Source: Synechococcales cyanobacterium C42_A2020_086
GTDB taxonomy: Bacteria > Cyanobacteriota > Cyanobacteriia > Elainellales > Elainellaceae
Direction of reading: 5' to 3'
Assembly (NCBI GenBank): GCA_015272325.1
Contig: JACYLU010000028.1
Location: 259,294 to 299,293 of the forward strand
DNA: 40,000 nt
Shown here: piece after piece, positions 1-40,000 of the stretch
How the letters are laid out: each line of letters opens with the position of its first letter
Position numbering within the stretch: the stretch's first letter is position 1
Program-made: the position numbers and the translations under genes
The notes under the pieces: generated by a model
What the model saw: only the letters and a program-made list of their open reading frames with translations
Database searches by the model: none
Told to the model about the DNA's origin: nothing

Positions 1-193
1 CGTCGGGCTTTAGCAATTTGTCGTCTAAAACTGCTTCTTTTTTTCAACCGTAATTCAACGGATAAGGTTTAGGATAACAGGTCCCAACCCGAAGGAAGCA
101 GCCGTTGAGCAGCCCCATGTTGCCTCTTGATAGCCTTGACCACTCGGAGGGCAGATAGAGAGGGGGGAGTCGCCACGAAGGTTAGGGGCGGGT

Positions 194-1117
194 TTATTGG
201 GAGGAACGCTGTGCCGCTGCCACTGCCTGGCGTAGATTGCCTTGGTGCGTATGGAGGAGCTGTTGCCCTGCAGCTGCGTTTAACCCAGTCCAGTGCATGA
301 GCAGCGCTAGCTTCACCTGCCGTTGGCTTTGCTCTAGCAGTGTTGCGGCTGCCGAGCGATCCAGATCGGTCAAGTCTTGCAAGATACGCAGTGCCCGGTC
401 ATACAGTTTGCTGTTGGTTACGGCTACATCAACCATACGGTTGCCGTAAACCTTGCCCAGCTTGACCATGACCCCCGTCGAGAGAATATTCAATGCCAGC
501 TTAGTGGCTGTTCCTGCCTTTAGCCGCGTCGAGCCGGCCAACACTTCTGGCCCAACCAGCAGCCGAATGTCGATATCTACAGGTAAGCTGACCTGCTCAA
601 CCGGCACACAGGCGATCAACAGGGTCGTGGCCCCTCGCTGACGGGCTGCTTGCAGCGCTCCCTGCACAAAAGGCGTCGTGCCGCCAGCCGTAATCCCAAC
701 GACCACATCTAAGCTGGTCACCTGGCGATGGGCAATGGCCTCCATGCCGTCTTCGGCGCGGTCTTCTAAATCTTCGGAACTGCGCACCAAAGCGCCGGCA
801 CCGCCAGCAATAATGCCCTGCACCAGATCGGGAGGAGTACAAAAGGTGGGTGGACACTCTGCTGCATCGAGGACCCCAAGCCGACCGCTAGTACCCGCCC
901 CAACGTAGAAGAGCCGTCCTCCCTGCCGCAGTGCTGCCGCCGTGCGGTCGATAGCCTCGGCCAGTGGCTCTCGTGCCGCCGCAACCGCTGCAATGGTCTG
1001 GGCATCTTCTCGATTGAACAGATCGACGATTTCTAGAGCCGTCATCTGATCGAGAGTGTGGCTATTGGGATTGACCTGCTCGGTTAGCAGATGCCCGCGT
1101 TCGATCAGATTGTCCAT
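194..1117 (-). CDS. murQ: N-acetylmuramic acid 6-phosphate etherase (SIS domain)
   Basis: ORF 194..1252 trimmed to the internal ATG at 1115-1117 (MDNLIERGHLLTEQVNP...). The sequence is full-length MurQ-like, with YVGAGTSGRLG and GSTRLKAGTATK motifs. The 45 codons upstream look like non-coding read-through. Confidence 0.85.
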   Translation of the reverse strand: MDNLIERGHLLTEQVNPNSHTLDQMTALEIVDLFNREDAQTIAAVAAAREPLAEAIDRTAAALRQGGRLFYVGAGTSGRLGVLDAAECPPTFCTPPDLVQGIIAGGAGALVRSSEDLEDRAEDGMEAIAHRQVTSLDVVVGITAGGTTPFVQGALQAARQRGATTLLIACVPVEQVSLPVDIDIRLLVGPEVLAGSTRLKAGTATKLALNILSTGVMVKLGKVYGNRMVDVAVTNSKLYDRALRILQDLTDLDRSAAATLLEQSQRQVKLALLMHWTGLNAAAGQQLLHTHQGNLRQAVAAAQRSSQ

Positions 1118-1257
1118 TCCTGGCTCCCTATTCGTCTTGATTCGTCTCGATGATGGGCTGGTAATTCTGTGAGGGTTGCGTATTGATCTCTCTTTGATCT
1201 CTATTGTTAATCTCTTTGATTCCTGATTAACCGCTGATACGCTCAAGCCCATTGCCG

Positions 1258-1629
1258 CTAGAGCAAACCCTCTAGCCGCCGCCGGATAGCATCCAACTGG
1301 GCGGGAGAAAGCTCCTCCGAGTCGGACGTCGATTGGGTGTCTGGCTGCCAGTCAAACTGCTCAACGCTAGCCTCAGGAGGAACTTCCAGCGTGCCCTCAG
1401 GAACCAGCTTGCACAGATATCCTGCTTCTTGACAGAAAGCCTCAATCTCTTCGCTATCAAAGGCTTCGATGCTAGCACTGCCAAAGTCTTGAGCTTCTAG
1501 CAGCAGGGCGTAGCGGGTGGCATCATCTTCGGCAGCAAACATCAGCACAATATTTTGATCACCCATTTTGAGGGTGTGAATCCCCTCATTTTCGGTTCCC
1601 GCGTTAAACAACAGCACAAATACCTGCAT
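1258..1629 (-). CDS. small conserved cyanobacterial protein, DUF3110-like
   Basis: ORF 1258..1719 trimmed to the ATG at 1627-1629, which is preceded by GAGGGG. The MQVFVLLFNAGTENEGIHTL...MFAAEDDATRYA pattern and acidic C-terminus recall the DUF3110 family. Assignment is from memory only. Confidence 0.5.
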   Translation of the reverse strand: MQVFVLLFNAGTENEGIHTLKMGDQNIVLMFAAEDDATRYALLLEAQDFGSASIEAFDSEEIEAFCQEAGYLCKLVPEGTLEVPPEASVEQFDWQPDTQSTSDSEELSPAQLDAIRRRLEGLL

Positions 1630-2092
1630 TTTACCCCTCTCCGGCAAGAGAACATGGCTCATCGGTTCGTCGGGAGTCCGCCAAGTCAAAACCATCGGAC
1701 TAAGGAACTTTATCGCCAAAGATGCGTTTGTCTATCTTATCGAGCTTACCGCTAACCTTACCGAGCTTTCACCGAGCTTATTGCCAACCCTATTCCTGAT
1801 CGGGCCGAAGGAGCTTTGCGGCTTGGCGATACCAAGGGAAGATTACGGGATCCAAAACCGATGGGGTATAGTCTTCTAGGAGTTGACCTCTTGCCATGCC
1901 CGTGCCCACGCTTCTCGGTGTTCCCATGGAGGGTATTGTCCTGGTTGGTCCAATCGAGTTGGTCCAGTAGATTCATCTGCTCGTCCGGGCTAGGTTGGCT
2001 AACCAGAATCAATCGATTCAGACGCCTAGCAACCTCAGCTAGAGGTAGCGCGAGAGCCGTCAGCAACAGTTTGTCAGGTGAGACTATGAGCC

Positions 2093-5000
2093 ATGACCCA
2101 TTCTCCTGATCCAGGTCGCGACCCTGAACAACGCTCTCCCTCTCGGCGTTCGGTTCTGATTCGGGCTGGATTTGTAGCCGGTGGAGTGGTGCTGGTGGGA
2201 GGGATAGCGGCGGGCTGGTTCGCATGGCAATTTATCAATCAGCGGCTAGCGCCCTTGGTGGCCGACAGTATGAGCACGCTCCTGAATCGACCGGTAGTGG
2301 TGGGTCCGGTGGAGGGGGTCTCGCTGAGCAGCATTCGGTTTGGCAACTCCTCAATACCGCCAACCGCAACGGACCCTGATCAGCTCACCGTTGAGTCTGT
2401 AGAAGCCCGCTTTAACCTGCTCGAACTAATCTGGGACCGCACGTTGAGCCTGGATGTCACGCTGATTCGCCCCGAAGCTTACATAGACCAAGACGCTGAG
2501 GGACGCTGGATCACCACCGAGATTACGCCCGGCGAAGAAGGACCGATCTCGATTGAAGTGGATACCTTGCGGGTGCAGGACGGCAATTTGCAGCTCGCGG
2601 CCTATGGTGAGGTCGAAGAATCGCAGGTTGTGGAAACCGAGGCAGACAATGCAGCTGACCCAGATCGCGGTGGTGCGGACGCTCCCGAAACCCTGCCTCG
2701 GGATCAGGTGATGAATACGCTGGTGGCGATTCAAGACGTTAATGGCACCGTTACCTTCCGCAATCAAAACCAGTTGATCCGCTACAGCCTTAGCGGTCGC
2801 CCGGAAACTGGCGGCAGTTTGCAGCTTCAGGGGCAAACCAATTTAGAAGCCTCGGAAACTCGGCTTGAAGTGGATGGGCGCGATTTGCTAGCGGCAGATG
2901 TAAACCTACTGGTGCCGCTGCCGGTGCAGTTGCGTATGGGGCGAGTCAGTGCCGATCTAGCGATACTGTTTCCCCCCGACGAGCAGCCACTGCAATTCGA
3001 TGGCATTGTGCAGGCGCAAAGTGTTACCGCGGCTCTCGAAGGTGCGCCGCTGCCCTTCACCGAGATTAATGGCAACCTGCTGTTTGCTGGGCAACAGATC
3101 AGCTTCCAGGACTTTCAGGGGCGCTATGGAGCGATTCTGGCAACGGTGGGCGGCAGTCTGGATACGCAGGACGGCTACAATCTGCGGGTGCAGGTGCCTG
3201 AAGCCAGCGTTGCTCAGATCCTAGAAACCCTGGACGTGGCAGAATCCGAGTTGCCGGTAAGCGTAGCAGGTCAGTTTCAGGGCGAGGTGCGGATCACGGG
3301 CGCGATTGAGCAGCCCCAGGTGAGTGGTCTGGTGCAAAATCTTCAGCCGGTGCAGGTGGAGCAGCTCGAACTGGTCCGCACCCAGGCTCGCTTTAGTGTT
3401 ACCCCCGAAGCGCTTACCCTCAGCCGCGTTGAGGTGGTTCCCAGTCAGGGCGGGCAGGTGGTTGGTCGCGGGCGGGTTACCTTTGGCGAGCAGGGCGGCG
3501 TAGTGTTTGATGCTGAGGCCACAGATCTGCCCGGAGATGCCTTAGCCCGCAGCTTTGGGGCCAACTTAGATAACTTCACCATTGGGCAGGTAAACGCCAC
3601 TGCTCAGGTGCTGGGTCCGCTAGATACTGTTCAAACCATCGTCAACTGGCAGGCTCCTCAGGCCACCTATCCGGGGCGAGGTCGCGTCACGATTGCTGGC
3701 GACACGATCCGGTTTGACGATACAGCGGTGCTGGTGGCGGGGGGGATTGCTCGCGGCAGCGGCCAACTGCGGCAGGGGCGCTGGCAGGCTGATATTACCA
3801 CCTCGGGCATTGAGCTGCGGCAGTTTTCTCCGGACCTGCGGGGGCTGTTTAGCGGCGATTTTCGGCTGGTGGGCAGCGTCGATGATTTTACTCTGACGGC
3901 CATTCGCGCTGAGGGCAACGTCCGCTTCTCGGAAGGGCTGGCGATTATCACCGAACCGCTGACCGCATCAGTGCGCTGGCTCGGCGACCGCTTGCAGATT
4001 GTGCAGGCCTCAGCTCCCGGCTTCAGTAGCAGTGGCTTCATTTTTGCTCAACTCGATGGTCCGGGTGCGCCCGCAGTATCGAATCTGGATTTGGCGGTGG
4101 ATCTGCGCGGCTACCGGCTAGCGGATCTGCCCGTAGCATTGCCGCCACAATTTACCGTAGCGGGCACCACTGACTTTAATGGGCAAATCACAGGCCCACT
4201 AGACCGGCTGACGGTGGCCGGACAACTCGGGCTAAACGATTTCGCTGTCAACACCTTTGCTTTCGAGCCTCGCCTCGCTGGAGACCTGCGCTTTGTCCAG
4301 AACCAAGGCTTGAGCCTGAACCTGACCGGGCAACAGGACCAGATTGCTGTAGAACTAGACGGGCAGAATCGTCCTCGGGCATTTTTGGTGCAGCAGGGCA
4401 ATGCAGTGGCGCGGGGGCGCGGTGAAGGCGACCGGCTGATCGCCACGCTGGACAACTTTCCCTTGGCTGCCCTCAACCTCGCTCCGGCAACGGCAGTAGG
4501 TCTTGGCCTCGTCAGCGGCCAACTGAGCGGCAATTTCGACATTAACCTGGCGGATCTGAGTAATCCCGATGTAGTGGGCAACGTGGCCATTGTCAATCCG
4601 GCTTTGGATTACATCAGTGCCGAACTGTTTGCTGGGCAATTCCGCTATCGGGGCGGCATTTTTGTACTGGAGAGTGGCGATCTGCGGCGCGGCAATAGCC
4701 GTTACCTGCTCAGCGGCAGCTTTAGCCCCACGGCTGACCCGCAGTTGCAGGGCAAGGTGGTCGTGGAGCAGGGTCGAGTTGAGGACGTGCTGCTCGCCTT
4801 CCGCTGGTTTGAGTTCGCAGATCTGGGACGAGGTATTCAAGCTCCCATCTACGCCGATGCCGAGGCGGTAGAAACCGTGCCGGTAGGTATGCCCGACGCG
4901 CCGCTGCTCACCCAACTCCGCCGCTTCTCAGAGGTGGTAGCGCTGCGCGATCAGCAAGTTGCCGCCCGCGAGCAGGCAACCTTTTTGCCGGACCTGGCCG

Positions 5001-6994
5001 AGCTAGAAGGCGGCTTTACCGGCGAAATTAACCTAGCCTACTCGCCGCGAACAGGTGCCGCAGTTAACTTTGGACTGAGTGGTCAGGACTGGCGCTGGGG
5101 CGAGTATGAGGTGAATCAGGTGATTGCTCAGGGCAGCTTTCAGGATGGCGTGCTGACTCTGCTGCCAGTGCGGCTTGTGTCAGATCAAGCATTCCTCAAT
5201 TTCTCGGGGCAGCTTGGCGGCGAAGAGCAGTCGGGGCAATTGCTAGCCGAGAATGTGCCAGTAGAAGCGCTGCGGGATCTATTCCGAGTGCCGCTCGACA
5301 TTGCCGGCAATCTCAATGCCAATGCCATCCTCTCCGGCAGTGTAGAAAATCCGCAGGTGGTCGGCGAAATTCGTCTGGAGAATGGCACGGTGAATCAAAC
5401 CGAAACCATCCCACCGCTGCGGGCCCTGTTTGGCTATAACAATGCCCGACTCAACTTCGACACCCGGCTGATTGCCGAAGCCGAAACGGATGGGGAAGAT
5501 ACCTTTGAGTTCACCGGCAGCATTCCCTACCAGTTGCCCTTTGCCACCGTCGAACCCGCCAGCACCGAACTGAGTCTAGATCTCAACATCCGCAACGATG
5601 GACTAGCGCTGCTCAACTTGTTTACCGAGCAGGTGCAGTGGCAAGGCGGCACAGGCGACATCGTGCTGACGGTGCGCGGCAATCTGCAAGACACTGGCGA
5701 CGAACTAGAGCTGCGTCCCCTAACGGCTACCGGCACCGCTACCTTTGCTAATGCTCGGATTGGCGGAGCGGCTCTGCCGGAAGATGTTACCAACGTCAAC
5801 GGGACCATTCGGTTCAACCGAGATCGCATCCAGGTGGAAACCCTGCAAGGTGAGTTTAGCAGCGGCCAGGTGATTGCCCAAGGCACCATTCCCATTGTGC
5901 TGCCTCTCAGTACGACCGATCCGGATAGTGATGCCCCATTGACCATCCAGCTGGACAATCTGGCGCTGAATCTAGAAGATCTGTACCAGGGCGATGTCAA
6001 TGGTCAGGTGCTGGTCACCGGTACGGCTCTTGCGCCCCGGATTGGCGGCGAAATTCTTCTGAGCAACGGGCGCGTGCAGCTCAACCAGCCCGAGGCAGAA
6101 CCCGTCGATGTCGCTGCTGCCCCCCAACCGCCGACCTTTGGCACGCCCGCTCTGGGAGCACCTCCTGAATTCGATGCCTTGCGCGTATCCCTAGGCGACC
6201 GGCTGCACGTCACCTACGATCCGGTGCTGAATTTCCAGGTGCAGGGTAATCTGCTGGTCAACGGCACCCAGGCTCAGCCCGAGGTGGATGGCACCGTTCG
6301 TCTGCGTCGGGGGCAGGTGAATATCTTTACCACCCAATTCAACCTCGACCGCGACTATCCCAACACCGCTGTCTTCACCTCGGCGCGAGGCCTCGACCCG
6401 CTGCTGGACGTGCGTCTGGTGACCTCGGTCCCCGAAGTGACTCGCTTCCCGAACCCCGTCAGTTCGCCCTTCCCTGCCTCGGAAATTGTAGATACCCCGT
6501 CGGCGGGCGATTTTGGCGCGTTGCAAACCGTGCGCGTGCAGGCCACCGTCAATGGACCCGCCAGCCAGCTCTTCAACCGCCTAGAATTAACCAGCAGCCC
6601 CAGCCGCTCCGAGTCGGAAATTCTGGCGCTGCTTGGCGGTGGCTTTGTGAATAACCTGACCGACGGCAGTGCTCCGACGGCTCTTGCTAGCATTGCTGGC
6701 TCGCCGCTGCTCACCGGACTGCAAAATCTGATCAGCGACACCCTAGGGCTGAGCGATTTCCGCCTCTTCCCGACCACGGTGATTTCTGGAGAGCGCAATA
6801 CCACCCTAGCGCTAGCAGCAGAAGTCGGTTTTGACATCACCAATAACCTCTCGGTGTCGGTGCTGCAAATCCTCACGGTCGATGAACCCACCCAGTTCAG
6901 CGTCCGCTATCGCTTGACCGATCGCCTGCTGCTGCGAGGGTCCACCAATTTCGATGACAGCCGAGCAGTGCTAGAGTTTGAAACGCGGTTCTAG
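2093..6994 (+). CDS. TamB-like translocation and assembly module protein (DUF490 C-terminus; TIC236 homologue type)
   Basis: 1633-aa ORF with an N-terminal membrane anchor (GGVVLVGGIAAGWFAWQF). A long beta-rich repetitive body follows. The C-terminal ~300 aa resemble DUF490/TamB (…RLELTSSPSRSESEILALLGGG…LRGSTNFDDSRAVLEFETRF). Confidence 0.8.
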   Translation: MTHSPDPGRDPEQRSPSRRSVLIRAGFVAGGVVLVGGIAAGWFAWQFINQRLAPLVADSMSTLLNRPVVVGPVEGVSLSSIRFGNSSIPPTATDPDQLTVESVEARFNLLELIWDRTLSLDVTLIRPEAYIDQDAEGRWITTEITPGEEGPISIEVDTLRVQDGNLQLAAYGEVEESQVVETEADNAADPDRGGADAPETLPRDQVMNTLVAIQDVNGTVTFRNQNQLIRYSLSGRPETGGSLQLQGQTNLEASETRLEVDGRDLLAADVNLLVPLPVQLRMGRVSADLAILFPPDEQPLQFDGIVQAQSVTAALEGAPLPFTEINGNLLFAGQQISFQDFQGRYGAILATVGGSLDTQDGYNLRVQVPEASVAQILETLDVAESELPVSVAGQFQGEVRITGAIEQPQVSGLVQNLQPVQVEQLELVRTQARFSVTPEALTLSRVEVVPSQGGQVVGRGRVTFGEQGGVVFDAEATDLPGDALARSFGANLDNFTIGQVNATAQVLGPLDTVQTIVNWQAPQATYPGRGRVTIAGDTIRFDDTAVLVAGGIARGSGQLRQGRWQADITTSGIELRQFSPDLRGLFSGDFRLVGSVDDFTLTAIRAEGNVRFSEGLAIITEPLTASVRWLGDRLQIVQASAPGFSSSGFIFAQLDGPGAPAVSNLDLAVDLRGYRLADLPVALPPQFTVAGTTDFNGQITGPLDRLTVAGQLGLNDFAVNTFAFEPRLAGDLRFVQNQGLSLNLTGQQDQIAVELDGQNRPRAFLVQQGNAVARGRGEGDRLIATLDNFPLAALNLAPATAVGLGLVSGQLSGNFDINLADLSNPDVVGNVAIVNPALDYISAELFAGQFRYRGGIFVLESGDLRRGNSRYLLSGSFSPTADPQLQGKVVVEQGRVEDVLLAFRWFEFADLGRGIQAPIYADAEAVETVPVGMPDAPLLTQLRRFSEVVALRDQQVAAREQATFLPDLAELEGGFTGEINLAYSPRTGAAVNFGLSGQDWRWGEYEVNQVIAQGSFQDGVLTLLPVRLVSDQAFLNFSGQLGGEEQSGQLLAENVPVEALRDLFRVPLDIAGNLNANAILSGSVENPQVVGEIRLENGTVNQTETIPPLRALFGYNNARLNFDTRLIAEAETDGEDTFEFTGSIPYQLPFATVEPASTELSLDLNIRNDGLALLNLFTEQVQWQGGTGDIVLTVRGNLQDTGDELELRPLTATGTATFANARIGGAALPEDVTNVNGTIRFNRDRIQVETLQGEFSSGQVIAQGTIPIVLPLSTTDPDSDAPLTIQLDNLALNLEDLYQGDVNGQVLVTGTALAPRIGGEILLSNGRVQLNQPEAEPVDVAAAPQPPTFGTPALGAPPEFDALRVSLGDRLHVTYDPVLNFQVQGNLLVNGTQAQPEVDGTVRLRRGQVNIFTTQFNLDRDYPNTAVFTSARGLDPLLDVRLVTSVPEVTRFPNPVSSPFPASEIVDTPSAGDFGALQTVRVQATVNGPASQLFNRLELTSSPSRSESEILALLGGGFVNNLTDGSAPTALASIAGSPLLTGLQNLISDTLGLSDFRLFPTTVISGERNTTLALAAEVGFDITNNLSVSVLQILTVDEPTQFSVRYRLTDRLLLRGSTNFDDSRAVLEFETRF

Positions 6995-7001
6995 GAGACT
7001 C

Positions 7002-8729
7002 ATGAAACAGCGCTCTAGCTACTGGCAGTTGTTGCCCTACTTGCATCCCCACTGGCGCACCATTGCCTCGGCGCTGCTCTGTACGCTGGTGTTCACCGCC
7101 TGCTGGCCCCTCTTAGCCTGGCTGGCCGGGCAGCTCTTGGGAATGTTGGTGCAGGGCAATTTGCCTGGTCTGGCACGGCTGTCGGGGATTATGGCGGGGG
7201 TGTTTCTGGTGCAGAAAATTGCCCAATATGGTCAAGACTCGCAAATGGCCAAGGCGGCACTGGCCATCGCCCTCGATCTGCGCAACCGCGTCTATGCCCA
7301 TCTGCAAACCCTTAGCCTCAGCTATTTCGAGACCGCCCAAACCGGCGATCTGTCCTATCGCCTCACCGAAGACATCGACCGCATCGGGGAAGTAGTGAAC
7401 AAAGTGTTTCACGACTTTCTGCCCTGTGTGCTGCAGCTGATCGTCGTCTTTACCTACATGGTCTACCTCAACTGGCAGGTGACGCTCGCTAGCCTGATTA
7501 TTGTGCCGCTGATGGGGCTGCTGATTAGCTGGTTTGGCGACCGAATGCTGGTGTTTTCGCGCCGCAGTCAGAATCTGGTATCGGATCTGTCGTCGCTGAT
7601 GACCGAAGTGTTTAGCGGCATTCGCTTGGTGCGGGCCTTTGCCGCCGAAGACTACGAGATCGAGCGGTTTCGGCAAGAGGCAGAACGCAATCGACAGGCA
7701 AAATACGCGGCGGCCTGGCTAAAGGCGGTGCAGTTTCCGGTGGTAGGGTTTCTCTATGCCCTGAGTGTGTTGCTGCTGCTGTTTTTAGGCGGCTGGCAGA
7801 TTGCTTCGGGCAACCTCACTGGTCAACAGTTCGGCAGCTACGTGGTGGCGGTGACGATGCTGATCGATCCGATCGCCCACCTCACTGAGAATTACAACGA
7901 ATTCAAACAAGGGCAAGCCTCCACCGACCGCATCTTTGAGCTACTGGCAATTCAGCCCGCCGTCATCGAGCGGACCGGCGCTATCGAGCTGCCCCCAGTC
8001 ACCGGCAAAGTCGAGTACCGCGAGGTTTGCTTTGGCTACCGTCCCAATCAGCCGGTGCTGCAACAGCTGAATCTGCTGGCGTTACCTGGGGAAGCCATCG
8101 CCCTAGTCGGCAGTTCGGGAGCCGGCAAATCAACGCTGGTGAATCTGCTGCCCCGCTTCTACGATCCGCAGGCTGGGCAAATTCTGATCGACGGCATTGA
8201 TATCCGCGACGTCACCCTTCGCAGTCTGCGACGGCAAATCGGCATTGTGCCTCAAGAAACGATTCTGTTCTCCGGTACGATTGCCCAGAACATTGCCTTT
8301 GGGCAGCACACGTTTGATCTCGACGCCGTGCAGGAGGCAGCTCGGGTGGCCAATGCCCATCAGTTTATTTCTCAGTTTCCTGAGGGCTACCGGGCTTGGG
8401 TCGGTGAGCGGGGTGTCAACCTGTCGGGCGGGCAGCGGCAGCGGATCGCTATCGCTCGGGCAGTGCTGCTGAATCCGCGAATTCTGATTCTCGACGAAGC
8501 TACCTCCTCCCTCGATTCAGAATCGGAAGCACTAGTCCAGGAGGCTCTAGAACGCCTGATGCGAAACCGCACCGTGTTCATCATTGCTCACCGCCTGGCC
8601 ACCGTCCGCCGCGCCGATCGAATTCTGGTGATCGAGCAGGGGCGAGTGCTAGAGTCAGGAACCCACGCCGAGCTGCTGGCTCAAGAAGGCCGCTATGCCC
8701 GCTTCTACGCCCAGCAGTTTCGCGGCTAG
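7002..8729 (+). CDS. ABC exporter, fused permease/ATPase (MsbA/lipid A-export-like)
   Basis: ORF 6978..8729 trimmed to the ATG at 7002. It has an N-terminal six-helix TMD. Motifs are Walker A GSSGAGKST, ABC signature LSGGQRQR and Walker B ILILDEATS. It starts 8 nt after the tamB-like stop. Confidence 0.85.
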   Translation: MKQRSSYWQLLPYLHPHWRTIASALLCTLVFTACWPLLAWLAGQLLGMLVQGNLPGLARLSGIMAGVFLVQKIAQYGQDSQMAKAALAIALDLRNRVYAHLQTLSLSYFETAQTGDLSYRLTEDIDRIGEVVNKVFHDFLPCVLQLIVVFTYMVYLNWQVTLASLIIVPLMGLLISWFGDRMLVFSRRSQNLVSDLSSLMTEVFSGIRLVRAFAAEDYEIERFRQEAERNRQAKYAAAWLKAVQFPVVGFLYALSVLLLLFLGGWQIASGNLTGQQFGSYVVAVTMLIDPIAHLTENYNEFKQGQASTDRIFELLAIQPAVIERTGAIELPPVTGKVEYREVCFGYRPNQPVLQQLNLLALPGEAIALVGSSGAGKSTLVNLLPRFYDPQAGQILIDGIDIRDVTLRSLRRQIGIVPQETILFSGTIAQNIAFGQHTFDLDAVQEAARVANAHQFISQFPEGYRAWVGERGVNLSGGQRQRIAIARAVLLNPRILILDEATSSLDSESEALVQEALERLMRNRTVFIIAHRLATVRRADRILVIEQGRVLESGTHAELLAQEGRYARFYAQQFRG

Positions 8730-8777
8730 TCTCAGGAACTCATGATCCCGGTCTGATCCTCTCGTTTAGTGTGTGCC

Positions 8778-10223
8778 ATGTCTGATTCTGCTTCCTCCCG
8801 TGCCGCCTCGGAACCGCTTACCCTCAGCACCAAGCTGGCCTATGGAGCGGGCGACTTGGGCACCGCCATCACCGCTAATATTCTGGGCTTCTATCTGCTG
8901 TTTTTCTTTACCAGCGTTGCTGGGCTGAACGCCGGTCTGGCCGCCAACGTGCTGCTGATCAGCAAAATCTGGGACGCTGTCAACGATCCAATTGTCGGTG
9001 TCCTCAGCGACCGCACCCAGTCGCATCGAGGGCGACGCTATCCCTGGATGATCTGGGGGGCGATTCCCTTTGGCATTACCTTTGTGCTGCAATGGCTGGT
9101 GCCCCGCTTCAGCAGCGACCCCAGCGCCAACCAGTGGGGCTTGTTCTGGTACTACGTGGTGGTGGCAATTCTGTTCAACTCGTTCTACACGATGGTGAAT
9201 CTGCCCTACACCGCCCTCACCGCCGAACTAACTCAGGACTACAACGAACGCACCAGCCTCAACAGCTTTCGCTTCGCCTTTTCCCTCGGCGGCAGCATCG
9301 TCTCCATCTTTCTAGTGATTCTGATCAGCGGTCTCATTCCCGACCCGCATCAGCAGTATTTTGCCATCGGCGTCGTTTGTGCCGTCATCTCGGTGCTGGC
9401 AGTGGGCTGGTGCGTTTGGGGGACACGCCAGCGAGCCGCCGTTATGGAGGCCCTGCGGTTGCAGCACCACCAGGAAGCGCCAATTCCGCTGCTCGAACAG
9501 ATCCGCATTGCCTTCAGCAACCGTCCGTTTTTGCTAGTGATCGGCATTTATCTCTGCTCCTGGTTGGCAGTGCAGCTGACGGCGTCCATCCTTAAGTTTT
9601 TTGCGATCAACTGGATGGGCTACTCCGATCTCGTCTCGAACATCGTGATTCTAGTGGTGCTGTCTACCTCGATGGCGATGCTGTTTGTTTGGAATATGGT
9701 CAGCAATCGCGTTGGCAAAAAAGCCACCTACTTCATGGGCATGGGGCTGTGGATTATCGCCCAAACCGGATTATTTTTCCTACAGCCGGGTCAAACGGTG
9801 CTGATGTTCACCTTGGCGGTTGTGGCGGGCATGGGCGTGGCAACCGCCTACCTGATTCCCTGGTCGATGTTGCCGGATGTGATTGAACTTGACGAGCTGC
9901 GCACCGGCCAGCGCCGCGAGGGCATTTTCTACAGCTTTATGGTGCTACTGCAAAAAATCGGCTTAGCACTAGGACTCTTCGCTGTCGGGCAAGCGCTGGA
10001 ATGGGCGGGATTTATCGAAAGTGTGCCCGGTCAGCCCGTCCCTACTCAGCCCGACTCAGCGCTGCTGGCAATCCGGATTGCCATCGGTCCCTTTCCCACT
10101 CTGGTTTTGATTGCCGGCGTCATCCTGGCGTACCTCTACCCCATTACCCGGGAAGTGCACGCGGAAATTCTGCTGAAATTGCGAGAGCGGCGCGAACAGC
10201 GCGACGAGAATCTGGATCACTAA
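8778..10223 (+). CDS. MFS transporter, glycoside-pentoside-hexuronide (GPH) cation symporter family
   Basis: Polytopic ~480-aa protein with LAYGAGDLG and DAVNDPIVGVLSDRT...GRRYPW, which is typical of MelB/GPH symporters. The ATG at 8778 is preferred over the GTG at 8769. Confidence 0.75.
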   Translation: MSDSASSRAASEPLTLSTKLAYGAGDLGTAITANILGFYLLFFFTSVAGLNAGLAANVLLISKIWDAVNDPIVGVLSDRTQSHRGRRYPWMIWGAIPFGITFVLQWLVPRFSSDPSANQWGLFWYYVVVAILFNSFYTMVNLPYTALTAELTQDYNERTSLNSFRFAFSLGGSIVSIFLVILISGLIPDPHQQYFAIGVVCAVISVLAVGWCVWGTRQRAAVMEALRLQHHQEAPIPLLEQIRIAFSNRPFLLVIGIYLCSWLAVQLTASILKFFAINWMGYSDLVSNIVILVVLSTSMAMLFVWNMVSNRVGKKATYFMGMGLWIIAQTGLFFLQPGQTVLMFTLAVVAGMGVATAYLIPWSMLPDVIELDELRTGQRREGIFYSFMVLLQKIGLALGLFAVGQALEWAGFIESVPGQPVPTQPDSALLAIRIAIGPFPTLVLIAGVILAYLYPITREVHAEILLKLRERREQRDENLDH

Positions 10224-10402
10224 TGCCCTTCTCCTGTCTGCGCAATGGTCTGCGAGTCCAGTTCAACCGCCATGAAATCTAATCAGCCATGGCCGCCAGA
10301 TCACGATAAGATCAGCAAGGAGTATTGATCCCCGAGATCTGCTTGCATTCCTTAATCGCTGATGCTAGCCGCAGCAGTGGTTTCGTCTCAACTTGAGGTT
10401 TT

Positions 10403-10801
10403 ATGAAAAGAGTTTTATCGCGCATCTTTGCCCTAGTTCTGGTACTTGTCGTTGGCTTGATGGGCTGCTCTGCCTCGCCCACAGGCATGACGGGGAACTA
10501 TCGTCAAGATACCCTAGCCCTAATTGAAAGCCTCAGAGGGGCACTAGAGCTACCCAACGATTCGCCCGAGAAAGCAGCCGCCCAAGCCGAAGCACGGCAG
10601 AAAATTAATGACTTCTCGGCTCGCTACCGTCGCGATGGCTCGTTGACCAAGCTCAGCTCCTTCACCACGATGCGGACCGCCCTTAACTCGCTGGCTGGGC
10701 ACTACAGCTCCTATCCAAATCGCCCGGTGCCGCAGAAGCTCAAGGACCGACTCGAAACCGAATTTAAACAGGTCGAAGCGGCTCTGAAACGCGAAGCCTA
10801 A
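10403..10801 (+). CDS. psb27: photosystem II assembly lipoprotein Psb27
   Basis: Lipobox LMGC follows the signal peptide. GNYRQDTLALIESLR...AAQAEARQKINDF..YRRD...MRTALNSLAGHYSSYPNRPVPQKLK closely resembles known cyanobacterial Psb27. Confidence 0.95.
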   Translation: MKRVLSRIFALVLVLVVGLMGCSASPTGMTGNYRQDTLALIESLRGALELPNDSPEKAAAQAEARQKINDFSARYRRDGSLTKLSSFTTMRTALNSLAGHYSSYPNRPVPQKLKDRLETEFKQVEAALKREA

Positions 10802-10869
10802 CTGCAACTCGTCAGGACGTCGGCTGGATTCGAGATACCGATACCTACATATCCCCTATTTTCCCTTGG

Positions 10870-10898
10870 CGTGGAGTGGTGCTGGGCACTGCTCCACG
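10870..10898. terminator. hairpin between convergent psb27 and the receiver gene (possible bidirectional terminator)
   Basis: CGTGGAG (10870-10876) pairs with CTCCACG (10892-10898). An inner GTGC/GCAC pairing is present, and TTT follows on the + strand. Confidence 0.45.
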
Positions 10899-10932
10899 TT
10901 TGACATTGCGCCCTATCTCTTTGGATTGCTGA

Positions 10933-11331
10933 TTACACCCGATATTTAGAGCGAGCCGTTAACAAATTCTGAATGGTGGCGTGCAGCACCTCAAAGCGAA
11001 TGGGTTTACGGACAAAATCGGTCGCACCGACAGCTAGACCCTTAATACGACACAGCTCAGCATGGGCAGTCATCAACACAATCGGCAGCGAGCGCAGCCG
11101 GTCATCACGGCGAATTTTGCGCGTCAGCTCGTAACCGTCCATGTGCGGCATCATCACATCAAGCAGCAGCAAGTCAGGTGGAGAGATTGTCAGTTTGTCC
11201 AGGGCTAAACTTGCTGTATCCGCTACATCCACCTGATAACCTTCGGACTCTAGAAATGTTTTCAGCAGAAAAATATTGTCTGCCAGATCGTCTACGACCA
11301 GAATGCGCGGCGAATGGGGAACTGGTTTCAT
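10933..11331 (-). CDS. single-domain response regulator (CheY-like receiver)
   Basis: RILVVDDLADN...DLLLLDVMMPHMDGYELTRKIR...PIVLMTAH...KP are canonical receiver motifs. The ORF is trimmed to MKPVPHS (ATG at 11331). No output domain is present. Confidence 0.85.
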   Translation of the reverse strand: MKPVPHSPRILVVDDLADNIFLLKTFLESEGYQVDVADTASLALDKLTISPPDLLLLDVMMPHMDGYELTRKIRRDDRLRSLPIVLMTAHAELCRIKGLAVGATDFVRKPIRFEVLHATIQNLLTARSKYRV

Positions 11332-11532
11332 AAGCGAGTTCAGAATGAGTGGCAAACAATTCAACGCAACTCGTCCCGAGTCTACTGCGCCATTGTGCCG
11401 CTTCAGCCTATGGATTGCATCTCTCCTAAAGTAGAAGTTCAGTAGAAGCCAGCCATGATCTCTACTGCTTCCTAGCGAATGGTAGCCTGATCCCCTTGAT
11501 GTCTCGTCCGGTCGAGGAAATGATTCGCGAAC

Positions 11533-12183
11533 TTAATGCATCATCCCAGGACCATGCCCTGGCATTCCGGTTACATTAAACCAATCTTGCAGCCAAGTTT
11601 GCATCTGGATGATTTCTTGACGCTGAGTGGTGGCAATCTCTTGGGCAAATGGGCGCACAGGCTCATGCTCTACCAAATTCCGATTCAGCAGCATTTGAGA
11701 CATCATCACAGCTCCCATGTGATGCACAACCATATCTTCTAAAAAAGTTTGATCCAGAGCGTCTCCTTGCAAATTGTCTAAATTGCGCATCATCGGGTTG
11801 TAGGAGACTGTTGTGTCGCGTTCAGGATACCATTCACTAAGCCACTGCTGCATTTGTTTGATCTCAGCACTCTGCACCTGAATAATCTCTTCGGCAAAGC
11901 GTTTCATTTCAGGGCGATTGCTGCCAGCTAGCACTAGCTGCGCGGAGTCAATGGCTTCTTGATGGTGGGGAATCATCTGGGTGAGATAGTCAAACTCGCT
12001 GCTGACCTGCATGTCGTGCATCATGCCGCCGTGGTGCATCATGCCATTATTTTGTGCTAGGTTCTGCGCCGAATTGTTGGCCGACTGATTCGCTGGAGAC
12101 GGAACCAGACGTTGGGACAGAGCAACGGGAATGACAATACCAAGACTCGCCATCGCCACGAATGCCATACTTCTGAGTTGCAT
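11533..12183 (-). CDS. DUF305-domain periplasmic Met/His-rich protein (CopM-like copper-binding protein)
   Basis: Signal peptide, then a MMHHGGMMHDM stretch. Two DUF305-type repeats follow (YLTQMIPHHQEAI and FLEDMVVHHMGAV), and the C-terminus is GHGPGMMH. The start at 12183 lies 6 nt after GGAGG. Confidence 0.75.
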   Translation of the reverse strand: MQLRSMAFVAMASLGIVIPVALSQRLVPSPANQSANNSAQNLAQNNGMMHHGGMMHDMQVSSEFDYLTQMIPHHQEAIDSAQLVLAGSNRPEMKRFAEEIIQVQSAEIKQMQQWLSEWYPERDTTVSYNPMMRNLDNLQGDALDQTFLEDMVVHHMGAVMMSQMLLNRNLVEHEPVRPFAQEIATTQRQEIIQMQTWLQDWFNVTGMPGHGPGMMH

Positions 12184-12280
12184 AATCATCCTCCTACAGT
12201 AAACAGATGGGGAAATCACTTATACCCCTAAATGACAAACATGGTGAAATCAACAGGAGAGCCAGCCTGAAATGCAAAAA

Positions 12281-12910
12281 TCATGATTGAGGAAAGGATG
12301 GTGGTTCTGTAATTTCCAAGTTTTCCATCGACTTTTCCATCGGCAATGTATTGACTTGATCCTGGGAATGAACGACTTGAATCACACCGCGAAACATATT
12401 CATGCCACACGTAAAGAGATAATTGCCGGGTCGCGTAGGGGTAAATTCAACTGCCGTGCGTTGGTTCAAGGGCAAGGCTTCGGCAATTTGAAAATCTGGA
12501 ATCAGGACTCGCTCCAAACAGCTACTCGGATCTCGGCGCAAGAAGTAGAGCCGCACGGGCTGACCAGCCTGCACCACAATTCGGCTCGGCTCATAACCCC
12601 CATCGACGATAATATCGAGTTCTTGAATTCCTTGCTGAGAGCGAGCCTGCTGCGATTGAGGCTGACTTCCCAAGAACCACCACAGTTCTAAACCAATCAG
12701 GGCGATTACAACTGCACTCACCCCTAGCCTGAGGGCGAGTGGTTGTTCGATGCGCCGAAACTCCGGGGTCGAAAGAGGATTGTGGGGCATGCTGGTTTCA
12801 GAGATAGCTGCCTCGGCAGCTGTAACGCCAATGCTAGTCAGCAACCCTATACTGGTGAGTGTCCCTATGAATCGGCGAGCTGGCATGGTTTCATTCTCTT
12901 GGCGAGTCAA
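12281..12910 (-). CDS. membrane-anchored cupredoxin-domain protein
   Basis: One TM helix is followed by an ~100-aa domain, IVDGGYEPSRIVVQAGQPVRLYF...CLERVLIPDF...GNYLFTCGMNMFRGVIQV. This type is commonly encoded next to heavy-metal P-type ATPases. An alternative start is at 12886. Confidence 0.65.
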   Translation of the reverse strand: MTRQENETMPARRFIGTLTSIGLLTSIGVTAAEAAISETSMPHNPLSTPEFRRIEQPLALRLGVSAVVIALIGLELWWFLGSQPQSQQARSQQGIQELDIIVDGGYEPSRIVVQAGQPVRLYFLRRDPSSCLERVLIPDFQIAEALPLNQRTAVEFTPTRPGNYLFTCGMNMFRGVIQVVHSQDQVNTLPMEKSMENLEITEPPSFPQS

Positions 12911-12946
12911 TTGATGAATGAACGAATGAATTATCTGATGAATTAG

Positions 12947-15277
12947 CTAGTGAATTCGTTGAGGCTTAAAGTTGCGAAGACGCAAAGCATTACTAACCAC
13001 AGACACCGAGCTGAATGCCATGGCTGCCCCAGCAATGATTGGACTCAGCAACCAGCCCGAGAAGGGGTAGAGAATGCCGGCCGCAATCGGGATGCCAGCG
13101 ACATTGTAGATAAAGGCAAAGAATAGATTTTGCCGAATGTTGTGCATTGTGGCTCGCGAGAGTTGAATAGCCGTTACAATACCCTGCAAATCGCCTGAGA
13201 TTAGGGTGATGTCGCTAGCCGCAATTGCTACATCAGTGCCGGTGCCAATGGCGATACCAACATCGGCCTGAGCCAGAGCTGGCGCGTCGTTAATGCCATC
13301 TCCTACCATCGCCACAATCTTGCCTTCTGCTTGCAGCGACTGTATGGTAGCAGCCTTCTGATCGGGGCGAACTTCCGCCAGTACCCGTCCAATTCCGACC
13401 TCACGGGCAATCGCCTCGGCTGTATGGGAGTTATCGCCAGTGAGCATCACCACCTGCAACCCCATCCGCTTTAGGGCATGCACGGCTGCTGCCGAACCGG
13501 GTTTGAGGGCATCGGCAATTCCCATCAGTCCGGCTATCTGGCCGTCTACCGCCAACCAGACCACGGTTTTCCCAGCCGCTTCTAGCTGCTCCTGGTCGTT
13601 TTGCAGAGCTTGGGGGTCAATGGGGATGTCATTGGTGCCATTAACGGCATCAATCTCAACATTTAGCTCTTGCATCCAGCGCTGAGTGCCAATTTGCACC
13701 CAATGCCCAGACACTTCCCCCTGAACGCCGCTGCCGGCAATCGCTTCAAACTGTTGCACCTCGGTGAGTTCGACCTGCTGTGATTCTGCATAGCGAACGA
13801 TGGCTTCTGCCAACGGATGTTCCGAGTGGCGTTCTAGAGAGGCAGCAAGCTGAATTAACCGCATCTCATTGCCGTTTGCTGTGCCGTTCACGCTGATGAA
13901 ATCCGTGACGGTCGGTTTGCCCTGGGTTAGGGTTCCGGTTTTGTCCAGCACAAGGGTTTGAATTTTGTGGGCCAGTTCTAAACTGGCTGCGTTTTTGATC
14001 AAAATGCCGTTTTCAGCTCCCTTGCCGGTTCCTACCATGATGGAGGTGGGGGTTGCCAATCCTAAAGCACAGGGACAGGCAATAATCAGCACACCGATAG
14101 ACGTAATCAGGGCCAGGGTGATATTGCCCATCGCGTTGTACCAGAGTCCAAAGGTCGCCAAGGCAACAGCAATCACCACTGGAACAAACCAGGCAGTGAC
14201 TTGGTCGGCTAGCTTCTGAATCGGAGCCTTTGATCCCTGAGCTTGCTGCACCAGTTTGACAATCTGCGCTAAGAAGGTGTCCTTCCCGACTCGGGTGGCA
14301 CGAAACGTGAAACTGCCCGTTTTGTTGAGGGTTGCTCCAATGACTTCATCGCCCGGCTGTTTCTGCACGGGAACGCTTTCGCCAGTAACCATTGATTCAT
14401 CTAGGGTGGAGGAGCCTTCAAGGATTTCACCATCCACAGGAATTGTTTCACCTGGACGAACCAAAATCCTGTCTCCTGGCTCCACGCTGGCAATGGGGAC
14501 ATCAACAGCCTGACCGTTGCGGATGACTCGGGCCGTTTTGGGCTGCAATCCCATCAGCTTGCGAATTGCTTCTGAGGTTTGGCCCTTCGCCCGGTTTTCC
14601 AGCAATCGCCCCAGCAAAATTAACGTAATGACTACGGCTGAAATCTCGTAGTAGATATCAGGAGATAAGCCCTGATTCAAGAAAAACCTGGGAAAGAAAG
14701 TAGGAAACAGGGAATAGAAGAAAGCTGCACTGGTGCCTAGCGCCACCAATGTATCCATAGTTGCTGTATGCCGCTTTAAGGCGTTCCAGGCTCCTGTATA
14801 GAAAGATTCACCACTCCAAAATTGAATGGGTATGGTCAGCACCAACTGCACCACCGGATGATGCAGCCATCCTGGAATCCAGGGCATGGGTATGCCGGTC
14901 ATCATTGGTAATCCACCCACAACCAGCAGCGTGGTGATTCCTGCTGCAACCGTTAGCCGGCGTCGCAATGCTCGTGACTCTGCCTGTTGAGCGGCTTGCT
15001 CAGCATCGGTTTCACCAGTCAGTATCTCCTCTGGCAGCGGATACGCAGCATAGCCTACCGCCTCGACCGCCTGCCGAATCTCTTCTAGCGTGGTCTGCTG
15101 GGGATTGTAGTGAACCGTTGCTAGCTCTGCACCAAAGTTGACCTGACTCATCTCAACACCGGGCAGCGAGCGAATAGCTGATTCAACAGTGCTGGCGCAC
15201 GAGGCACAGCTCATTCCCCGTAATTTAAAGGTCGCCTGTTCGATTGCCGGCTGAGATAGGGTCCGTGGGGCGGTCAT
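12947..15277 (-). CDS. copA: copper-translocating P1B-type ATPase (CopA/PacS/CtaA type)
   Basis: N-terminal HMA domain (GMSCASCAS), CPC in TM6 ([13 protein letters not shown]), DKTGTLT, SEHPLA, and [10 protein letters not shown]. The ATG at 15277 is preceded by AGGAG. Confidence 0.93.
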
Positions 15278-15343
15278 CGGTACATCTCCTGGAAACGCTG
15301 GTGCTATGCACCGAGCCAATTACTACCAATTACTAGAGGGCGA

Positions 15344-15541
15344 TCATTCGGCGACAGTATAGCCAGCAGCGGTAATCGCCTCTCGGATAGTTGCTTCGTT
15401 TGCCTGAGTGTTGATGTGGACTTGTTTTGTCTTGGGGTCCGCATTGACTTCGGCAGCCGGATCGATAGCATTCACAGCTTGGGTAATCGCGTCGGCACAG
15501 GCAGAGCAAGCCATGTTGGGAACGGTCAATTGCAGCGTCAT
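15344..15541 (-). CDS. copZ: heavy-metal-associated (HMA) copper chaperone, CopZ/Atx1-like
   Basis: 65-aa ferredoxin-like HMA protein with the MACSAC metal-binding motif. It lies directly upstream of the Cu ATPase on the same strand. Confidence 0.8.
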   Translation of the reverse strand: MTLQLTVPNMACSACADAITQAVNAIDPAAEVNADPKTKQVHINTQANEATIREAITAAGYTVAE

Positions 15542-15589
15542 GGGTCAGTCCTCGCAGGTGTGAATTTTGCGGGAGTAGCGGGAGTATCC

Positions 15590-16059
15590 AGTTCGGGTAG
15601 ACCGTCGGTAGCGCTCAGGCGATAGCATCCCGGCTGATTCCGGTTTTCTGAAGCACTGTTCATCCGGACTACCCGCTCAATCGGTATGTCTCTATCTTGG
15701 AGTCTCCAGTTAACTGGAGAGTCAAGCGCCTCAAGGGGCGGGGAACCGAAGGGATTGAAACGATGGTTACATGTGCCCAGTGTTTGGCGGGAAACACTTG
15801 AGCTAACACTTTCCAAAATCCCAATGCACCATCGCCAACCGCTAGCTTTGGGGCAGTTTGCAACCCTTGGTCTACCAGTCGCAACAGCAAGCTCTTCCAG
15901 GTCAACTCCGATTCGCGAAATCCAGCTTCTAGACCCAGCAGTTTCTTCTCTCCGTCTCGCTCACCCCGATTAACACCAGAATGCATTGGTACTCATCTTC
16001 ACCGTTTTGCAAGCTGAAGTATACCCCATCGGCCCAAACGTAATTTTGGTGTTATGGGC
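15590..16059 (-). pseudogene. IS256/Mutator-family transposase remnant (frameshifted, internally deleted, 5' end cut by the IS3 insertion)
   Basis: Minus-strand frames read YVWADGVYFSLQNGEDEYQCILVLIGVSE / KKLLGLEAGFRESELTWKSLLLRLVDQGLQTAPKLAVGDGALGFWKVLAQVFP / ...LDSPVNWRLQDRDIPIERV. These match the conserved IS256 transposase blocks WADG, GDGALGFW and FP..HW..R..NPIE. The blocks sit in different frames and about 80 aa between them are missing. Confidence 0.6.
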
Positions 16060-16127
16060 TGAAGTGGAACCGGAAAACTGGACAGGTAGTTAAGCTCTGA
16101 ACCCGCTACTCATGATAGAGGTAGTTC

Positions 16128-16445
16128 ATGGCAAATAAACGCAAACAGTACAGTGCTCAATTCAAAGCTAAAGTTGCCCTTGCCGCGATTCGGGGTGAGA
16201 GAACCGTAGCCGAGTTGGCAAGCCAGTATGAGATTCATCCCACGATGATCAACAACTGGAAACGGCAATTGTAGGAAGGAGCCAGTGATGTCTTTGAGTC
16301 CGGCAATGCTGCTGCCCCAATTCACAACGACCAGCAAGCGCAAATCGATGAACTCTACCGACAAATTGGACAACTCAAGGTGGAACGAGATTTTTTAGCC
16401 AACAGGTCAGCACAGTTGGGCTTGAAGCTCGAAAAGCCCTGGTGA
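16128..16445 (+). pseudogene. IS3 orfA (HTH transposase subunit) with an in-frame TAG
   Basis: MANKRKQYSAQFKAKVALAAIRGERTVAELASQYEIHPTMINNWKRQL, then TAG at 16272-16274. The same frame continues EGASDVFESG...QIDELYRQIGQLKVERDFLA, the leucine-zipper part of orfA. Confidence 0.8.
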
Positions 16446-17296
16446 TGCCTGACCATCCTCACTTGAGTATTGTGCGGCAATGTCAATTGCTCAAGCTTGC
16501 TCGTTCTAGTCTTTACTACCAGGCGAAAGACCCATCGGACGAGGAGTTGACCTTACTGCAATTAATCGACCAGCAATATTTGGAAACCCCGTTTTACGGC
16601 AGTCGGAAGATGACACTCTTCCTCCGAGAGCAGGGCTATCGCATCCATCGCAAACGAACGCAGCGATTAATGCGACAACTCGGGATTGAAGCAATTTATC
16701 CCAAGCCCAAGTTGAGTCAACTGCACCCAGAACACCGAGTCTATCCGTATCTGTTGCGCAATGTGGCAGTGAGTGCAGCAAATCAAGTCTGGTCTACTGA
16801 TATCCCTTATCTGCCTGTGCTCAAAGGTCATTTTTATCTGGTTGCCATTATGGACTGGTACAGTCGGAAGGTTCTCAGTTGGCGCATCTCCAACACACTG
16901 GAGGTTGACTTTTGCCTGGATGCACTCCGAGCTGCATTATCAGACTATGGCACCCCAGAGATCTTCAACAGTGACCAGGGCAGTCAGTTCACCTCTCATG
17001 CTTTCACAGATGGTCTCCATGCCTCTGGGGTACAAATCAGTATGGATGGCAGAGGGCGTTGTCATGACAACATTTTCATTGAGCGGTTGTGGCGATCGTG
17101 CTCCGCACGGTTCGGAGAACCATCGATCAAGTATGAGTTGATTTATTTGAAAGCATTTGAGGATGGGAAACATTTGAATCGGGAGGTGAATTACTGGTTT
17201 GAGTGGTATAACCAAGAGAGATTTCATCGAGCATTGGAGTACAAAACACCGAATCAGGTGTATTATGAAGATAACTGTATTGTGAATGAAAGCTAG
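16442..17296 (+). CDS. IS3 orfB (DDE integrase-like catalytic subunit)
   Basis: VWSTDIPYLPV...YLVAIMDWYSRKVLSW...FNSDQGSQFTS...HDNIFIERLWRS is an rve-type DDE core. An apparent ~10-aa insertion (CSARFGEPSI) interrupts the conserved ERLWRS-KYE block. Confidence 0.8.
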   Translation: MMPDHPHLSIVRQCQLLKLARSSLYYQAKDPSDEELTLLQLIDQQYLETPFYGSRKMTLFLREQGYRIHRKRTQRLMRQLGIEAIYPKPKLSQLHPEHRVYPYLLRNVAVSAANQVWSTDIPYLPVLKGHFYLVAIMDWYSRKVLSWRISNTLEVDFCLDALRAALSDYGTPEIFNSDQGSQFTSHAFTDGLHASGVQISMDGRGRCHDNIFIERLWRSCSARFGEPSIKYELIYLKAFEDGKHLNREVNYWFEWYNQERFHRALEYKTPNQVYYEDNCIVNES

Positions 17297-17659
17297 AACG
17301 ATACAGTGAACACAAGTAAATCAGAGCTTTTAGAGCTTAGCCTAGTTCCAAAGTTGTCTAGTCAGTTGGGTCCACTTCAGCATTACGGTGTGTTGTATTT
17401 CAGGAGCTAAATTCCACTTTTTTTTCGGGCAAATGGATGTTGTTTGTCTAGCTGGATAAAGTTAATAATTCTTTTCAGTACATGAGAAACTACATCTACC
17501 CCATAGAGGCAAGCATCTCTCGGGAAAGGATGTGTTCACATGCAGAGAATAGTCCTGCTGGGCGATCGCCTCTTCTAATGACTATTCCTATTTGCGAGCT
17601 ATGGTGTGCATGGGTAAAGGATAGAAAAAGGTCGTGATGTCAATTTTATTTAACTAAAT

Positions 17660-19885
17660 TTAACTAATGAAATCTAATGCCCTGATGCCACTGAGAATAG
17701 TACGAACAACCCCACTTTTTCCTCGGCAGGGAAGTAAGATGACTTGCCCAGTTAAGGCTCCACTTTTGTCTAGGTCAGACACAATTTGACTTAAGTCATG
17801 CCCCATATATCCAGTAATGACGGCAACCAAGTCACAATTGCTGATCTTACTTTGAATACTGTTACGACTAATATGGCTTTCACTAGAAGGAGCTATCTCA
17901 GTAATATCTTTCATATTGTATGTTTCAGTTAGCTCACGAACCACTTCCCGCCGCGTAGCTGTATGTCCGCCGACCAATGCCAAACGCAGAGCCGATAGGT
18001 CGAGGGGAGAATCTGGGATCTCATCCCCTGGAGAAGTTTGAATACCGAGTTTTGCCGCTTCAGAGAGGCTCTGCTGCTGGTACTCAACAAGTTGGGACAC
18101 AACTTCTGAGCTGAGGTAGTATAGGGCACGTTTCAAATCCTGGAAAAAAGCTTCCTCTGAACGACCTTGCCGTATAGCATTATCAATTTCATTGATCGCA
18201 AGTCCTTGATACTCATTGCTGAGATTCTGACGCAATCTTGGCAGAGTATCGATATAGGGTTCTAGCCCCTCAAGCAATTCAAAATGTTGTTTACGACTAA
18301 TTTGTTGGGTTCCTGTAAGTATCCGTAATTCAGTCAACTCAACTTCTAATTTATCCATTTGCCCCTGGCTGGCTAACCAATCTAACCAGTCACCGTAGGC
18401 AATGAGCAATTTATCTGTTTGGTTGAGGTGTTTCCAAAGGTCTAGACGCACCTTCAAAATATCTTCGGCATTTAACAGACTAACCAACTGCGAACCTGCT
18501 GTTTCAATACACTGTTCATAGTAGATAACCTCTTGTTCAGAAGAGATATCACCGAATCCTCTTAGTGAAGCAAGCGTGGCGATATGGGCTCGATCTTCCA
18601 ATAGCAATGTTTCAGGGGCAACATCTATCAAGATTAGGTAGACCTCAGCCGCGTTTTCTGGGTTGCCTTCTGTAGCCCAAAGCCTTGCTAAAGGTAGGAG
18701 CATTTCGACTTGTCTCTCTCCAGACTGCCAAGCTTTCTCAAGAAACGGGCGAGCTTGGGATTTTTGTCCCATCCAATAGAGAGCAGCACCCCGTAAACCA
18801 GATAGGCAAGGAGGAAGTTCAGTAACTGAATCTGATAGCAGATTAATTACTTCCTTGAAGCGGTTATTGGATAGAAGGAGTTCTATTTGCCGAACCTGAA
18901 TCTCTTCTTGCTCCTCGGTAGTTTTAGCAGGAATTGATTGGTAAAGGTCTAGGGCTTTATTCGCATCCCCAACTGCCCGATAGGATGCTGCCAAGTTAAG
19001 CAGAACAGGAACAGACTGAGGATGCTTGGCTTGCAACACCTCCAATTTTGGAATACGCTCTACTGGCGCAATTTCGACTAACTGAGCTAATTGCTCACCA
19101 AGAGTGCCATCTGTTACTGGCTCAATCGTTTCCTGGGGATTCATTGCCTGATGGAGAAGTCTCCGTACTCCATCTGCTTGGCGAATTCGTTCTAGTTCTG
19201 GTAAGAATTCTTGAGCAATTTGCTGGGCAGATTGTAGCAGTTCCGGTAAGTTCTCCTGTTGAGAGCGTTGAATATGAGCATGCACAAGTTGCTCAACCAA
19301 CCTACCGGAGACAGGCAAAGCTAGAATTTCATCGCGTTTGATAGAAAAAAGGTCTACCAATTGCTCCGTTTTGTCTGTACGAGCATATAGAGTAATCAAC
19401 GAGCGAAGAGTATTGCCATCACCCTCAGCTAATTGCTGAAGCAGTTGCTCTTCAGCTTCTGTGACCTGCCCAATCCTGATTTGCTGTTCAATGCGGTTTG
19501 GATTAATTCCCTGAACCGTACTGGTTGGTGAAGGAATATCCTCGCTTAGTTGCTTGATGATGCTACGAAATTGAGCTTGCCACGATTTGAACGTTTGAAT
19601 TGCCTTTGCTTCTTGCTTAGAATAATCAGCAACTACTTTGGCGTTATTGACAGCATAAGAAGTTTCAATTGATGCCCACCCCTGTTGTAATTCCTCCTCG
19701 GTGGCTGTGACATAGGTGAAGTGAGTGTACTCCCCATGGAGAGATGGCATTAATTTTGTAACTTTGAAGCGTTCTCGGAGTGCCCGATGCAGTTCCTCTG
19801 CTTGTAACTGGCTGACGCACTTGAGGCGTAACCCCACTTGCTCAGAACCTCCAAGCTTAGAAACAATTTCGTATTGAAATTTCAT
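17660..19885 (-). CDS. TPR-repeat protein with a C-terminal DUF2325-like domain (last gene of the effector operon)
   Basis: 741 aa. The central region has TPR-like helices (LLNLAASYRAVGDANKALDLYQSI, LPLARLWATEGNPENAAEVY). The C-terminal ~110 aa, LALVGGHTATRREV...CDLVAVITGYMGHDLSQIVSDL...ILLPCRGKSGVVRTI, resemble DUF2325. The start overlaps the PLD stop as ATGA. Confidence 0.5.
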   Translation of the reverse strand: MKFQYEIVSKLGGSEQVGLRLKCVSQLQAEELHRALRERFKVTKLMPSLHGEYTHFTYVTATEEELQQGWASIETSYAVNNAKVVADYSKQEAKAIQTFKSWQAQFRSIIKQLSEDIPSPTSTVQGINPNRIEQQIRIGQVTEAEEQLLQQLAEGDGNTLRSLITLYARTDKTEQLVDLFSIKRDEILALPVSGRLVEQLVHAHIQRSQQENLPELLQSAQQIAQEFLPELERIRQADGVRRLLHQAMNPQETIEPVTDGTLGEQLAQLVEIAPVERIPKLEVLQAKHPQSVPVLLNLAASYRAVGDANKALDLYQSIPAKTTEEQEEIQVRQIELLLSNNRFKEVINLLSDSVTELPPCLSGLRGAALYWMGQKSQARPFLEKAWQSGERQVEMLLPLARLWATEGNPENAAEVYLILIDVAPETLLLEDRAHIATLASLRGFGDISSEQEVIYYEQCIETAGSQLVSLLNAEDILKVRLDLWKHLNQTDKLLIAYGDWLDWLASQGQMDKLEVELTELRILTGTQQISRKQHFELLEGLEPYIDTLPRLRQNLSNEYQGLAINEIDNAIRQGRSEEAFFQDLKRALYYLSSEVVSQLVEYQQQSLSEAAKLGIQTSPGDEIPDSPLDLSALRLALVGGHTATRREVVRELTETYNMKDITEIAPSSESHISRNSIQSKISNCDLVAVITGYMGHDLSQIVSDLDKSGALTGQVILLPCRGKSGVVRTILSGIRALDFIS

Positions 19886-20394
19886 AACAGTTGAACCGCC
19901 TGGTCAAAATGCTGGATGCAGTGCTGGCGAAGCTGAGCGATGCTCCGCTCATCATGGCAGTAGTTGTACAACTCAATGTTTTGGTTTACACCACCATCGG
20001 TTAGGTTCAGGGAACCGTCAAGGGCACCGTAGTGGCCAACGTAGGCTTTCGTATGTAGAGCGGATAGGACACGAACCTGGATTCGATCGCTGCGTTTTGC
20101 AAGCTGTCTCAGCGCAGAATGATAATCGGAGTCATCTCCAACAGTAATAAAAATGCTCCCACCATTTGCTGAAATTTGGTGAAGAATATCAAACAAATGA
20201 AGGGAATCTTGTTTGGTTTCAACGACCTCCTGAAAAGAAACATAGTAGGGATTTGCGAGTCGAAAGTTAGTGACCCAGGGAGCAACAATCCAAAACTCAA
20301 AGTGATCGCCTAGCTGTGAGGCAAGCACTTCATTCAGCAGAAAGTTGTAAATCATCGCCTGACCACTGCGTTGTAGGGTTGATCGCTTCGCCAT
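19882..20394 (-). CDS. PLD-superfamily (HKD-type) nuclease-like protein
   Basis: A single PLD-like motif, LHTKAYVGHYGALDGSLNLTDGG (H-x-K ... GS-x-N). The size and N-terminal WIVAPW strand are typical of NucT/DrmC-type nucleases. The ATG at 20394 follows GAGG by 8 nt. The upstream ATG at 20433 would overlap the helicase gene by 29 nt. Confidence 0.65.
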   Translation of the reverse strand: MAKRSTLQRSGQAMIYNFLLNEVLASQLGDHFEFWIVAPWVTNFRLANPYYVSFQEVVETKQDSLHLFDILHQISANGGSIFITVGDDSDYHSALRQLAKRSDRIQVRVLSALHTKAYVGHYGALDGSLNLTDGGVNQNIELYNYCHDERSIAQLRQHCIQHFDQAVQLL

Positions 20395-20404
20395 AGAATA
20401 GACC

Positions 20405-23400
20405 TCACTCAATAGGACGGATCGTAATTTCAATTGCAGGAGATTGGCTGACTGTCAGGTCAGTCGGATAGACGGTCTGAATGTCAGTAATCATGGGATA
20501 GATCATCCCTAAGTCTGTATCAATGCCAGCATCTGTTAGATAACTGATTGTGGTACAAAGCGAAGAGAGCCGATCGCTGGGTACTCGTAAGTAAATCGCT
20601 TGATATCCTTTCTCTAGAAGATGTCTGATTTGTTCACCTATGGATGTTATGGCTGTGTCATCATTTTCACCCTCTAGCGTCAGTGTCTGGCTAGCATGGG
20701 CCTGGGTTAACCATTCAGTAAGAAGTGGACGATTCAGCAAATTTCGGCTTAGTCCAGGCGCTTCAATGTCTCCACTGCGCTCATCCAGGCAGTTTGGGCA
20801 GCTACATCGACAAGTCATTAACATGCGGCGCTCTATTGCTGATTCAAATGCGCGGCGGACTTCATTTTCTGCTGTACCATACTCAATTCTGTAGAGTTGG
20901 AGGAGGCGAGCCAGTTCTGGGTAAGGAAGTGCTTGGTCTGAGAGGTTTAGAGAACTTGCTACAGTGCGGTAGAGAATTGATTTTGCCTCTGTGAATGAGG
21001 GGTCGCGACCAAACTGCTGAGTGCAGGAGGGCAGAAAGTCTTGGTTAATTTCTCTAAAGATGCGCCAGTTTATTAGACGGTTGCCATCAACTTGTTGAGT
21101 GTAGTCAGGAATAAAGACTCTCAGCAAAGCCTTAAGCTGCTTTTGTTGCACAATAACTTGTAACTGCTTGCGAACTGCTACGAGCAAACCCTCAATGGCT
21201 ATCTGGCGATCGCTAGAACTGCGAGCTTGGATCACAGCATTCACAAGTGCCTCGCAGTGGGCTAACCAATCTTGGGGTTGAGCCAGTAAATATCGAAGGA
21301 ATGCTTCCTCCTGAGCAGTTGGACAACGGGTCATGCGATGCGCCAATGTTGTCCAAAAGCGATCTGGGTTCTTCCGCAAAAGATCTTGGGTTGCACGCAT
21401 GACGCCAATACCACCCATACCAATTTCATACAGCCAGATAGGTTTAATGACTTCATTGCCAAAGTCGATTCGTAATCTAGTCCATGCTGAAACATAGTTC
21501 AATGCTTCAACTCCAGCTATTTCTTGAGCTACCTGCTTTAATGCTACGGTCAAACTATATTGAAAGGTGTCTTGTAGATAGTCTTGGTACAGGGCACCCT
21601 CCGATCTGAACTCCTCGTAAAGATCTAAAAAAATTGATAAGTAGTCATTTGGGCTAGCAACCAATTGCATGACCGCCTCAGTTTTCTTCGGTGATAATTG
21701 ATGAATTTGGTTAACTGATTGAGTGAACTGACGGTTGAATTCGTTGTTACCTGCTACCAGCCAATTTCGTAAACCATCTGGTGTCCCTGCCTGCTCATGG
21801 CACCAGTTATCAGCAAGAGACAAAAGAACATTCACTAAATTTTCAGCGGCAAAATAGCTTTCTCCAGACTCAACAGTCAGGTTAGTGATAAAGGCATGCC
21901 GAACTGCATTATTGCGAAGGGTAGCTTTTGTGGAAGGCGAGAATATAGAGGTTGATAGGGCATCAGGATTGAGGTTGATGCTGATTCCCTCAGTGATAAG
22001 TTGATAGCCTAAGGCACAATTAGTGTTGGCATCTTCATCAGCAGTAAAACCAACAACCTGTCTAATATCCTCTGCTTTAGCTTCATGAAACTTAAGTGTG
22101 TATTGGCTGCCAAGTATGATACGACGAACATCCAGGAGATTCAAATTGTCAGGCTCATCACTGTAGAGCACAATATCCTGGACTAAATTCTGCCCGAGAC
22201 TGTCACAAGCGACTGGTTGATCGGTTGGTTTGAAGGTGTATTTAGACGTAGCAACATCACGGATTGGTCGGATATAAACTGCACTAATAGACTGGGCTGA
22301 GCACGAGTGAGCCAGTTGATACATATCCTGTGGTGCATCCTCAGTTCTACGACACTCTCGAAGTTCACCTGTATCAGGCTTGCAATACCAGAATGACGAA
22401 TTGTAGTCACGACTGAATTGCTGAGGTTCAATTTGAGTAGGGCGATAGAGGGTTAGAAATTTATCACTACGAGGAGTGATGCCAACTAACTTAAGCGCAC
22501 GTTTTGGTAGATTAACCGTGCTAGGGCTGTTCTCAATCCGATCTTTTGATGTGTAGTATCGACTGAGAGGAATCAGCGATTGCCCATCTGGAGTGACAGG
22601 GGGTATCCATGTTGAGCCTTCCCCACCGCGAAAGGTTACATTTCCCGGTATGGTTTCACTGATTGCTAGACTGATGCTTTCCGGATCAAGGCGCTTATCA
22701 AAGCGACGATCGTCAGGGCGATAATCTACACGCACCTCTGGTAAATTGATGTCTGAGAACAAGTTTTCTGGCAAGTGCTGCGTGAGCATCGGACGGGCTT
22801 TAACCGTTTGCTCGTTCTCACGATCAAACTTTGGATGCACAGCCTTCATGAGTCCCTCGAAAAAGATGCTCCAGAGAAACCCATCTGAATCCACATCTCC
22901 CAATACACGTATTAATGTATTGCTATCTGCGATCGCGAACGATTCCTTCAAGTAGTCCTTGAACTTGAGCATCATATTCATATTGACTGTCTGGTTCAGC
23001 AAATACTGATAGCCCTGACGCGATAGCTTTTCTAAATCGAGTTCTATCCCTACAAGGTGTGCTTGATATGTCAACCAGTCAAACAGCGCATAGAAGCCGT
23101 GAATTCTTTGGAGGTAGCGGTTTTGGGCATTAAGAGGAAGTTTTTGGAAGGTCGGGTCTGTCAAGAGATGCTCATTCCGAAACAAAAATAAGTCGGTCGG
23201 CTTATAAGGACTGAGCACAGTAACGACAATCGGTCGGGTGCCCACTTTACGCCCTCCTCTTCCCTTACGTTGAACAAAGCTGGCGATATTTGCGGGGGCA
23301 GTATATTGAATGACGCACATCAGTGCCTCATCATCGTATCCAACCTCTAAAGCACTGGTGGTAATGACAAGGTCATCATCATCTTCAATAACAACAGAGC

Positions 23401-25375
23401 GATCGCTCCCTGATTTACGCTTAATATTCAATGGTTCTTGACGAGCTTTTCCTTTCTGGCTCAGTACCCACCAGCATTCCCCCGCCTGAAAAAGTGGGCA
23501 GTTTGGGTTCGGAGTTTGGGTTCGTTCACAGTTACAGTTGTACTGCGTCGTAGGTCCAAAGAAATTAGGAAAGAGTTGACGATTAAGGGGAGGATAACGA
23601 TAGGCATACAGAGGAACATATCTAATTGGATAGGTATCGTCCGTAGGACGAACTCCCTGTCCCTTCAACTCTTGACGCCTTTCAGCTTGGTAGTCTTTGA
23701 CCTTTTCAGCATCTTGCATCTGATACAGCCAGCGACCAACGATATCTAATGACTGCACAAATCCAAAGGTACGGTAGCGCTTCAAATCACCATCTGTTGC
23801 TGGTTGCGGCATCGTATGCAGCACACACATTGCTGTTTGGATTAAGGATGAAAGAACAGCAGTATCCTCAGTATCTTCAGCGCGAGCGAAGATAAAGCGC
23901 TCTGCCCCAATAATCTGCATCTCATGATCTTGGGGCTTTACCTCTTCAATCCGAACTGGGTCAATGCCGGAAAGTTCCGACAGAAATTGTTTAGGATGGG
24001 CGATCGTGGCACTAAGACCAACAAAGGCAAGGTTGGCTGGTTCCTCGCGATCGCGCTTGCCCATCCGAATTCTTGCCAGTAATCGCCGCAGTAATAGGGC
24101 GACTTGGGTACCAGACGTGGAAGTCTGCAAGTGAATTTCATCCAGCATTACTACAGAGGGAGCACAGAAGGTTGCATTCCCAAACAGGTATTGGTATTCC
24201 GAAGAGATTAACCGTCGATGGAGGGATTCTGTTGTTGCGATGAGAAGGTCAGGTGGTTCCTTCTTCATCACATCACGGGCAAATTTGATAAAGGGGTAGG
24301 CTTTACTGCACTCCGGACACACCAATAGTTCAGGCTGTGTTGGGCGCGAAAGCAACCGTTGAGGCTTCGTATCACAGCTATGCCCCTCTGTGCCGACACA
24401 ATAAGCGAAAGGAGACAAATAGCCCTGATGCTCTTCGCTGAACGTCCAACCTCGTTGCTTAGCTAGTTTTTTCTGCTGAGATTCATCGATCTTTTGAAAG
24501 TCTTTAATTTGGTAAACGGCTGCACCACTTTCCACGCCAATTGTAATGGCGGGGAGGTTATTGGCAACCAGCACCTGGTTCAGGTGATATAGAACCTCAA
24601 TAAAATCGGTGAGTTGATTTTCTGAAAGTGCGACCCGTGGGTAAATACAAATTGCTTTAACTCCGACACGTTGCCGAAGACAGCGCTCCAGCACCATCTT
24701 AGCTAACACCGGAAGGAAGAATGCATAGGTTTTTCCGGCACCTGTGCTGGCTGTGACTACCACTCCTCGTTCGATACTCTGCTGCGGCTCTAGTTCGATC
24801 GCCTGCAAAATGGCCCTCAAAGTACGGCGTTGGAAGCCGCTCATCTGTTGGAGTTTGGTCAGGGTCTGCTCAATCACCGTTAGCAGGAGGTCGGCAGTTT
24901 GTTGCTGTTCTGAATTACCAGCAAGCAATGGCCCCATGCAGGTTCGGACAGGAATGTTACGGCGTGGAACCCGGCGAGAGGCAACGCTAAACTTCACATC
25001 CTCAATCAACCGCTTACTTTTGCTAATCCGATGAGCAGCTTTACCAGGATTGTGGTTGACAATACGTTGGCGAAGTTTAGTCAAAAGTCGGACTGTTTCT
25101 GCAACTCGGCTACGAAAAACCCAGTTTTCTGGCAATTCTTCCTGATCAAACCGAATGATTTGCAAATTAATAGCAAGTTGTTCTAGAGCCTGGGTAATTG
25201 CTGAGGTTCTTGCTTCTGGTGGTAACTGAATATCATCTGAGGGTTGAAAGCTCCGAATGACTTCACTTCCTGTCAAGGTTAAGTCGTAAATGCCATAAGC
25301 AATTTGCTCAGCCTCACGCTGCTCAATAAAGGTCAAGACTTCATCGGCTAGATGCTTGATAGTTTCAGAATTCAC
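20405..25375 (-). CDS. giant superfamily-2 DEAH-type helicase with a C-terminal DUF1998 (MrfA-type) Cys cluster; DrmA/DpdE-like
   Basis: 1656 aa with a GTG start. Walker A is ASTGAGKT (24728-24751), motif II is DEIH (24131-24142) and motif VI is QRKGRGGR. The CRCSCPNC cluster sits at 20789-20812. Two further Cys4 inserts lie inside the helicase core. Confidence 0.8.
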   Translation of the reverse strand: MNSETIKHLADEVLTFIEQREAEQIAYGIYDLTLTGSEVIRSFQPSDDIQLPPEARTSAITQALEQLAINLQIIRFDQEELPENWVFRSRVAETVRLLTKLRQRIVNHNPGKAAHRISKSKRLIEDVKFSVASRRVPRRNIPVRTCMGPLLAGNSEQQQTADLLLTVIEQTLTKLQQMSGFQRRTLRAILQAIELEPQQSIERGVVVTASTGAGKTYAFFLPVLAKMVLERCLRQRVGVKAICIYPRVALSENQLTDFIEVLYHLNQVLVANNLPAITIGVESGAAVYQIKDFQKIDESQQKKLAKQRGWTFSEEHQGYLSPFAYCVGTEGHSCDTKPQRLLSRPTQPELLVCPECSKAYPFIKFARDVMKKEPPDLLIATTESLHRRLISSEYQYLFGNATFCAPSVVMLDEIHLQTSTSGTQVALLLRRLLARIRMGKRDREEPANLAFVGLSATIAHPKQFLSELSGIDPVRIEEVKPQDHEMQIIGAERFIFARAEDTEDTAVLSSLIQTAMCVLHTMPQPATDGDLKRYRTFGFVQSLDIVGRWLYQMQDAEKVKDYQAERRQELKGQGVRPTDDTYPIRYVPLYAYRYPPLNRQLFPNFFGPTTQYNCNCERTQTPNPNCPLFQAGECWWVLSQKGKARQEPLNIKRKSGSDRSVVIEDDDDLVITTSALEVGYDDEALMCVIQYTAPANIASFVQRKGRGGRKVGTRPIVVTVLSPYKPTDLFLFRNEHLLTDPTFQKLPLNAQNRYLQRIHGFYALFDWLTYQAHLVGIELDLEKLSRQGYQYLLNQTVNMNMMLKFKDYLKESFAIADSNTLIRVLGDVDSDGFLWSIFFEGLMKAVHPKFDRENEQTVKARPMLTQHLPENLFSDINLPEVRVDYRPDDRRFDKRLDPESISLAISETIPGNVTFRGGEGSTWIPPVTPDGQSLIPLSRYYTSKDRIENSPSTVNLPKRALKLVGITPRSDKFLTLYRPTQIEPQQFSRDYNSSFWYCKPDTGELRECRRTEDAPQDMYQLAHSCSAQSISAVYIRPIRDVATSKYTFKPTDQPVACDSLGQNLVQDIVLYSDEPDNLNLLDVRRIILGSQYTLKFHEAKAEDIRQVVGFTADEDANTNCALGYQLITEGISINLNPDALSTSIFSPSTKATLRNNAVRHAFITNLTVESGESYFAAENLVNVLLSLADNWCHEQAGTPDGLRNWLVAGNNEFNRQFTQSVNQIHQLSPKKTEAVMQLVASPNDYLSIFLDLYEEFRSEGALYQDYLQDTFQYSLTVALKQVAQEIAGVEALNYVSAWTRLRIDFGNEVIKPIWLYEIGMGGIGVMRATQDLLRKNPDRFWTTLAHRMTRCPTAQEEAFLRYLLAQPQDWLAHCEALVNAVIQARSSSDRQIAIEGLLVAVRKQLQVIVQQKQLKALLRVFIPDYTQQVDGNRLINWRIFREINQDFLPSCTQQFGRDPSFTEAKSILYRTVASSLNLSDQALPYPELARLLQLYRIEYGTAENEVRRAFESAIERRMLMTCRCSCPNCLDERSGDIEAPGLSRNLLNRPLLTEWLTQAHASQTLTLEGENDDTAITSIGEQIRHLLEKGYQAIYLRVPSDRLSSLCTTISYLTDAGIDTDLGMIYPMITDIQTVYPTDLTVSQSPAIEITIRPIE

Positions 25376-25408
25376 AGGTAGAGCCTTTTGAGAAAGAGCA
25401 TTATGAGT

Positions 25409-27205
25409 TCACGCATCACTGACCAACTCAGCATCGTAACCTTCTAGAAAATCTGCAAGTCGCTTGTTTGCGTCAGGAGTGTGAATAGGAATGGGCACAG
25501 CCTCCACACCTGTAGCGTCATAGCTCACTAACAACCAATCTCCTTTCTTAAATTTGAAAGTTTGACGAAACATTTCGTCACCTAAACCAAACGCATCTCG
25601 AATTCGTTCTCGATCGGACTTACGTGGCAACTTAGAAATGAAATAGGTGTGAGGTTGAGCTAGGATACTGGTATTTAGATAAGTAATCCGTTGCGTTGCA
25701 ATTCCAATCCCCAAGCCAAACTTCCGACCTCGACGAGCTAACGTCATAGCAATGTCTGTGGAATTTTTATAGCTACCTGATTCTTGTTGGGGAATAAATT
25801 CATCAGCTTCATCAAATACAAAGCTAACAAGAGGACTAATTAAACCCTGGCTACGGCGCTCTTCATAGGCTGCGTCTCCTAACCAACTGCTGAAATCCCT
25901 AAGTTCATCAGGGTTATGGGCTTGAATGATAAATAAATTCTTCGTTTCTTTTTTGTTAAGTTGTTCAACCATCCAAGAAATGTTAACTCGTGCTTCCTGA
26001 GGAAGAGGGGGATTACGGGAAAAGTCTTTAACAGCAGCAGATAGTTTACTCTGTAAGTTTTCTAAACTCTTCTTACCGTTAGCACCCTTTATGTCCTGGA
26101 TACTCGCAGCAATTTTCTCTAAGGCTCCTTGGGCAACCTCCACTGAGAATTTGGTCTCAATTCCACCTAATTCCTGGATTAAGGGGTCAAGCTTTTTCTC
26201 ATCATCACCAGCAATCTTCCCTGATTTAGATTCCTGCCACAGCTCCAAAATTAACGAACCTAAGCTTTTATCAGCACTAACACGTTGGTAAACTTTAATT
26301 TTGCCATCCGTCAGCAATTGTCGATAAATAGGGGTTAGGGACTTGCTATATTTCCTGAGTGCTTTGGGGAGAAGGGCTGTTTTTGCCATTGCTTCCGCCG
26401 CTGCATCTAGCTTACTTTTGTCACCTGCGAGAAATTGTCCCACTTCTCCAGGAAAAGTTTGGGACCCTAGACCAATAAGGTAGGCTCCTGGATGTTGTAC
26501 AAGCAAATCCAGAACCAACGTTGCATACTCACTCATTAAATCAAAGAAGACAAAATTAGTTGGTTCTTTGCTCTCTTGATAAAGCTTAGAAACTAGCGTA
26601 GATAGCAAATTGGATTTTCCAGCCCCCGTAAAACCAAAAATGCCAAAGTGAACTTGCAACAGTTCATCAGCAAGAGCATAAACTTCAATATTCGGTTCTC
26701 GGATGAGGTTGCCAACTACAATCACGTTATTGTAGTTTGGATCAAGTTCTCTGTTGAGAATTTTACGAGTTAAATCGTTATCAATTGGGTATATATCTGC
26801 TCCTGTCATTGGCAAATTCGATTCTTCTAAAATCTGATTATTTTCGTCTACTTCTAAATTAGTAGGGATGGCGAGAACTCGAATCTGAGTGGTATCTTCT
26901 CGAACTTCATCTTCCTGATCACGCCAATCTGTGAATGCACTTTTAGCAGCTTCCTTAACAAAACCAGGATAGCCACTAGCATTTTCTCCAAGCCCATAGT
27001 GAACAGGCAGTAAGGAAACTACTTCCAGAATGTTGTACCGATAGCCATCACGATTACTGGAAAAGTTAGGGACTGCCAGTAAAGCTCCTTCCCGAATTTT
27101 TTCCATATTTTTGCGAGTGTATTCAAACCAAATTTCGCATTGGTAGCGACTCTGCTCATCTTCCTGGAGACTAATTAATGTGCCTTTGATGTTAGTAATA
27201 AACAT
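25409..27205 (-). CDS. HerA-like (DUF87, FtsK/HerA-clade) ATPase
   Basis: 598 aa with an N-terminal barrel-like domain. Walker A is GIFGFTGAGKSNLLS and Walker B is VSFVFDEADEF, followed by GLGIGIATQR. AAGGA lies 8 nt before the ATG. Confidence 0.75.
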   Translation of the reverse strand: MFITNIKGTLISLQEDEQSRYQCEIWFEYTRKNMEKIREGALLAVPNFSSNRDGYRYNILEVVSLLPVHYGLGENASGYPGFVKEAAKSAFTDWRDQEDEVREDTTQIRVLAIPTNLEVDENNQILEESNLPMTGADIYPIDNDLTRKILNRELDPNYNNVIVVGNLIREPNIEVYALADELLQVHFGIFGFTGAGKSNLLSTLVSKLYQESKEPTNFVFFDLMSEYATLVLDLLVQHPGAYLIGLGSQTFPGEVGQFLAGDKSKLDAAAEAMAKTALLPKALRKYSKSLTPIYRQLLTDGKIKVYQRVSADKSLGSLILELWQESKSGKIAGDDEKKLDPLIQELGGIETKFSVEVAQGALEKIAASIQDIKGANGKKSLENLQSKLSAAVKDFSRNPPLPQEARVNISWMVEQLNKKETKNLFIIQAHNPDELRDFSSWLGDAAYEERRSQGLISPLVSFVFDEADEFIPQQESGSYKNSTDIAMTLARRGRKFGLGIGIATQRITYLNTSILAQPHTYFISKLPRKSDRERIRDAFGLGDEMFRQTFKFKKGDWLLVSYDATGVEAVPIPIHTPDANKRLADFLEGYDAELVSDA

Positions 27206-27214
27206 GGTTAGTCC

Positions 27215-29035
27215 TTATCGCTTGGCGCTGTCACGAATACTGCGGAATGTACGAGCAAGAGGATTTGAGCGGAGCATATAGTCAACACTCCGCATCATGT
27301 CAGCTAAACGGCGACCGACTGTTTTAGCTCCCCAATCAGCTTTATGTAATGGGTCAGGGTAACCAATTACTTCAGCAAAGTGATTGCGACAGAGTTCACT
27401 GAGCAAGTACATTACCAACGACTGTCCAATATTCCCTTCCGTAGCATCGGATCGAAAGTAAGGATTGACCTTACCCAGCGTCGAAGTTTGAATTTTGTCA
27501 GATAAGACAGCAGTTTTATCCCAACGAGGGTAGAGCAGACGTTCGACAAAAATTACATGCCCCATTAAAGGACCAGAAGGCTTATTTTGTAGGAAAAATT
27601 GCCCTAATGATCTTGCTGTTAACCGTTCGGGAGCCAAAATATCTCCCCGCACACCACTTAGAGTTCGAGTATTATTATCTTCCTGCTGCACAAACAGAGT
27701 CATGAAGACACTATCAAACTCTACGGTGGACCAAGGAGCCTCCAGACTCTCGTTAATTACTGGAAGAAGCTCTAAAGCAATTCGATCAGTGGCAGGTAGA
27801 GGACGATTAAACGAATTCAACTCCGGAAAAACGTTAAGTAGACGCATCACACCCAAATAGTTGCGTGAAAAATACGCGGAAGATGAATCCTTCACCAAGC
27901 CAACAAGCAGCACATTCCGTTTCCAACTCTCCTCGATCAGCAATCGCAATCCAACACCGATCAAAAACTTCAGGTCTGTTGGTCCCATCCATCGCTGTTT
28001 ACGGATTTCGTTGTGTTGAATGTCATAAGTTAAGGCTGTTGAATCTTTGGCAACGAAAAGTCTTTCACAAATAGTTTGAAAAACATCCTTGACGTATGCC
28101 CATGATGCATCAATAGTATTTGCTCCAGTCCATTTCAACTTTGTTCCATCTTGTTCGGCTAATCTTCGTTTAGTTAAGTAATCTACTCCAGGTGCTAGCT
28201 GCTCAATTGTAAGCCCTGCTTCATTGGCTAATTGGGCTAAATCAACTTCACCTCCTTGTTGCTGCATTTTGGCAAGCAGACCTGTATATTGCCGAAAACG
28301 TTTAAGAGTGGGTATACCCAAATCCTTATTAAAAGGATGAGCAAGCGCAACCATTACATCGGCTTCTGTAAGCTGACGTGTACCCCAATCGCTTCCAATC
28401 ATTCGTACAACTCCTGGCTGTACCATATTCGAGGCCATGATCGAGGAAATTGATTGGTCGAGAAGAACCATATTTGGGGCATCTGTACGGCTGCTAGAGA
28501 CTGTGTCATAGGCTAAGTACACCTCTGCAAGTTGCATCAGAAGAGTATGGATACCTGCTAAGCTAACCTTTTCAAAATCGCTAACTGCAAATGGATCTCG
28601 ATTCTCCTCAAGTACGTCTTCCAGTTCTGCATAAGGTATAGGAACTTGTGCAACTACCGAAACATCTTGTTCTAGTGACCATTTGTGGTAGCGCAGTGTG
28701 GGAGGAGTACCTTTTAGATCTAAAGAGCCTTTTGCTCCATAAGCTCCGGCATAGAAGAGCAAGAATTGAGAGGTTTCTTCAGCCTGACATGTTCCATCAA
28801 TAGCAACGAAATGAACCTCGTCACGCCCAAAGAAATCTCGAATCTGATCACGAAGGCGAATTAACTTGGGCTGTGAAGAAAACTCTGTCTTCCAGGCTTT
28901 GACAAGATCTTTAAGTTTGCAATCATACAGTTCCTGAACGACATCAACATGTTGTTCATAAAGAGATTCGCTACGATCTTGCCCAAACCGGAGGCTCTCC
29001 TCAAATCCTCGAAAAATATTTGAGAGCTTAGACAC
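27215..29035 (-). CDS. NurA-like nuclease with an inserted middle domain
   Basis: 606 aa with a GTG start. The NurA-type motif series is HFVAIDGT, MQLAEVY, MVLLDQSISS, LVGLVKDSSS and the C-terminal IGYPDPLHKADW. About 100 aa are inserted between motifs. Confidence 0.65.
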   Translation of the reverse strand: MSKLSNIFRGFEESLRFGQDRSESLYEQHVDVVQELYDCKLKDLVKAWKTEFSSQPKLIRLRDQIRDFFGRDEVHFVAIDGTCQAEETSQFLLFYAGAYGAKGSLDLKGTPPTLRYHKWSLEQDVSVVAQVPIPYAELEDVLEENRDPFAVSDFEKVSLAGIHTLLMQLAEVYLAYDTVSSSRTDAPNMVLLDQSISSIMASNMVQPGVVRMIGSDWGTRQLTEADVMVALAHPFNKDLGIPTLKRFRQYTGLLAKMQQQGGEVDLAQLANEAGLTIEQLAPGVDYLTKRRLAEQDGTKLKWTGANTIDASWAYVKDVFQTICERLFVAKDSTALTYDIQHNEIRKQRWMGPTDLKFLIGVGLRLLIEESWKRNVLLVGLVKDSSSAYFSRNYLGVMRLLNVFPELNSFNRPLPATDRIALELLPVINESLEAPWSTVEFDSVFMTLFVQQEDNNTRTLSGVRGDILAPERLTARSLGQFFLQNKPSGPLMGHVIFVERLLYPRWDKTAVLSDKIQTSTLGKVNPYFRSDATEGNIGQSLVMYLLSELCRNHFAEVIGYPDPLHKADWGAKTVGRRLADMMRSVDYMLRSNPLARTFRSIRDSAKR

Positions 29036-29285
29036 GTTGCTCTTCTCCTAAATCCTTAAATTTTTGCCCCATCCTGGCACGAGCTAATTTACGTTGCTCT
29101 AGTAACTCATCAAGGAGACTGGGTCGTTCCTCAGCGTCTGACCAGTCCTTAATAAACCGTTTTAGAGCAACGTTGACCATATCCTGAATGGTGGGAGCAG
29201 CACTTTGATACTGCTGCTCCAGAGGCAGTCTAATTTCGCGTAGTGTTTCATAAAGGTCATCCGGCACACGGACTGTTGATGGCAA
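29028..29285 (-). CDS. ribbon-helix-helix (CopG/Arc-like) DNA-binding protein, first gene of the effector operon
   Basis: 85 aa. STVRVPDDLYETLREI (beta strand plus helix) followed by IQDMVNVALKRFI fits an RHH fold. The start appears to be TTG. The stop overlaps the NurA-like GTG start (GTGTCTAA). Confidence 0.5.
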   Translation of the reverse strand: MPSTVRVPDDLYETLREIRLPLEQQYQSAAPTIQDMVNVALKRFIKDWSDAEERPSLLDELLEQRKLARARMGQKFKDLGEEQRV

Positions 29286-29404
29286 GGGGAAATTACCTGA
29301 GTTAGGGACTTCCGCATTTTATGCGTCTTGACAAAAGGCTTGCTACCATGTATGCATGTATGCAGGCTTAGAAATATCTAAATTCCCATCCAGAGGAAAC
29401 TGAA
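29286..29404. promoter_or_regulatory. divergent control region between the effector operon and the DGQHR gene
   Basis: Contains TTGACA (29328-29333) and the palindrome CGCAT-TTT-ATGCG (29313-29325). A tandem CATGTATG x2 lies at 29347-29362, TATGC occurs three times, and GAGGAA precedes the ATG at 29405. Confidence 0.4.
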
Positions 29405-30499
29405 ATGGAGCTTGTGCTTCCTGCTGTACCAGTCCAGAGAGGTTCTGAAGGCGATCACATAAGCTATGTGGCTAGCTTTACATTCGGTGACATTACTCGG
29501 TTGTTGGATGATGGACGGTTGTATGTGCCAAACCAACCTGACCTGCCCGACTTCGCTCAGCGGAAACCAAATCCTGTTCGGATTAAGGCGATCGCCCAAT
29601 ACATCCTGGAAACCTACCAGGAAGGCACCACCTTTTTCCCTCCAATTTGTGTCAATGTACAGCCACCGCCGACCTACCGAAATGGCAATGTTTACTTGCC
29701 CTATCACTCTGTAACCCTACGGTTAACCGATGGGCAACACCGTTGTTTTGGAATTCGTCAGGCAATCAAGGATATTCAGGCTCAAGATTTGGTGAACCTG
29801 GGAATTCTTTCGCAACTGGAATTAGGCGCTCTGCTGTATGCTGGGCTGCCACTTGAACTAGAGCGCCAAGCATTCCGAGATCAGAATTTGCTGGCACAGA
29901 GACCCGGCACGTCGTTGTCCCATTTATTTGATAAGCGATCGCCCACCGTATTGATCGCCAAAAACCTGATGGACAGAATCCCTCAGTTTCGCAATAACGT
30001 AGAGACCATTGAGAATGGCTTAGGTAAACATAATCCCAAATTGCTGACCTTATCTACATTGGTGACAGCAACACAACATATGTACCCAGGCTTGCGCTCC
30101 CAAAAAGATTTAGAAGAGCGTACTAATTGGGCCACAGCATTCTGGTGTGCTGCTGCAAGGGGCTTTTCTGATGATCCTTGGATGTCTAGAACCGCCCAGG
30201 ATCGTAACCGCCAACGAGAGCAGTCGTTAGCGGTTAGTGCTGTGGTCTTTCAGGCATTGGGACTGTTGGCGCGAGATCTCTACCTGGAGGGAGTTCCAGG
30301 TGAAGATCTGGATAAATGGCTAGTGAGACTAGGAGAGATGGATTGGCGGCGGGAAAATAATTTCTGGTTAGAACGAGGAGTTACCCAGGTTGGGGCGCAG
30401 GGAACCCCTATTTTGTCCAACACCCGAACCACGGTTGATGCGTGCCATCGAGTTCTGCGGGAATTCGTTGGTATTATCCCCACTGCTTTAAGCGTTTAG
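29405..30499 (+). CDS. DGQHR-domain protein (DndB/DpdB family, ParB/Srx-like fold)
   Basis: The literal DGQHR motif is in context (VTLRLTDGQHRCFGIRQAI). The length (364 aa) and the upstream F.PPI.VN block are typical of DndB-like proteins. Confidence 0.8.
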   Translation: MELVLPAVPVQRGSEGDHISYVASFTFGDITRLLDDGRLYVPNQPDLPDFAQRKPNPVRIKAIAQYILETYQEGTTFFPPICVNVQPPPTYRNGNVYLPYHSVTLRLTDGQHRCFGIRQAIKDIQAQDLVNLGILSQLELGALLYAGLPLELERQAFRDQNLLAQRPGTSLSHLFDKRSPTVLIAKNLMDRIPQFRNNVETIENGLGKHNPKLLTLSTLVTATQHMYPGLRSQKDLEERTNWATAFWCAAARGFSDDPWMSRTAQDRNRQREQSLAVSAVVFQALGLLARDLYLEGVPGEDLDKWLVRLGEMDWRRENNFWLERGVTQVGAQGTPILSNTRTTVDACHRVLREFVGIIPTALSV

Positions 30500-31188
30500 A
30501 GAAAATAAACCCTTGGGGTTAACTCATATCTCGTCCAAGTACCTGAGTTTCGGATGGGTGCTTGCGATGGGGTTGCTGAATCAGAACGATGAAGCGTCAG
30601 CAGGAAATGGTTAATCAGGCAGAGACTGCGACAGGTTTCGACATCATCAAACACAATGGCAAACCGTTTGAGTTCTTCTACCAAGTTTTCGGCTGCCACA
30701 TTCAAAGGAGCAAGCGCCCGGGCGCATTGGGTCGAATCTTCTTCCGTGCTGGTGAACCGAGTCTGGAATGAGCGCACAAACTGCCGGATCAGTAATTCCA
30801 AAGCCTTGAGCGCTTTCTCTTTATCTTCGGGGCGGGAAAAATTGACCGATCGCTTGCTGAGCAACTGAGCAACGAGTTGTTCGATTGCCTTGTGCTTACT
30901 GGTTTGGTGTTTATTGCTCCAAAAGGTGAGCGCATCGCTCAGAGTTGGAATAGTCGGTAGGCGTAGGGTGAAGTAAAACTCAATAATGTTGCGAAGATAG
31001 CTACGCCAGATCTCCATCTGAACGTAGGGAGAAATGTAACGAGGGCGATCACCAAACTGAGTTTCAAAGTACTGCTGATAGGCTTGGGTTCCAAGCAGCA
31101 TCGGACGCACCACCGATGAATCAAGGAAATGGGCGCGATGATCGAAGACCGCCCTTTGGGCATTGCCCCCTGGCTCACTCATGACCAT
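30496..31188 (-). CDS. hypothetical protein, possible PIN-like N-terminal half
   Basis: 230 aa. HFLDSSVVRPML ... ISPYVQMEIWRSY loosely resembles the first Asp and Glu strands of PIN-like domains. It overlaps the upstream ORF by 14 nt and the DGQHR gene 3' end by 4 nt. Confidence 0.3.
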   Translation of the reverse strand: MVMSEPGGNAQRAVFDHRAHFLDSSVVRPMLLGTQAYQQYFETQFGDRPRYISPYVQMEIWRSYLRNIIEFYFTLRLPTIPTLSDALTFWSNKHQTSKHKAIEQLVAQLLSKRSVNFSRPEDKEKALKALELLIRQFVRSFQTRFTSTEEDSTQCARALAPLNVAAENLVEELKRFAIVFDDVETCRSLCLINHFLLTLHRSDSATPSQAPIRNSGTWTRYELTPRVYFL

Positions 31189-31678
31189 CTGGTTCCATAT
31201 CCGTGCTTACTGCCACTTCATAGGGCATTGTGTTAAACCCTAGCCGCCCTAATTCCTGAATGGCTTGGCTGACATCCTCCTGACTCAGGGGCGATCGTTT
31301 GAACAGAGCCTCAAAAAGTGTGTAGGCTCCCTGGTATTGTTCAGGGCTGTAGTCAATCCAACGGTTCTGGAATGTCATCGCATCATGGAGCACCATCAAA
31401 ACCTCTGTGAGTGGTTCATCAGGGGCTTGGTCAAAGAGATGCTGCATGGTTCGGAGCAGACTATCCGCATAAACAGCCGAAGGAGACCCGTCATGGAGCC
31501 ATTGCATGTGACGGAGATCGGGCAGAAGTTGCTCGGCAACTTGCCCCCACTGGATTCGCTGGGCTTCAGCTTCAGGCTTCAGCTTTTGCTGTAAAGCTTT
31601 GATGTAGGCCAGCACTTCCTCCTGGTTCTTAGAAGGCAGTTCACGCAGGTTGTCTAGAACGGCTTGTTCGATGTTCAT
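31175..31678 (-). CDS. hypothetical protein with a DUF2281-like N-terminus
   Basis: 167 aa. MNIEQAVLDNLRELPSKNQEEVLAYIKALQQK resembles the DUF2281-type N-terminal helix pair of some antitoxins. The rest is unassigned. Confidence 0.3.
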   Translation of the reverse strand: MNIEQAVLDNLRELPSKNQEEVLAYIKALQQKLKPEAEAQRIQWGQVAEQLLPDLRHMQWLHDGSPSAVYADSLLRTMQHLFDQAPDEPLTEVLMVLHDAMTFQNRWIDYSPEQYQGAYTLFEALFKRSPLSQEDVSQAIQELGRLGFNTMPYEVAVSTDMEPDGHE

Positions 31679-31720
31679 GGCGATAGCTCAGTGGTGCGAT
31701 CCTGCTCTCTGATCTTAATC

Positions 31721-32602
31721 TCAGCCTGCCACAGTTTGGGGAATGGGTGGTTCTACAACTTCCTGTAAGGCGTTTCGATGTCCAAACCGTTGGTAGTCGT
31801 AGCGAGCATCCCACCAGAGCCAGTTGGTTGAATCTGCCCAGACGTTATGCTTTTTAAGTACTTCAAGGCGAGTGAGAGCCAGTCCTCCCAGTACGAAGTC
31901 GGGACGGCTCCAAGTGAGGAGATCGTCGAGTTGCTCATTAGAAAGCCCAAATTTTAAGCCGGTTGGCATCGTGGGATCTGACTTGAGCAGACCACCAAGG
32001 GCAATGTATTGGTAGCCGATGTTGCGATATTCACTGATGAGCGATGATAAAAAGCTTCGAGGGGAGTTGTAGTGAGGAGGCAGTGCGTCTTTCTGAGGAA
32101 TGGGTTGACGATTTTGCCAGTTATAGAGAGCATCACCCACCTGCACCACTCCAATCAGCTTGAATTCTCTAGGTCTCTGAGAGTATTCCTGCCATGCCAG
32201 ACGTGCTAAATGTAAAGATAGTAAAGGTTCACCGACTATATCTGGTGCAAAGAGAAAACTGGGTGTAAATTCATCACAACGGTTAATAATTCCTCGGATT
32301 TTTTGAATTAGCTTATCCTTATTGGCTAATACTGGTTCCCTAAACCAACGATCATTCTCAAACTTGCAGTCAGGCTGTTTATACCAAGAACACTTGAACT
32401 GGTAATAGGAAGGTGCAACATACTCTTCAAATACACCGCTATCAAGGAAATAAGTTTTCCCCAAATCTTGAAGAATCTTTAAGAAATTGTCAGATTCGAG
32501 AGCAGTTGCCAGGATGCCATATTCACCGTTTAAGTTGTCTTGCAACTTTTTTAGTAAATTAAGGCGGTTGACAGCAAATACAGGTAGGAACGTGTTCTCC
32601 AT
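31721..32602 (-). CDS. short TGT-superfamily protein (second DpdA-like paralogue, no zinc motif)
   Basis: 293 aa. FLDSGVF parallels TGT DSGGF. YQYIALGGLLKSD parallels GYAIGGLSVGE. VWADSTNWLWW parallels the second catalytic Asp strand. No CxCxxC motif is present. Confidence 0.65.
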   Translation of the reverse strand: MENTFLPVFAVNRLNLLKKLQDNLNGEYGILATALESDNFLKILQDLGKTYFLDSGVFEEYVAPSYYQFKCSWYKQPDCKFENDRWFREPVLANKDKLIQKIRGIINRCDEFTPSFLFAPDIVGEPLLSLHLARLAWQEYSQRPREFKLIGVVQVGDALYNWQNRQPIPQKDALPPHYNSPRSFLSSLISEYRNIGYQYIALGGLLKSDPTMPTGLKFGLSNEQLDDLLTWSRPDFVLGGLALTRLEVLKKHNVWADSTNWLWWDARYDYQRFGHRNALQEVVEPPIPQTVAG

Positions 32603-32731
32603 GCCACCAGCACAGTTAAAAGGTTAAGCTTATAAAAATTTAACTCTTCTAAGAAACCGTTCCTTGATTTTGTAATCAAAATCACACGATTTCAAACCTC
32701 ATGATAATTGGGGATCCAAAAGCAAAGACAA
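32603..32731. promoter_or_regulatory. divergent control region with a perfect 8-bp inverted repeat
   Basis: TGATTTTG-TAAT-CAAAATCA lies at 32665-32684. An AT-rich TATAAA element lies nearby. The region sits between the short dpdA-like operon (-) and the PD-(D/E)xK gene (+). Confidence 0.35.
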
Positions 32732-33859
32732 ATGTCAGAATCCGTTGATAAATTACAAGAAGCAGAAGTCGTGTTCTGGCTTAAACAAGCCCTTAGAGAT
32801 AAAGATCTGAAAGGACGTCTGGTTAAAGACATTTTGGTTGATGCTGATCCAAGCTATTTACGCTCAAAGTTCCGACGGCATCTTGAGCCTACAGGAACAA
32901 TTTGGATTAGCGATAGACGACCGGATCTTGTTTGCAATCTGGTAGATAATAGCACAGAATTACTAGTCGCATTTGAAGTTAAAGCTCATTCCGATCATGA
33001 GAAAGGAATTGTGCAAGCAAGTCGTTATCGATATGGAGTGCATGAGTCATACCTTTGTATCCCCACGAATAGTGGTAAAACCCCAAAGTGGTTGCGGGAT
33101 GCTGCCGCAAAAAATGGAGTTGGATTAATTCGTGTTTCCAATAATGATTATGAGCTTGAAATAGAGCCTGAATATCCTCTTCCTGACCCTAAGATCCTGC
33201 TGATTACACAGCGTTATCTATTAGGAGAAAAAAGTGCTCGTTCTCTTTGTATGAATAGGCCATTGCACTATGCAGCAGCTTTAATCGCATTCACATATGA
33301 GGAAAGCCCTAAAGAAGCATTAATTAATCAATGGGGTATCAAAGGTTCATCAATTAAGCATTCAATCAGTGGTGCAGAAACACTTGGATTACTCATGGCT
33401 GATGGACAGGCAACTATCAAAGGCAGAGCTTATGCTGAAATATTGAAGCTCCTCGGCTTTGATTTTTCTCATTCAAGGTATCTCACGAAATCAAGGCGGC
33501 GTTTAGCCAAAGACGCACCAGGCTTTGCAGCAGTTTTGCGCTCTATCCTTTTGGATCATCCTGTTGTCGATCTTATTATTCATGTCTTAGCGGATGCTGG
33601 TGGTACTCCAATTTCAGCAGATAAATTAGCAGAGAAGGCTTCTCTTATAGATGAAGGCATGGCACGTGCAGCATTTGGTATGCCTCCAATTCTAGGAGAA
33701 ACATGGCAAATAAAAAGTTTTACACGCTTTAATCTTAAAGCGGCAATGTATGATGTTGGACTGCTCGATTCACCTCTTTCAGAACAAACAAATTATGATC
33801 CTAAAAATGATCTTTGGCAGCTAAGAACTATATGTGGCATACCAGATCTTTCGAGTTAA
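32732..33859 (+). CDS. PD-(D/E)xK nuclease-fold protein with a long uncharacterised C-terminal region
   Basis: RRPDLVCNLV...ELLVAFEVKAHSD...QASRY fits the D...(D/E)xK...Q restriction-endonuclease-like core. The ATG at 32732 is preferred to the TTG at 32708. The 3' end overlaps the convergent dpdA-like gene by 32 nt. Confidence 0.5.
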   Translation: MSESVDKLQEAEVVFWLKQALRDKDLKGRLVKDILVDADPSYLRSKFRRHLEPTGTIWISDRRPDLVCNLVDNSTELLVAFEVKAHSDHEKGIVQASRYRYGVHESYLCIPTNSGKTPKWLRDAAAKNGVGLIRVSNNDYELEIEPEYPLPDPKILLITQRYLLGEKSARSLCMNRPLHYAAALIAFTYEESPKEALINQWGIKGSSIKHSISGAETLGLLMADGQATIKGRAYAEILKLLGFDFSHSRYLTKSRRRLAKDAPGFAAVLRSILLDHPVVDLIIHVLADAGGTPISADKLAEKASLIDEGMARAAFGMPPILGETWQIKSFTRFNLKAAMYDVGLLDSPLSEQTNYDPKNDLWQLRTICGIPDLSS

Positions 33860-35921
33860 GTTGAGGTGCTGAAGTACAGCTTATTTGATATAAAAGCTCT
33901 TTGAATCGGTTGTAAAATGTGTAGGTATTGTGAAAACCACGCCTGCGATTTCGATCATTATTTCTAAATAGAACAACTTCAATCCCTATCTCTTTGCAAA
34001 CTGAGCAGCCACATGAATTCCACGGTTTTTCTTGTAGCAGTTCTCGGTAAGGATTTTCAAACTTTGCCTGGTATTTTGATAATGCTTCAGGGCTAGATTG
34101 CTCTTCCTGAGATTCTACTAGCATGCTGTAAGCTGCAACTGACTCTAAAACTGCTTCCAAAGCTAGTTTACCTAAATCAAATTGCCTTAGAGCATTCAAA
34201 GCCTCTTGTTCGTACCTCTTAAAAGTTTCCAAATCAACAGAGCTATTTTCAAGAGCACGCTTCACTTTCAACCCTCGCTCAGTTGGTGGCACTCTAATAG
34301 CCTTAAAAAATCTTCCTGAAGAAGTATGGTAGTTCTTTGTGTCAGATAACCATGCTTGCCTCAGTGGACTCGCCGAGTCAAAACTTGTGACTCCCAAATG
34401 CCGAAATACTGGAATTGCCTCAATTCGAGCAACCCCAAACAAATGCAACCGCACATGTGGTTTGAGATGAGGATAAATTGCCTTCAGGATTGGCACAATC
34501 TCCTTCGTTTGTGCACGAGCTAATCCACCTAGTGCCACATAGTCATATCCCATGCCAATTACTTCTTTCACGGCATTAGCATAGGACTCTGGGTTCCACC
34601 CTTGAGCCACACCCATTGGAGTAAACGTGTATCCTAATTCTCGATGCTTCTGGATAAAGTCTTCAGCATTTTTCAGTGTAATTTCATACCGTTTTTCCCG
34701 TTCGCCTGGTTGAGCAAAGGGACCTACAATCAGGTGGTCAATACTCACCCCATAGTTAAATCCCAAATTTTCGTAATACTCTAAAATTTCGTCAGTATTG
34801 TATGGAGGCACTTCTTCCTTGATGTAACCAAATGCTCCACAATCTCCCATGATTCGCCCTGGGAACCGGATGAACTCGTGGATTCCACCTGCTGCTTCCA
34901 CCCGTGCTCGTTTTGTTTTGCTCTCATCAACTACGACTTTAGAAACTAAAATTCCGTCGTAATTCGGCGAGGGATAAATCTCGTGTGCATAGATGTCATT
35001 GTAGGGATCTCGACCTGGCGTGAGAGTATCGGTGAGGAAGTCATAGTTTGGATCTACGCGATCGTCCCACTCTGGAATGTAATATTGCATTCCCAAGTGA
35101 ACATTAGGTGCTGGCGGGCAGGGAGGGATGGCTAAATAGTCCTCTGCTGGGGGCTTAATGACTTGTTTAGACGCCTTTTTAGCCGCAGAGACAGACACCC
35201 CCATTGACAACTCTAACTGGGTCTCCTGCTGGTCGATCAATTCTTGAAAGACGGTCGGCTCCTCATAAACCGCTTTTAATAATTCAGCGTCCTTACAGAC
35301 TGCCTCCGCAAATCGTTTGAACAGAAACCCCTTTAACCCAACCAATCCATAGCGATAACGTTTTGCATCAGCATTTGATAACGGCAATATAAACGTCTTC
35401 GCTGCTAAAGTCCTGATAAATCGAGTACTACTGTTAGATGCCAAAAATACTAACGTCTGATCAGGTCTGGTTTCGACAGGCAGTGTCAGCGATCGCAGAT
35501 AGTTCTCTCCCAGCAATAAGAAAATAAGGTCATAAGGGGCGATCGCTTTCTCAAATGCATCGTGCAATCCGAGCGATCGTGCCCAACCATCCACCTCATG
35601 CCCCTTCATGCCGTTGAAGGTGACCTCGTAGGGGACAATCAACCTGTCCTCTTCAATCAACCCATACCCCGCCGATAGGATACTGAGATCCACAGCATTT
35701 TGTCCCAATGCACCACGCCATTGCAGCACCCCTTCCATCAGTTGGAGATGCTGCATCCCGGTATACATCGCTCCAGCAGTGGTAGAGAAATCAGCTAATT
35801 CAGCTTCCCGTTTCTGTAGGCGATCGGCATTCTTAAAGTCTGCCAAGACCAGTTGATTCTCGGGTTTAGACTGCTTCTCCCCAGTGCAGGACGTAATAAC
35901 TAAGACACGGGGATAAGGCAT
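33828..35921 (-). CDS. dpdA: DpdA-like DNA/tRNA-guanine transglycosylase-family protein fused to an N-terminal ~250-aa domain
   Basis: 697 aa. The C-terminal ~400 aa carry the TGT motifs [22 protein letters not shown] and [15 protein letters not shown]. The TGT zinc motif CGCSVC (33996-34013) is followed by a His 22 residues later. The N-terminal [12 protein letters not shown]...ILSAGYGLI...VPYEVTF recalls DUF6884-type domains. Confidence 0.8.
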
Positions 35922-36622
35922 TCGGCTTCCTGCTCATACAACTCACGACCTACTAACGTTGCCAGATCAGGTCTACCCGCGTCAATTAAAGCCTGATCTC
36001 GAATCCGGCATGAGTCACACACTCCACAAGGTTCTGCTTGTCCTTGATAGCAAGACCACGTCAGTGCAACAGGCACTCCTAACCGCAAAGCCCGACACAC
36101 AATGTCCACCTTAGAATCCATCACCAAGGGCGCGACAAGCTTGGGAGCTTTACCTTCCAGTCCGGTTTTGGAGGAAAGGATGGCGAGGTGCTGAACAGCT
36201 TCCAAATACTCCGGTCGGCAGTCAGGATAGCCGGAGTAGTCCACTGCGTTGATTCCCAAATAAATTGCCTCGGCTCCTTTGGCTTCCGCTAGCGAGAGGG
36301 CGATCGCCAGAAACACCGTATTCCGCCCTGGTACATAAGTGACAGGTATGACTCCAGGTTGCACACCAGCGGTAGGCACTTCTACGGTTTGGTCAGTGAG
36401 GGCAGAACCGCCCCACTGCGCTAGGTTCACATCGACCACAAAGTGTTCCTTGATCCCCAAATGCTCAGCTACTCGTTTAGCGGCAACCAGTTCACGATCG
36501 TGCCGTTGACCGTAGTGGAGCGACAGGGCAATTAGTTCGTAGCCATCGGCGATCGCCTGAGCCGCAGAGGTTGCCGAATCCAGACCACCAGACAATAAAA
36601 CAACTGCTTTGGGGGTATTCAT
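35900..36622 (-). CDS. queC: 7-cyano-7-deazaguanine (preQ0) synthase
   Basis: [22 protein letters not shown] and the C-terminal [10 protein letters not shown] zinc motif. The stop lies 22 nt inside the dpdA-like gene. Confidence 0.93.
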
Positions 36623-36633
36623 CAGTTCACTCC

Positions 36634-37320
36634 TTATCGAATGTTGGTGAATTTATGGGTTTGTAAGCTGATTCGCCACTCCGGGTGACTGAGAACATAC
36701 TCAAAGATGAGCGAGTAGCTATCAGGTGTACCCCATTCCGGTTGTAGAAGTTTGACCACATCGGTTGGAATTTGGGCAGCCTGATCCTCTGCCCATAACA
36801 GATCAGACGGGCTAGCAACCACAACCTTCAGTTCACTTACCTGTGGATCAATACTTTTGTGAGGCGGCTTGGATCGCTTAGGGGAGAAAGTAACCCAGTC
36901 GAAACTGCCACTGAAGGGATGTGCGCCAGAGGTCTCTAGATGGACTCGCAACCCTGCGGCTCTTAACCCATTGCTGAGGGAGGAGAGGTCATGCATCAGG
37001 GGTTCGCCACCTGTAATGACCACGATCGCCGAATTTGCCGCTTTCGCTTCTGCAATCAGGTCGGCAGTGAGGCGTTGGGGATGGCGGTGAGCATTCCAGG
37101 AATGTTTGGTGTCGCACCAGGGACAACCCACGTCACATCCTGCCAGTCGAATAAAAAAGGCATTTGTACCTGTCCAGGCTCCCTCGCCCTGAACCGAGTG
37201 GAAGGTTTCCACCACTGGCAGGACTGCCGAGGTTGCTTTAGAGGTTACGGTAGTGGGGCTCAGGCTTGTCATAAGATTCACAGTGTGTGCGAAGCACATA
37301 TCGCTCCTAGTCGTCCTCAT
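36634..37320 (-). CDS. queE: 7-carboxy-7-deazaguanine synthase (radical SAM)
   Basis: [15 protein letters not shown] and the radical-SAM cluster [10 protein letters not shown]. The start is uncertain. The ATG at 37320 overlaps the queD stop by 14 nt, and an alternative ATG lies at 37272. Confidence 0.9.
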
Positions 37321-37696
37321 ACTCAGCCCAAGAATTGGGAGTTTCAGACACAGCGACCTTCAGCTTCACATCAGAGGGCAATTGCTTTTTCGTCTTGTTA
37401 TAGATATATTGAGCAATCATCTCGGCAGTGGTTTCGTAACCTTCGGGCAGAACTTCGTTTAGAACCGAATGGTCAAGCCCGCCTTTAAGCAGATCTTGCT
37501 TCGCCCAACGGAGCGTGCGGAAGTCAGCCACCATGACGGGGTGAGGACAGTACTCTGAGACATGAAGCTGGCTAGAGGTTGCCTCAATCCGCACTCGGTA
37601 GGTATGTCCATGCATCCGCCCACAGGGACCGTCATAGTCTCGGATGAAGTGGGCAGCATCAAAGGTGAACTCCGTAGAAAGTTTCCATTTGGGCAT
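37307..37696 (-). CDS. queD: 6-carboxy-5,6,7,8-tetrahydropterin synthase
   Basis: FTFDAAHFIRDYDGPCGRMHGHTYRV is the canonical QueD/PTPS Cys and His-x-His zinc site. The protein is 129 aa. Confidence 0.9.
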   Translation of the reverse strand: MPKWKLSTEFTFDAAHFIRDYDGPCGRMHGHTYRVRIEATSSQLHVSEYCPHPVMVADFRTLRWAKQDLLKGGLDHSVLNEVLPEGYETTAEMIAQYIYNKTKKQLPSDVKLKVAVSETPNSWAEYEDD

Positions 37697-38060
37697 TTGG
37701 ATCTACACCAAGTCATTTATAAACCGCTATCGATCGCCAGGGAGTTTTAGACTAAATCTGCTTATAGCGTTATTAAGACTTAAACTTATAGCATCACACA
37801 CCATTCCTGGAATCAGTATTAACAAAGATTCTCTGTGTAGCCGTTGAGCTTCCCCAGTAAAAGCTTTAGGGGATATCTGGGAGGTCAGACCGTTAGTGGC
37901 TAATCCAGTCCCCATAGTCGCGATCCAGATGCTCACACTTTTGGGATCTCTGTTCTTCTTGCTCGGTCGCGATTGAATCTTGTGCAGGTGTCTGTTTAAA
38001 AGCCCCTCCTTTTGGCAGAAAGAAAATTCCTATTCTTAGAGCGCAAATTAATCAAAAGTT

Positions 38061-38080
38061 TCCTCAAATTTCCTCAAATT
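38061..38080. repeat. 10-bp tandem duplication TCCTCAAATT x2 in the AT-rich spacer
   Basis: Read directly from the sequence. Further TTCCT-rich iterations follow at 38091-38110. Confidence 0.7.
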
Positions 38081-38202
38081 AAGTTTTAGTTTTCCTCCTT
38101 TTTCCTATATTTTGAATTTCATAAAATTCACCATAAAAAGCTAGATCGAAATCCTAAATAAAATCTTAAATCAAATTCACCCCGAACTTACAAGCCAATA
38201 TT

Positions 38203-39580
38203 CCTCTTTCATCACATTAGGGGAGAATAATTAAACTGAAAGAGTGACTCTACCAAACTACTCCAGTTATGGTTGAACCTCGTGAGGCTTGTCCTACCCT
38301 CCGTTTTGTTGACGAGTATTGTGACTGGTATGCTCCTCTATTTCCAGAGGTGAGAAGCTTCGAAGCCTTCAAATATTTGCATGTGGGCATGATTTCAGAC
38401 CTCAAACGCAAAACATTACCTGCCATCGCTCGCACTGTCGGATTAGACAATGAACAAGGATGACATCATCTATTAACTAAATCTCCCTGGTCAGTGGCTC
38501 GATTGCGGCAAACTCGACTGAAACGGATTTTGCAATTGGTCAATGGGCAACGGATAATCTTGTTGATTGACGAAACCGGAGATTGCAAGAAGGGCAATCA
38601 TACTGATTACGTCAAACGACAATACATCGGTAACGTGGGCAAGCAGGAAAATGGCATTGTTGCGGTCACTGCTTATGGGCTGTTCCAGGGCATGATTTTG
38701 CCATTGTGCTTTGAAGTCTACAAACCCAAAGACCGACTCAAAGCAGAAGATGAATACCACACTAAACCAGAAATTGCCGCAGCAATGATTCGGGAATTAA
38801 CCGCAATGGGATTTCGCCTTGAACTGGTACTGGCAGACAGTCTCTATGGCAAGAGTCTCAGTGTCTTAGAGTCGCACCAGTTGCCTTACATCGTAGCGAT
38901 TCGCTCGAATCACGGGGTGTGGATGCCCCAAGACCAGGAGATGACCCACCAGCCGTGGCAAGCGTTTACTCGTACTTTCAGCAATGGGGAAACCGAAGTG
39001 CGTTATCGCCAGGAGGTTATCTTTGGTAGTCGTCGCAGCCGTCGCTATTGGTTGTTGACGACTGACCCAGAAACCTTACCCGATAACTCAACGGTGTATG
39101 TGATGAGCAATGCTCCTGAGGTGAAACTGGATGAGATTGGCGATGCTTATGGCGAGAGAACTTGGATTGAGTATGGACTCAAGCAGAGCAAGGATGCGTT
39201 AGGGTGGGCAGACTTTCGAGTCACTGACTACAAGCAGATTGAGCGCTGGTGGGAAATTGTCATGAGTGCATTCACAATGGTGAGTTTGTTTGCTGATGCG
39301 TTCAACCAGGAATGTCCCCTATCGCATCAAGTATTTGCTCGACATCCGTGGTGGAACCATCAGAGGGGGTGGAAGAATCTACTGAACAATTTGCGTCTGG
39401 TCATTGAACCGTGGATTAGCTTCAACCGATTGAAACGATGGTTAGAGGTGTTTGAAATTCCAGACTTAGCACGAGGATTTTCCCAATTGATTGAGCAGAT
39501 GCAACAGTTTTACTGTCCGGTTGTTCACGATCTATTCCTGCGTCGCATCTTATTTAACTCTGCTTAAATGATGAAAGAGG
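38203..39580 (+). mobile_element. IS701/IS4-like insertion sequence, probably inactive
   Basis: Terminal inverted repeats are CCTCTTTCATCA at 38203-38214 and its complement TGATGAAAGAGG at 39569-39580. A single DDE transposase frame lies between them. No clear target duplication is visible. Confidence 0.7.
38269..39567 (+). pseudogene. IS701-family DDE transposase interrupted by an in-frame TGA
   Basis: ...TLPAIARTVGLDNEQG, then TGA at 38461-38463, then HHLLTKSPWSVARLRQ...LLIDETGDCKKG...LADSLYG...VAIRSNHGVW in the same frame. This is the conserved IS701 transposase order. Confidence 0.75.
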
Positions 39581-40000
39581 GTTATCTTTGTGGCAGATGG
39601 TTTACGTCCCACTTCAGTGAATGCTGAAGATACACCAAATCTCCATCAAATTCAGCAGGAAGGAGTTCAGTTTGCTAACAGTCATTCATTATTTCCCACT
39701 TTCACGACATCGAATGCTTCGGCGATTGCTACAGGACATTATTTAGGAGACACAGGAGATTTTAGTAACACGATTGATGTAGGCGTTCCTGTTAAGGCAG
39801 CTAACGGCAGCCGAGTTCCTTTCTTGGAAAACAATGCGGTACTTGAGGAAATCAACGAGCGTTTTAATGGCAACTATTTGGGCGAAGAGAGTCTGTTGGA
39901 AATCGCTCGTGCCGCTGGGTTCAGCACTGCTGCCGTAGGGAAGGTCGGTCCAGTTTCCATTCAGGTATTACCCAACGTACTGGAGAACCCACTATTGTAA
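39581..40000 (+). CDS. alkaline-phosphatase-superfamily phosphodiesterase/nucleotide pyrophosphatase-like protein, 5'-truncated at the IS junction and running off the window
   Basis: VIFVADGLRP...TPNL...GV.F..S.SLFPTFTTSNASAIATGHY is the N-terminal metal-site region of type I phosphodiesterase-like enzymes. The conserved DGLR strand starts at the first base after the IS. No signal peptide or ATG is available, only an internal GTG at 39590. Confidence 0.55.
   Translation, partial: VIFVADGLRPTSVNAEDTPNLHQIQQEGVQFANSHSLFPTFTTSNASAIATGHYLGDTGDFSNTIDVGVPVKAANGSRVPFLENNAVLEEINERFNGNYLGEESLLEIARAAGFSTAAVGKVGPVSIQVLPNVLENPLL

Follow-up and report, generated by a model that had tools for sequence, protein, structure and literature searches.

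A horizontally acquired cyanobacterial island encoding a probable Dpd-type 7-deazaguanine restriction-modification system with a widespread NurA-like/HerA module

A mobile, horizontally acquired island of about 20 kb in a hot-spring cyanobacterium encodes what is probably a Dpd-type 7-deazaguanine restriction-modification system, whose most likely role is to label host DNA with a modified guanine and to degrade DNA without that label. The island can be regarded as a variant of the known Dpd system, because its helicase and phospholipase D (PLD) proteins are divergent DpdJ and DpdK and its 697-aa protein carries DpdA. It is missing DpdD-I, in whose stead it has NurA/HerA and a TPR protein; this absence counts against the Dpd reading, as do a DndB-family protein that matches no Dpd model and DpdJ and DpdK scores under the NCBI equivalog cut-offs. 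What the analysis shows is which genes are present, how their proteins are predicted to fold, that catalytic residues are conserved, and that the genes are syntenic and co-occur; the DNA modification itself, the restricting module and the way in which the mark would block it are what we infer. A first-pass annotation of the window (the whole 40,000-nucleotide stretch analysed) had proposed a restriction-modification-like island with a 7-deazaguanine mark and an effector made up of NurA/HerA, a DrmA-like helicase and a PLD protein, in a combination that it did not recognise. Gene content and co-occurrence largely support the first part; the DISARM comparison did not stand. As to novelty, full-text literature searches found, within their reach, no description of the NurA/HerA-TGT link; of the combination that had not been recognised, the DpdJ and DpdK part is canonical Dpd.

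Two insertion sequences flank the island:

16058..17381, + strand: IS3-family insertion sequence, left edge (Pfam rve 1.8e-22, HTH_21, rve_3)
38198..39585, + strand: IS701-like (DDE_5) insertion sequence, right edge (Pfam DDE_5 5.9e-23, DDE_Tnp_1)

The GC content is 0.457 across the island (17382-38197) against 0.559 across positions 1-16057, and housekeeping genes adjoin. The GC drop had been noticed earlier from spot counts of 35/60 and 24/60, both of which are exact (0.56 to 0.46 overall), and all open reading frames then listed are present at their coordinates. Between imperfect 27-nt terminal inverted repeats (16058-16084 and 17355-17381), the IS3-family element encodes an rve OrfB (16442-17296) and, ahead of it, a truncated OrfA (16128-16274); the IS701-like element is bordered by 28-nt inverted repeats (38198-38225, 39558-39585). 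Both elements lie where the description of the island as IS-bounded had placed them; however, they belong to two different families, so that the island is not a composite transposon, and its true right flank is out of view because the source contig stops about 70 bp past the right end of the window, shortly after the IS701-like element. Among the island's ORFs of 80 aa or more, profile searches found no methyltransferase, dndACDE or integrase, in agreement with the earlier reading, and a search for relatives in viral contigs returned none.

The proposed modification arm comprises the following genes:

37307..37696, - strand: QueD-type 6-carboxytetrahydropterin synthase (Pfam PTPS 2.5e-31; TIGR03367 QueD 75.7 bits, cut-off 89)
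36634..37320, - strand: QueE-like radical-SAM 7-carboxy-7-deazaguanine synthase (Radical_SAM 3.3e-8)
35900..36622, - strand: QueC, 7-cyano-7-deazaguanine (preQ0) synthase (Pfam QueC 2.7e-71; TIGR00364 220.9 bits, cut-off 150.3)
33828..35921, - strand: 697-aa DpdC-like DUF6884-DpdA fusion (NCBIfam, PADLOC, Pfam and PDB matches)
31721..32602, - strand: 293-aa divergent TGT-superfamily TIM-barrel protein (own DpdA profile, 63 bits)
29405..30499, + strand: 364-aa DndB/DGQHR-family (ParB-superfamily) protein (Pfam DndB PF14072 5.9e-75, 253 bits)

Neighbouring genes in the queD-to-dpdA stretch either overlap or are spaced by 11 nt. The calls made for this arm by the first-pass annotation (queD-queE-queC, a DGQHR/DndB-family protein and two TGT-superfamily, DpdA-like proteins) are all sustained, with QueD and QueE under NCBIfam cut-offs and the 293-aa protein recognised at profile level only. 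The top NCBIfam matches of the QueE-like protein are all QueE models (125 bits, under equivalog cut-offs). QueD, QueE and QueC would produce preQ0 from the host GTP cyclohydrolase product. The fusion protein has a DUF6884 domain (about residues 5-156) and DpdA, a DNA-guanine transglycosylase (residues 277-677), and its sequence identifies it as the predicted writer of the 7-deazaguanine mark (NCBIfam DpdA NF041059, 478.4 bits, cut-off 200; PADLOC DpdA 1.2e-128 and DpdC 1.5e-10; Pfam DUF6884, 34.3 bits, cut-off 30; PDB 7UI4, E = 8e-95). Compared with 7UI4, the solved Salmonella enzyme, the DpdA domain keeps D95, D130, D256 and the CxCxxC...H zinc site, with H181 changed to Q (residue roles from PMC10164549), and the DUF6884 domain shows the motifs CxxxK (residue 12) and LSAxxG (residue 82), both as described in PMC11701544. 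The former domain would swap guanine for preQ0 in DNA, and the fused DpdC-like domain may turn dPreQ0 into dADG.

DpdA requires an ATPase partner (PMC10164549). The 364-aa protein, with an NCBIfam DGQHR match of 102 bits (cut-off 58.85) and the DGQHR motif at residue 109, matches no Dpd-family model in PADLOC or NCBIfam, and its gene is syntenic with DUF6884-DpdA in the related loci L003, L087-L089 and L094. In contrast to the Salmonella system, it is this DndB/DGQHR protein that here occupies the presumed role of DpdB, of which it is the probable functional counterpart; as a ParB-type protein it would give ATPase help, as DpdB does in Salmonella. The 293-aa protein matches nothing in Pfam, PADLOC, NCBIfam or PDB; iterating its profile leads to the same ORFs as the DpdA profile (50/50 overlap). 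Its two catalytic Asp motifs (DSG, ADS) are retained and the C-terminal zinc subdomain is missing. Its orthologues (279-306 aa) directly adjoin DUF6884-DpdA in L003, L087-L089 and L094, and its closest non-orthologous relatives are class-B TGTs located after HerA. This short paralogue is a candidate second writer subunit, which may partner DpdA, or a candidate reader of the mark.

Divergently from dndB runs the proposed restriction operon, whose six genes, from the small first gene to the TPR gene, are separated by gaps or overlaps of at most 33 nt:

29286..29404, 119 bp, no strand: divergent intergenic region separating dndB from the restriction operon, containing the tandem repeat ATGTATGC-ATGTATGC
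29028..29285, - strand: 85-aa first gene, a putative small DNA-binding regulator
27215..29035, - strand: 606-aa predicted nuclease of NurA fold into which a winged-helix-like domain is inserted (AF2 model and Foldseek)
25409..27205, - strand: 598-aa HerA-type hexameric DNA translocase ATPase (Pfam DUF87 2.7e-15; PADLOC HerA PDLC01055 1.1e-93)
20405..25375, - strand: 1656-aa DpdJ-like superfamily-2 DEAD/DEAH helicase (PADLOC DpdJ 7.1e-162; DEAD and Helicase_C domains)
19882..20433, - strand: 183-aa DpdK-like single-HKD phospholipase-D-family nuclease (PADLOC DpdK 5.1e-24; Pfam PLDc_2 2.3e-5)
17660..19885, - strand: 741-aa TPR-solenoid protein, third gene of the DpdJ-like/PLD/TPR trio (Pfam TPR_19 2.7e-6, DUF2325 6e-4)

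A search of the 119-bp region for a consensus promoter or terminator found none; the region is a candidate for shared control of the two sides. The 85-aa protein has no significant family match, so that its earlier designation as RHH was not confirmed; in L003, L009, L087-L089 and L091 its homologues stand in the same place, with DndB on one side and the helicase/nuclease genes on the other. The 606-aa protein has no sequence match in Pfam, PADLOC, NCBIfam or PDB, and its NurA-like assignment is borne out by structure prediction only: with the AF2 model (pLDDT 86.3, pTM 0.88), the top 10 Foldseek matches are all NurA (9x1m_G, 3tal and 2ygk among them; E 4e-10 to 1e-6, probability 1.0), followed at lower rank by partial matches of wHTH type. 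Residues D80, E171, D193, D383, D441, H493 and H564 are invariant across 50 homologues. The HerA call was confirmed by the Pfam and PADLOC matches listed above; NCBIfam HerA families matched under cut-off, and a Walker A motif (GFTGAGKS) is found at residue 191.

The first-pass annotation had described the remaining genes as a DEAH+DUF1998 helicase, a PLD-like protein and a TPR/DUF2325-like protein. The first is indeed a DEAD/DEAH helicase, but DUF1998 gave no match even at E <= 5. It scores 529.6 bits against NCBIfam NF041067, under the cut-off of 800; NCBI-named DpdJ proteins share 27-28% identity with it over about 55% of its length. Its motifs include a Walker A (GAGKT, residue 212) and a C-terminal CxCxCxxC cluster (1522-1529), and it belongs to a distinct DpdJ-like clade of Cyanobacteria and Chloroflexi. 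The PLD-like assignment holds (NCBIfam NF041068, 78.6 bits, under the cut-off of 100; called by JGI as 170 aa; motif H127-x-K129 ... D-G-S-L-N). A DrmA-like/DISARM identity of this helicase and PLD pair was rejected on the best PADLOC matches (DpdJ 7e-162 against DrmA 1e-21; DpdK 5e-24 for the PLD protein). In the 741-aa protein the TPR repeats are clear and the DUF2325 match is weak. It combines a small N-terminal alpha/beta domain with a C-terminal DUF2325-like Rossmann-type domain, its AF2 model (pLDDT 84.6) matches PDB entries through the TPR only, and its family is confined to Cyanobacteria and Chloroflexi, where many homologues apparently share contigs with DpdJ-like proteins. It is probably a scaffold or adaptor. 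With its small regulator, NurA, HerA, DpdJ-like helicase, DpdK-like nuclease and TPR scaffold, the operon would provide two helicase/translocase-nuclease machines degrading DNA without the mark.

The 606-aa gene is the signature of a widespread NurA-like/HerA module. Sampling of the family covered 78 species-level loci, drawn from over 15 phyla of bacteria and from many archaea; in 62 of these the flanking DNA sufficed for a judgement. HerA adjoins the NurA-like gene in 73/78 loci, and a TGT/DUF6884 gene is present in 44 of the 62 assessable ones, usually abutting NurA-HerA (the TGT lies at most 300 bp from the pair in 36/43 loci). Several distinct TGT lineages are represented among these neighbours, true DpdA included (344-489 bits). 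Far from being a chance neighbour, NurA-HerA is a module of wide distribution and a recurrent partner of TGT/DUF6884 in Bacteria and Archaea. In nine further loci (9/62), all archaeal, a C5 cytosine DNA methyltransferase abuts NurA-HerA in the place of the TGT, as would be expected if a restriction module were coupled to interchangeable self-marks, and in another 9/62 neither gene is nearby.

The same survey bears on a distinctly improbable alternative, namely that the NurA-like/HerA/TGT/DUF6884 core is a DNA-repair device in which damaged guanines are handled by a TGT-type exchanger and a DUF6884 lesion binder, coupled to end resection by HerA-NurA. HerA-NurA is known for end resection, which counts against the preferred restriction reading, since a sparse base mark must then stop the complex. 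In favour of repair, its standing as a resection complex is established (PMC5715905, PMC9960219, PMC12977600), and YfjM, a DUF6884 member, is reported to have been recovered among the interactors of DNA lesions (PMC11701544). In a TGT-bearing Thermodesulfovibrio locus, Mre11-Rad50 homologues directly follow the TGT, and some loci with neither modification gene or with short flanks adjoin MutS, those of Armatimonadota among them; together with the 9/62 loci, this leaves room for a repair role. However, Mre11/Rad50 is not among the neighbour clusters recurring in at least five loci, and the methyltransferase in nine archaeal loci fits self-marking and not repair. The spread of the family, with only 367 representative clusters among 1.84 billion scattered over many phyla, is patchy in a manner resembling horizontal transfer. 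Equally, a low-GC, IS-flanked island bears the module and a conjugative plasmid (L094) bears the DpdJ/PLD/TPR variant, DpdJ/DpdK and genes for preQ0 synthesis accompany the core, and defence genes abound in its surroundings (DarT-Macro, HEPN/MNT, BrxC/D-like, GmrSD, NACHT, SIR2).

Least probable of all is that NurA-HerA serves the modification side, HerA opening DNA like DpdB and NurA nicking or processing it for base exchange, with restriction left to DpdJ/DpdK or UvrD/PDDEXK. The need of DpdA for an ATPase is in its favour, as are the minimal NurA-HerA-TGT-DUF6884 cassettes, in none of which a DndB profile found DndB (only 1/78 loci gave a match), and the proposal that another NTPase replaces DpdB in HerA+TGT 'BRC' systems (PMC12839542). 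Yet DndB occurs together with HerA in the window and its cyanobacterial relatives, the minimal cassettes would be left without any restriction component, methyltransferases in the TGT's place require no translocase, and the candidate catalytic residues of NurA are all invariant.

The earlier view that the modification and nuclease/helicase genes belong together is upheld by other cyanobacteria, in which the same modification genes and NurA/HerA pair are syntenic. With module swapping, synteny extends over L003, L009, L087-L089, L091 and L094, one cyanobacterial modification module being combined with NurA-HerA, UvrD-PDDEXK or DpdJ-PLD-TPR, three interchangeable helicase-nuclease modules. The trio is present in L091-L094. 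Since the trio and NurA-HerA are each found without the other, they may be independent effectors and not one machine. It is unlikely, though less so than the two alternatives above, that independent systems (a Dpd modification-only cassette, NurA-HerA, DpdJ/PLD/TPR and a toxin-antitoxin-like pair) make up the island as a patchwork with no interdependence. Each helicase-nuclease module does occur without the others: Richelia and a Scytonema plasmid are without NurA-HerA, DpdJ/PLD/TPR is not seen in the available sequence of L088 and L009 (the latter stops inside HerA), and Roseiflexaceae and Chloroflexi loci have the trio but, within 10 kb, no TGT. Some dpd islands without restriction genes are also on record (GATOR-GC preprint). 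Against the patchwork, the module is divergent from DndB, behind the same small first gene, in the cyanobacterial loci with the DndB side visible; NurA-HerA abuts TGT/DUF6884 in distant phyla; and the six genes form one tight operon in the window.

Three island genes stand outside this arrangement:

32708..33859, + strand: 383-aa protein, only in this island among related loci (PD72...E90-V-K92 motif by eye)
31175..31678, - strand: 167-aa protein, partner of the 230-aa gene (weak N-terminal DUF2281/VapB-like match)
30496..31188, - strand: 230-aa protein with no assigned family, partner of the 167-aa gene

The 383-aa protein is missing from all related loci, and its call as PD-(D/E)xK found nothing beyond the PD...EVK motif, searches of Pfam, PADLOC, NCBIfam and PDB being blank. 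The 230-aa protein has no family or PDB match (Pfam, PADLOC, NCBIfam, PDB), and the 167-aa protein matches, in each case under cut-off, DUF2281 in Pfam (0.0025) and TA_VapB in NCBIfam (7e-4). This two-gene cassette, missing from the loci of other relatives, is probably an insertion outside the core; relatives of both proteins with at least 90% identity occur in Leptodesmis sichuanensis, under the consecutive accessions UIE38577/UIE38578, and in other Leptolyngbya-like cyanobacteria.

The island as a whole probably encodes a restriction-modification system of the Dpd type. The first-pass annotation had proposed a restriction-modification-like defence island in which a 7-deazaguanine base is the self mark and the effector is a NurA/HerA plus DrmA-like helicase plus PLD machine; the former part is probably right, with the island as a Dpd variant, and the DrmA-like label of the helicase does not hold. 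The 7-deazaguanine restriction-modification system Dpd (dpdA-K) was reportedly described in Salmonella enterica serovar Montevideo by Thiaville 2016 and Yuan 2018. It is also treated by Gedara 2023 (PMC10164549), with the roles of DpdD-K being left undefined. The island resembles Dpd in having a DpdA whose catalytic residues and zinc site are the same, a candidate DndB-type partner of the ParB family, a DpdC-like domain, accompanying preQ0 synthesis genes, a size of about 20 kb and, in the gene order known from Salmonella, a large SF2 helicase of DpdJ-like type and then a DpdK-like PLD nuclease. Unlike Dpd, it has DpdC fused to DpdA, an extra short TGT paralogue, and an added NurA-HerA pair and TPR/DUF2325 protein; in PADLOC and NCBIfam, none of DpdD, E, F, G, H and I was the best or a significant assignment of any island protein. 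The island is best filed as a Dpd variant, not as a canonical member.

On the modification side, family matches make the QueD, QueE and QueC calls clear, and the proposed DpdA-like protein contains a bona fide DpdA in the C-terminal part of its 697 residues (NF041059, 478.4 bits versus a cut-off of 200; PADLOC DpdA, 1.2e-128). In the alignment of this part to the solved Salmonella DpdA (PDB 7UI4, E = 8e-95), Asp95, Asp130, Asp256 and the CxCxxC...H zinc site are all kept, with His181 replaced by Gln; in the Salmonella enzyme, Asp95 is the general acid and Asp256 the nucleophile (PMC10164549). The N-terminal domain of the fusion belongs to DUF6884 (PF21818, 34.3 bits versus a cut-off of 30), presents the CxxxK and LSAxxG motifs described by the Pfam curators for this family (PMC11701544), and matches PADLOC DpdC over residues 7-103 (1.5e-10, against a 319-position model). 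The 364-aa protein, called DGQHR/DndB from the outset, is indeed a ParB-family member (PF14072, 253 bits; TIGR03187, 102 bits versus 58.85), with no match to any Dpd-family model of PADLOC or NCBIfam; six related loci show synteny of its gene with DpdA. The annotation of two TGT-superfamily proteins was also borne out. The second of them (293 aa) had no match in family libraries; it scores 63 bits with a DpdA profile built from related loci, and iterating a profile from the protein itself leads to a TGT ORF set identical to that of the DpdA profile. The DSG and ADS aspartates are kept in this protein and the zinc subdomain is absent.

On the restriction side, the best match of the 1656-aa helicase is DpdJ (PADLOC, 7.1e-162; NCBIfam, 529.6 bits, under the cut-off of 800), its weak matches to DpdF (about 1e-5) lying far under this value. 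The 183-aa protein was correctly recognized as PLD-like, with DpdK as best match (5.1e-24; NCBIfam, 78.6 bits, under the cut-off of 100), and carries H127-x-K129 and a downstream D-G-S-L-N motif; its comparison with the DISARM-type PLD protein fails, DrmC being only a weak secondary match. The helicase clade has only 27-28% identity to proteins named DpdJ, and the DpdJ-like and DpdK-like proteins form their own clade. DISARM, with its DrmA helicase, DrmB DUF1998, DrmC PLD and DrmMI/II methylase, is similar to the island in joining a large SF2 helicase, a PLD-family nuclease and a DNA self-mark. It was nevertheless rejected as an assignment: the window helicase scores only 1e-21 with DrmA versus 7e-162 with DpdJ, DrmA and DrmC are weak secondary matches only, and there is no methyltransferase and no DrmB, the DUF1998 domain once attributed to the helicase being undetectable even at E <= 5.

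This helicase-nuclease pair shares one tight operon, with gaps or overlaps of at most 33 nt, with a second translocase-nuclease pair, in which 9 nt separate a NurA-like gene from the following HerA gene. The HerA-like call is clear by family matches, and Walker A motifs are present in both HerA and the DpdJ-like helicase. The 606-aa NurA-like protein had no sequence match in Pfam, PADLOC or NCBIfam, nor in the PDB with a 15-sequence profile, and was identified by predicted structure alone: the ten best PDB matches of its AlphaFold2 model (50 homologues; pLDDT 86, pTM 0.88) are all NurA (Foldseek, E 4e-10 to 1e-6, probability 1.0), in agreement with the initial call. A wHTH-like insertion is suggested by weaker partial matches between the model and winged-helix regulators, and the 50-homologue alignment shows invariant acidic and histidine residues in the family. 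HerA-NurA is a DNA end-resection complex of archaea and bacteria (PMC5715905, PMC9960219, PMC12977600; PDB 9x1m, 3tal, 2ygk). As in that complex, the NurA-fold nuclease gene of the island adjoins the gene of a HerA (DUF87) ATPase, so the mechanics to be expected are those of a hexameric translocase feeding DNA to the nuclease. Unlike known NurA proteins (320-450 aa), members of the present family measure about 615 aa, share about 10% identity with them, have the putative winged-helix-like insertion, are missed by NurA HMMs and are linked to TGT/DUF6884 or to a Dcm-type methylase.

The best PADLOC model for HerA (window 25409-27205) is PDLC01055, labelled 'Type III coevolved' (1.1e-93), followed by a weaker match to MADS mad8 (2.3e-11); the former match suggests that relatives of this HerA clade were earlier noted as type III CRISPR-Cas accessory genes. 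The 741-aa protein described as TPR/DUF2325-like is built of a small domain at the N-terminus, a long TPR solenoid and, at the C-terminus, a Rossmann-type domain resembling DUF2325; no enzymatic fold was recognized in the protein. The RHH label of the 85-aa protein was not substantiated in family searches. Between dndB and the divergent operon, a 119-bp intergenic region (29286-29404) contains a perfect tandem ATGTATGC-ATGTATGC with ATGCAT palindromes, a possible operator for the product of the small first gene or for DndB; a promoter/terminator scan of this region returned neither element.

The NurA-like family is rare, yet broadly distributed, with more than 400 close database clusters and 367 clusters at 50% identity among 1.84 billion representatives. 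A scan of one genome per species gave 78 loci, which span over 15 bacterial phyla and numerous archaea (Methanosarcina, Methanoperedens, Bathyarchaeia, Nitrosopumilus, Woesearchaeota and an Asgard archaeon); these were annotated with profiles built iteratively from the window's proteins, and recurrent partners were found by all-against-all clustering of neighbouring ORFs. HerA adjoins the NurA-like gene in 73 of the 78 loci. The link formerly proposed between the DNA-marking and nuclease/helicase genes is supported by this survey, a TGT and/or DUF6884 gene being present in 44 of the 62 loci with enough flanking DNA, and the distance between the TGT gene and NurA-HerA being no more than 300 bp in 36 of 43 loci. 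The usual gene orders are DUF6884-NurA-HerA-TGT, NurA-HerA-[DUF6884-TGT fusion] and [DUF6884-TGT fusion]-NurA-HerA. With the linkage of the modification and restriction sides conserved in this way, it is unlikely that the island merely holds independent neighbouring systems.

The TGT beside NurA-HerA is a true DpdA in 15 loci (344-489 bits on NF041059), a divergent class B protein in 19, mostly archaeal and often fused to DUF6884, an arcTGT-like protein in seven and a member of a small fourth class in three. The class B proteins are those most similar to the 293-aa protein of the window. In nine loci, all archaeal and all without TGT, a C5 cytosine DNA methyltransferase (PF00145, 1.6e-69) is found 0-36 bp from the pair. 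UvrD helicases stand beside ten of the NurA-like loci and DEAD-HhH-SWIM helicases beside five. Nine assessable loci have neither TGT nor methylase, and several of these, or of the Armatimonadota loci with short flanks, adjoin MutS. Apparent 'TGT' fragments in Armatimonadota loci, which arose from single-linkage BLAST clustering, were interpreted as shadow ORFs on the other side of a gene for an HpcH aldolase, the HMMs giving no support to them.

The presence of NurA-HerA beside DNA-marking enzymes that can replace one another is characteristic of a restriction arm; it is very improbable that the pair instead works on the modification side, replacing DpdB. A tentative, still plausible reading is that the NurA-like nuclease and HerA constitute the restriction arm of a restriction-modification family extending across Bacteria and Archaea, in which the writer of the self mark would be interchangeable (several TGT/DpdA lineages with DUF6884, or a Dcm-type methylase) and a sparse mark would halt the end-resection motor. 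Chi sites, which tame RecBCD, offer a model for such an effect of a base mark. The alternative that the NurA-HerA-TGT core serves a repair function is quite improbable. It could draw on the Mre11-Rad50 genes of Thermodesulfovibrio, the MutS genes of Armatimonadota and the lesion-binding DUF6884 protein YfjM (PMC11701544); against it stand the loci where the methylase takes the place of TGT, the patchy distribution, the defence-rich neighbourhoods, the carriage on island and plasmid, and the absence from viral contigs, in which a scan with the NurA profile found no relatives. A plasmid search with NurA gave no match, and the same search with the TPR protein found a Scytonema plasmid. Metallophos/SMC genes are absent from the island and, among the related loci, an Mre11-Rad50 operon link is limited to Thermodesulfovibrio and is not a recurrent neighbour cluster.

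Several individual neighbourhoods deserve mention. In a Thermodesulfovibrio MAG (locus L004/L010, 3326-11828) the order is DUF6884-NurA-HerA-DpdA(427 bits)-Mre11-like(Metallophos)-Rad50-like(SMC_N), the only case seen of the cassette joined to mre11-rad50 homologues. Four loci from MAGs of Armatimonadota and an unclassified bacterium (L022, L028, L031 and L056) have NurA-like/HerA beside a full-length MutS, with neither a TGT nor a methylase close by, and the subgroup may differ in role; an HpcH/HpaI aldolase gene occupies the other side of the pair in these loci, and is found also in L035, L036 and L038. An Anaerolineae MAG (L006/L057, 133-12005) presents Vut_1 (a YhhQ-type preQ0 transporter), DUF6884, three unknowns, a BrxC/D-like AAA protein, TGT, NurA and HerA, with two pairs, Macro-DarT and nucleotidyltransferase/HEPN, immediately behind; the accessory set of this locus is larger and its defence context dense.

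In close relatives of the island, the common modification module consists of the DUF6884-DpdA fusion (about 700 aa), the short TGT-like protein (279-306 aa) and, on the opposite strand, DndB. In the cyanobacterial loci, DndB is followed by the small first gene, behind which the helicase-nuclease modules vary:

Helicase-nuclease modules following the small first gene in cyanobacterial loci (L numbers denote related loci from other genomes or metagenomes)
L088: NurA-HerA only
L009 (Crocosphaera): NurA-HerA, the contig ending inside HerA
L089, L087 and L003 (Stigonema): UvrD-PDDEXK_1 and NurA-HerA
L094 (conjugative plasmid of Scytonema sp. NIES-4073): UvrD-PDDEXK_1 and DpdJ-like-PLD-TPR
L091 (Richelia sinica): DpdJ-like-PLD-TPR(-MazG)
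Window: NurA-HerA and DpdJ-like-PLD-TPR

The DpdJ-like/PLD/TPR trio is a conserved unit in Cyanobacteria and Chloroflexi. The UvrD-PDDEXK_1 pair, of AddAB/AdnAB type (UvrD plus PD-(D/E)xK), fills the slot of DpdJ/PLD/TPR or of NurA-HerA in sister cyanobacterial loci, unlike the window, from which it is absent. On the chromosome of R. sinica FACHB-800 (L091, 1049-4343), a second PLD protein and a 762-aa protein matching PF28109 (DpdD) are encoded upstream of DndB/DpdJ-like/PLD/TPR, with IS66, NACHT and NCH2 between them and DndB; a TGT was not seen over 10 kb, and the locus may therefore have been split or disrupted.

Another system with a HerA/FtsK-type translocase and a TGT thought to mark DNA with 7-deazaguanine is BRC (BREX-related capture), composed of PglZ, DUF6079, a STAND NTPase, DUF4007 and GNAT, without DpdB/DpdC homologues (PMC12839542, 2026). 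Unlike BRC, the island lacks PglZ, DUF6079, STAND, DUF4007 and GNAT and has NurA, DndB and DUF6884 instead. Full-text searches combining NurA/HerA with DpdA, TGT, preQ0 or deazaguanine, in a literature of incomplete coverage, returned no description of the association. The GATOR-GC preprint surveyed 2,335 unique dpd islands and reported a single cyanobacterial one, which 'lacked all restriction genes', the expected outcome if only DpdD-K are searched for. The present finding explains such cyanobacterial 'dpdAB islands without restriction genes'. Proteins identical to those of the window occur in the NCBI MAGs C42_A2020_086 and M58_A2018_015 (Synechococcales cyanobacterium), and in both the PGAP labels are limited to DndB, queuine/archaeosine tRNA-ribosyltransferase and ATP-binding protein, the remainder being hypothetical, which suggests that current defence-finder rules miss such variants.

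The predicted set of genes for writing preQ0 into DNA is complete, with catalytic residues intact. In the proposed mechanism, DpdA, helped by DndB, would insert preQ0 into the cell's own DNA, possibly paired with its 293-aa paralogue by analogy with QTRT1/QTRT2, a eukaryotic heterodimer; alternatively, this short paralogue might be the reader of the mark. The fused DpdC-like domain may turn dPreQ0 into dADG. HerA-NurA and DpdJ-DpdK would degrade DNA without the mark, with the TPR protein as a presumed scaffold, and expression could be controlled by the small first gene and the 119-bp divergent region. In the island and its relatives, the 7-deazaguanine writer is combined with simple, well-understood helicase-nuclease pairs (NurA-HerA, UvrD-PD-(D/E)xK and DpdJ-PLD). 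The minimal four-gene NurA-HerA-TGT-DUF6884 cassette, found in many phyla and in archaea, would be a much easier setting for testing how a deazaguanine mark is read, and the link of NurA-HerA to TGT or Dcm-type methylases across Bacteria and Archaea gives the finding a wider interest.

Regarding the island itself, the ORF map agrees exactly with that of the first-pass annotation, and the reported fall in GC content is real (0.559 over 1-16057 to 0.457 over 17382-38197, both 60-base spot counts being reproduced exactly). The edges are formed by two insertion sequences:

16058-17381: left edge, IS3-family element with 27-nt imperfect inverted repeats, truncated OrfA and rve OrfB
38198-39585: right edge, IS701-like DDE_5 element with 28-nt inverted repeats

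A composite transposon, defined by two copies of one IS around the cargo, was ruled out because the left (IS3-type, rve) and right (IS701-like, DDE_5) elements differ in family. The source contig ends about 70 bp past the right end of the window, which places the right flank of the island beyond view. The JGI metagenome contig Ga0484953_000083 corresponds to the window at 100% identity in reverse orientation. In a second metagenome (L002; JGI 3300020567, contig Ga0213465_1820154) the operon (RHH to TPR), with the same IS3 copy after it, is found on a 95.7-kb contig that breaks inside dndB, and an identical 1.2-kb fragment of the island in a third sample (L090; Ga0272446_1083595) was the sole return of the metagenome scan with the helicase. 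Assemblies repeatedly break around the island.

The 383-aa gene and the 167/230-aa gene pair look like insertions. The 383-aa ORF (window 32708-33859, plus strand; a 375-aa version is called by JGI) is convergent with dpdA, with a 32-nt overlap, and has no detectable relatives in any related locus; its PD-(D/E)xK label could not be substantiated, with only a PD...EVK motif and no family or PDB match. The gene pair left unassigned at first (31175-31678 and 30496-31188) still has no family match identifying either product. The two genes form a cassette (30496-31678, minus strand, 14-nt overlap), and the 167-aa and 230-aa proteins have relatives of at least 90% identity in Leptodesmis sichuanensis, with consecutive accessions, and in other Leptolyngbya-like cyanobacteria. 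The 230-aa protein is shorter than most of its homologues (292-295 aa), so the window copy may lack part of the N-terminus or have been assigned an incorrect start. A weak VapB/DUF2281-like N-terminus of the 167-aa protein hints at a toxin-antitoxin-like pair, an assignment that family and PDB searches did not substantiate.

Leftward, the DNA is ordinary cyanobacterial chromosome encoding Psb27, TamB, DUF3110, an ABC exporter, an MFS transporter and a CopA/cupredoxin/DUF305 copper cluster. The latter (window 11533-15541) comprises a DUF305 protein, a cupredoxin, the CopA P-type ATPase and an HMA-like 65-aa ORF (15344-15541), and lies between the high-GC housekeeping genes and the island with an intermediate GC of 0.49-0.55. 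Just left of the IS3 copy, a 105-aa ORF (15669-15986, minus strand) containing '...GDGALGFWKVLAQVFP...' is presumably a fragment of an IS256/mutator-type transposase; if so, the left border of the island holds the debris of more than one IS.

What the first reader, a model, noticed from the sequence alone, without database searches (positions are those of the whole stretch)
17660..29285. Six-gene translationally coupled operon: RHH - NurA-like - HerA-like - DEAH/DUF1998 helicase - PLD - TPR/DUF2325
The junctions were read directly from the sequence:
- The RHH stop overlaps the NurA-like GTG start (GTGTCTAA, 29028-29035).
- NurA to HerA has a 9-nt gap containing AAGGA.
- HerA to the helicase has a 33-nt gap.
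- The helicase stop is followed by GAGG and the PLD ATG 10 nt later.
- The PLD stop overlaps the TPR-protein start as ATGA (19882-19885).

NurA/HerA pairs are known as archaeal and Deinococcus-type end-resection machines. HerA-clade ATPases partner with nucleases in several defence systems. DUF1998 helicase plus PLD is the DISARM core.

I have not seen both pairs in a single operon, capped by a DUF2325-type protein. This suggests a multi-enzyme DNA-degrading effector.
Basis: partly seen in the sequence, partly recalled or inferred. Interest (0 to 1): 0.9.

Follow-up and report, generated by a model that had tools for sequence, protein, structure and literature searches.

The report
Deazaguanine DNA defence with two nuclease cassettes
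This cyanobacterial gene cluster looks like a restriction-modification system that marks its own DNA with a 7-deazaguanine base and, unusually, has two different DNA-cutting machines in one operon; one of them (NurA-HerA) turns out to sit beside DNA-marking enzymes in many bacteria and archaea.

Summary
The six-gene minus-strand operon is real, and every junction is as described. The PLD gene starts at the ATG at 20394.

The part identities mostly hold:
- The 606-aa protein has a NurA fold with an inserted wHTH.
- The 598-aa protein is HerA.
- The helicase and PLD match DpdJ and DpdK (Dpd system), not the DISARM core.
- The TPR/DUF2325 protein sits where DpdD sits and shares DpdD's C-terminal domain.
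- "RHH" has no profile support.

The operon lies in a low-GC island flanked by IS elements. The island also carries QueD/E/C, a DpdC-like–DpdA fusion, a second TGT-like gene and a DndB-like gene.

Related loci show two independent cassettes behind one conserved small gene. DpdJ-K-D-like occurs alone in about 11 cyanobacterial islands, including the closest relative, and NurA-HerA occurs alone in others. Both together were found only in this organism's own contigs.

In 40 genomes from bacteria and archaea, NurA-like/HerA had a TGT-like gene within 5 kb in 27. Six others had a C5 DNA methyltransferase abutting the pair.

Best reading: a Dpd-type R-M island with two stacked restriction modules. 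I found no description of the NurA-HerA–TGT link in the searchable literature. Function is inferred only.

The parts
29028..29285 (-). Small conserved protein (85 aa) at the head of the effector operon. It is a putative DNA-binding regulator. The ribbon-helix-helix assignment is unverified.
   Evidence: Homologues precede either NurA-like or DpdJ-like genes in 18 loci. No Pfam, PDB or PADLOC profile hit supports RHH. A strand-helix-helix pattern (STVRVPxELYExL ... APTxQDMVNVALKRFIxDW) is visible in alignment A10.
27215..29035 (-). NurA-like nuclease (606 aa) with an inserted winged-helix domain.
   Evidence: AlphaFold2 model has pLDDT 83 and pTM 0.86. The Foldseek PDB top 10 are all NurA (9x1m_G 6.7e-9, 2ygk, 3tai), followed by wHTH proteins. 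Weak Pfam NurA hits occur in 21 of 27 family members; the window protein itself scores only E 0.12. Invariant D80, E171, D193 and K382-D383-S384 appear in alignment A1.
25409..27205 (-). HerA-clade hexameric ATPase/translocase (598 aa).
   Evidence: Pfam DUF87 2.7e-15, above cut-off. PADLOC HerA 1.1e-93. Best PDB match is HerA of the T. kodakarensis HerA-NurA complex, 6.9e-16. Walker A (GFTGAGKS) and Walker B (FDEADEF) are present in the translation. HerA lies directly downstream of the NurA-like gene in 65 of 70 loci with room.
20405..25375 (-). DpdJ-like YprA/Lhr-type SF2 DExH helicase (1656 aa), from a distinct ~1650-aa subfamily of cyanobacteria and Chloroflexi.
   Evidence: NCBIfam DpdJ 1.8e-158, but 529.6 bits is below the 800 cut-off. 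PADLOC DpdJ 7e-162 against DrmA 1e-21. Canonical DpdJ is 27-28% identical over ~55% of the length. PDB matches are Lhr and YprA/MrfA. Motifs GAGKT and DEIH are present, as is the invariant C1522/C1526/C1529 cluster.
19882..20394 (-). DpdK-like single-domain PLD nuclease (170 aa).
   Evidence: NCBIfam DpdK 3.8e-22, 78.6 bits against a cut-off of 100. PADLOC DpdK 5.1e-24. H114-T-K116 ... G127-S-L-N130 motif in the translation.
17660..19885 (-). DpdD-like protein (741 aa): small N-terminal alpha/beta domain, TPR solenoid, and a C-terminal DUF2325-like alpha/beta domain.
   Evidence: Model has pLDDT 84, and Foldseek returns only TPR proteins. Pfam TPR_19 2.7e-6; DUF2325 6e-4, below cut-off. hhalign against DpdD gives probability 96.1%, E 2.9e-9, over the C-terminal ~110 aa. 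It occupies the same position after DpdJ-DpdK that DpdD holds in 23 of 23 canonical loci.
29286..29404 (.). Divergent intergenic region between the effector operon and the DndB-like gene. It is the presumed promoter/operator and contains TGCATACATGCATACATGG.
   Evidence: Sequence read. The upstream part is conserved in L100. It is deleted, together with the 5' third of the small gene, in contig L007.
29405..30499 (+). DndB/DGQHR-family protein, the likely DpdB-equivalent ATPase/DNA-binding partner of DpdA.
   Evidence: Pfam DndB 5.9e-75. NCBIfam DGQHR 4e-29, above cut-off. Conserved next to the small gene in 18 loci.
31721..32602 (-). Second, divergent TGT-like protein ('u293', 293 aa) lacking the Zn subdomain.
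   Evidence: No Pfam hit. Family alignment A2 against DpdA alignment A3 gives hhalign probability 99.3%, E 1.8e-20. Shared motifs are DSGVF, GVAQG and IAIGGLL. Relatives follow HerA in many loci and are fused to DUF6884 in archaea.
33828..35921 (-). DpdC-like (DUF6884) - DpdA fusion: a DNA-guanine transglycosylase with a putative preQ0-to-ADG hydrolase domain.
   Evidence: NCBIfam DpdA 1.6e-143, 478 bits against a cut-off of 200. Pfam DUF6884 3.1e-8 and TGT. PADLOC DpdC 1.5e-10 on residues 7-103. DUF6884 is related to YaaA/DUF328, the DpdC family (PMC11701544).
35900..37696 (-). QueC (35900-36622), QueE (36634-37320) and QueD (37307-37696): the preQ0 synthesis genes.
   Evidence: NCBIfam QueC 1.1e-65 and QueE 2.6e-36. 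The QueD/PTPS ORF of 129 aa carries the CGRMHGH motif and has a PTPS annotation in L007.
30496..33859 (.). Three genes of unknown function lying between the DndB-like gene and dpdA: 30496-31188 (-), 31175-31678 (-) and 32708-33859 (+).
   Evidence: No significant family hits. The 383-aa protein has homologues in L100, L108 and L109.
16442..17296 (+). IS3-family transposase at one edge of the island.
   Evidence: NCBIfam IS3 2.7e-76. GC falls from 0.55-0.61 to 0.41-0.47 inside the island.
38494..39567 (+). IS701-family transposase at the other edge of the island.
   Evidence: NCBIfam IS701 4.5e-63.

Best explanation
The operon is the restriction half of a Dpd-type 7-deazaguanine restriction-modification island in a Synechococcales cyanobacterium. 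It is a composite of two separable effector cassettes, transcribed behind one small conserved (probably regulatory) gene.

Modification side (inferred from family assignments):
- QueD/E/C make preQ0.
- The DpdA domain exchanges it for guanine in host DNA, helped by the DndB-like protein.
- The fused DpdC-like DUF6884 domain may convert it to the amide (dADG).

Restriction side (inferred):
- Cassette 1 is a HerA hexameric translocase with a NurA nuclease carrying a wHTH insert. It threads and degrades DNA that lacks the mark.
- Cassette 2 is the DpdJ-like helicase, the DpdK-like PLD nuclease and a DpdD-like TPR scaffold. This is the conserved J-K-D core of Dpd restriction.

Shown here: the identities, the gene order, the modular distribution, and the cassette-level difference from the nearest relative.

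Inferred: that both cassettes read the same 7-deazaguanine mark, that NurA-HerA is an effector rather than a helper of modification, and that the six genes form a single transcript.
For: - Dpd context: DpdA is above its curated cut-off, and QueC, QueE, QueD, a DndB/DGQHR protein and a DpdC-like domain are all present.
- DpdJ and DpdK are by far the best matches for the helicase and the PLD.
- The J-K-D order holds in 23 of 23 canonical Dpd loci, and the C-terminal domain is homologous to DpdD.
- NurA fold and HerA identity are confirmed.
- Modularity: the same modification genes (DpdC-DpdA, u293, DndB, small gene) are followed by one of four arrangements. These are NurA-HerA alone (L009, L089); UvrD+PD-(D/E)xK plus NurA-HerA (L088, L090, L005); DpdJ-K-D-like alone (L091, L094-L100, L104, L111, L115); or both, which occurs only in L007/L008, this organism's own contigs.
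- The nearest island, L100 (DndB 86%, QueC 88%, DpdJL 81% identical), has a ~170-nt spacer where the window has the 3.65-kb NurA-HerA cassette.
- Across phyla, 27 of 40 fully flanked NurA-like/HerA loci have a TGT-like gene within 5 kb and 25 have DUF6884. Six of the other 13 have a C5 DNA methyltransferase abutting the pair. A nuclease/translocase paired with interchangeable DNA-modifying enzymes is the R-M pattern.
- Putative catalytic residues are invariant in the NurA-like family.
Against: - There is no experimental evidence of any kind.
- Minimal four-gene systems (DUF6884, NurA-like, HerA, TGT) have no DpdB. Because DpdA needs an ATPase in Salmonella (PMC10164549), HerA could instead serve modification.
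- DpdE-I, which belong to canonical Dpd restriction, are absent.
- The DpdJ, DpdK and DpdD-like proteins all fall below the curated equivalog cut-offs.
- The joined arrangement was found in one organism only, so it may be a recent recombination product without selected cooperation.
- A population variant (L007) has deleted the promoter region and the 5' third of the small gene. The operon may be costly or dispensable.
- The catalytic residues of the NurA-like protein were not superposed on solved NurA.
Confidence: 0.6

Rival explanations
1. NurA-HerA belongs to the modification machinery, not to restriction. HerA supplies the ATP-driven DNA opening or translocation that DpdA-type transglycosylases need (the role of DpdB in Salmonella). 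NurA nicks or positions the DNA. Only DpdJ-K-D-like restricts.
For: - Minimal DUF6884 - NurA-like - HerA - TGT modules in Thermodesulfovibrio, Fimbriimonadales and others have no DpdB/DndB and no other ATPase.
- DpdA needs an ATPase for base exchange in vitro (PMC10164549).
- The linkage of NurA-HerA to TGT-like genes is tight, and the genes often overlap.
Against: - The same NurA-HerA pair abuts C5 methyltransferases, which need no helper, in at least six archaeal and bacterial loci.
- Cyanobacterial islands carry DndB as well as NurA-HerA.
- Sister islands modify, presumably, without NurA-HerA: L100 and L094-L099 have DpdC-DpdA, u293 and DndB but no NurA-HerA.
- NurA-HerA occupies the same slot after the small gene as the helicase-nuclease cassettes.
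- The acidic residues of the nuclease are invariant.
Confidence: 0.2
2. One reading: all six proteins form one multi-enzyme DNA-degrading effector that combines an end-resection pair with a DISARM core.
For: - Tight or overlapping junctions would allow stoichiometric co-expression.
- The TPR protein could bridge components.
- YprA-family helicases are shared by DISARM and Dpd (preprint 10.1101/2025.09.15.676423).
Against: - DISARM models score far below Dpd models.
- No DrmB, DrmMI/MII or DrmD-type genes were found in the window.
- The two halves occur independently in dozens of loci, and together only here.
- The junction with L100 shows a simple cassette difference.
Confidence: 0.1
3. NurA-HerA here is a housekeeping double-strand-break end-resection machine, as in archaea and Deinococcus, that happens to lie in the island.
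For: The closest solved relatives are the archaeal repair HerA-NurA complexes.
Against: - The family is sparse: 363 representative clusters among 1.84 billion proteins.
- It is patchily distributed and is linked to TGT-like genes, DUF6884 or methyltransferases.
- It lies in a low-GC island bounded by IS elements.
- It sits beside integrases in a close relative.
- It has no Mre11/Rad50 neighbours in this window.
- It is 606 aa with a wHTH insert, against 320-430 aa for solved NurA.
Confidence: 0.04

Closest known systems
Dpd system (dpdA-dpdK; 7-deazaguanine restriction-modification of Salmonella Montevideo and others)
   Same: - DpdA is above the curated cut-off.
- preQ0 genes are present.
- There is a DpdC-like domain and a DndB/ParB-like partner.
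- A DpdJ-like helicase, a DpdK-like PLD and a DpdD-like protein occur in the canonical J-K-D order.
   Different: - No DpdE, F, G, H or I.
- DpdC is a DUF6884-type domain fused to DpdA.
- There is an extra TGT-like paralogue.
- DpdJ, K and D are a divergent subfamily below the equivalog cut-offs.
- DpdD is replaced by a TPR protein that shares only the C-terminal domain.
- A NurA-HerA cassette and a small leader gene have been added.
Archaeal/Deinococcus HerA-NurA end-resection complex (e.g. PDB 9x1l-9x1p, 2ygk, 3tai)
   Same: NurA fold, HerA ATPase, adjacent genes, and probably the hexamer-plus-dimer architecture.
   Different: - The NurA-like protein is ~200 aa longer and has a wHTH insert.
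- There is no Mre11/Rad50.
- It is linked to DNA-modifying enzymes and lies in a mobile island.
- The window protein is not recognised by Pfam NurA at threshold.
HerA-partnered defence systems (Sir2-HerA, DUF4297-HerA, DndFGH/SspFGH HerA domains, BRC system of PMC12839542)
   Same: A HerA-clade ATPase is coupled to an effector and, in Dnd/Ssp/BRC, to a DNA modification. BRC also sometimes carries a TGT.
   Different: - The partner here is a NurA-fold nuclease.
- BRC has PglZ, DUF6079, STAND, DUF4007 and GNAT but no NurA.
- The HerA here is closer in sequence to NurA-partnered HerA than to Sir2- or DUF4297-partnered HerA.
DISARM (DrmA/B/C with a methyltransferase)
   Same: YprA-family helicase followed by a PLD nuclease.
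   Different: - DrmA and DrmC models score far below DpdJ and DpdK.
- The helicase is not split into DrmA and DrmB.
- The PLD lacks the N-terminal four-helix bundle that is typical of DrmC according to the YprA preprint.
- There is no DISARM methyltransferase.
BRIGADE (Dpd-like systems of halophilic archaea, preprint 10.1101/2025.09.15.676423)
   Same: Deazaguanine biosynthesis genes plus YprA helicase(s) and a small PLD nuclease without the four-helix bundle.
   Different: BRIGADE is reported only in haloarchaea, with ARMADA-like YprA, DpdG and DpdHI/BrxC. None of these is present here, and no NurA-HerA is mentioned there.

Membership tests
NurA | RNase H-like NurA fold | tested here: met
   The Foldseek PDB top 10 are all NurA, probability 1.00, E 6.7e-9 to 4.3e-6. 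TM-scores are low (0.3-0.5) because of the inserted domains.
NurA | Pfam PF09376 at gathering score | tested here: not met
   The window protein scores 12.3 bits against a cut-off of 21 (E 0.12). Of 27 family members, 21 give weak hits, the best at 2e-5. The PDB profile search found nothing.
NurA | Conserved acidic catalytic residues | tested here: inconclusive
   D80 (AIDGT), E171, D193 and D383 are invariant in A1. They were not superposed on the catalytic residues of solved NurA.
NurA | Adjacent HerA partner | tested here: met
   65 of 70 loci with room have HerA directly downstream.
HerA | DUF87/HerA central domain above threshold, with Walker A and B | tested here: met
   PF01935 scores 57.5 bits against 23.2. 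GAGKS and DEAD-like Walker B motifs are in the translation. PADLOC HerA 1.1e-93.
HerA | NCBIfam HerA equivalog cut-offs | tested here: not met
   The best score is 76.3 bits against 970, so this is a distinct HerA subfamily.
Dpd system | DpdA DNA transglycosylase | tested here: met
   NF041059 scores 478.4 bits against a cut-off of 200.
Dpd system | DpdB (ParB/DndB-like ATPase) | tested here: inconclusive
   The DndB/DGQHR protein is above cut-off. PADLOC returns DndB and no DpdB model.
Dpd system | DpdC (DUF328-type hydrolase) | tested here: inconclusive
   A DUF6884 domain is fused to DpdA. PADLOC DpdC scores 1.5e-10 over ~100 residues only.
Dpd system | DpdJ equivalog | tested here: not met
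   NF041067 scores 529.6 bits against 800, and canonical DpdJ is 27-28% identical. It is the best hit of all families but a separate subfamily.
Dpd system | DpdK equivalog | tested here: not met
   NF041068 scores 78.6 bits against 100. The HxK...GSxN motif is present.
Dpd system | DpdD | tested here: inconclusive
   No single-sequence DpdD hit. hhalign gives probability 96% over the C-terminal domain only. The position after J-K is the same as in 23 of 23 canonical loci.
Dpd system | DpdE, F, G, H, I | tested here: not met
   None of the window's ORFs of at least 150 aa matches them.
Dpd system | dPreQ0/dADG present in DNA; restriction of unmodified DNA | not testable with these tools
   This needs LC-MS/MS and phage or plasmid assays.
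DISARM | DrmA + DrmB (DUF1998) + DrmC core with DrmMI/MII or DrmD/E | tested here: not met
   DrmA scores 1e-21 and DrmC 2e-3, far below the Dpd models. There is no methyltransferase or separate DUF1998 gene in the window. Pfam MZB/DUF1998 was not detected.
DUF2325 | Pfam PF10087 at gathering score | tested here: not met
   The score is 20.4 bits against 33.6. One homologue carries a precomputed PF10087 hit, and UniRef names the Richelia protein a DUF2325 domain-containing protein.
Ribbon-helix-helix regulators | Match to an RHH profile or structure | tested here: not met
   No RHH family was found in Pfam, NCBIfam or PADLOC, or by PDB profile search, for the protein or for its 14-member alignment. 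No structure model was made.

The most novel reading that the evidence does not exclude
The NurA-like/HerA pair defines a previously undescribed restriction module found in both bacteria and archaea. It works with interchangeable DNA-marking enzymes: DpdA-type or 'u293'-type TGTs plus DUF6884 in about two thirds of loci, and C5 methyltransferases in others. This would imply 7-deazaguanine DNA modification in many archaea and in deep-branching bacteria. This window then shows the module stacked in one operon with the DpdJ-K-D core, a dual-effector Dpd system.
Probability: 0.4. Interest if true: 0.85.

Novelty: new variant of a known kind. Interest (0 to 1): 0.7.

Why it matters
How Dpd systems restrict DNA is unknown, and no specific role has been assigned to any of DpdD-K. 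This locus, with its relatives, offers three things:
- It reduces the restriction side to small, swappable cassettes (NurA-HerA; DpdJ-K-D-like; UvrD+PD-(D/E)xK) behind one set of modification genes. That makes a natural experiment for finding which proteins read the 7-deazaguanine mark.
- It links the well-studied HerA-NurA resection machine to self/non-self discrimination by DNA modification.
- It predicts deazaguanine-modified DNA in archaeal lineages (Methanosarcina, Bathyarchaeia and others). I am not aware of such a report (my own knowledge; not searched).

All of this can be tested directly with a handful of constructs and LC-MS.

Tried and rejected
- The PDB profile search with the NurA-like family found nothing. 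The fold search was needed.
- Rfam and tRNA scans of the window were empty.
- The promoter/terminator scan gave no more than chance, so it neither supports nor refutes a single transcript.
- RHH could not be supported by any profile.
- The unknown protein after HerA in Armatimonadota ('L029x') is not TGT-like by hhalign, but that alignment had only 3 sequences.
- The fold search of the DpdD-like model was dominated by the TPR solenoid and says nothing about the C-terminal domain.
- My first PLD query was off by one base and gave spurious absence. It was corrected.
- The original Dpd paper (PMC4801273) is not held, so I could not check whether it shows HerA-containing cluster variants.
- Literature searches for DpdA+HerA, 7-deazaguanine+NurA, HerA+NurA+transglycosylase, HerA+preQ0, HerA+NurA+TGT, DUF6884, DUF2325 and TgtA5 found no description of this association. 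The nearest is the BRC system, which is a different assemblage.
- I rejected DISARM membership and the housekeeping-repair reading, for the reasons given under the rival explanations.

Full report
**Observation.** The six co-directional minus-strand ORFs exist at the stated coordinates.
- an 8-nt GTGTCTAA overlap at 29028-29035;
- a 9-nt gap before the HerA ATG, with AAGGA spanning the stop codon;
- a 33-nt gap before the helicase GTG;
- a 10-nt gap between the helicase TGA and the PLD ATG;
- an ATGA overlap at 19882-19885.

The PLD gene most plausibly starts at the ATG at 20394 (170 aa). The mechanical ORF list starts it at an upstream in-frame TTG at 20433. A consensus promoter/terminator scan gives no more than chance, so co-transcription rests on spacing alone. 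The genes themselves are real: each has strong homologues elsewhere, in recurring orders.

**What the six proteins are.**
- *606-aa protein.* It has no significant single-sequence family hit. Its family gives weak Pfam NurA hits in 21 of 27 members. A confident AlphaFold2 model (pLDDT 83, pTM 0.86) returns NurA as all ten top PDB matches, including the 2026 T. kodakarensis HerA-NurA complexes. Winged-helix proteins come next. It is therefore a NurA-fold protein with an inserted wHTH. D80, E171, D193 and K382-D383-S384 are invariant in the family.
- *598-aa protein.* This is HerA: Pfam DUF87 is above cut-off, PADLOC HerA scores 1e-93, and the best PDB relative is the NurA-partnered HerA.
- *Helicase.* It is best matched by DpdJ (NCBIfam 1.8e-158, PADLOC 7e-162), far ahead of DISARM DrmA (1e-21). 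It falls below the DpdJ equivalog cut-off. It belongs to a separate ~1650-aa subfamily of cyanobacteria and Chloroflexi, and canonical DpdJ is only 27-28% identical to it.
- *PLD protein.* DpdK-like (5e-24, against DrmC 2e-3), with an HxK...GSxN motif.
- *741-aa protein.* The model shows a small N-terminal alpha/beta domain, a TPR solenoid and a C-terminal four-stranded alpha/beta domain. That C-terminal domain is homologous to the C-terminal domain of DpdD (hhalign probability 96%, E 2.9e-9). In 23 of 23 canonical Dpd loci that contain DpdD, the order is DpdJ-DpdK-DpdD, the same position and size as here. The last three genes are therefore a divergent DpdJ-K-D cassette.
- *85-aa protein.* It is conserved at the head of such operons, but no profile supports the RHH label.

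**Context.** The operon lies in a low-GC stretch (0.41-0.50, against 0.55-0.61 in the left flank) between an IS3 and an IS701 transposase. Divergently transcribed from it is a DndB/DGQHR gene. Further on are three unknown genes and a 293-aa protein with no Pfam hit. That protein's family is a divergent TGT (hhalign against DpdA: probability 99.3%, E 1.8e-20). Then comes a tight operon of QueD, QueE, QueC and a DUF6884-DpdA fusion.
- DpdA is above its curated cut-off.
- The DUF6884 domain hits PADLOC DpdC models, and Pfam's curators relate it to YaaA/DUF328, the DpdC family (PMC11701544).

This is a Dpd-type 7-deazaguanine DNA-modification island without DpdE-I. An identical copy of the 741-aa protein is annotated from Synechococcales cyanobacterium M58_A2018_015.

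**Comparative evidence: two cassettes.** In cyanobacterial relatives the modification genes and the small leader gene are constant, while what follows the small gene varies:
- NurA-HerA alone: L009, L089.
- A UvrD helicase plus a PD-(D/E)xK nuclease together with NurA-HerA: L088, L090, L005.
- DpdJ-K-D-like alone: L091 and L094-L100, plus L104, L111 and L115 where the contig is truncated.
- Both NurA-HerA and DpdJ-K-D-like: only L007 and L008, which are assemblies of the window's own organism.

The DpdJ-K-D-like trio also occurs in Chloroflexi, either in defence islands or next to QueC/E, DUF6884 and DpdA.

The nearest island, L100, is 86% (DndB), 88% (QueC), 85% (QueE) and 81% (DpdJ-like) identical to the window. 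It runs from the small gene straight to the DpdJ-like gene. DNA homology with the window breaks at the 3' end of the small gene and resumes at the helicase start codon. A ~170-nt spacer in L100 takes the place of the 3.65-kb NurA-HerA cassette. The closest NurA-like relative (81% identical) sits beside integrase genes. The six-gene operon is thus a junction of two mobile cassettes. It is not an ancestral unit.

**Comparative evidence: NurA-HerA and DNA modification.** The NurA-like family is small but widespread. It has 363 representative clusters among 1.84 billion proteins. The 79 genome loci come from many bacterial phyla and from Methanosarcina, Methanoperedenaceae, Bathyarchaeia, Nitrosopumilus, Woesearchaeota and an Asgard archaeon.
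- HerA follows directly in 65 of 70 loci with room.
- Of 40 loci with at least 5 kb on both sides, 27 have a TGT-like gene (DpdA-type or u293-type) within 5 kb, and 25 have DUF6884. None has DpdK-like or the TPR protein.
- In archaea the u293-type TGT is fused to DUF6884, mirroring the DUF6884-DpdA fusion here.
- Of the 13 loci without a TGT, six have a C5 cytosine DNA methyltransferase abutting NurA or HerA. Four Armatimonadota loci have an unknown protein there. One has a DpdC-DpdA fusion 7 kb away.

A nuclease/translocase pair tied to interchangeable DNA-modifying enzymes is the signature of a restriction-modification system.

**Mechanism.** Only the identities and distributions are shown here; the functions below are inferred.
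- preQ0 is made by QueD/E/C and inserted into host DNA by DpdA, with the DndB-like protein. The DUF6884 domain may convert it to the amide.
- Unmodified incoming DNA is attacked by two modules. One is HerA-NurA, by analogy with the solved resection complexes: a hexameric translocase feeding DNA to a NurA dimer, with the wHTH insert as a candidate sensor. The other is DpdJ-like/DpdK-like/DpdD-like: an SF2 helicase, a PLD nuclease acting as a dimer, and a TPR scaffold.
- The small leader protein probably autoregulates.

I give this 0.6. The main rival (0.2) is that HerA-NurA assists base exchange, replacing DpdB in the minimal four-gene systems, because DpdA needs an ATPase in Salmonella (PMC10164549). 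Against that rival are the methyltransferase-linked loci, the presence of DndB alongside NurA-HerA in cyanobacteria, and sister islands that keep the modification genes without NurA-HerA. The single-super-complex/DISARM reading (0.1) and housekeeping repair (0.04) are less likely.

**Known versus new.**
- The accessible literature describes Dpd (PMC10164549) and Dpd-like/BRIGADE systems with YprA helicases (preprint 10.1101/2025.09.15.676423). That preprint notes uncharacterised Dpd-like classes.
- It also describes a HerA-centred BRC system that sometimes carries a TGT but has PglZ, DUF6079, STAND and DUF4007 and no NurA (PMC12839542).
- Eight targeted full-text searches found no paper linking NurA-HerA to DpdA/TGT or 7-deazaguanine.
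- The original Dpd paper is not in the library, so prior mention cannot be excluded.

I classify the locus as a new variant of a known kind: a Dpd-type R-M system. The potentially more important by-product is a NurA-HerA restriction module paired with TGT-like or C5-MTase enzymes in bacteria and archaea.

**Caveats.**
- All functional statements are inferences from homology and gene neighbourhood.
- The surveys used six-frame ORFs and HMMs that I built by iteration from the window proteins. Divergent genes may be missed, and helicase hits outside the ~1650-aa subfamily are generic SF2.
- Many loci are MAG contigs.
- The joined arrangement was seen in one organism only. One assembly of it (L007) carries a 199-bp deletion that removes the promoter region and the 5' third of the small gene. 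This may be an assembly artefact, or a sign that the operon is costly.

Noticed in passing
window 29191-29389 (relative to L007:9850-9860): Contig L007 comes from a different metagenome and is otherwise identical to the window. It has an exact 199-bp deletion that removes the whole divergent intergenic region and the first third of the 85-aa gene. L008 matches the window. This is either a natural regulatory knockout variant or an assembly artefact.
   Followed up: partly
window 31721-32602 (-): An unannotated 293-aa protein is a divergent TGT-like TIM-barrel enzyme without the Zn subdomain. Its family follows HerA in many bacterial and archaeal loci and is fused to DUF6884 in archaea. It may insert a different base or act on a different substrate than DpdA.
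   Followed up: partly
L059, L061, L062, L063, L067, L085 (positions ~8400-15300): In Nitrosopumilaceae, Bathyarchaeia, Woesearchaeota, Pacearchaeota and an Asgard MAG, the NurA-like/HerA pair abuts a C5 cytosine DNA methyltransferase instead of a TGT. In Nitrosopumilus there is also an Eco57I-like N6 methyltransferase and a BsuBI/PstI-type endonuclease.
   Followed up: partly
L029:13704-14684, L023, L039, L057: In Armatimonadota loci a conserved ~326-aa protein with no Pfam hit directly follows HerA, in the slot where TGT or methyltransferase genes sit elsewhere. It is not TGT-like by a shallow hhalign.
   Followed up: partly
L091:1544-4343, L104, L111, L115: Richelia-type islands carry a second pair, a small PLD protein plus a bona fide DpdD, upstream of DndB, in addition to the DpdJ-K-D-like trio. 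The PLD + DpdD(-like) pair therefore looks duplicated.
   Followed up: no
L088:4770-8405, L090:4330-7568, L005, L101, L102, L106: A UvrD/GajB-like helicase plus a PD-(D/E)xK (Cas4-like) nuclease pair recurs as a third swappable cassette next to either NurA-HerA or the DpdJ-K-D-like trio.
   Followed up: partly
window 30496-31188 (-), 31175-31678 (-), 32708-33859 (+): Three genes of unknown function lie inside the island. The 383-aa protein is conserved in L100, L108 and L109 next to Dpd-like genes. The 167-aa protein has a faint VapB/DUF2281-like N-terminus, and the 230-aa protein has a faint PD-T4-6 hit.
   Followed up: no
window 29340-29362: A tandem TGCATACA-TGCATACA-TGG motif sits in the divergent intergenic region between the DndB-like gene and the effector operon. 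It is a candidate operator.
   Followed up: no
L091:17785-18099 and L090:214-543: A small MazG-family nucleotide pyrophosphohydrolase gene lies next to the cassettes in two relatives: after the trio in Richelia, and before NurA in L090.
   Followed up: no
window 11533-15319 (-): A copper-resistance cluster (CopA P-type ATPase, a cupredoxin-like protein and a CopM metallochaperone) lies just outside the island, next to the IS3 element.
   Followed up: no
L006:133-804 and L092:1-565: A Vut_1/YhhQ-family (queuosine-precursor transporter) gene lies near the TGT/NurA-HerA module in an Anaerolineae MAG and near the DpdJ-K-D-like trio in a Chloroflexi MAG. This suggests salvage of preQ0 in place of synthesis.
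   Followed up: no

What the first reader, a model, noticed from the sequence alone, without database searches (positions are those of the whole stretch)
31721..32602. Second, short TGT-like paralogue without a zinc site in the same island
The 293-aa protein keeps the three core strands of the TGT barrel (FLDSGVF, YIALGGL, WADSTNW). It lacks the CxCxxC zinc subdomain and is clearly divergent from the 697-aa DpdA-like protein. Two transglycosylase-like enzymes in one island could mean two target sequences, two successive base exchanges, or a sensor/erasure role.
Basis: partly seen in the sequence, partly recalled or inferred. Interest (0 to 1): 0.7.

Follow-up and report, generated by a model that had tools for sequence, protein, structure and literature searches.

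The report
Zinc-less mini-DpdA in cyanobacterial Dpd island
The 293-aa gene is a real, conserved, stripped-down relative of the enzymes that swap guanine for 7-deazaguanine in DNA; it keeps every catalytic residue but has lost the zinc/DNA-clamp domain, and it sits between DpdA and DpdB in cyanobacterial defence islands as an unannotated third part of the DNA-marking module.

Summary
The ORF at 31721-32602 (-) encodes a 293-aa protein conserved at 55-75 % identity; every named source is cyanobacterial, all labelled "hypothetical". Pfam, NCBIfam, PADLOC and PHROGs give no hit, yet three routes place it in the TGT/DpdA superfamily. (1) Profile-profile chain: target family to a remote short family "A3" 99.6 %, A3 to DpdA 98.9 %, target to DpdA 91 %. 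(2) A merged profile hits only TGT/DpdA chains in the PDB. (3) The AF2 model (pLDDT 84.5) has Z. mobilis TGT as its top 11 Foldseek hits. Six active-site equivalents of Salmonella DpdA (D95, F99, D130, H181, L236, D256 = D54, F58, D121, Q154, L238, D257) are invariant. The zinc site and Ins8 are absent. The gene lies 3' of a DpdC-DpdA fusion and abuts convergent DpdB, and the three co-diverge (r = 0.85-0.93). Its nearest relatives are the only TGT-like gene in DpdB-less DUF6884 + NurA + HerA operons, some beside QueCDE. It is not a recent copy of the neighbouring DpdA. Most likely it is a second active DNA-guanine transglycosylase; whether it writes independently, partners DpdA/DpdB, or reads/erases remains unresolved. 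It is a new variant of a known kind.

The parts
31721..32602 (-). Target gene: 293-aa zinc-less minimal-barrel DpdA/TGT-superfamily protein ('mini-DpdA')
   Evidence: ORF; conserved family; AF2 model pLDDT 84.5 and pTM 0.83 with eight beta/alpha units; Foldseek top 11 hits are TGT; hhalign chain to DpdA; merged profile hits only TGT/DpdA in the PDB
32429..32449 (-). FLDSGVF: D54 is the equivalent of Sm DpdA Asp95 (general acid/base); F58 is the equivalent of Phe99 (base-stacking gate)
   Evidence: D54 and F58 invariant in 33 sequences; aligned with TDSGGF of TGT and, through A3, with GDCGAF of DpdA; residue roles from PMC10164549; numbering map through 7UI4
32327..32428 (-). Family-specific insertion in the beta3/alpha3 loop (residues 59-92; beta-hairpin 75-92; W86 invariant, W73 and R85 nearly so), at the position of DpdA/TGT 'Ins3'
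   Evidence: Most of it (about residues 74-101) is unaligned against A3; secondary structure; conservation. A role in binding nucleic acid or a partner is inferred only
32240..32251 (-). [quoted passage not shown]
   Evidence: Invariant in the target family and in the merged target+A3 alignment; aligned to the D of YGIIxDV in A3, which aligns to the D of VSIDH in DpdA
32135..32155 (-). IGVVQVG: Q154 is the equivalent of Sm DpdA His181 and of the Gln in the QG motif of TGT
   Evidence: Invariant; directly aligned to IGVAQGW of DpdA and to LFGIIQGS of TGT 10fb
32063..32134 (-). Second family-specific loop (residues 157-180, beta5/alpha5; lower pLDDT of 65-68), with conserved Y160, P169, P176, Y178
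   Evidence: An insertion relative to both A3 and DpdA in hhalign; model confidence
31988..32008 (-). YIALGGL: the GGL strand shared with TGT and DpdA
   Evidence: G203, G204 and L205 invariant; BLASTP and hhalign local match to [10 protein letters not shown] of the island's own DpdA; aligned to AVGGL of TGT
31877..31897 (-). FVLGGLA: L238 is the equivalent of Sm DpdA Leu236 (second base-stacking residue)
   Evidence: L238 invariant in the target family and in the merged alignment; strand aligned through A3 to LHLFGV of DpdA
31811..31840 (-). WADSTNWLWW: D257 is the equivalent of Sm DpdA Asp256 (nucleophile); the aromatic cluster W261/W263/W264 follows it
   Evidence: D257 and W261-W264 invariant; aligned to GDSKGW of A3 and then to FDSAS of DpdA. 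The protein ends 36 residues later, so there is no Ins8 and no zinc site
33828..35921 (-). DpdC(DUF6884)-DpdA fusion, 697 aa: the canonical zinc-bearing DNA-guanine transglycosylase of the island (GDCGAF at 359, SFDSAS at 513, CGCSVC at 637, GFHN at 662)
   Evidence: NCBIfam DpdA equivalog at 478 bits; Pfam TGT and DUF6884; PADLOC DpdA and DpdC; E 7.9e-95 to 7UI4; DUF6884 = DpdC domain per PMC11888242
29405..30499 (+). DndB/DGQHR-family protein, the DpdB equivalent (ParB-like ATPase partner of DpdA)
   Evidence: Pfam DndB 5.9e-75; NCBIfam DGQHR. Convergent and abutting the target in about 20 related loci
35900..37696 (-). QueC (35900-36622), QueE (36634-37320) and QueD (37307-37696): preQ0 synthesis genes supplying the base
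   Evidence: Pfam and NCBIfam
25409..29035 (-). NurA-like nuclease (27215-29035, 606 aa) plus HerA ATPase (25409-27205): the effector pair that accompanies the target's nearest relatives (A3) elsewhere
   Evidence: HerA. The 606-aa protein has no family hit itself but is 35-56 % identical to proteins in 32 of 80 A3 loci, and the L061 homologue hits Pfam NurA at 7.9e-8
17660..25375 (-). DpdJ-like helicase (20405-25375), DpdK PLD nuclease (19882-20433) and a 741-aa TPR protein in the DpdD position (17660-19885): restriction-side genes
   Evidence: NCBIfam and PADLOC DpdJ and DpdK; Pfam TPR only for the 741-aa protein; the same trio is found in related loci
32708..33859 (+). 383-aa opposite-strand ORF inserted between dpdA and the target (PD-(D/E)xK-like motif RPDLV...AFEVK); not part of the conserved module
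   Evidence: No family hits; found in only 1 of 40 related loci; a positional analogue with the same motif occurs in L002

Best explanation
The gene encodes a catalytically competent, minimal (beta/alpha)8-barrel member of the TGT/DpdA transglycosylase superfamily. It is a conserved third component of the cyanobacterial Dpd DNA-modification module, which runs DpdC-DpdA fusion, this protein, DpdB. Shown: its homology and fold; invariance of six active-site positions (acid/base Asp, nucleophile Asp, base-recognition Asp and Gln, two base-stacking hydrophobics); loss of the zinc site and of the Ins8 DNA-contact domain; and its synteny and co-divergence with DpdA and DpdB. Inferred: it flips a guanine out of DNA. 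D257 attacks C1' to form a covalent intermediate while D54 protonates the leaving guanine. A 7-deazaguanine made by the adjacent QueD/E/C genes (preQ0 or a close precursor) is then inserted. It would thus act as a second 'writer' alongside DpdC-DpdA, serving a different motif, strand or DNA state. Because it lacks Ins8 and zinc, DNA access probably depends on its own two conserved loops (residues 59-92 and 157-180), the Trp cluster after D257, and/or the adjacent DpdB ATPase.
For: Homology: hhalign gives target family vs A3 99.6 % over 203 columns, A3 vs DpdA 98.9 % and target family vs DpdA 91 %. The exhaustive HMM search finds remote relatives whose only notable NCBIfam match is a sub-threshold one to DpdA, NF041059. 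The merged profile hits only TGT/DpdA in the PDB: 10fb at 1.7e-4 and 7UI4 at 5e-4. Fold: AF2 pLDDT 84.5, with the top 11 Foldseek PDB hits all TGT at E 4e-8 to 2e-6. Active site: D54, F58, D121, Q154, L238 and D257 are invariant, sit at the C-terminal ends of successive strands, and map to Sm DpdA D95, F99, D130, H181, L236 and D256. Module membership: DpdA lies within 10 kb in 32 of 40 loci, typically -4 to +97 bp upstream on the same strand. DpdB is present in 26 of 40, typically convergent within -55 to +22 bp. The gene stays beside DpdB when DpdA is about 22 kb away in the same island. Mantel r is 0.93 with DpdA and 0.85 with DpdB, at similar divergence. A short zinc-less barrel can plausibly be the working enzyme: A3 relatives are the only TGT-like gene in DUF6884 + NurA + HerA operons, sit directly after QueC/E/D in L045, L051 and L076, are sometimes fused to DUF6884 (the DpdC domain), and never occur with DpdB (0 of 80).
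Against: There are no direct hits to Pfam TGT, NCBIfam DpdA/TGT, PADLOC DpdA or PHROGs. Foldseek TM-scores to TGT (0.45-0.49) are no higher than to other TIM barrels, and DpdA 7UI4 and ArcTGT are not in the top 50. The zinc site and Ins8, described as conserved throughout the DpdA family and involved in DNA contact (PMC10164549), are missing, so DNA binding is unproven. The family's pI is about 7, which is not notably basic. The island already has a complete DpdA/DpdB/DpdC set, so a second writer is not obviously needed. One DpdC-DpdA island has no second TGT and no DpdB, though it looks decayed. No biochemical data exist for this family or for A3.
Confidence: 0.5

Rival explanations
1. It is an obligate partner subunit. 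The protein forms a hetero-oligomer with DpdC-DpdA and/or DpdB, as QTRT2 does with QTRT1 in eukaryotic TGT. It would position DNA or the second strand, or supply a second pocket, but would not act as an independent writer with its own target.
For: The gene lies immediately downstream of dpdA on the same strand, with gaps of -4 to +97 bp and a 4-bp start/stop overlap in L004 and L019/L129. It co-diverges very tightly with DpdA, r = 0.93. It lacks the DNA-contact domain, so it may need a partner. A heterodimeric TGT has precedent (PMC10164549).
Against: All catalytic and base-binding residues are invariant, the opposite of the QTRT2 pattern as I recall it, in which catalytic residues are lost and the zinc site is kept (own knowledge, not tested here). 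In Leptolyngbya GGD it is about 22 kb from dpdA and beside dpdB. Its A3 relatives function without any canonical DpdA nearby. Sm DpdA is a monomer with no stable DpdB complex.
Confidence: 0.2
2. It is a reader, eraser or restriction-coupled base flipper. The TGT pocket would be used to interrogate guanine against 7-deazaguanine at target sites. It would either signal to, or license, the NurA-HerA and DpdJ/K effectors, or excise or trap unmodified G in foreign DNA, or exchange the modified base back to G.
For: In five loci with full flanks it lies with dpdB and, in four of them, next to restriction-type genes (DpdJ/K/D, UvrD, PDDEXK), away from dpdA and queCDE. Other cyanobacterial Dpd islands carry a different zinc-less TGT wedged between two helicases. 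A3 relatives are operonic with NurA-HerA. How Dpd restriction tells self from non-self is not known, to my knowledge.
Against: A3 genes sit directly after QueC/E/D and are fused to or accompanied by DpdC-like domains, which is the signature of a writer. The usual position of the target is inside the modification module, between dpdA and dpdB. A pure reader would not need both catalytic Asp residues invariant.
Confidence: 0.12
3. It works on a non-DNA substrate, such as tRNA or another RNA, or a free nucleotide or nucleoside. It might make or salvage a 7-deazaguanine nucleotide, with no direct role on DNA.
For: It lacks the zinc/Ins8 nucleic-acid-binding region of both TGT and DpdA and has a near-neutral pI. 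The best solved-structure matches are tRNA enzymes.
Against: It is strictly embedded in DNA-defence islands between DpdA and DpdB and co-diverges with them. It has no PUA or C-terminal tRNA-binding domains. All 7-deazaguanine DNA modifications described so far are proposed to be post-replicative transglycosylations (PMC10516641).
Confidence: 0.08
4. It is an unrelated TIM-barrel protein whose motif resemblance to TGT is convergent or due to chance.
For: There is no direct Pfam, NCBIfam or PDB hit with the family profile alone. Foldseek TM-scores are similar for several TIM-barrel families.
Against: The transitive profile chain has E values of 1e-23 and 1e-17. The window's DpdA domain hits A3 genes directly by tblastn in 71 of 80 loci, and the target hits them in 24. 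All 46 PDB hits of the merged profile are TGT or DpdA. Six motifs occur in the same strand order with every catalytic residue. The gene sits in a Dpd island.
Confidence: 0.03

Closest known systems
Bacterial DpdA (bDpdA; S. Montevideo DpdA, PDB 7UI4; NCBIfam NF041059)
   Same: It has a TIM-barrel transglycosylase core and the same six active-site positions (D95, F99, D130, H181/Q, L236, D256). It is encoded in a Dpd island next to DpdB and the preQ0 synthesis genes.
   Different: It has no zinc site (CxCx2Cx22H) and no Ins8, which makes up 30 % of DpdA and contacts DNA. It has its own insertions at beta3/alpha3 and beta5/alpha5. It gets no score against NF041059 or Pfam TGT. It co-exists with a canonical DpdA rather than replacing it.
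Unnamed short TGT-like family 'A3' (DUF6884 + NurA + HerA + short TGT operons; 184 metagenomic relatives found here)
   Same: This is the nearest relative: hhalign 99.6 % over 203 columns. It shares the zinc-less minimal barrel, the GGLL motif and the D-S-x-x-W motif after the nucleophile.
   Different: A3 is the sole TGT-like gene of its operon, never has DpdB nearby, and is often fused to or preceded by DUF6884. It lacks the target family's two insertions. It comes from diverse non-cyanobacterial metagenomes. To my knowledge it has not been described.
Bacterial tRNA-guanine transglycosylase (Z. mobilis TGT; Pfam PF01702)
   Same: It is the best solved-structure match (Foldseek E 4e-8). The DSG(G)F, QG and GGL motifs align in the merged-profile search.
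   Different: TGT acts on tRNA, has the zinc subdomain and an N-terminal beta-sheet lid, and is about 385 aa. Sequence identity is about 13 %.
Phage DpdA variants (9g DpdA lacking two of four zinc ligands; DpdA3 of Cellulophaga phiST and Campylobacter phages; DpdA4/DUF6610)
   Same: They are precedents for very divergent DpdA-like enzymes, some short (about 259 aa) and some with a degenerate zinc site, that are still held responsible for inserting 7-deazaguanine into DNA.
   Different: There is no detectable similarity to the putative DpdA3 of phi19:2 (hhalign 0.3 %) and no tblastn match in 50,697 phage records. The phage enzymes are sole writers, not second copies.
Eukaryotic QTRT1/QTRT2 heterodimeric TGT
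   Same: Two TGT-fold proteins work in one system.
   Different: As I recall (own knowledge, not tested here), QTRT2 keeps the zinc site and has lost catalytic residues. This protein shows the reverse pattern.
TGT homologues of HerA-centred 'BRC' systems (PMC12839542)
   Same: A TGT homologue is recruited into a HerA-containing defence system without DpdB or DpdC.
   Different: BRC is defined by PglZ, DUF6079, STAND NTPase, DUF4007 and GNAT. None of these were seen in the window, or in the A3 locus L061 that was scanned against Pfam.

Membership tests
TGT/DpdA transglycosylase superfamily | (beta/alpha)8 TIM-barrel core most similar to TGT | tested here: met
   The AF2 model (pLDDT 84.5) has eight beta/alpha units. 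The top 11 Foldseek PDB hits are all TGT, E 4e-8 to 2e-6, with the next family at 4e-5. Caveat: TM-scores of 0.45-0.49 are similar to those of other TIM barrels.
TGT/DpdA transglycosylase superfamily | Three invariant active-site aspartates (acid/base, base-recognition, nucleophile) | tested here: met
   D54, D121 and D257 are invariant in 33 family members and in the merged alignment with A3. They map to Sm DpdA D95, D130 and D256.
TGT/DpdA transglycosylase superfamily | Hydrophobic pair sandwiching the base (Phe99 and Leu236 in DpdA), and Gln/His on the Watson-Crick edge | tested here: met
   F58 (D+4, as in DpdA), L238 and Q154 are invariant.
TGT/DpdA transglycosylase superfamily | Significant sequence similarity to family models | tested here: inconclusive
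   Direct scans fail: Pfam PF01702, TIGR00449, NF041059 and PADLOC DpdA give no hit, and the family profile alone finds nothing in the PDB. Indirect tests succeed: hhalign 91 % directly to DpdA, and 99.6 % and 98.9 % through A3; the merged profile hits only TGT/DpdA.
TGT/DpdA transglycosylase superfamily | Structural zinc site (CxCx2Cx22H) | tested here: not met
   No CxCxxC is present. There are three Cys, of which only C109 is invariant, and the protein ends 36 residues after D257.
TGT/DpdA transglycosylase superfamily | Guanine / 7-deazaguanine base-exchange activity | not testable with these tools
   This needs a [14C]guanine exchange assay or LC-MS of modified nucleosides.
Bacterial DpdA sensu stricto (NF041059) | Scores above the equivalog cutoff (200 bits) | tested here: not met
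   There is no hit at E <= 0.01, while the neighbouring 697-aa protein scores 478 bits.
Bacterial DpdA sensu stricto (NF041059) | DpdA-specific insertions Ins1, Ins2, Ins3 and Ins8, stated to be conserved in the family | tested here: not met
   Ins8 is entirely absent because of the short C-terminus. Different, family-specific insertions occur at residues 59-92 and 157-180. The family definition comes from PMC10164549.
Bacterial DpdA sensu stricto (NF041059) | Genomic association with DpdB (DndB-like ATPase) and preQ0 synthesis genes | tested here: met
   DpdB lies within 10 kb in 26 of 40 loci, usually abutting convergently. QueC, QueE and QueD are in the window.
Bacterial DpdA sensu stricto (NF041059) | DpdB- and ATP-dependent insertion of preQ0 into dsDNA | not testable with these tools
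   This is a biochemical property.
A3 short TGT-like family (NurA-HerA-associated) | Profile-level homology over the whole barrel | tested here: met
   hhalign 99.6 %, E 1.4e-23, 203 columns. The target hits A3 genes by tblastn in 24 of 80 loci.
A3 short TGT-like family (NurA-HerA-associated) | Sole TGT-like gene in an operon with NurA + HerA, no DpdB | tested here: not met
   The target family co-occurs with canonical DpdA (32 of 40) and DpdB (26 of 40). NurA-HerA is present only in the window and in L029.
Phage DpdA3 | Sequence similarity to the phiST-type DpdA3 | tested here: not met
   hhalign of the target family against phi19:2 gp042 gives 0.3 %. gp042 has the same species, length (259 aa) and genomic position as the phiST protein, but its identity as DpdA3 is inferred, not confirmed. 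There is no tblastn hit in phage genomes.
QTRT2-like non-catalytic TGT subunit | Loss of catalytic Asp residues with retention of the zinc site (defining pattern recalled from own knowledge) | tested here: not met
   The opposite pattern is seen: the catalytic Asp residues are invariant and the zinc site is absent.

The most novel reading that the evidence does not exclude
Cyanobacterial Dpd islands run a two-enzyme 7-deazaguanine code. The zinc-less mini-DpdA would not be a redundant writer. In one version it installs a chemically or positionally distinct mark, for example preQ0 or CDG at a second motif or strand, while DpdC-DpdA makes ADG. In the other version it uses the TGT pocket and covalent chemistry to interrogate, erase or excise bases, which would make it the long-sought self/non-self discriminator feeding the NurA-HerA and DpdJ/K effectors. 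Either version would mean that the TGT fold, stripped of its zinc/DNA-clamp domain, works on DNA with help from DpdB or other partners. The A3 relatives would then define a separate DpdB-independent deazaguanine restriction-modification system.
Probability: 0.2. Interest if true: 0.85.

Novelty: new variant of a known kind. Interest (0 to 1): 0.62.

Why it matters
DpdA is treated as the single signature enzyme for 7-deazaguanine in DNA, and its zinc site and Ins8 domain are described as conserved and involved in DNA contact. This work points to a conserved family, invisible to annotation, that keeps the whole catalytic apparatus without those elements and travels with DpdA and DpdB as one module in cyanobacteria, sometimes on conjugative plasmids. 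Its nearest relatives appear to be the only transglycosylase in compact DUF6884 + NurA + HerA systems that lack DpdB.

If the protein is active, several consequences follow:
- The minimal catalytic unit for DNA guanine exchange is much smaller than thought.
- The Dpd modification machinery in cyanobacteria has at least four activities rather than three.
- The questions of why DpdA needs DpdB, and how sites or strands are chosen, become testable by comparing two natural enzymes from one island.

It would also give annotators a new marker for deazaguanine-based defence systems that current HMM libraries miss.

Tried and rejected
- Direct family scans of the target against Pfam, NCBIfam, PADLOC and PHROGs gave nothing.
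- The family profile alone against PDB sequences gave only a spurious sigma-54 match at E 0.63.
- tblastn of the target and of an A3 member against 50,697 phage genomes found no match. A3 has no relatives in IMG/VR.
- Identity with phage DpdA3 was rejected: hhalign 0.3 % against phi19:2 gp042.
- Identity with the helicase-flanked 307-aa TGT of Picosynechococcus and Oscillatoria was rejected: hhalign 0.35 %, although the motifs align. That protein is a separate, more TGT-like zinc-less family.
- The A3 and window context is not the published BRC system: no PglZ, DUF6079, DUF4007 or GNAT were seen.
- The idea that the target is the NurA-HerA-specific writer was rejected as a general rule, because only 2 of about 41 target loci carry NurA-HerA.
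- An own promoter for the target in the window could not be supported. One sigma-70-like match lies about 65 bp upstream, but the number of matches in the region is no higher than in shuffles.
- pI and net charge do not discriminate DNA binding.
- Literature searches (DUF6884; DpdA + HerA; DpdA + paralog; DpdA + cyanobacteria) found no description of a second TGT-like gene in Dpd islands. The original 2016 PNAS paper was not held.
Full report
**Observation.** An ATG-initiated ORF of 293 codons lies at 31721-32602 on the minus strand. There is no CxCxxC. The protein has three cysteines (71, 79, 109) and ends 36 residues after D257. BLASTP against the neighbouring 697-aa protein finds only a 29-residue local match around GY.Y(I/V)ALGGL, at E = 0.001. 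So the protein is short, lacks the zinc motif, and is very divergent from the island's DpdA.

**It is a real, conserved gene that annotation misses.** A word-indexed search of 5.8 billion proteins found 154 clusters. The 120 listed are 264-319 aa long and 55-100 % identical to the target. Every named source is a cyanobacterium, all call it "hypothetical", and none has a Pfam domain. The window copy is identical to IGS50_18290 of Synechococcales cyanobacterium C42_A2020_086. An alignment of 33 members (A1) shows 50 invariant positions. An exhaustive HMM search of 1.84 billion representatives found only 29 proteins at E <= 1e-3, so the family is narrow. Pfam, NCBIfam, PADLOC and PHROGs give no hit. 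A complete plasmid record labels a member "hypothetical protein", between "tgt" and "DGQHR domain protein".

**Homology to TGT/DpdA.** Three independent routes agree.

1. *Remote sequence relatives.* The weak tail of the exhaustive search (P0133-P0149, E 5e-8 to 1e-3) consists of 250-480-aa proteins. Their only notable NCBIfam match is a sub-threshold one to DpdA (NF041059, E 1e-13 to 7e-6), and some carry DUF6884. I aligned eleven of them as A3. Profile-profile comparison gives A1 vs A3 99.6 % (E 1.4e-23, 203 columns), A3 vs a cyanobacterial DpdA alignment (A2) 98.9 % (E 1.5e-17, 144 columns), and A1 vs A2 directly 91 % (E 1.1e-6, 62 columns). By tblastn, the window's DpdA domain hits the A3 gene itself in 71 of 80 A3 loci, and the target does so in 24.
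2. *Solved structures by sequence.* A merged A1+A3 profile hits 46 distinct PDB sequences at E < 1. Every one is a queuine/tRNA-guanine transglycosylase or DpdA. The best are 10fb at 1.7e-4 and 7UI4 at 5e-4, with DSG(G)F, QG and GGL aligned.
3. *Fold.* An AlphaFold2 model (pLDDT 84.5, pTM 0.83) has eight alternating beta/alpha units. Its top 11 Foldseek PDB hits are all Z. mobilis TGT (E 4e-8 to 2e-6), and the next family, homocitrate synthase, starts at 4e-5.

**Active site.** The DpdA structure paper (PMC10164549) defines these roles:
- Asp95 is the general acid/base.
- Phe99 and Leu236 sandwich the base.
- Asp130 and His181 bind its Watson-Crick edge.
- Asp256 is the nucleophile.
- Ins8 (30 % of the protein, a DNA contact) is pinned by a CxCx2Cx22H zinc site.
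- All insertions and the zinc site are stated to be conserved in the family.

Through the phmmer alignment to 7UI4 (chain-index offset 20), these map in the window's DpdA domain to D83, F87, D118, Q163, F218 and D238, with zinc ligands C360, C362, C365 and H387. In the full 697-aa protein the motifs are GDCGAF at 359, SFDSAS at 513 and CGCSVC at 637. Through the hhalign alignments, the target equivalents are D54, F58 (again D+4), D121, Q154, L238 and D257. All six are invariant in A1. D54, D121, L238 and D257 are also invariant, and F58 and Q154 nearly so, in the merged alignment with A3. In the model they sit at the C-terminal ends of successive strands. The zinc site and Ins8 are absent. Instead the family has two insertions of its own on the catalytic face: residues 59-92, with a beta-hairpin and conserved W73, R85 and W86, and residues 157-180. 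An invariant W261-L-W-W cluster follows the nucleophile.

**Context in the window.** The island contains:

| Coordinates (strand) | Gene | Evidence |
|---|---|---|
| 37307-37696 (-), 36634-37320 (-), 35900-36622 (-) | QueD, QueE, QueC | |
| 33828-35921 (-) | DpdC-DpdA fusion; NF041059 at 478 bits; DUF6884 is the DpdC domain per PMC11888242 | |
| 32708-33859 (+) | 383-aa ORF of unknown family | |
| 31721-32602 (-) | target | |
| 31175-31678 (-), 30496-31188 (-) | two small ORFs | |
| 29405-30499 (+) | DndB/DGQHR protein, the DpdB equivalent | |
| 27215-29035 (-) | 606-aa protein related to NurA-family nucleases | |
| 25409-27205 (-) | HerA | |
| 20405-25375 (-), 19882-20433 (-), 17660-19885 (-) | DpdJ-like helicase, DpdK, a TPR protein | |

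IS701 and IS3 transposases flank the island.

**Context elsewhere.** In 40 cyanobacterial loci, a DpdC-DpdA fusion lies within 10 kb in 32 and a DndB-like gene in 26. The canonical order is DpdC-DpdA, then the target -4 to +97 bp downstream on the same strand, then convergent DpdB whose 3' end lies -55 to +22 bp from the target's end. Two examples are Pannus brasiliensis and a metagenomic island. The window's 383-aa ORF and its two small ORFs are local insertions, found in 1, 0 and 0 of the other loci.

In five loci with full flanks no DpdA lies within 10 kb. In Leptolyngbya GGD the whole system is one island of about 45 kb, running queDEC, dpdC-dpdA, dpdE-F-G-H, dpdJ-K-D, target, dpdB. There the target stays with DpdB. 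Phormidium FACHB-1136 and Nodosilinea LEGE 07298 also encode the fusion on other contigs. Pairwise-distance matrices are highly correlated: target-DpdA r = 0.93, target-DpdB r = 0.85 and DpdA-DpdB r = 0.88. Mean divergence is similar, at 0.31-0.37. The three genes therefore behave as one co-inherited module under comparable constraint.

**What the relatives do.** A3 has 184 relatives in metagenomes and none in viral contigs. In 80 loci the A3 gene is the only TGT-like gene; one locus also has a canonical DpdA. DpdB is never present (0 of 80). Homologues of the window's 606-aa protein and of HerA lie just upstream in 32 and 37 loci. QueC/E/D directly precede A3 in L045, L051 and L076. L061 is a four-gene operon between housekeeping genes: DUF6884, NurA (Pfam 7.9e-8), HerA, A3. 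L045 has an A3::DUF6884 fusion. This looks like a compact deazaguanine modification-restriction system without DpdB. It differs from the published HerA-centred BRC system (PMC12839542). It also shows that the zinc-less minimal barrel is a plausible stand-alone writer.

**A recurring theme.** Two cyanobacterial DpdC-DpdA islands lack the target family: a Picosynechococcus PCC 73109 plasmid and Oscillatoria CS-180. They carry a different zinc-less TGT of 307 or 312 aa between two DEAD/ResIII helicases. It hits Pfam TGT at 3e-22, and hhalign gives 97.8 % to DpdA but only 0.35 % to A1. The window's closest relative, Myxacorys, has in addition a 334-aa mini-DpdA that retains the zinc motif. One decayed island has neither a second TGT nor DpdB.

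**Mechanism.** The following are shown: homology and fold, an intact catalytic set, loss of the zinc site and Ins8, and membership of the module. The following is inferred. The protein flips a DNA guanine into the barrel pocket. D257 attacks C1' while D54 protonates the leaving base, and a QueCDE-derived 7-deazaguanine is then inserted. This would give the island a second writer with a different motif, strand or substrate state. DNA access would be provided by the family-specific loops, the Trp cluster and/or DpdB.

I put about 0.9 on the identity statement and about 0.5 on the full mechanism. The rivals are:
- an obligate partner of DpdA/DpdB (0.2);
- a reader, eraser or restriction-coupled base flipper (0.12);
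- an enzyme with a non-DNA substrate (0.08);
- an unrelated barrel (0.03).

**Comparison with known families.** The protein works like a DpdA but fails two family-defining features (zinc site, Ins8) and the NF041059 cutoff. I therefore file it in the TGT/DpdA superfamily as a new subfamily, not as bDpdA. It is not DpdA3: hhalign gives 0.3 % to the putative DpdA3 of phi19:2. It is not QTRT2-like, because the pattern of loss is the opposite one. Partial loss of the zinc site has precedent in phage 9g DpdA (PMC5699537). No paper in the searchable library describes a second TGT-like gene in Dpd islands.

**Verdict.** The novelty is that of a new variant of a known kind, with moderate-to-high interest for the 7-deazaguanine and defence-systems field.

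Noticed in passing
window 33828-35921 (-): The island's DpdA is a DpdC(DUF6884)-DpdA fusion of 697 aa. Most of the top 120 homologues carry both PF21818 and PF01702, so fusion of the nitrile-to-amide step to the transglycosylase is the norm among these mostly cyanobacterial homologues.
   Followed up: partly
window 25409-29035 (-); loci L044-L123 (e.g. L061:5919-11002): The unannotated 606-aa protein is a NurA-like nuclease paired with HerA. Elsewhere the same pair forms a compact operon, DUF6884 + NurA + HerA + short zinc-less TGT-like (A3). That operon has 184 metagenomic relatives, sometimes follows QueC/E/D, and never has DpdB. It appears to be an undescribed deazaguanine restriction-modification-like system.
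   Followed up: partly
L124:6159-7082 (Picosynechococcus PCC 73109 plasmid CP014001); L125:16938-17876 (Oscillatoria CS-180): A different zinc-less short TGT (307 or 312 aa; CVDSGGF, IQGW, FAIGGL, VDSSSY) sits between two DEAD/ResIII helicases in Dpd islands that lack the target family. This suggests a TGT fold embedded in the helicase/restriction part of the island.
   Followed up: partly
window 32708-33859 (+); L002:8723-9904 (-): A 383-aa ORF with no family hit is inserted on the opposite strand between dpdA and the target. It has a PD-(D/E)xK-like motif (RPDLV...AFEVK). A 393-aa positional analogue in Myxacorys has HPDLV...ALEAK. It may be a nuclease added to the island.
   Followed up: partly
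L002:7734-8738 (-): The closest relative of the window (Myxacorys californica) carries a third TGT-like gene: a 334-aa mini-DpdA that keeps the CxCxxC...H zinc motif but lacks most of Ins8.
   Followed up: no
window 30496-31678 (-): Two overlapping small ORFs (167 aa and 230 aa) lie between the target and dpdB; the 167-aa protein has a weak VapB/DUF2281-like N-terminus. Neither occurs in any of the 40 related loci. They are probably an inserted toxin-antitoxin-like or accessory pair.
   Followed up: no
window 16442-17296 (+) and 38494-39567 (+): IS3-family and IS701-family transposases bracket the Dpd island. A family member also lies on a conjugative plasmid (Scytonema NIES-4073 plasmid1). 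Both points are consistent with the module being mobile.
   Followed up: no
L014 (target copies at 6053-7030 + and 274-1287 -): One metagenome-assembled cyanobacterial contig carries two copies of the target family and two DpdC-DpdA fusions in inverted orientation.
   Followed up: no
P0128 (320 aa): One representative protein is a chimera of a DpdA C-terminal fragment (profile positions 197-309) and a fragment of the target family (positions 51-149). It could be an assembly or gene-call artefact, or a rare fusion.
   Followed up: no
junctions in L001, L013, L029, L034, L036: The target and the convergent dpdB gene overlap at their 3' ends by up to 45-55 bp in several genomes, leaving no room for a terminator between them. 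Overlaps are measured on longest ORFs.
   Followed up: no

Follow-up and report, generated by a model that had tools for sequence, protein, structure and literature searches.

In the Synechococcales cyanobacterium C42_A2020_086, a DpdC-like domain and a DpdA DNA-guanine transglycosylase are joined in one polypeptide. The gene lies at 33828..35921 on the minus strand of the 40,000-nucleotide stretch of DNA that we analysed (hereafter, the window), and its nature as a natural fusion is confirmed by the integrity of the reading frame, by the homology of each half to its own family, and by the recurrence of the same architecture across many phyla. Bacteria normally use separate DpdA and DpdC proteins to write a 7-deazaguanine “self” mark in DNA. 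Judging from homology and residue conservation, we consider it probable that this DpdC-DpdA fusion is a bifunctional writer of dADG, which would first insert the modified base and then hydrate it.

Structure of the Fused Gene

In the ORF listing of the window, the gene is one unbroken ORF of 697 codons plus a stop codon, and the ORF list together with Pfam, NCBIfam, and PADLOC divides its product into a DUF6884/DpdC-like domain, a tether, and a DpdA domain. A Pfam search with the 697-residue protein gave 57.5 bits for TGT and 34.3 bits for DUF6884 (PF21818, residues 74–156, gathering score 30), and a chance match to Pfam or NCBIfam models at such scores is of no concern. The start codon is sound, because the alignments with homologs begin at residues 3–5, a GGAAG element lies upstream, and the 5' end of the ORF overlaps the queC stop codon by 22 nt. 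Met278 matches the start of canonical DpdA, yet the same column contains M, L, I, or P in the alignment of the fused family, so there is no conserved internal start. A sequence-only reading of this DNA had considered two genes with a mis-assigned start unlikely; with no internal stop, a sound start, and no conserved internal start, we reach the same view. All the peptides that it quoted were found (SCTGEK at residues 11–16, YTGMQH at 53–58, LSAGYG at 82–87, and PYEVTF at 97–102), and the extra domain that it put at about 250 residues is indeed a separate DUF6884-type domain, according to Pfam and the AF2 fold, of about 235 residues. An ordinary TGT extension was ruled out for this part of the protein, since the DpdA/TGT models begin at residue 278 and the residues before it have a separate DUF6884 fold.

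The tether (residues 235–277; 35091..35219, minus strand) is predicted to be disordered from AF2 and the alignment columns. In the AF2 model of the full-length fusion (pTM 0.63), residues 235–259 have pLDDT values below 50, and in the alignment of the fused proteins, the tether is weakly conserved and varies in length.

The DpdA Domain

The DpdA domain (residues 278–676; 33894..35090, minus strand) comprises a TIM barrel and a zinc subdomain, as delimited with NF041059 and 7UI4. The NCBIfam DpdA equivalog NF041059 matches residues 278–675 along profile positions 1–405 of 406 with 478.4 bits (cutoff 200), and the PADLOC DpdA model scores 427 bits against the fused protein. The crystallised Salmonella DpdA (7UI4, chain 23–427) aligns only to residues 277–676 (E 8e-95) and has no such fusion, as the sequence-only reading had noted. 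Using this alignment, we transferred the catalytic residues of the Salmonella enzyme (D95, D130, D256, and F99), named in PMC10164549, to the fusion and read their conservation from 23 aligned fused proteins. Asp360 (Salmonella Asp95, the general acid/base) and Phe364 (Phe99) lie in GDCGAF (34830..34847), Asp395 (Asp130, base recognition) in VSIDH (34734..34748), and Asp515 (Asp256, the nucleophile) in SFDSAS (34368..34385), all on the minus strand, and all four residues are invariant in the 23 proteins. The zinc site (33927..34013, minus strand) consists of Cys637-x-Cys639-x-x-Cys642 (CGCSVC, residues 637–642, 33996–34013), where the earlier reading had also placed it, and His664, which sits in RRRGFHN (33927–33947). 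By the equivalog model, the catalytic residues, and the zinc site, residues 278–676 are judged to be a complete DpdA.

The fusion shares with Salmonella DpdA the TIM barrel, the three catalytic aspartates, the stacking Phe, the CxCxxC...H site, and the RNRRRGFHN motif, as well as nearby genes for preQ0 synthesis and for a DGQHR protein. It differs in its 277-residue N-terminal extension (the DpdC-like domain plus the tether) and in that the base-contacting His181 of Salmonella is replaced by Gln440 in the fusion and by Gln in all 23 aligned fused proteins. The DGQHR partner also appears to differ, being of the DndB type rather than a DpdB equivalog.

The DpdC-Like Domain

The N-terminal domain (residues 1–234; 35220..35921, minus strand) was assigned to DUF6884, with a YaaA-like fold, using Pfam, PADLOC, hhalign, AF2, and Foldseek. 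Its DUF6884 score is above the Pfam threshold, whereas canonical DpdCs score below it (17.9–28.9 bits). Four to six PADLOC DpdC models match each N-domain variant tested, with 20–50 bits and confined to profile positions ~5–115 of ~310. NCBIfam gave no DpdC match to the fused protein; such a model is apparently missing from it, since PGAP annotates canonical DpdCs only as “hypothetical protein”. When 58 N-domains were compared by hhalign with a canonical Enterobacter DpdC (470 bits to PADLOC DpdC), the match reached 97.7% (E 2.2e-12, 181 columns), covering N-domain residues 5–197 and DpdC residues 3–222 of 318 at ~21% identity. Homology along the full length of DpdC was not found: the C-terminal tail of ~95 residues is absent, and the N-domain is therefore a DpdC-like core rather than a full-length DpdC ortholog.

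Eleven positions (C12, K16, A49, Y53, G55, S83, A84, G85, G87, Y98, and Y141) are retained in 18–19 of 19 sequences, which include fused, reverse-order, standalone, and archaeal proteins and four canonical DpdCs. Two of the motifs that contain them, CxxxK and LSAxxG, were defined for DUF6884/DpdC in PMC11701544. The first corresponds to SCTGEK (35874..35891), in which Cys12 and Lys16, invariant in 19 of 19 sequences, are candidate catalytic residues, and the second to LSAGYG (35661..35678), with invariant Ser83, Ala84, Gly85, and Gly87. In the alignments of fused and DpdC-type sequences, Tyr53 and Gly55 of YTGMQH (35748..35765) and Tyr98 of PYEVTF (35616..35633) are also invariant; all four motifs are on the minus strand. 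Thus, the fused domain and DpdC have in common a core that is homologous along ~190 residues, the CxxxK, Y-x-G, SAGxG, (P)Y, and Y141 residues, and the genomic company of dpdA and queCDE. They differ in length (~235 versus ~310 residues), in the missing helical C-terminal tail, and in the covalent link to DpdA.

The AF2 model of the N-domain alone is a compact, independent fold (pLDDT 96.7, pTM 0.93). Its top Foldseek match is YaaA (5CAJ; probability 1.00, TM-score ~0.4, identity 13%), and Pfam YaaA matches weakly (E 0.009); a PDB sequence search with the N-domain profile gave no significant match. Both E. coli YaaA (DUF328) and Bacillus subtilis YfjM (DUF6884) belong to the same alpha/beta “cantaloupe” fold class. 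YaaA differs in that it lacks the Cys/Lys motif context and stands alone as a stress/DNA-binding protein with no connection to 7-deazaguanine. DpdC, now in DUF6884, was formerly filed under DUF328/YaaA, and DUF6884 also includes proteins with other proposed roles, such as YfjM in DNA repair (PMC11701544). Standalone relatives also sit in Dpd-type neighbourhoods.

The sequence-only reading had suggested that the extra domain might replace a missing partner function such as that of DpdC, and this is the best-supported reading, given the core homology, the invariant residues, and the lack of another DpdC gene nearby. The only characterised family member, Salmonella DpdC, converts preQ0-DNA to ADG-DNA independently of DpdA/B (PMC10164549). 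A DpdC-like domain might nevertheless work differently, either converting the free preQ0 base to the ADG base and passing it to the tethered DpdA for direct insertion, or turning dPreQ0 within DNA into another derivative instead of the amide. The divergence from DpdC could be read in this way, with its ~21% identity, its lost tail, and His58, which is conserved in the fused family and replaces a Phe/Trp of canonical DpdC, so that the substrate or product of the fused domain could differ. A tether to a transglycosylase would suit substrate channelling equally well, a QueC variant has been proposed to let phages produce ADG ahead of insertion (PMC10516641), and an adjacent second TGT-fold paralog would allow for another substrate or product. 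We consider both variants unlikely, since Salmonella DpdC acts on preQ0 that is already in DNA, YaaA and YfjM bind DNA and are predicted to accommodate a flipped nucleotide in their conserved pocket (PMC11701544), and every residue conserved across DpdC-type proteins is retained in the fusion.

Distribution and Origin of the Fusion

The sequence-only reading had implied a rare arrangement and proposed a phylogenetic survey. The survey revealed a widespread one, with the fused architecture in 70 of the best 80 GTDB loci, spread over nine or more phyla, and in at least 48 of 145 representative protein clusters (50% level). Among cultured cyanobacteria, Allocoleopsis franciscana PCC 7113, Nostoc sp. 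NIES-3756, and Picosynechococcus sp. PCC 73109 have the fused gene on plasmids. Both domain orders occur among the fused clusters, 42 with the DpdC-like domain first and six with DpdA first, which indicates that the fusion arose more than once. In a neighbour-joining tree of the DpdA domain, the fused and unfused forms are intermixed (28 parsimony changes); however, this distance tree has low resolution and metagenomic ORFs may be incomplete, and so we do not trust it on the question of a single or multiple origin. Multiple origins are more firmly supported by the two domain orders. Unfused adjacent pairs of DpdC-like and DpdA genes were found in archaea and Chloroflexota. Within 10 kb of all 70 fused loci there is no other DpdC/DUF6884 gene, and the 40-kb window contains no second one.

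The fusion could also be an artefact or a recent accident, in which two neighbouring genes became joined through loss of a stop codon, a frameshift, or misassembly. Two observations fit such an origin: three cyanobacterial loci (L057, L060, and L075) carry the halves as overlapping ORFs in different frames, and a 95%-identical relative bears the N-domain alone. This relative, though, is explained by the deletion of 3.4 kb from an island that has visibly decayed, and the closest species representative, Myxacorys californica (84% identity), is also fused. Moreover, the 70 fused loci and the 48 protein clusters, at 39–84% identity, read through the junction. The 70 independent fused loci and the deletion in the closest truncated relative refute a pseudo-fusion, to which we assign practically no chance.

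The Genomic Island

The fused gene is directly preceded on the same strand by queD (37307–37696), queE (36634–37320), and queC (35900–36622), which were identified with NCBIfam and together span 35900..37696. The genes overlap or are 11 nt apart, and this spacing suggests that they form one operon with the fusion as its last gene. The operon lies in a low-GC, IS-flanked, Dpd-like island: the GC content is 45.6% within the island and 55.8% to its left, and transposases of the IS3 family (16442..17296, plus strand) and the IS701 family (38494..39567, plus strand) mark its left and right edges. Rfam and tRNA scans of the window found nothing.

A putative restriction module (17660..29035, minus strand) was delimited with NCBIfam, Pfam, and PADLOC. 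It encodes a 606-residue protein (27215–29035), a HerA ATPase (25409–27205), a DpdJ-like YprA helicase (20405–25375; 529 bits, under the equivalog cutoff of 800), a DpdK-like PLD nuclease (19882–20433; 78.6 bits, under the cutoff of 100), and a TPR protein (17660–19885). Of the canonical dpdA-K island, this module retains only the DpdJ-like and DpdK-like proteins, with HerA, the 606-residue protein, and the TPR protein instead; DpdD, E, F, G, H, and I are absent from the window, and the canonical dpdD-dpdK set is incomplete.

Downstream of the fusion are two unannotated genes. The first encodes a 383-residue protein (32708..33859, plus strand), identified from the ORF list and the locus comparison; it is convergent with the fusion and overlaps its 3' end by 32 nt. 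This gene is a lineage-specific insertion: it occurs in only about five loci, and elsewhere the second gene follows the fusion after 17–150 nt. The second (31721..32602, minus strand) encodes a 293-residue protein without any match in the libraries searched, PADLOC included, which is a remote TGT-fold paralog of DpdA without the zinc site (hhalign against the DpdA domain, 94.9%, E 4e-8; DpdA HMM, E 7e-5 within the window). It is kept in 21 loci, and in cyanobacteria it is the conserved gene just downstream of the fusion. In Bacillota and Chloroflexota, the second TGT-fold paralog beside the fusion is a minimal DpdA of ~310 residues.

A DGQHR/DndB-family protein is encoded at 29405..30499 on the plus strand (Pfam DndB 252.9 bits; TIGR03187 DGQHR 102 bits) and accompanies the fusion in 19 loci, most of them cyanobacterial. 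It is likely the DpdB-equivalent partner of the fusion. The sequence-only reading had named a DGQHR protein, and the island does encode one; it is, however, of the DndB type, with neither a match to the DpdB model nor BLAST similarity to canonical DpdB. A DGQHR/DpdB-type gene is lacking within 10 kb in ~50 of the 70 fused loci, as judged from HMM searches, from Pfam applied to 138 representative neighbour ORFs, and from four partner clusters. No relationship could be detected between DGQHR proteins and partner clusters 16 and 22 or the 606-residue protein, nor among these three.

To our knowledge, phage DpdAs work without DpdB and without DUF6884. This counts against the view that the N-domain is mainly a DNA-binding and base-flipping accessory that opens the target site for the DpdA domain and so replaces the ATP-dependent help that DpdB gives in Salmonella, with hydration secondary or absent. 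The frequent absence of a DGQHR/DpdB-type gene near the fusion would fit that view, as dpdB has, by contrast, been reported in 92% of dpdA genomes (PMC5699537), and YaaA, the nearest solved fold, binds DNA. Nevertheless, the window does encode a DGQHR protein, and the invariant Cys/Lys/Tyr/Ser set looks more like an active site than like a binding surface; we consider an accessory role quite unlikely. There is also a small chance that, in the fused lineages, the DUF6884 domain belongs to the insertion machinery itself, which would then work without DpdB, with the domain flipping or opening the target site on behalf of the tethered transglycosylase. The fusion might then join the neighbouring TGT-fold paralog, possibly as a heteromer like eukaryotic QTRT1/QTRT2, and the mark or the site specificity might differ from those of the Salmonella system.

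Proposed Function

Returning to the insert-then-hydrate reading, we infer what the N-domain catalyses, in which order the reactions proceed, and what the tether, the DGQHR protein, and the restriction genes contribute, as follows. QueD, QueE, and QueC, probably co-transcribed just upstream, would supply preQ0, and the DpdA domain would exchange it for guanine in double-stranded DNA by the TGT double-displacement mechanism, with Asp515 as the nucleophile and Asp360 as the acid/base, probably assisted by the DGQHR/DndB-family protein. The DUF6884 domain, on its flexible tether of ~40 residues, would then flip out the inserted base and hydrate its nitrile to the amide. Because the fused form lacks the ~95-residue tail of DpdC, DNA targeting has probably passed to the DpdA domain, which would also keep the hydratase where the base is inserted. 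The resulting mark would identify self DNA to the Dpd-like restriction module with its DpdJ-like helicase, DpdK-like PLD nuclease, and HerA. Against a dADG writer, the similarity to canonical DpdC is remote, with ~21% identity and the tail gone.

Implications

In the literature that we covered on DpdC, DUF6884, and dpd, outside which the founding PNAS 2016 paper falls, we did not find this fusion described. Gat-QueC and similar 7-deazaguanine fusions are a precedent for joining consecutive steps in one polypeptide (PMC5699537, PMC10516641); however, they join steps in small-molecule biosynthesis, whereas DpdC-DpdA joins a DNA-insertion enzyme to an editor of the inserted base. The fusion is independent evidence tying DpdC-type DUF6884 proteins to DpdA, and its occurrence in both domain orders implies that both activities target one substrate at one location. 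The insert-then-hydrate model, which has so far been based on one Salmonella reconstitution, gains support from this. In addition, the fusion appears to separate the catalytic core of DpdC from a dispensable C-terminal tail, and conservation points to Cys12, Lys16, Tyr53, Ser83, Tyr98, and Tyr141 as candidates for mutagenesis. A single dADG-writing polypeptide could also be handy for site-specific DNA labelling.

Most fused loci are without a DpdB-type gene, which raises the question of whether bacterial DpdA can work without the ATPase. PGAP names the fused genes just “DpdA”, and homology surveys seeded with Salmonella proteins found one cyanobacterial island, which was scored as lacking dpdC. 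This labelling and these surveys suggest that the spread of dADG-type modification has been underestimated, especially in the Cyanobacteriota and Bacillota.

Domain Architecture of the Fused Protein

The gene at 33828-35921 (minus strand) is a single open reading frame of 697 codons without interruption, as the sequence-only reading had held. In its C-terminal part, the Pfam TGT family scores 57.5 bits, the NCBIfam DpdA equivalog model covers residues 278-675 from end to end (478 bits; cutoff 200 bits), and residues 277-676 align with the crystallised Salmonella Montevideo DpdA (7UI4, E 8e-95). When this alignment is compared with the residue assignments of the reconstitution paper (PMC10164549), Asp360, Phe364, Asp395, and Asp515 correspond to Salmonella Asp95 (general acid/base), Phe99 (which stacks on the base), Asp130 (base recognition), and Asp256 (nucleophile). 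The TGT signature had been described as complete, and the zinc ligands Cys637, Cys639, Cys642, and His664 are indeed in place, with the CxCxxC part at exactly 33996-34013 (minus strand). At one position the proteins differ: instead of the base-contacting His181 of Salmonella DpdA, the fused family has an invariant Gln440 (VAQGW, residues 438-442, 34596-34610), a substitution that, judging from the alignment, might influence which base or substrate is accepted.

The N-terminal part matches DUF6884, as had been guessed, with 34.3 bits (gathering score, 30), and YaaA weakly (both Pfam). That it is a domain of its own is confirmed by this match, by the start of the DpdA model at residue 278, and by a confident separate fold: with 58 aligned homologs as input, the structure of residues 1-241 is predicted with very high confidence (pLDDT 96.7, pTM 0.93). 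The full-length model consists of two well-folded halves linked by a segment with pLDDT below 50 (residues 235-259), and this linker, together with an overall pTM of 0.63, indicates that the halves have no fixed mutual orientation. The junction region also differs in length and sequence among the aligned homologs. With its disordered linker and variable junction, the fused protein is predicted to consist of two independent domains that a flexible tether of ~40 residues joins.

Relationship of the N-Terminal Domain to DpdC

The PADLOC DpdC models match residues 5-106 of the fusion and every further N-domain variant examined, whether fused, standalone, or archaeal; all of these matches span just profile positions ~5-115 of ~310. 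Our canonical reference was the DpdC from plasmid pPOL9A of Enterobacter cloacae, which carries an unfused dpd cluster; this DpdC, whose N-terminus was restored from the reading frame, scores 470 bits against the PADLOC DpdC model. A profile of 58 N-domains aligns with this protein at a probability of 97.7% (E 2.2e-12), N-domain positions 5-197 falling on residues 3-222 of 318. In a joint alignment of 19 sequences, comprising fused, reverse-order, standalone, and archaeal split forms and four canonical proteobacterial DpdCs, C12, K16, A49, Y53, G55, S83, G87, Y98, and Y141 are identical throughout, and A84 and G85 in 18 of the 19. Both CxxxK and LSAxxG, the DUF6884 motifs according to the Pfam curators (PMC11701544), lie within this conserved set. 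The curators' placement of the family also agrees with the best structural match of the N-domain in the PDB, E. coli YaaA (5CAJ; probability 1.00, TM only ~0.4); a PDB sequence search found no sequence relatives among solved structures.

Canonical DpdC has a C-terminal stretch of ~95 residues that the fused domain lacks, and canonical DpdCs score 17.9-28.9 bits with Pfam DUF6884, under the threshold, whereas the fused domain lies above it. Because of these two differences, we file the N-domain as a DpdC-like DUF6884 core and not as a full-length DpdC ortholog.

Genomic Context

The fusion is the last gene of a co-directional block, queD-queE-queC-fusion, whose members overlap or lie 11 nt apart. 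The scanned ORFs of the island include no queF, and preQ0 is therefore likely the end product of the biosynthetic genes. Downstream follow, in order, the unassigned u383 (32708-33859, plus strand), a convergent ORF sharing the final 32 nt of the fusion, u293 (31721-32602, minus strand), two small ORFs without assignment, a DGQHR/DndB-family gene on the other strand (29405-30499, plus strand), a 606-aa ORF upstream of a HerA ATPase (together 25409-29035, minus strand; HerA, PADLOC PDLC01055, 313 bits), a DpdJ-like helicase, a DpdK-like PLD nuclease, and a TPR protein. No family library matches u383, and only this lineage and a handful of others (about 5 loci) have it between the fusion and u293. 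On visual inspection, a D...E-V-K pattern resembling that of PD-(D/E)xK nucleases can be picked out at its N-terminus. The pair of HerA and the 606-aa protein recurs in loci L007, L010, and L023; the latter protein has no family match and bears no relation to the proteins of 405 and 605 aa that partner HerA in proteobacterial-type loci (hhalign probability < 1%).

The island extends from ~17.3 to 38.4 kb, with a GC content of 45.6% against 55.8% to its left, between an IS3-family transposase (16442-17296) at the left edge and an IS701-family transposase (38494-39567) at the right. The low GC and flanking transposases mark the island as mobile, and recent horizontal acquisition fits. The region to its left (1-16400) carries copper-resistance and transport genes.

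A metagenomic relative of 95% DNA identity (L001) has a decayed copy of the island. It is without 31724-35090, the DpdA domain, u383, and u293 having gone as one block, and without 23483-30540, a stretch that takes in the DGQHR gene, the 606-aa ORF, HerA, and the 5' part of the DpdJ-like gene. The former deletion runs exactly from the Met278 codon (window 35090), which we take to be the ancestral DpdA start, to the u293 stop codon (31724), and its junction (L001:10827-10831) has just ~2 nt of microhomology (CACTTG joined to AGATTAAG).

Distribution of the Fusion

A survey of phylogenetic distribution had been proposed, and it places the fusion in many phyla. Searched exhaustively with HMMER, a set of 1.84 billion representative proteins gave 1920 matches; among the 150 matches listed, 48 of 145 newly returned representatives carry both domains, 42 in the order DUF6884-DpdA and 6 in reverse. 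When each GTDB species is represented by a single genome, relatives are encoded in at least 530 stretches, and 70 of the best 80 loci are fused, belonging to the Cyanobacteriota, Bacillota (Paenibacillus, Bacillus, Brevibacillus, and Desulfosporosinus), Chloroflexota, Deinococcota, Pseudomonadota, Planctomycetota, Verrucomicrobiota, Acidobacteriota, and Bacteroidota. The closest cyanobacterial fused locus among these is in Myxacorys californica (84%). The two genes stand side by side without being fused in two archaeal MAGs, where they are divergent, and in one Chloroflexota MAG, where they overlap and share a direction. On haloarchaeal plasmids (Natronococcus, Natronosalvus, Salinigranum, Haloarcula, and others), both query halves are matched in 3-4 pieces at ~35% identity, where the gene annotation reads queuine tRNA-ribosyltransferase and/or DUF6884, and the DUF6884-TGT partnership thus reaches the Halobacteria. 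Given the wide phylum spread and both domain orders, the fusion is an old, recurrent, and successful architecture, not one peculiar to the window.

The fused loci (within L007-L085) fall into at least three neighbourhood types. In the cyanobacterial type, u293, a DndB-like gene, and an 88-aa ORF are followed by UvrD-like and PD-(D/E)xK genes or by DpdE/F/G/H-like genes. The Bacillota type has a YhhQ-like transporter, the fusion, a 264-aa ORF, a short DpdA, a 254-aa ORF, and a ~1045-aa STAND-like ATPase, and that of the Proteobacteria, Planctomycetota, and others has the fusion, a 405-aa ORF without assignment, HerA, a 605-aa ORF without assignment, UvrD-like, and PD-(D/E)xK genes. The 264-aa ORF is remote kin of the C-terminal half of the DGQHR/DndB family (hhalign 90.7%, E 1e-6).

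A Second TGT-Fold Protein

In 21 loci, almost all cyanobacterial, u293 is kept 17-150 nt downstream of the fusion. It has no match in Pfam, NCBIfam, or PADLOC and no Zn motif, and profile comparison with DpdA (probability 94.9%, E 4e-8), in which its DSGVF aligns with GDCGAF of the DpdA domain and its GYQYIALGGL with a 10-residue DpdA segment, shows it to be a remote TGT-fold paralog of DpdA. In the Bacillota and Chloroflexota, the fusion is accompanied by a second, minimal DpdA of 300-335 aa (hhalign 99.9%, E 4e-31; Pfam TGT 55 bits), which keeps all three catalytic Asp residues and the Zn motif and has no helical insert. It lies about 1-5 kb from the fusion (L042, L044, L045, L047-L052, L059, L063, L073, L074, L077, and L080), following the fusion by ~1 kb on the same strand in the Bacillota and preceding it by a few kb on the other strand in the Chloroflexota, and it also occurs beside unfused DpdA (L078, L079, and L082). 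Systems with two TGT-fold proteins recur, and they recall the eukaryotic QTRT1/QTRT2 pair.

Proposed Function

The best-supported reading is that the fusion is a bifunctional dADG writer, whose DpdA domain would insert preQ0 into DNA and whose tethered DpdC-like domain would then hydrate the nitrile of the inserted base. The second step is modelled on Salmonella DpdC, which hydrates preQ0-DNA independently of DpdA/B (PMC10164549); a live rival is that the N-domain acts on free preQ0 or yields another product. The DpdC-like role already guessed for the extra domain gains support from the profile homology, the retained motifs, and the lack of any second DpdC: with all HMMER filters off, the 40-kb window has no other DUF6884/DpdC coding potential, and no further DUF6884 gene lies within 10 kb of the fusion in any of the 70 loci. 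Because the DpdC tail is missing, the DpdA domain of the bifunctional writer may have taken over DNA targeting, and Cys12 and Lys16 are candidate catalytic residues.

A DGQHR/DpdB-type gene is absent within 10 kb of the fusion in about 50 of the 70 loci, both in an HMM search and when partner clusters and 138 representative neighbour ORFs were scanned with Pfam, whereas dpdB has been reported in 92% of dpdA genomes (PMC5699537). This frequent absence raises a second live rival, namely that the N-domain chiefly aids insertion, substituting for DpdB. However, the window itself encodes a DGQHR protein; it is strongly DndB-like (Pfam DndB, 252.9 bits), matches none of the DpdB models, and has no BLAST-level similarity to the canonical Enterobacter-plasmid DpdB. 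Taken together, domain matches, homology, and distribution confirm what the sequence-only reading observed and support its interpretation.

Annotation and Significance

The Dpd papers surveyed, which did not include the field's founding 2016 PNAS paper, describe DpdA, DpdB, and DpdC as separate proteins, assign DpdC to DUF328 or DUF6884, and nowhere mention a DpdC-DpdA fusion. The largest survey required Salmonella-like dpdA and dpdB and found just one cyanobacterial island, which it reported to be without dpdC. PGAP names the fused plasmid genes of Allocoleopsis, Nostoc, Picosynechococcus, and Paenibacillus just “tRNA-guanine transglycosylase DpdA” and labels canonical DpdC genes on RefSeq plasmids “hypothetical protein” (L086:11067-11918, L087:4155-4922, L088:4065-4886, and L089:5140-5988); in three of these four, the annotated start removes the N-terminal CxxxK motif. 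The NCBI pipeline evidently has no DpdC model, and the DpdC half of fused genes is therefore hidden too. The fusion, which unites two known Dpd enzymes in one polypeptide and is common in genomes but, as far as we have found, undescribed, exposes an annotation blind spot and sharpens the functional assignment of DpdC/DUF6884.
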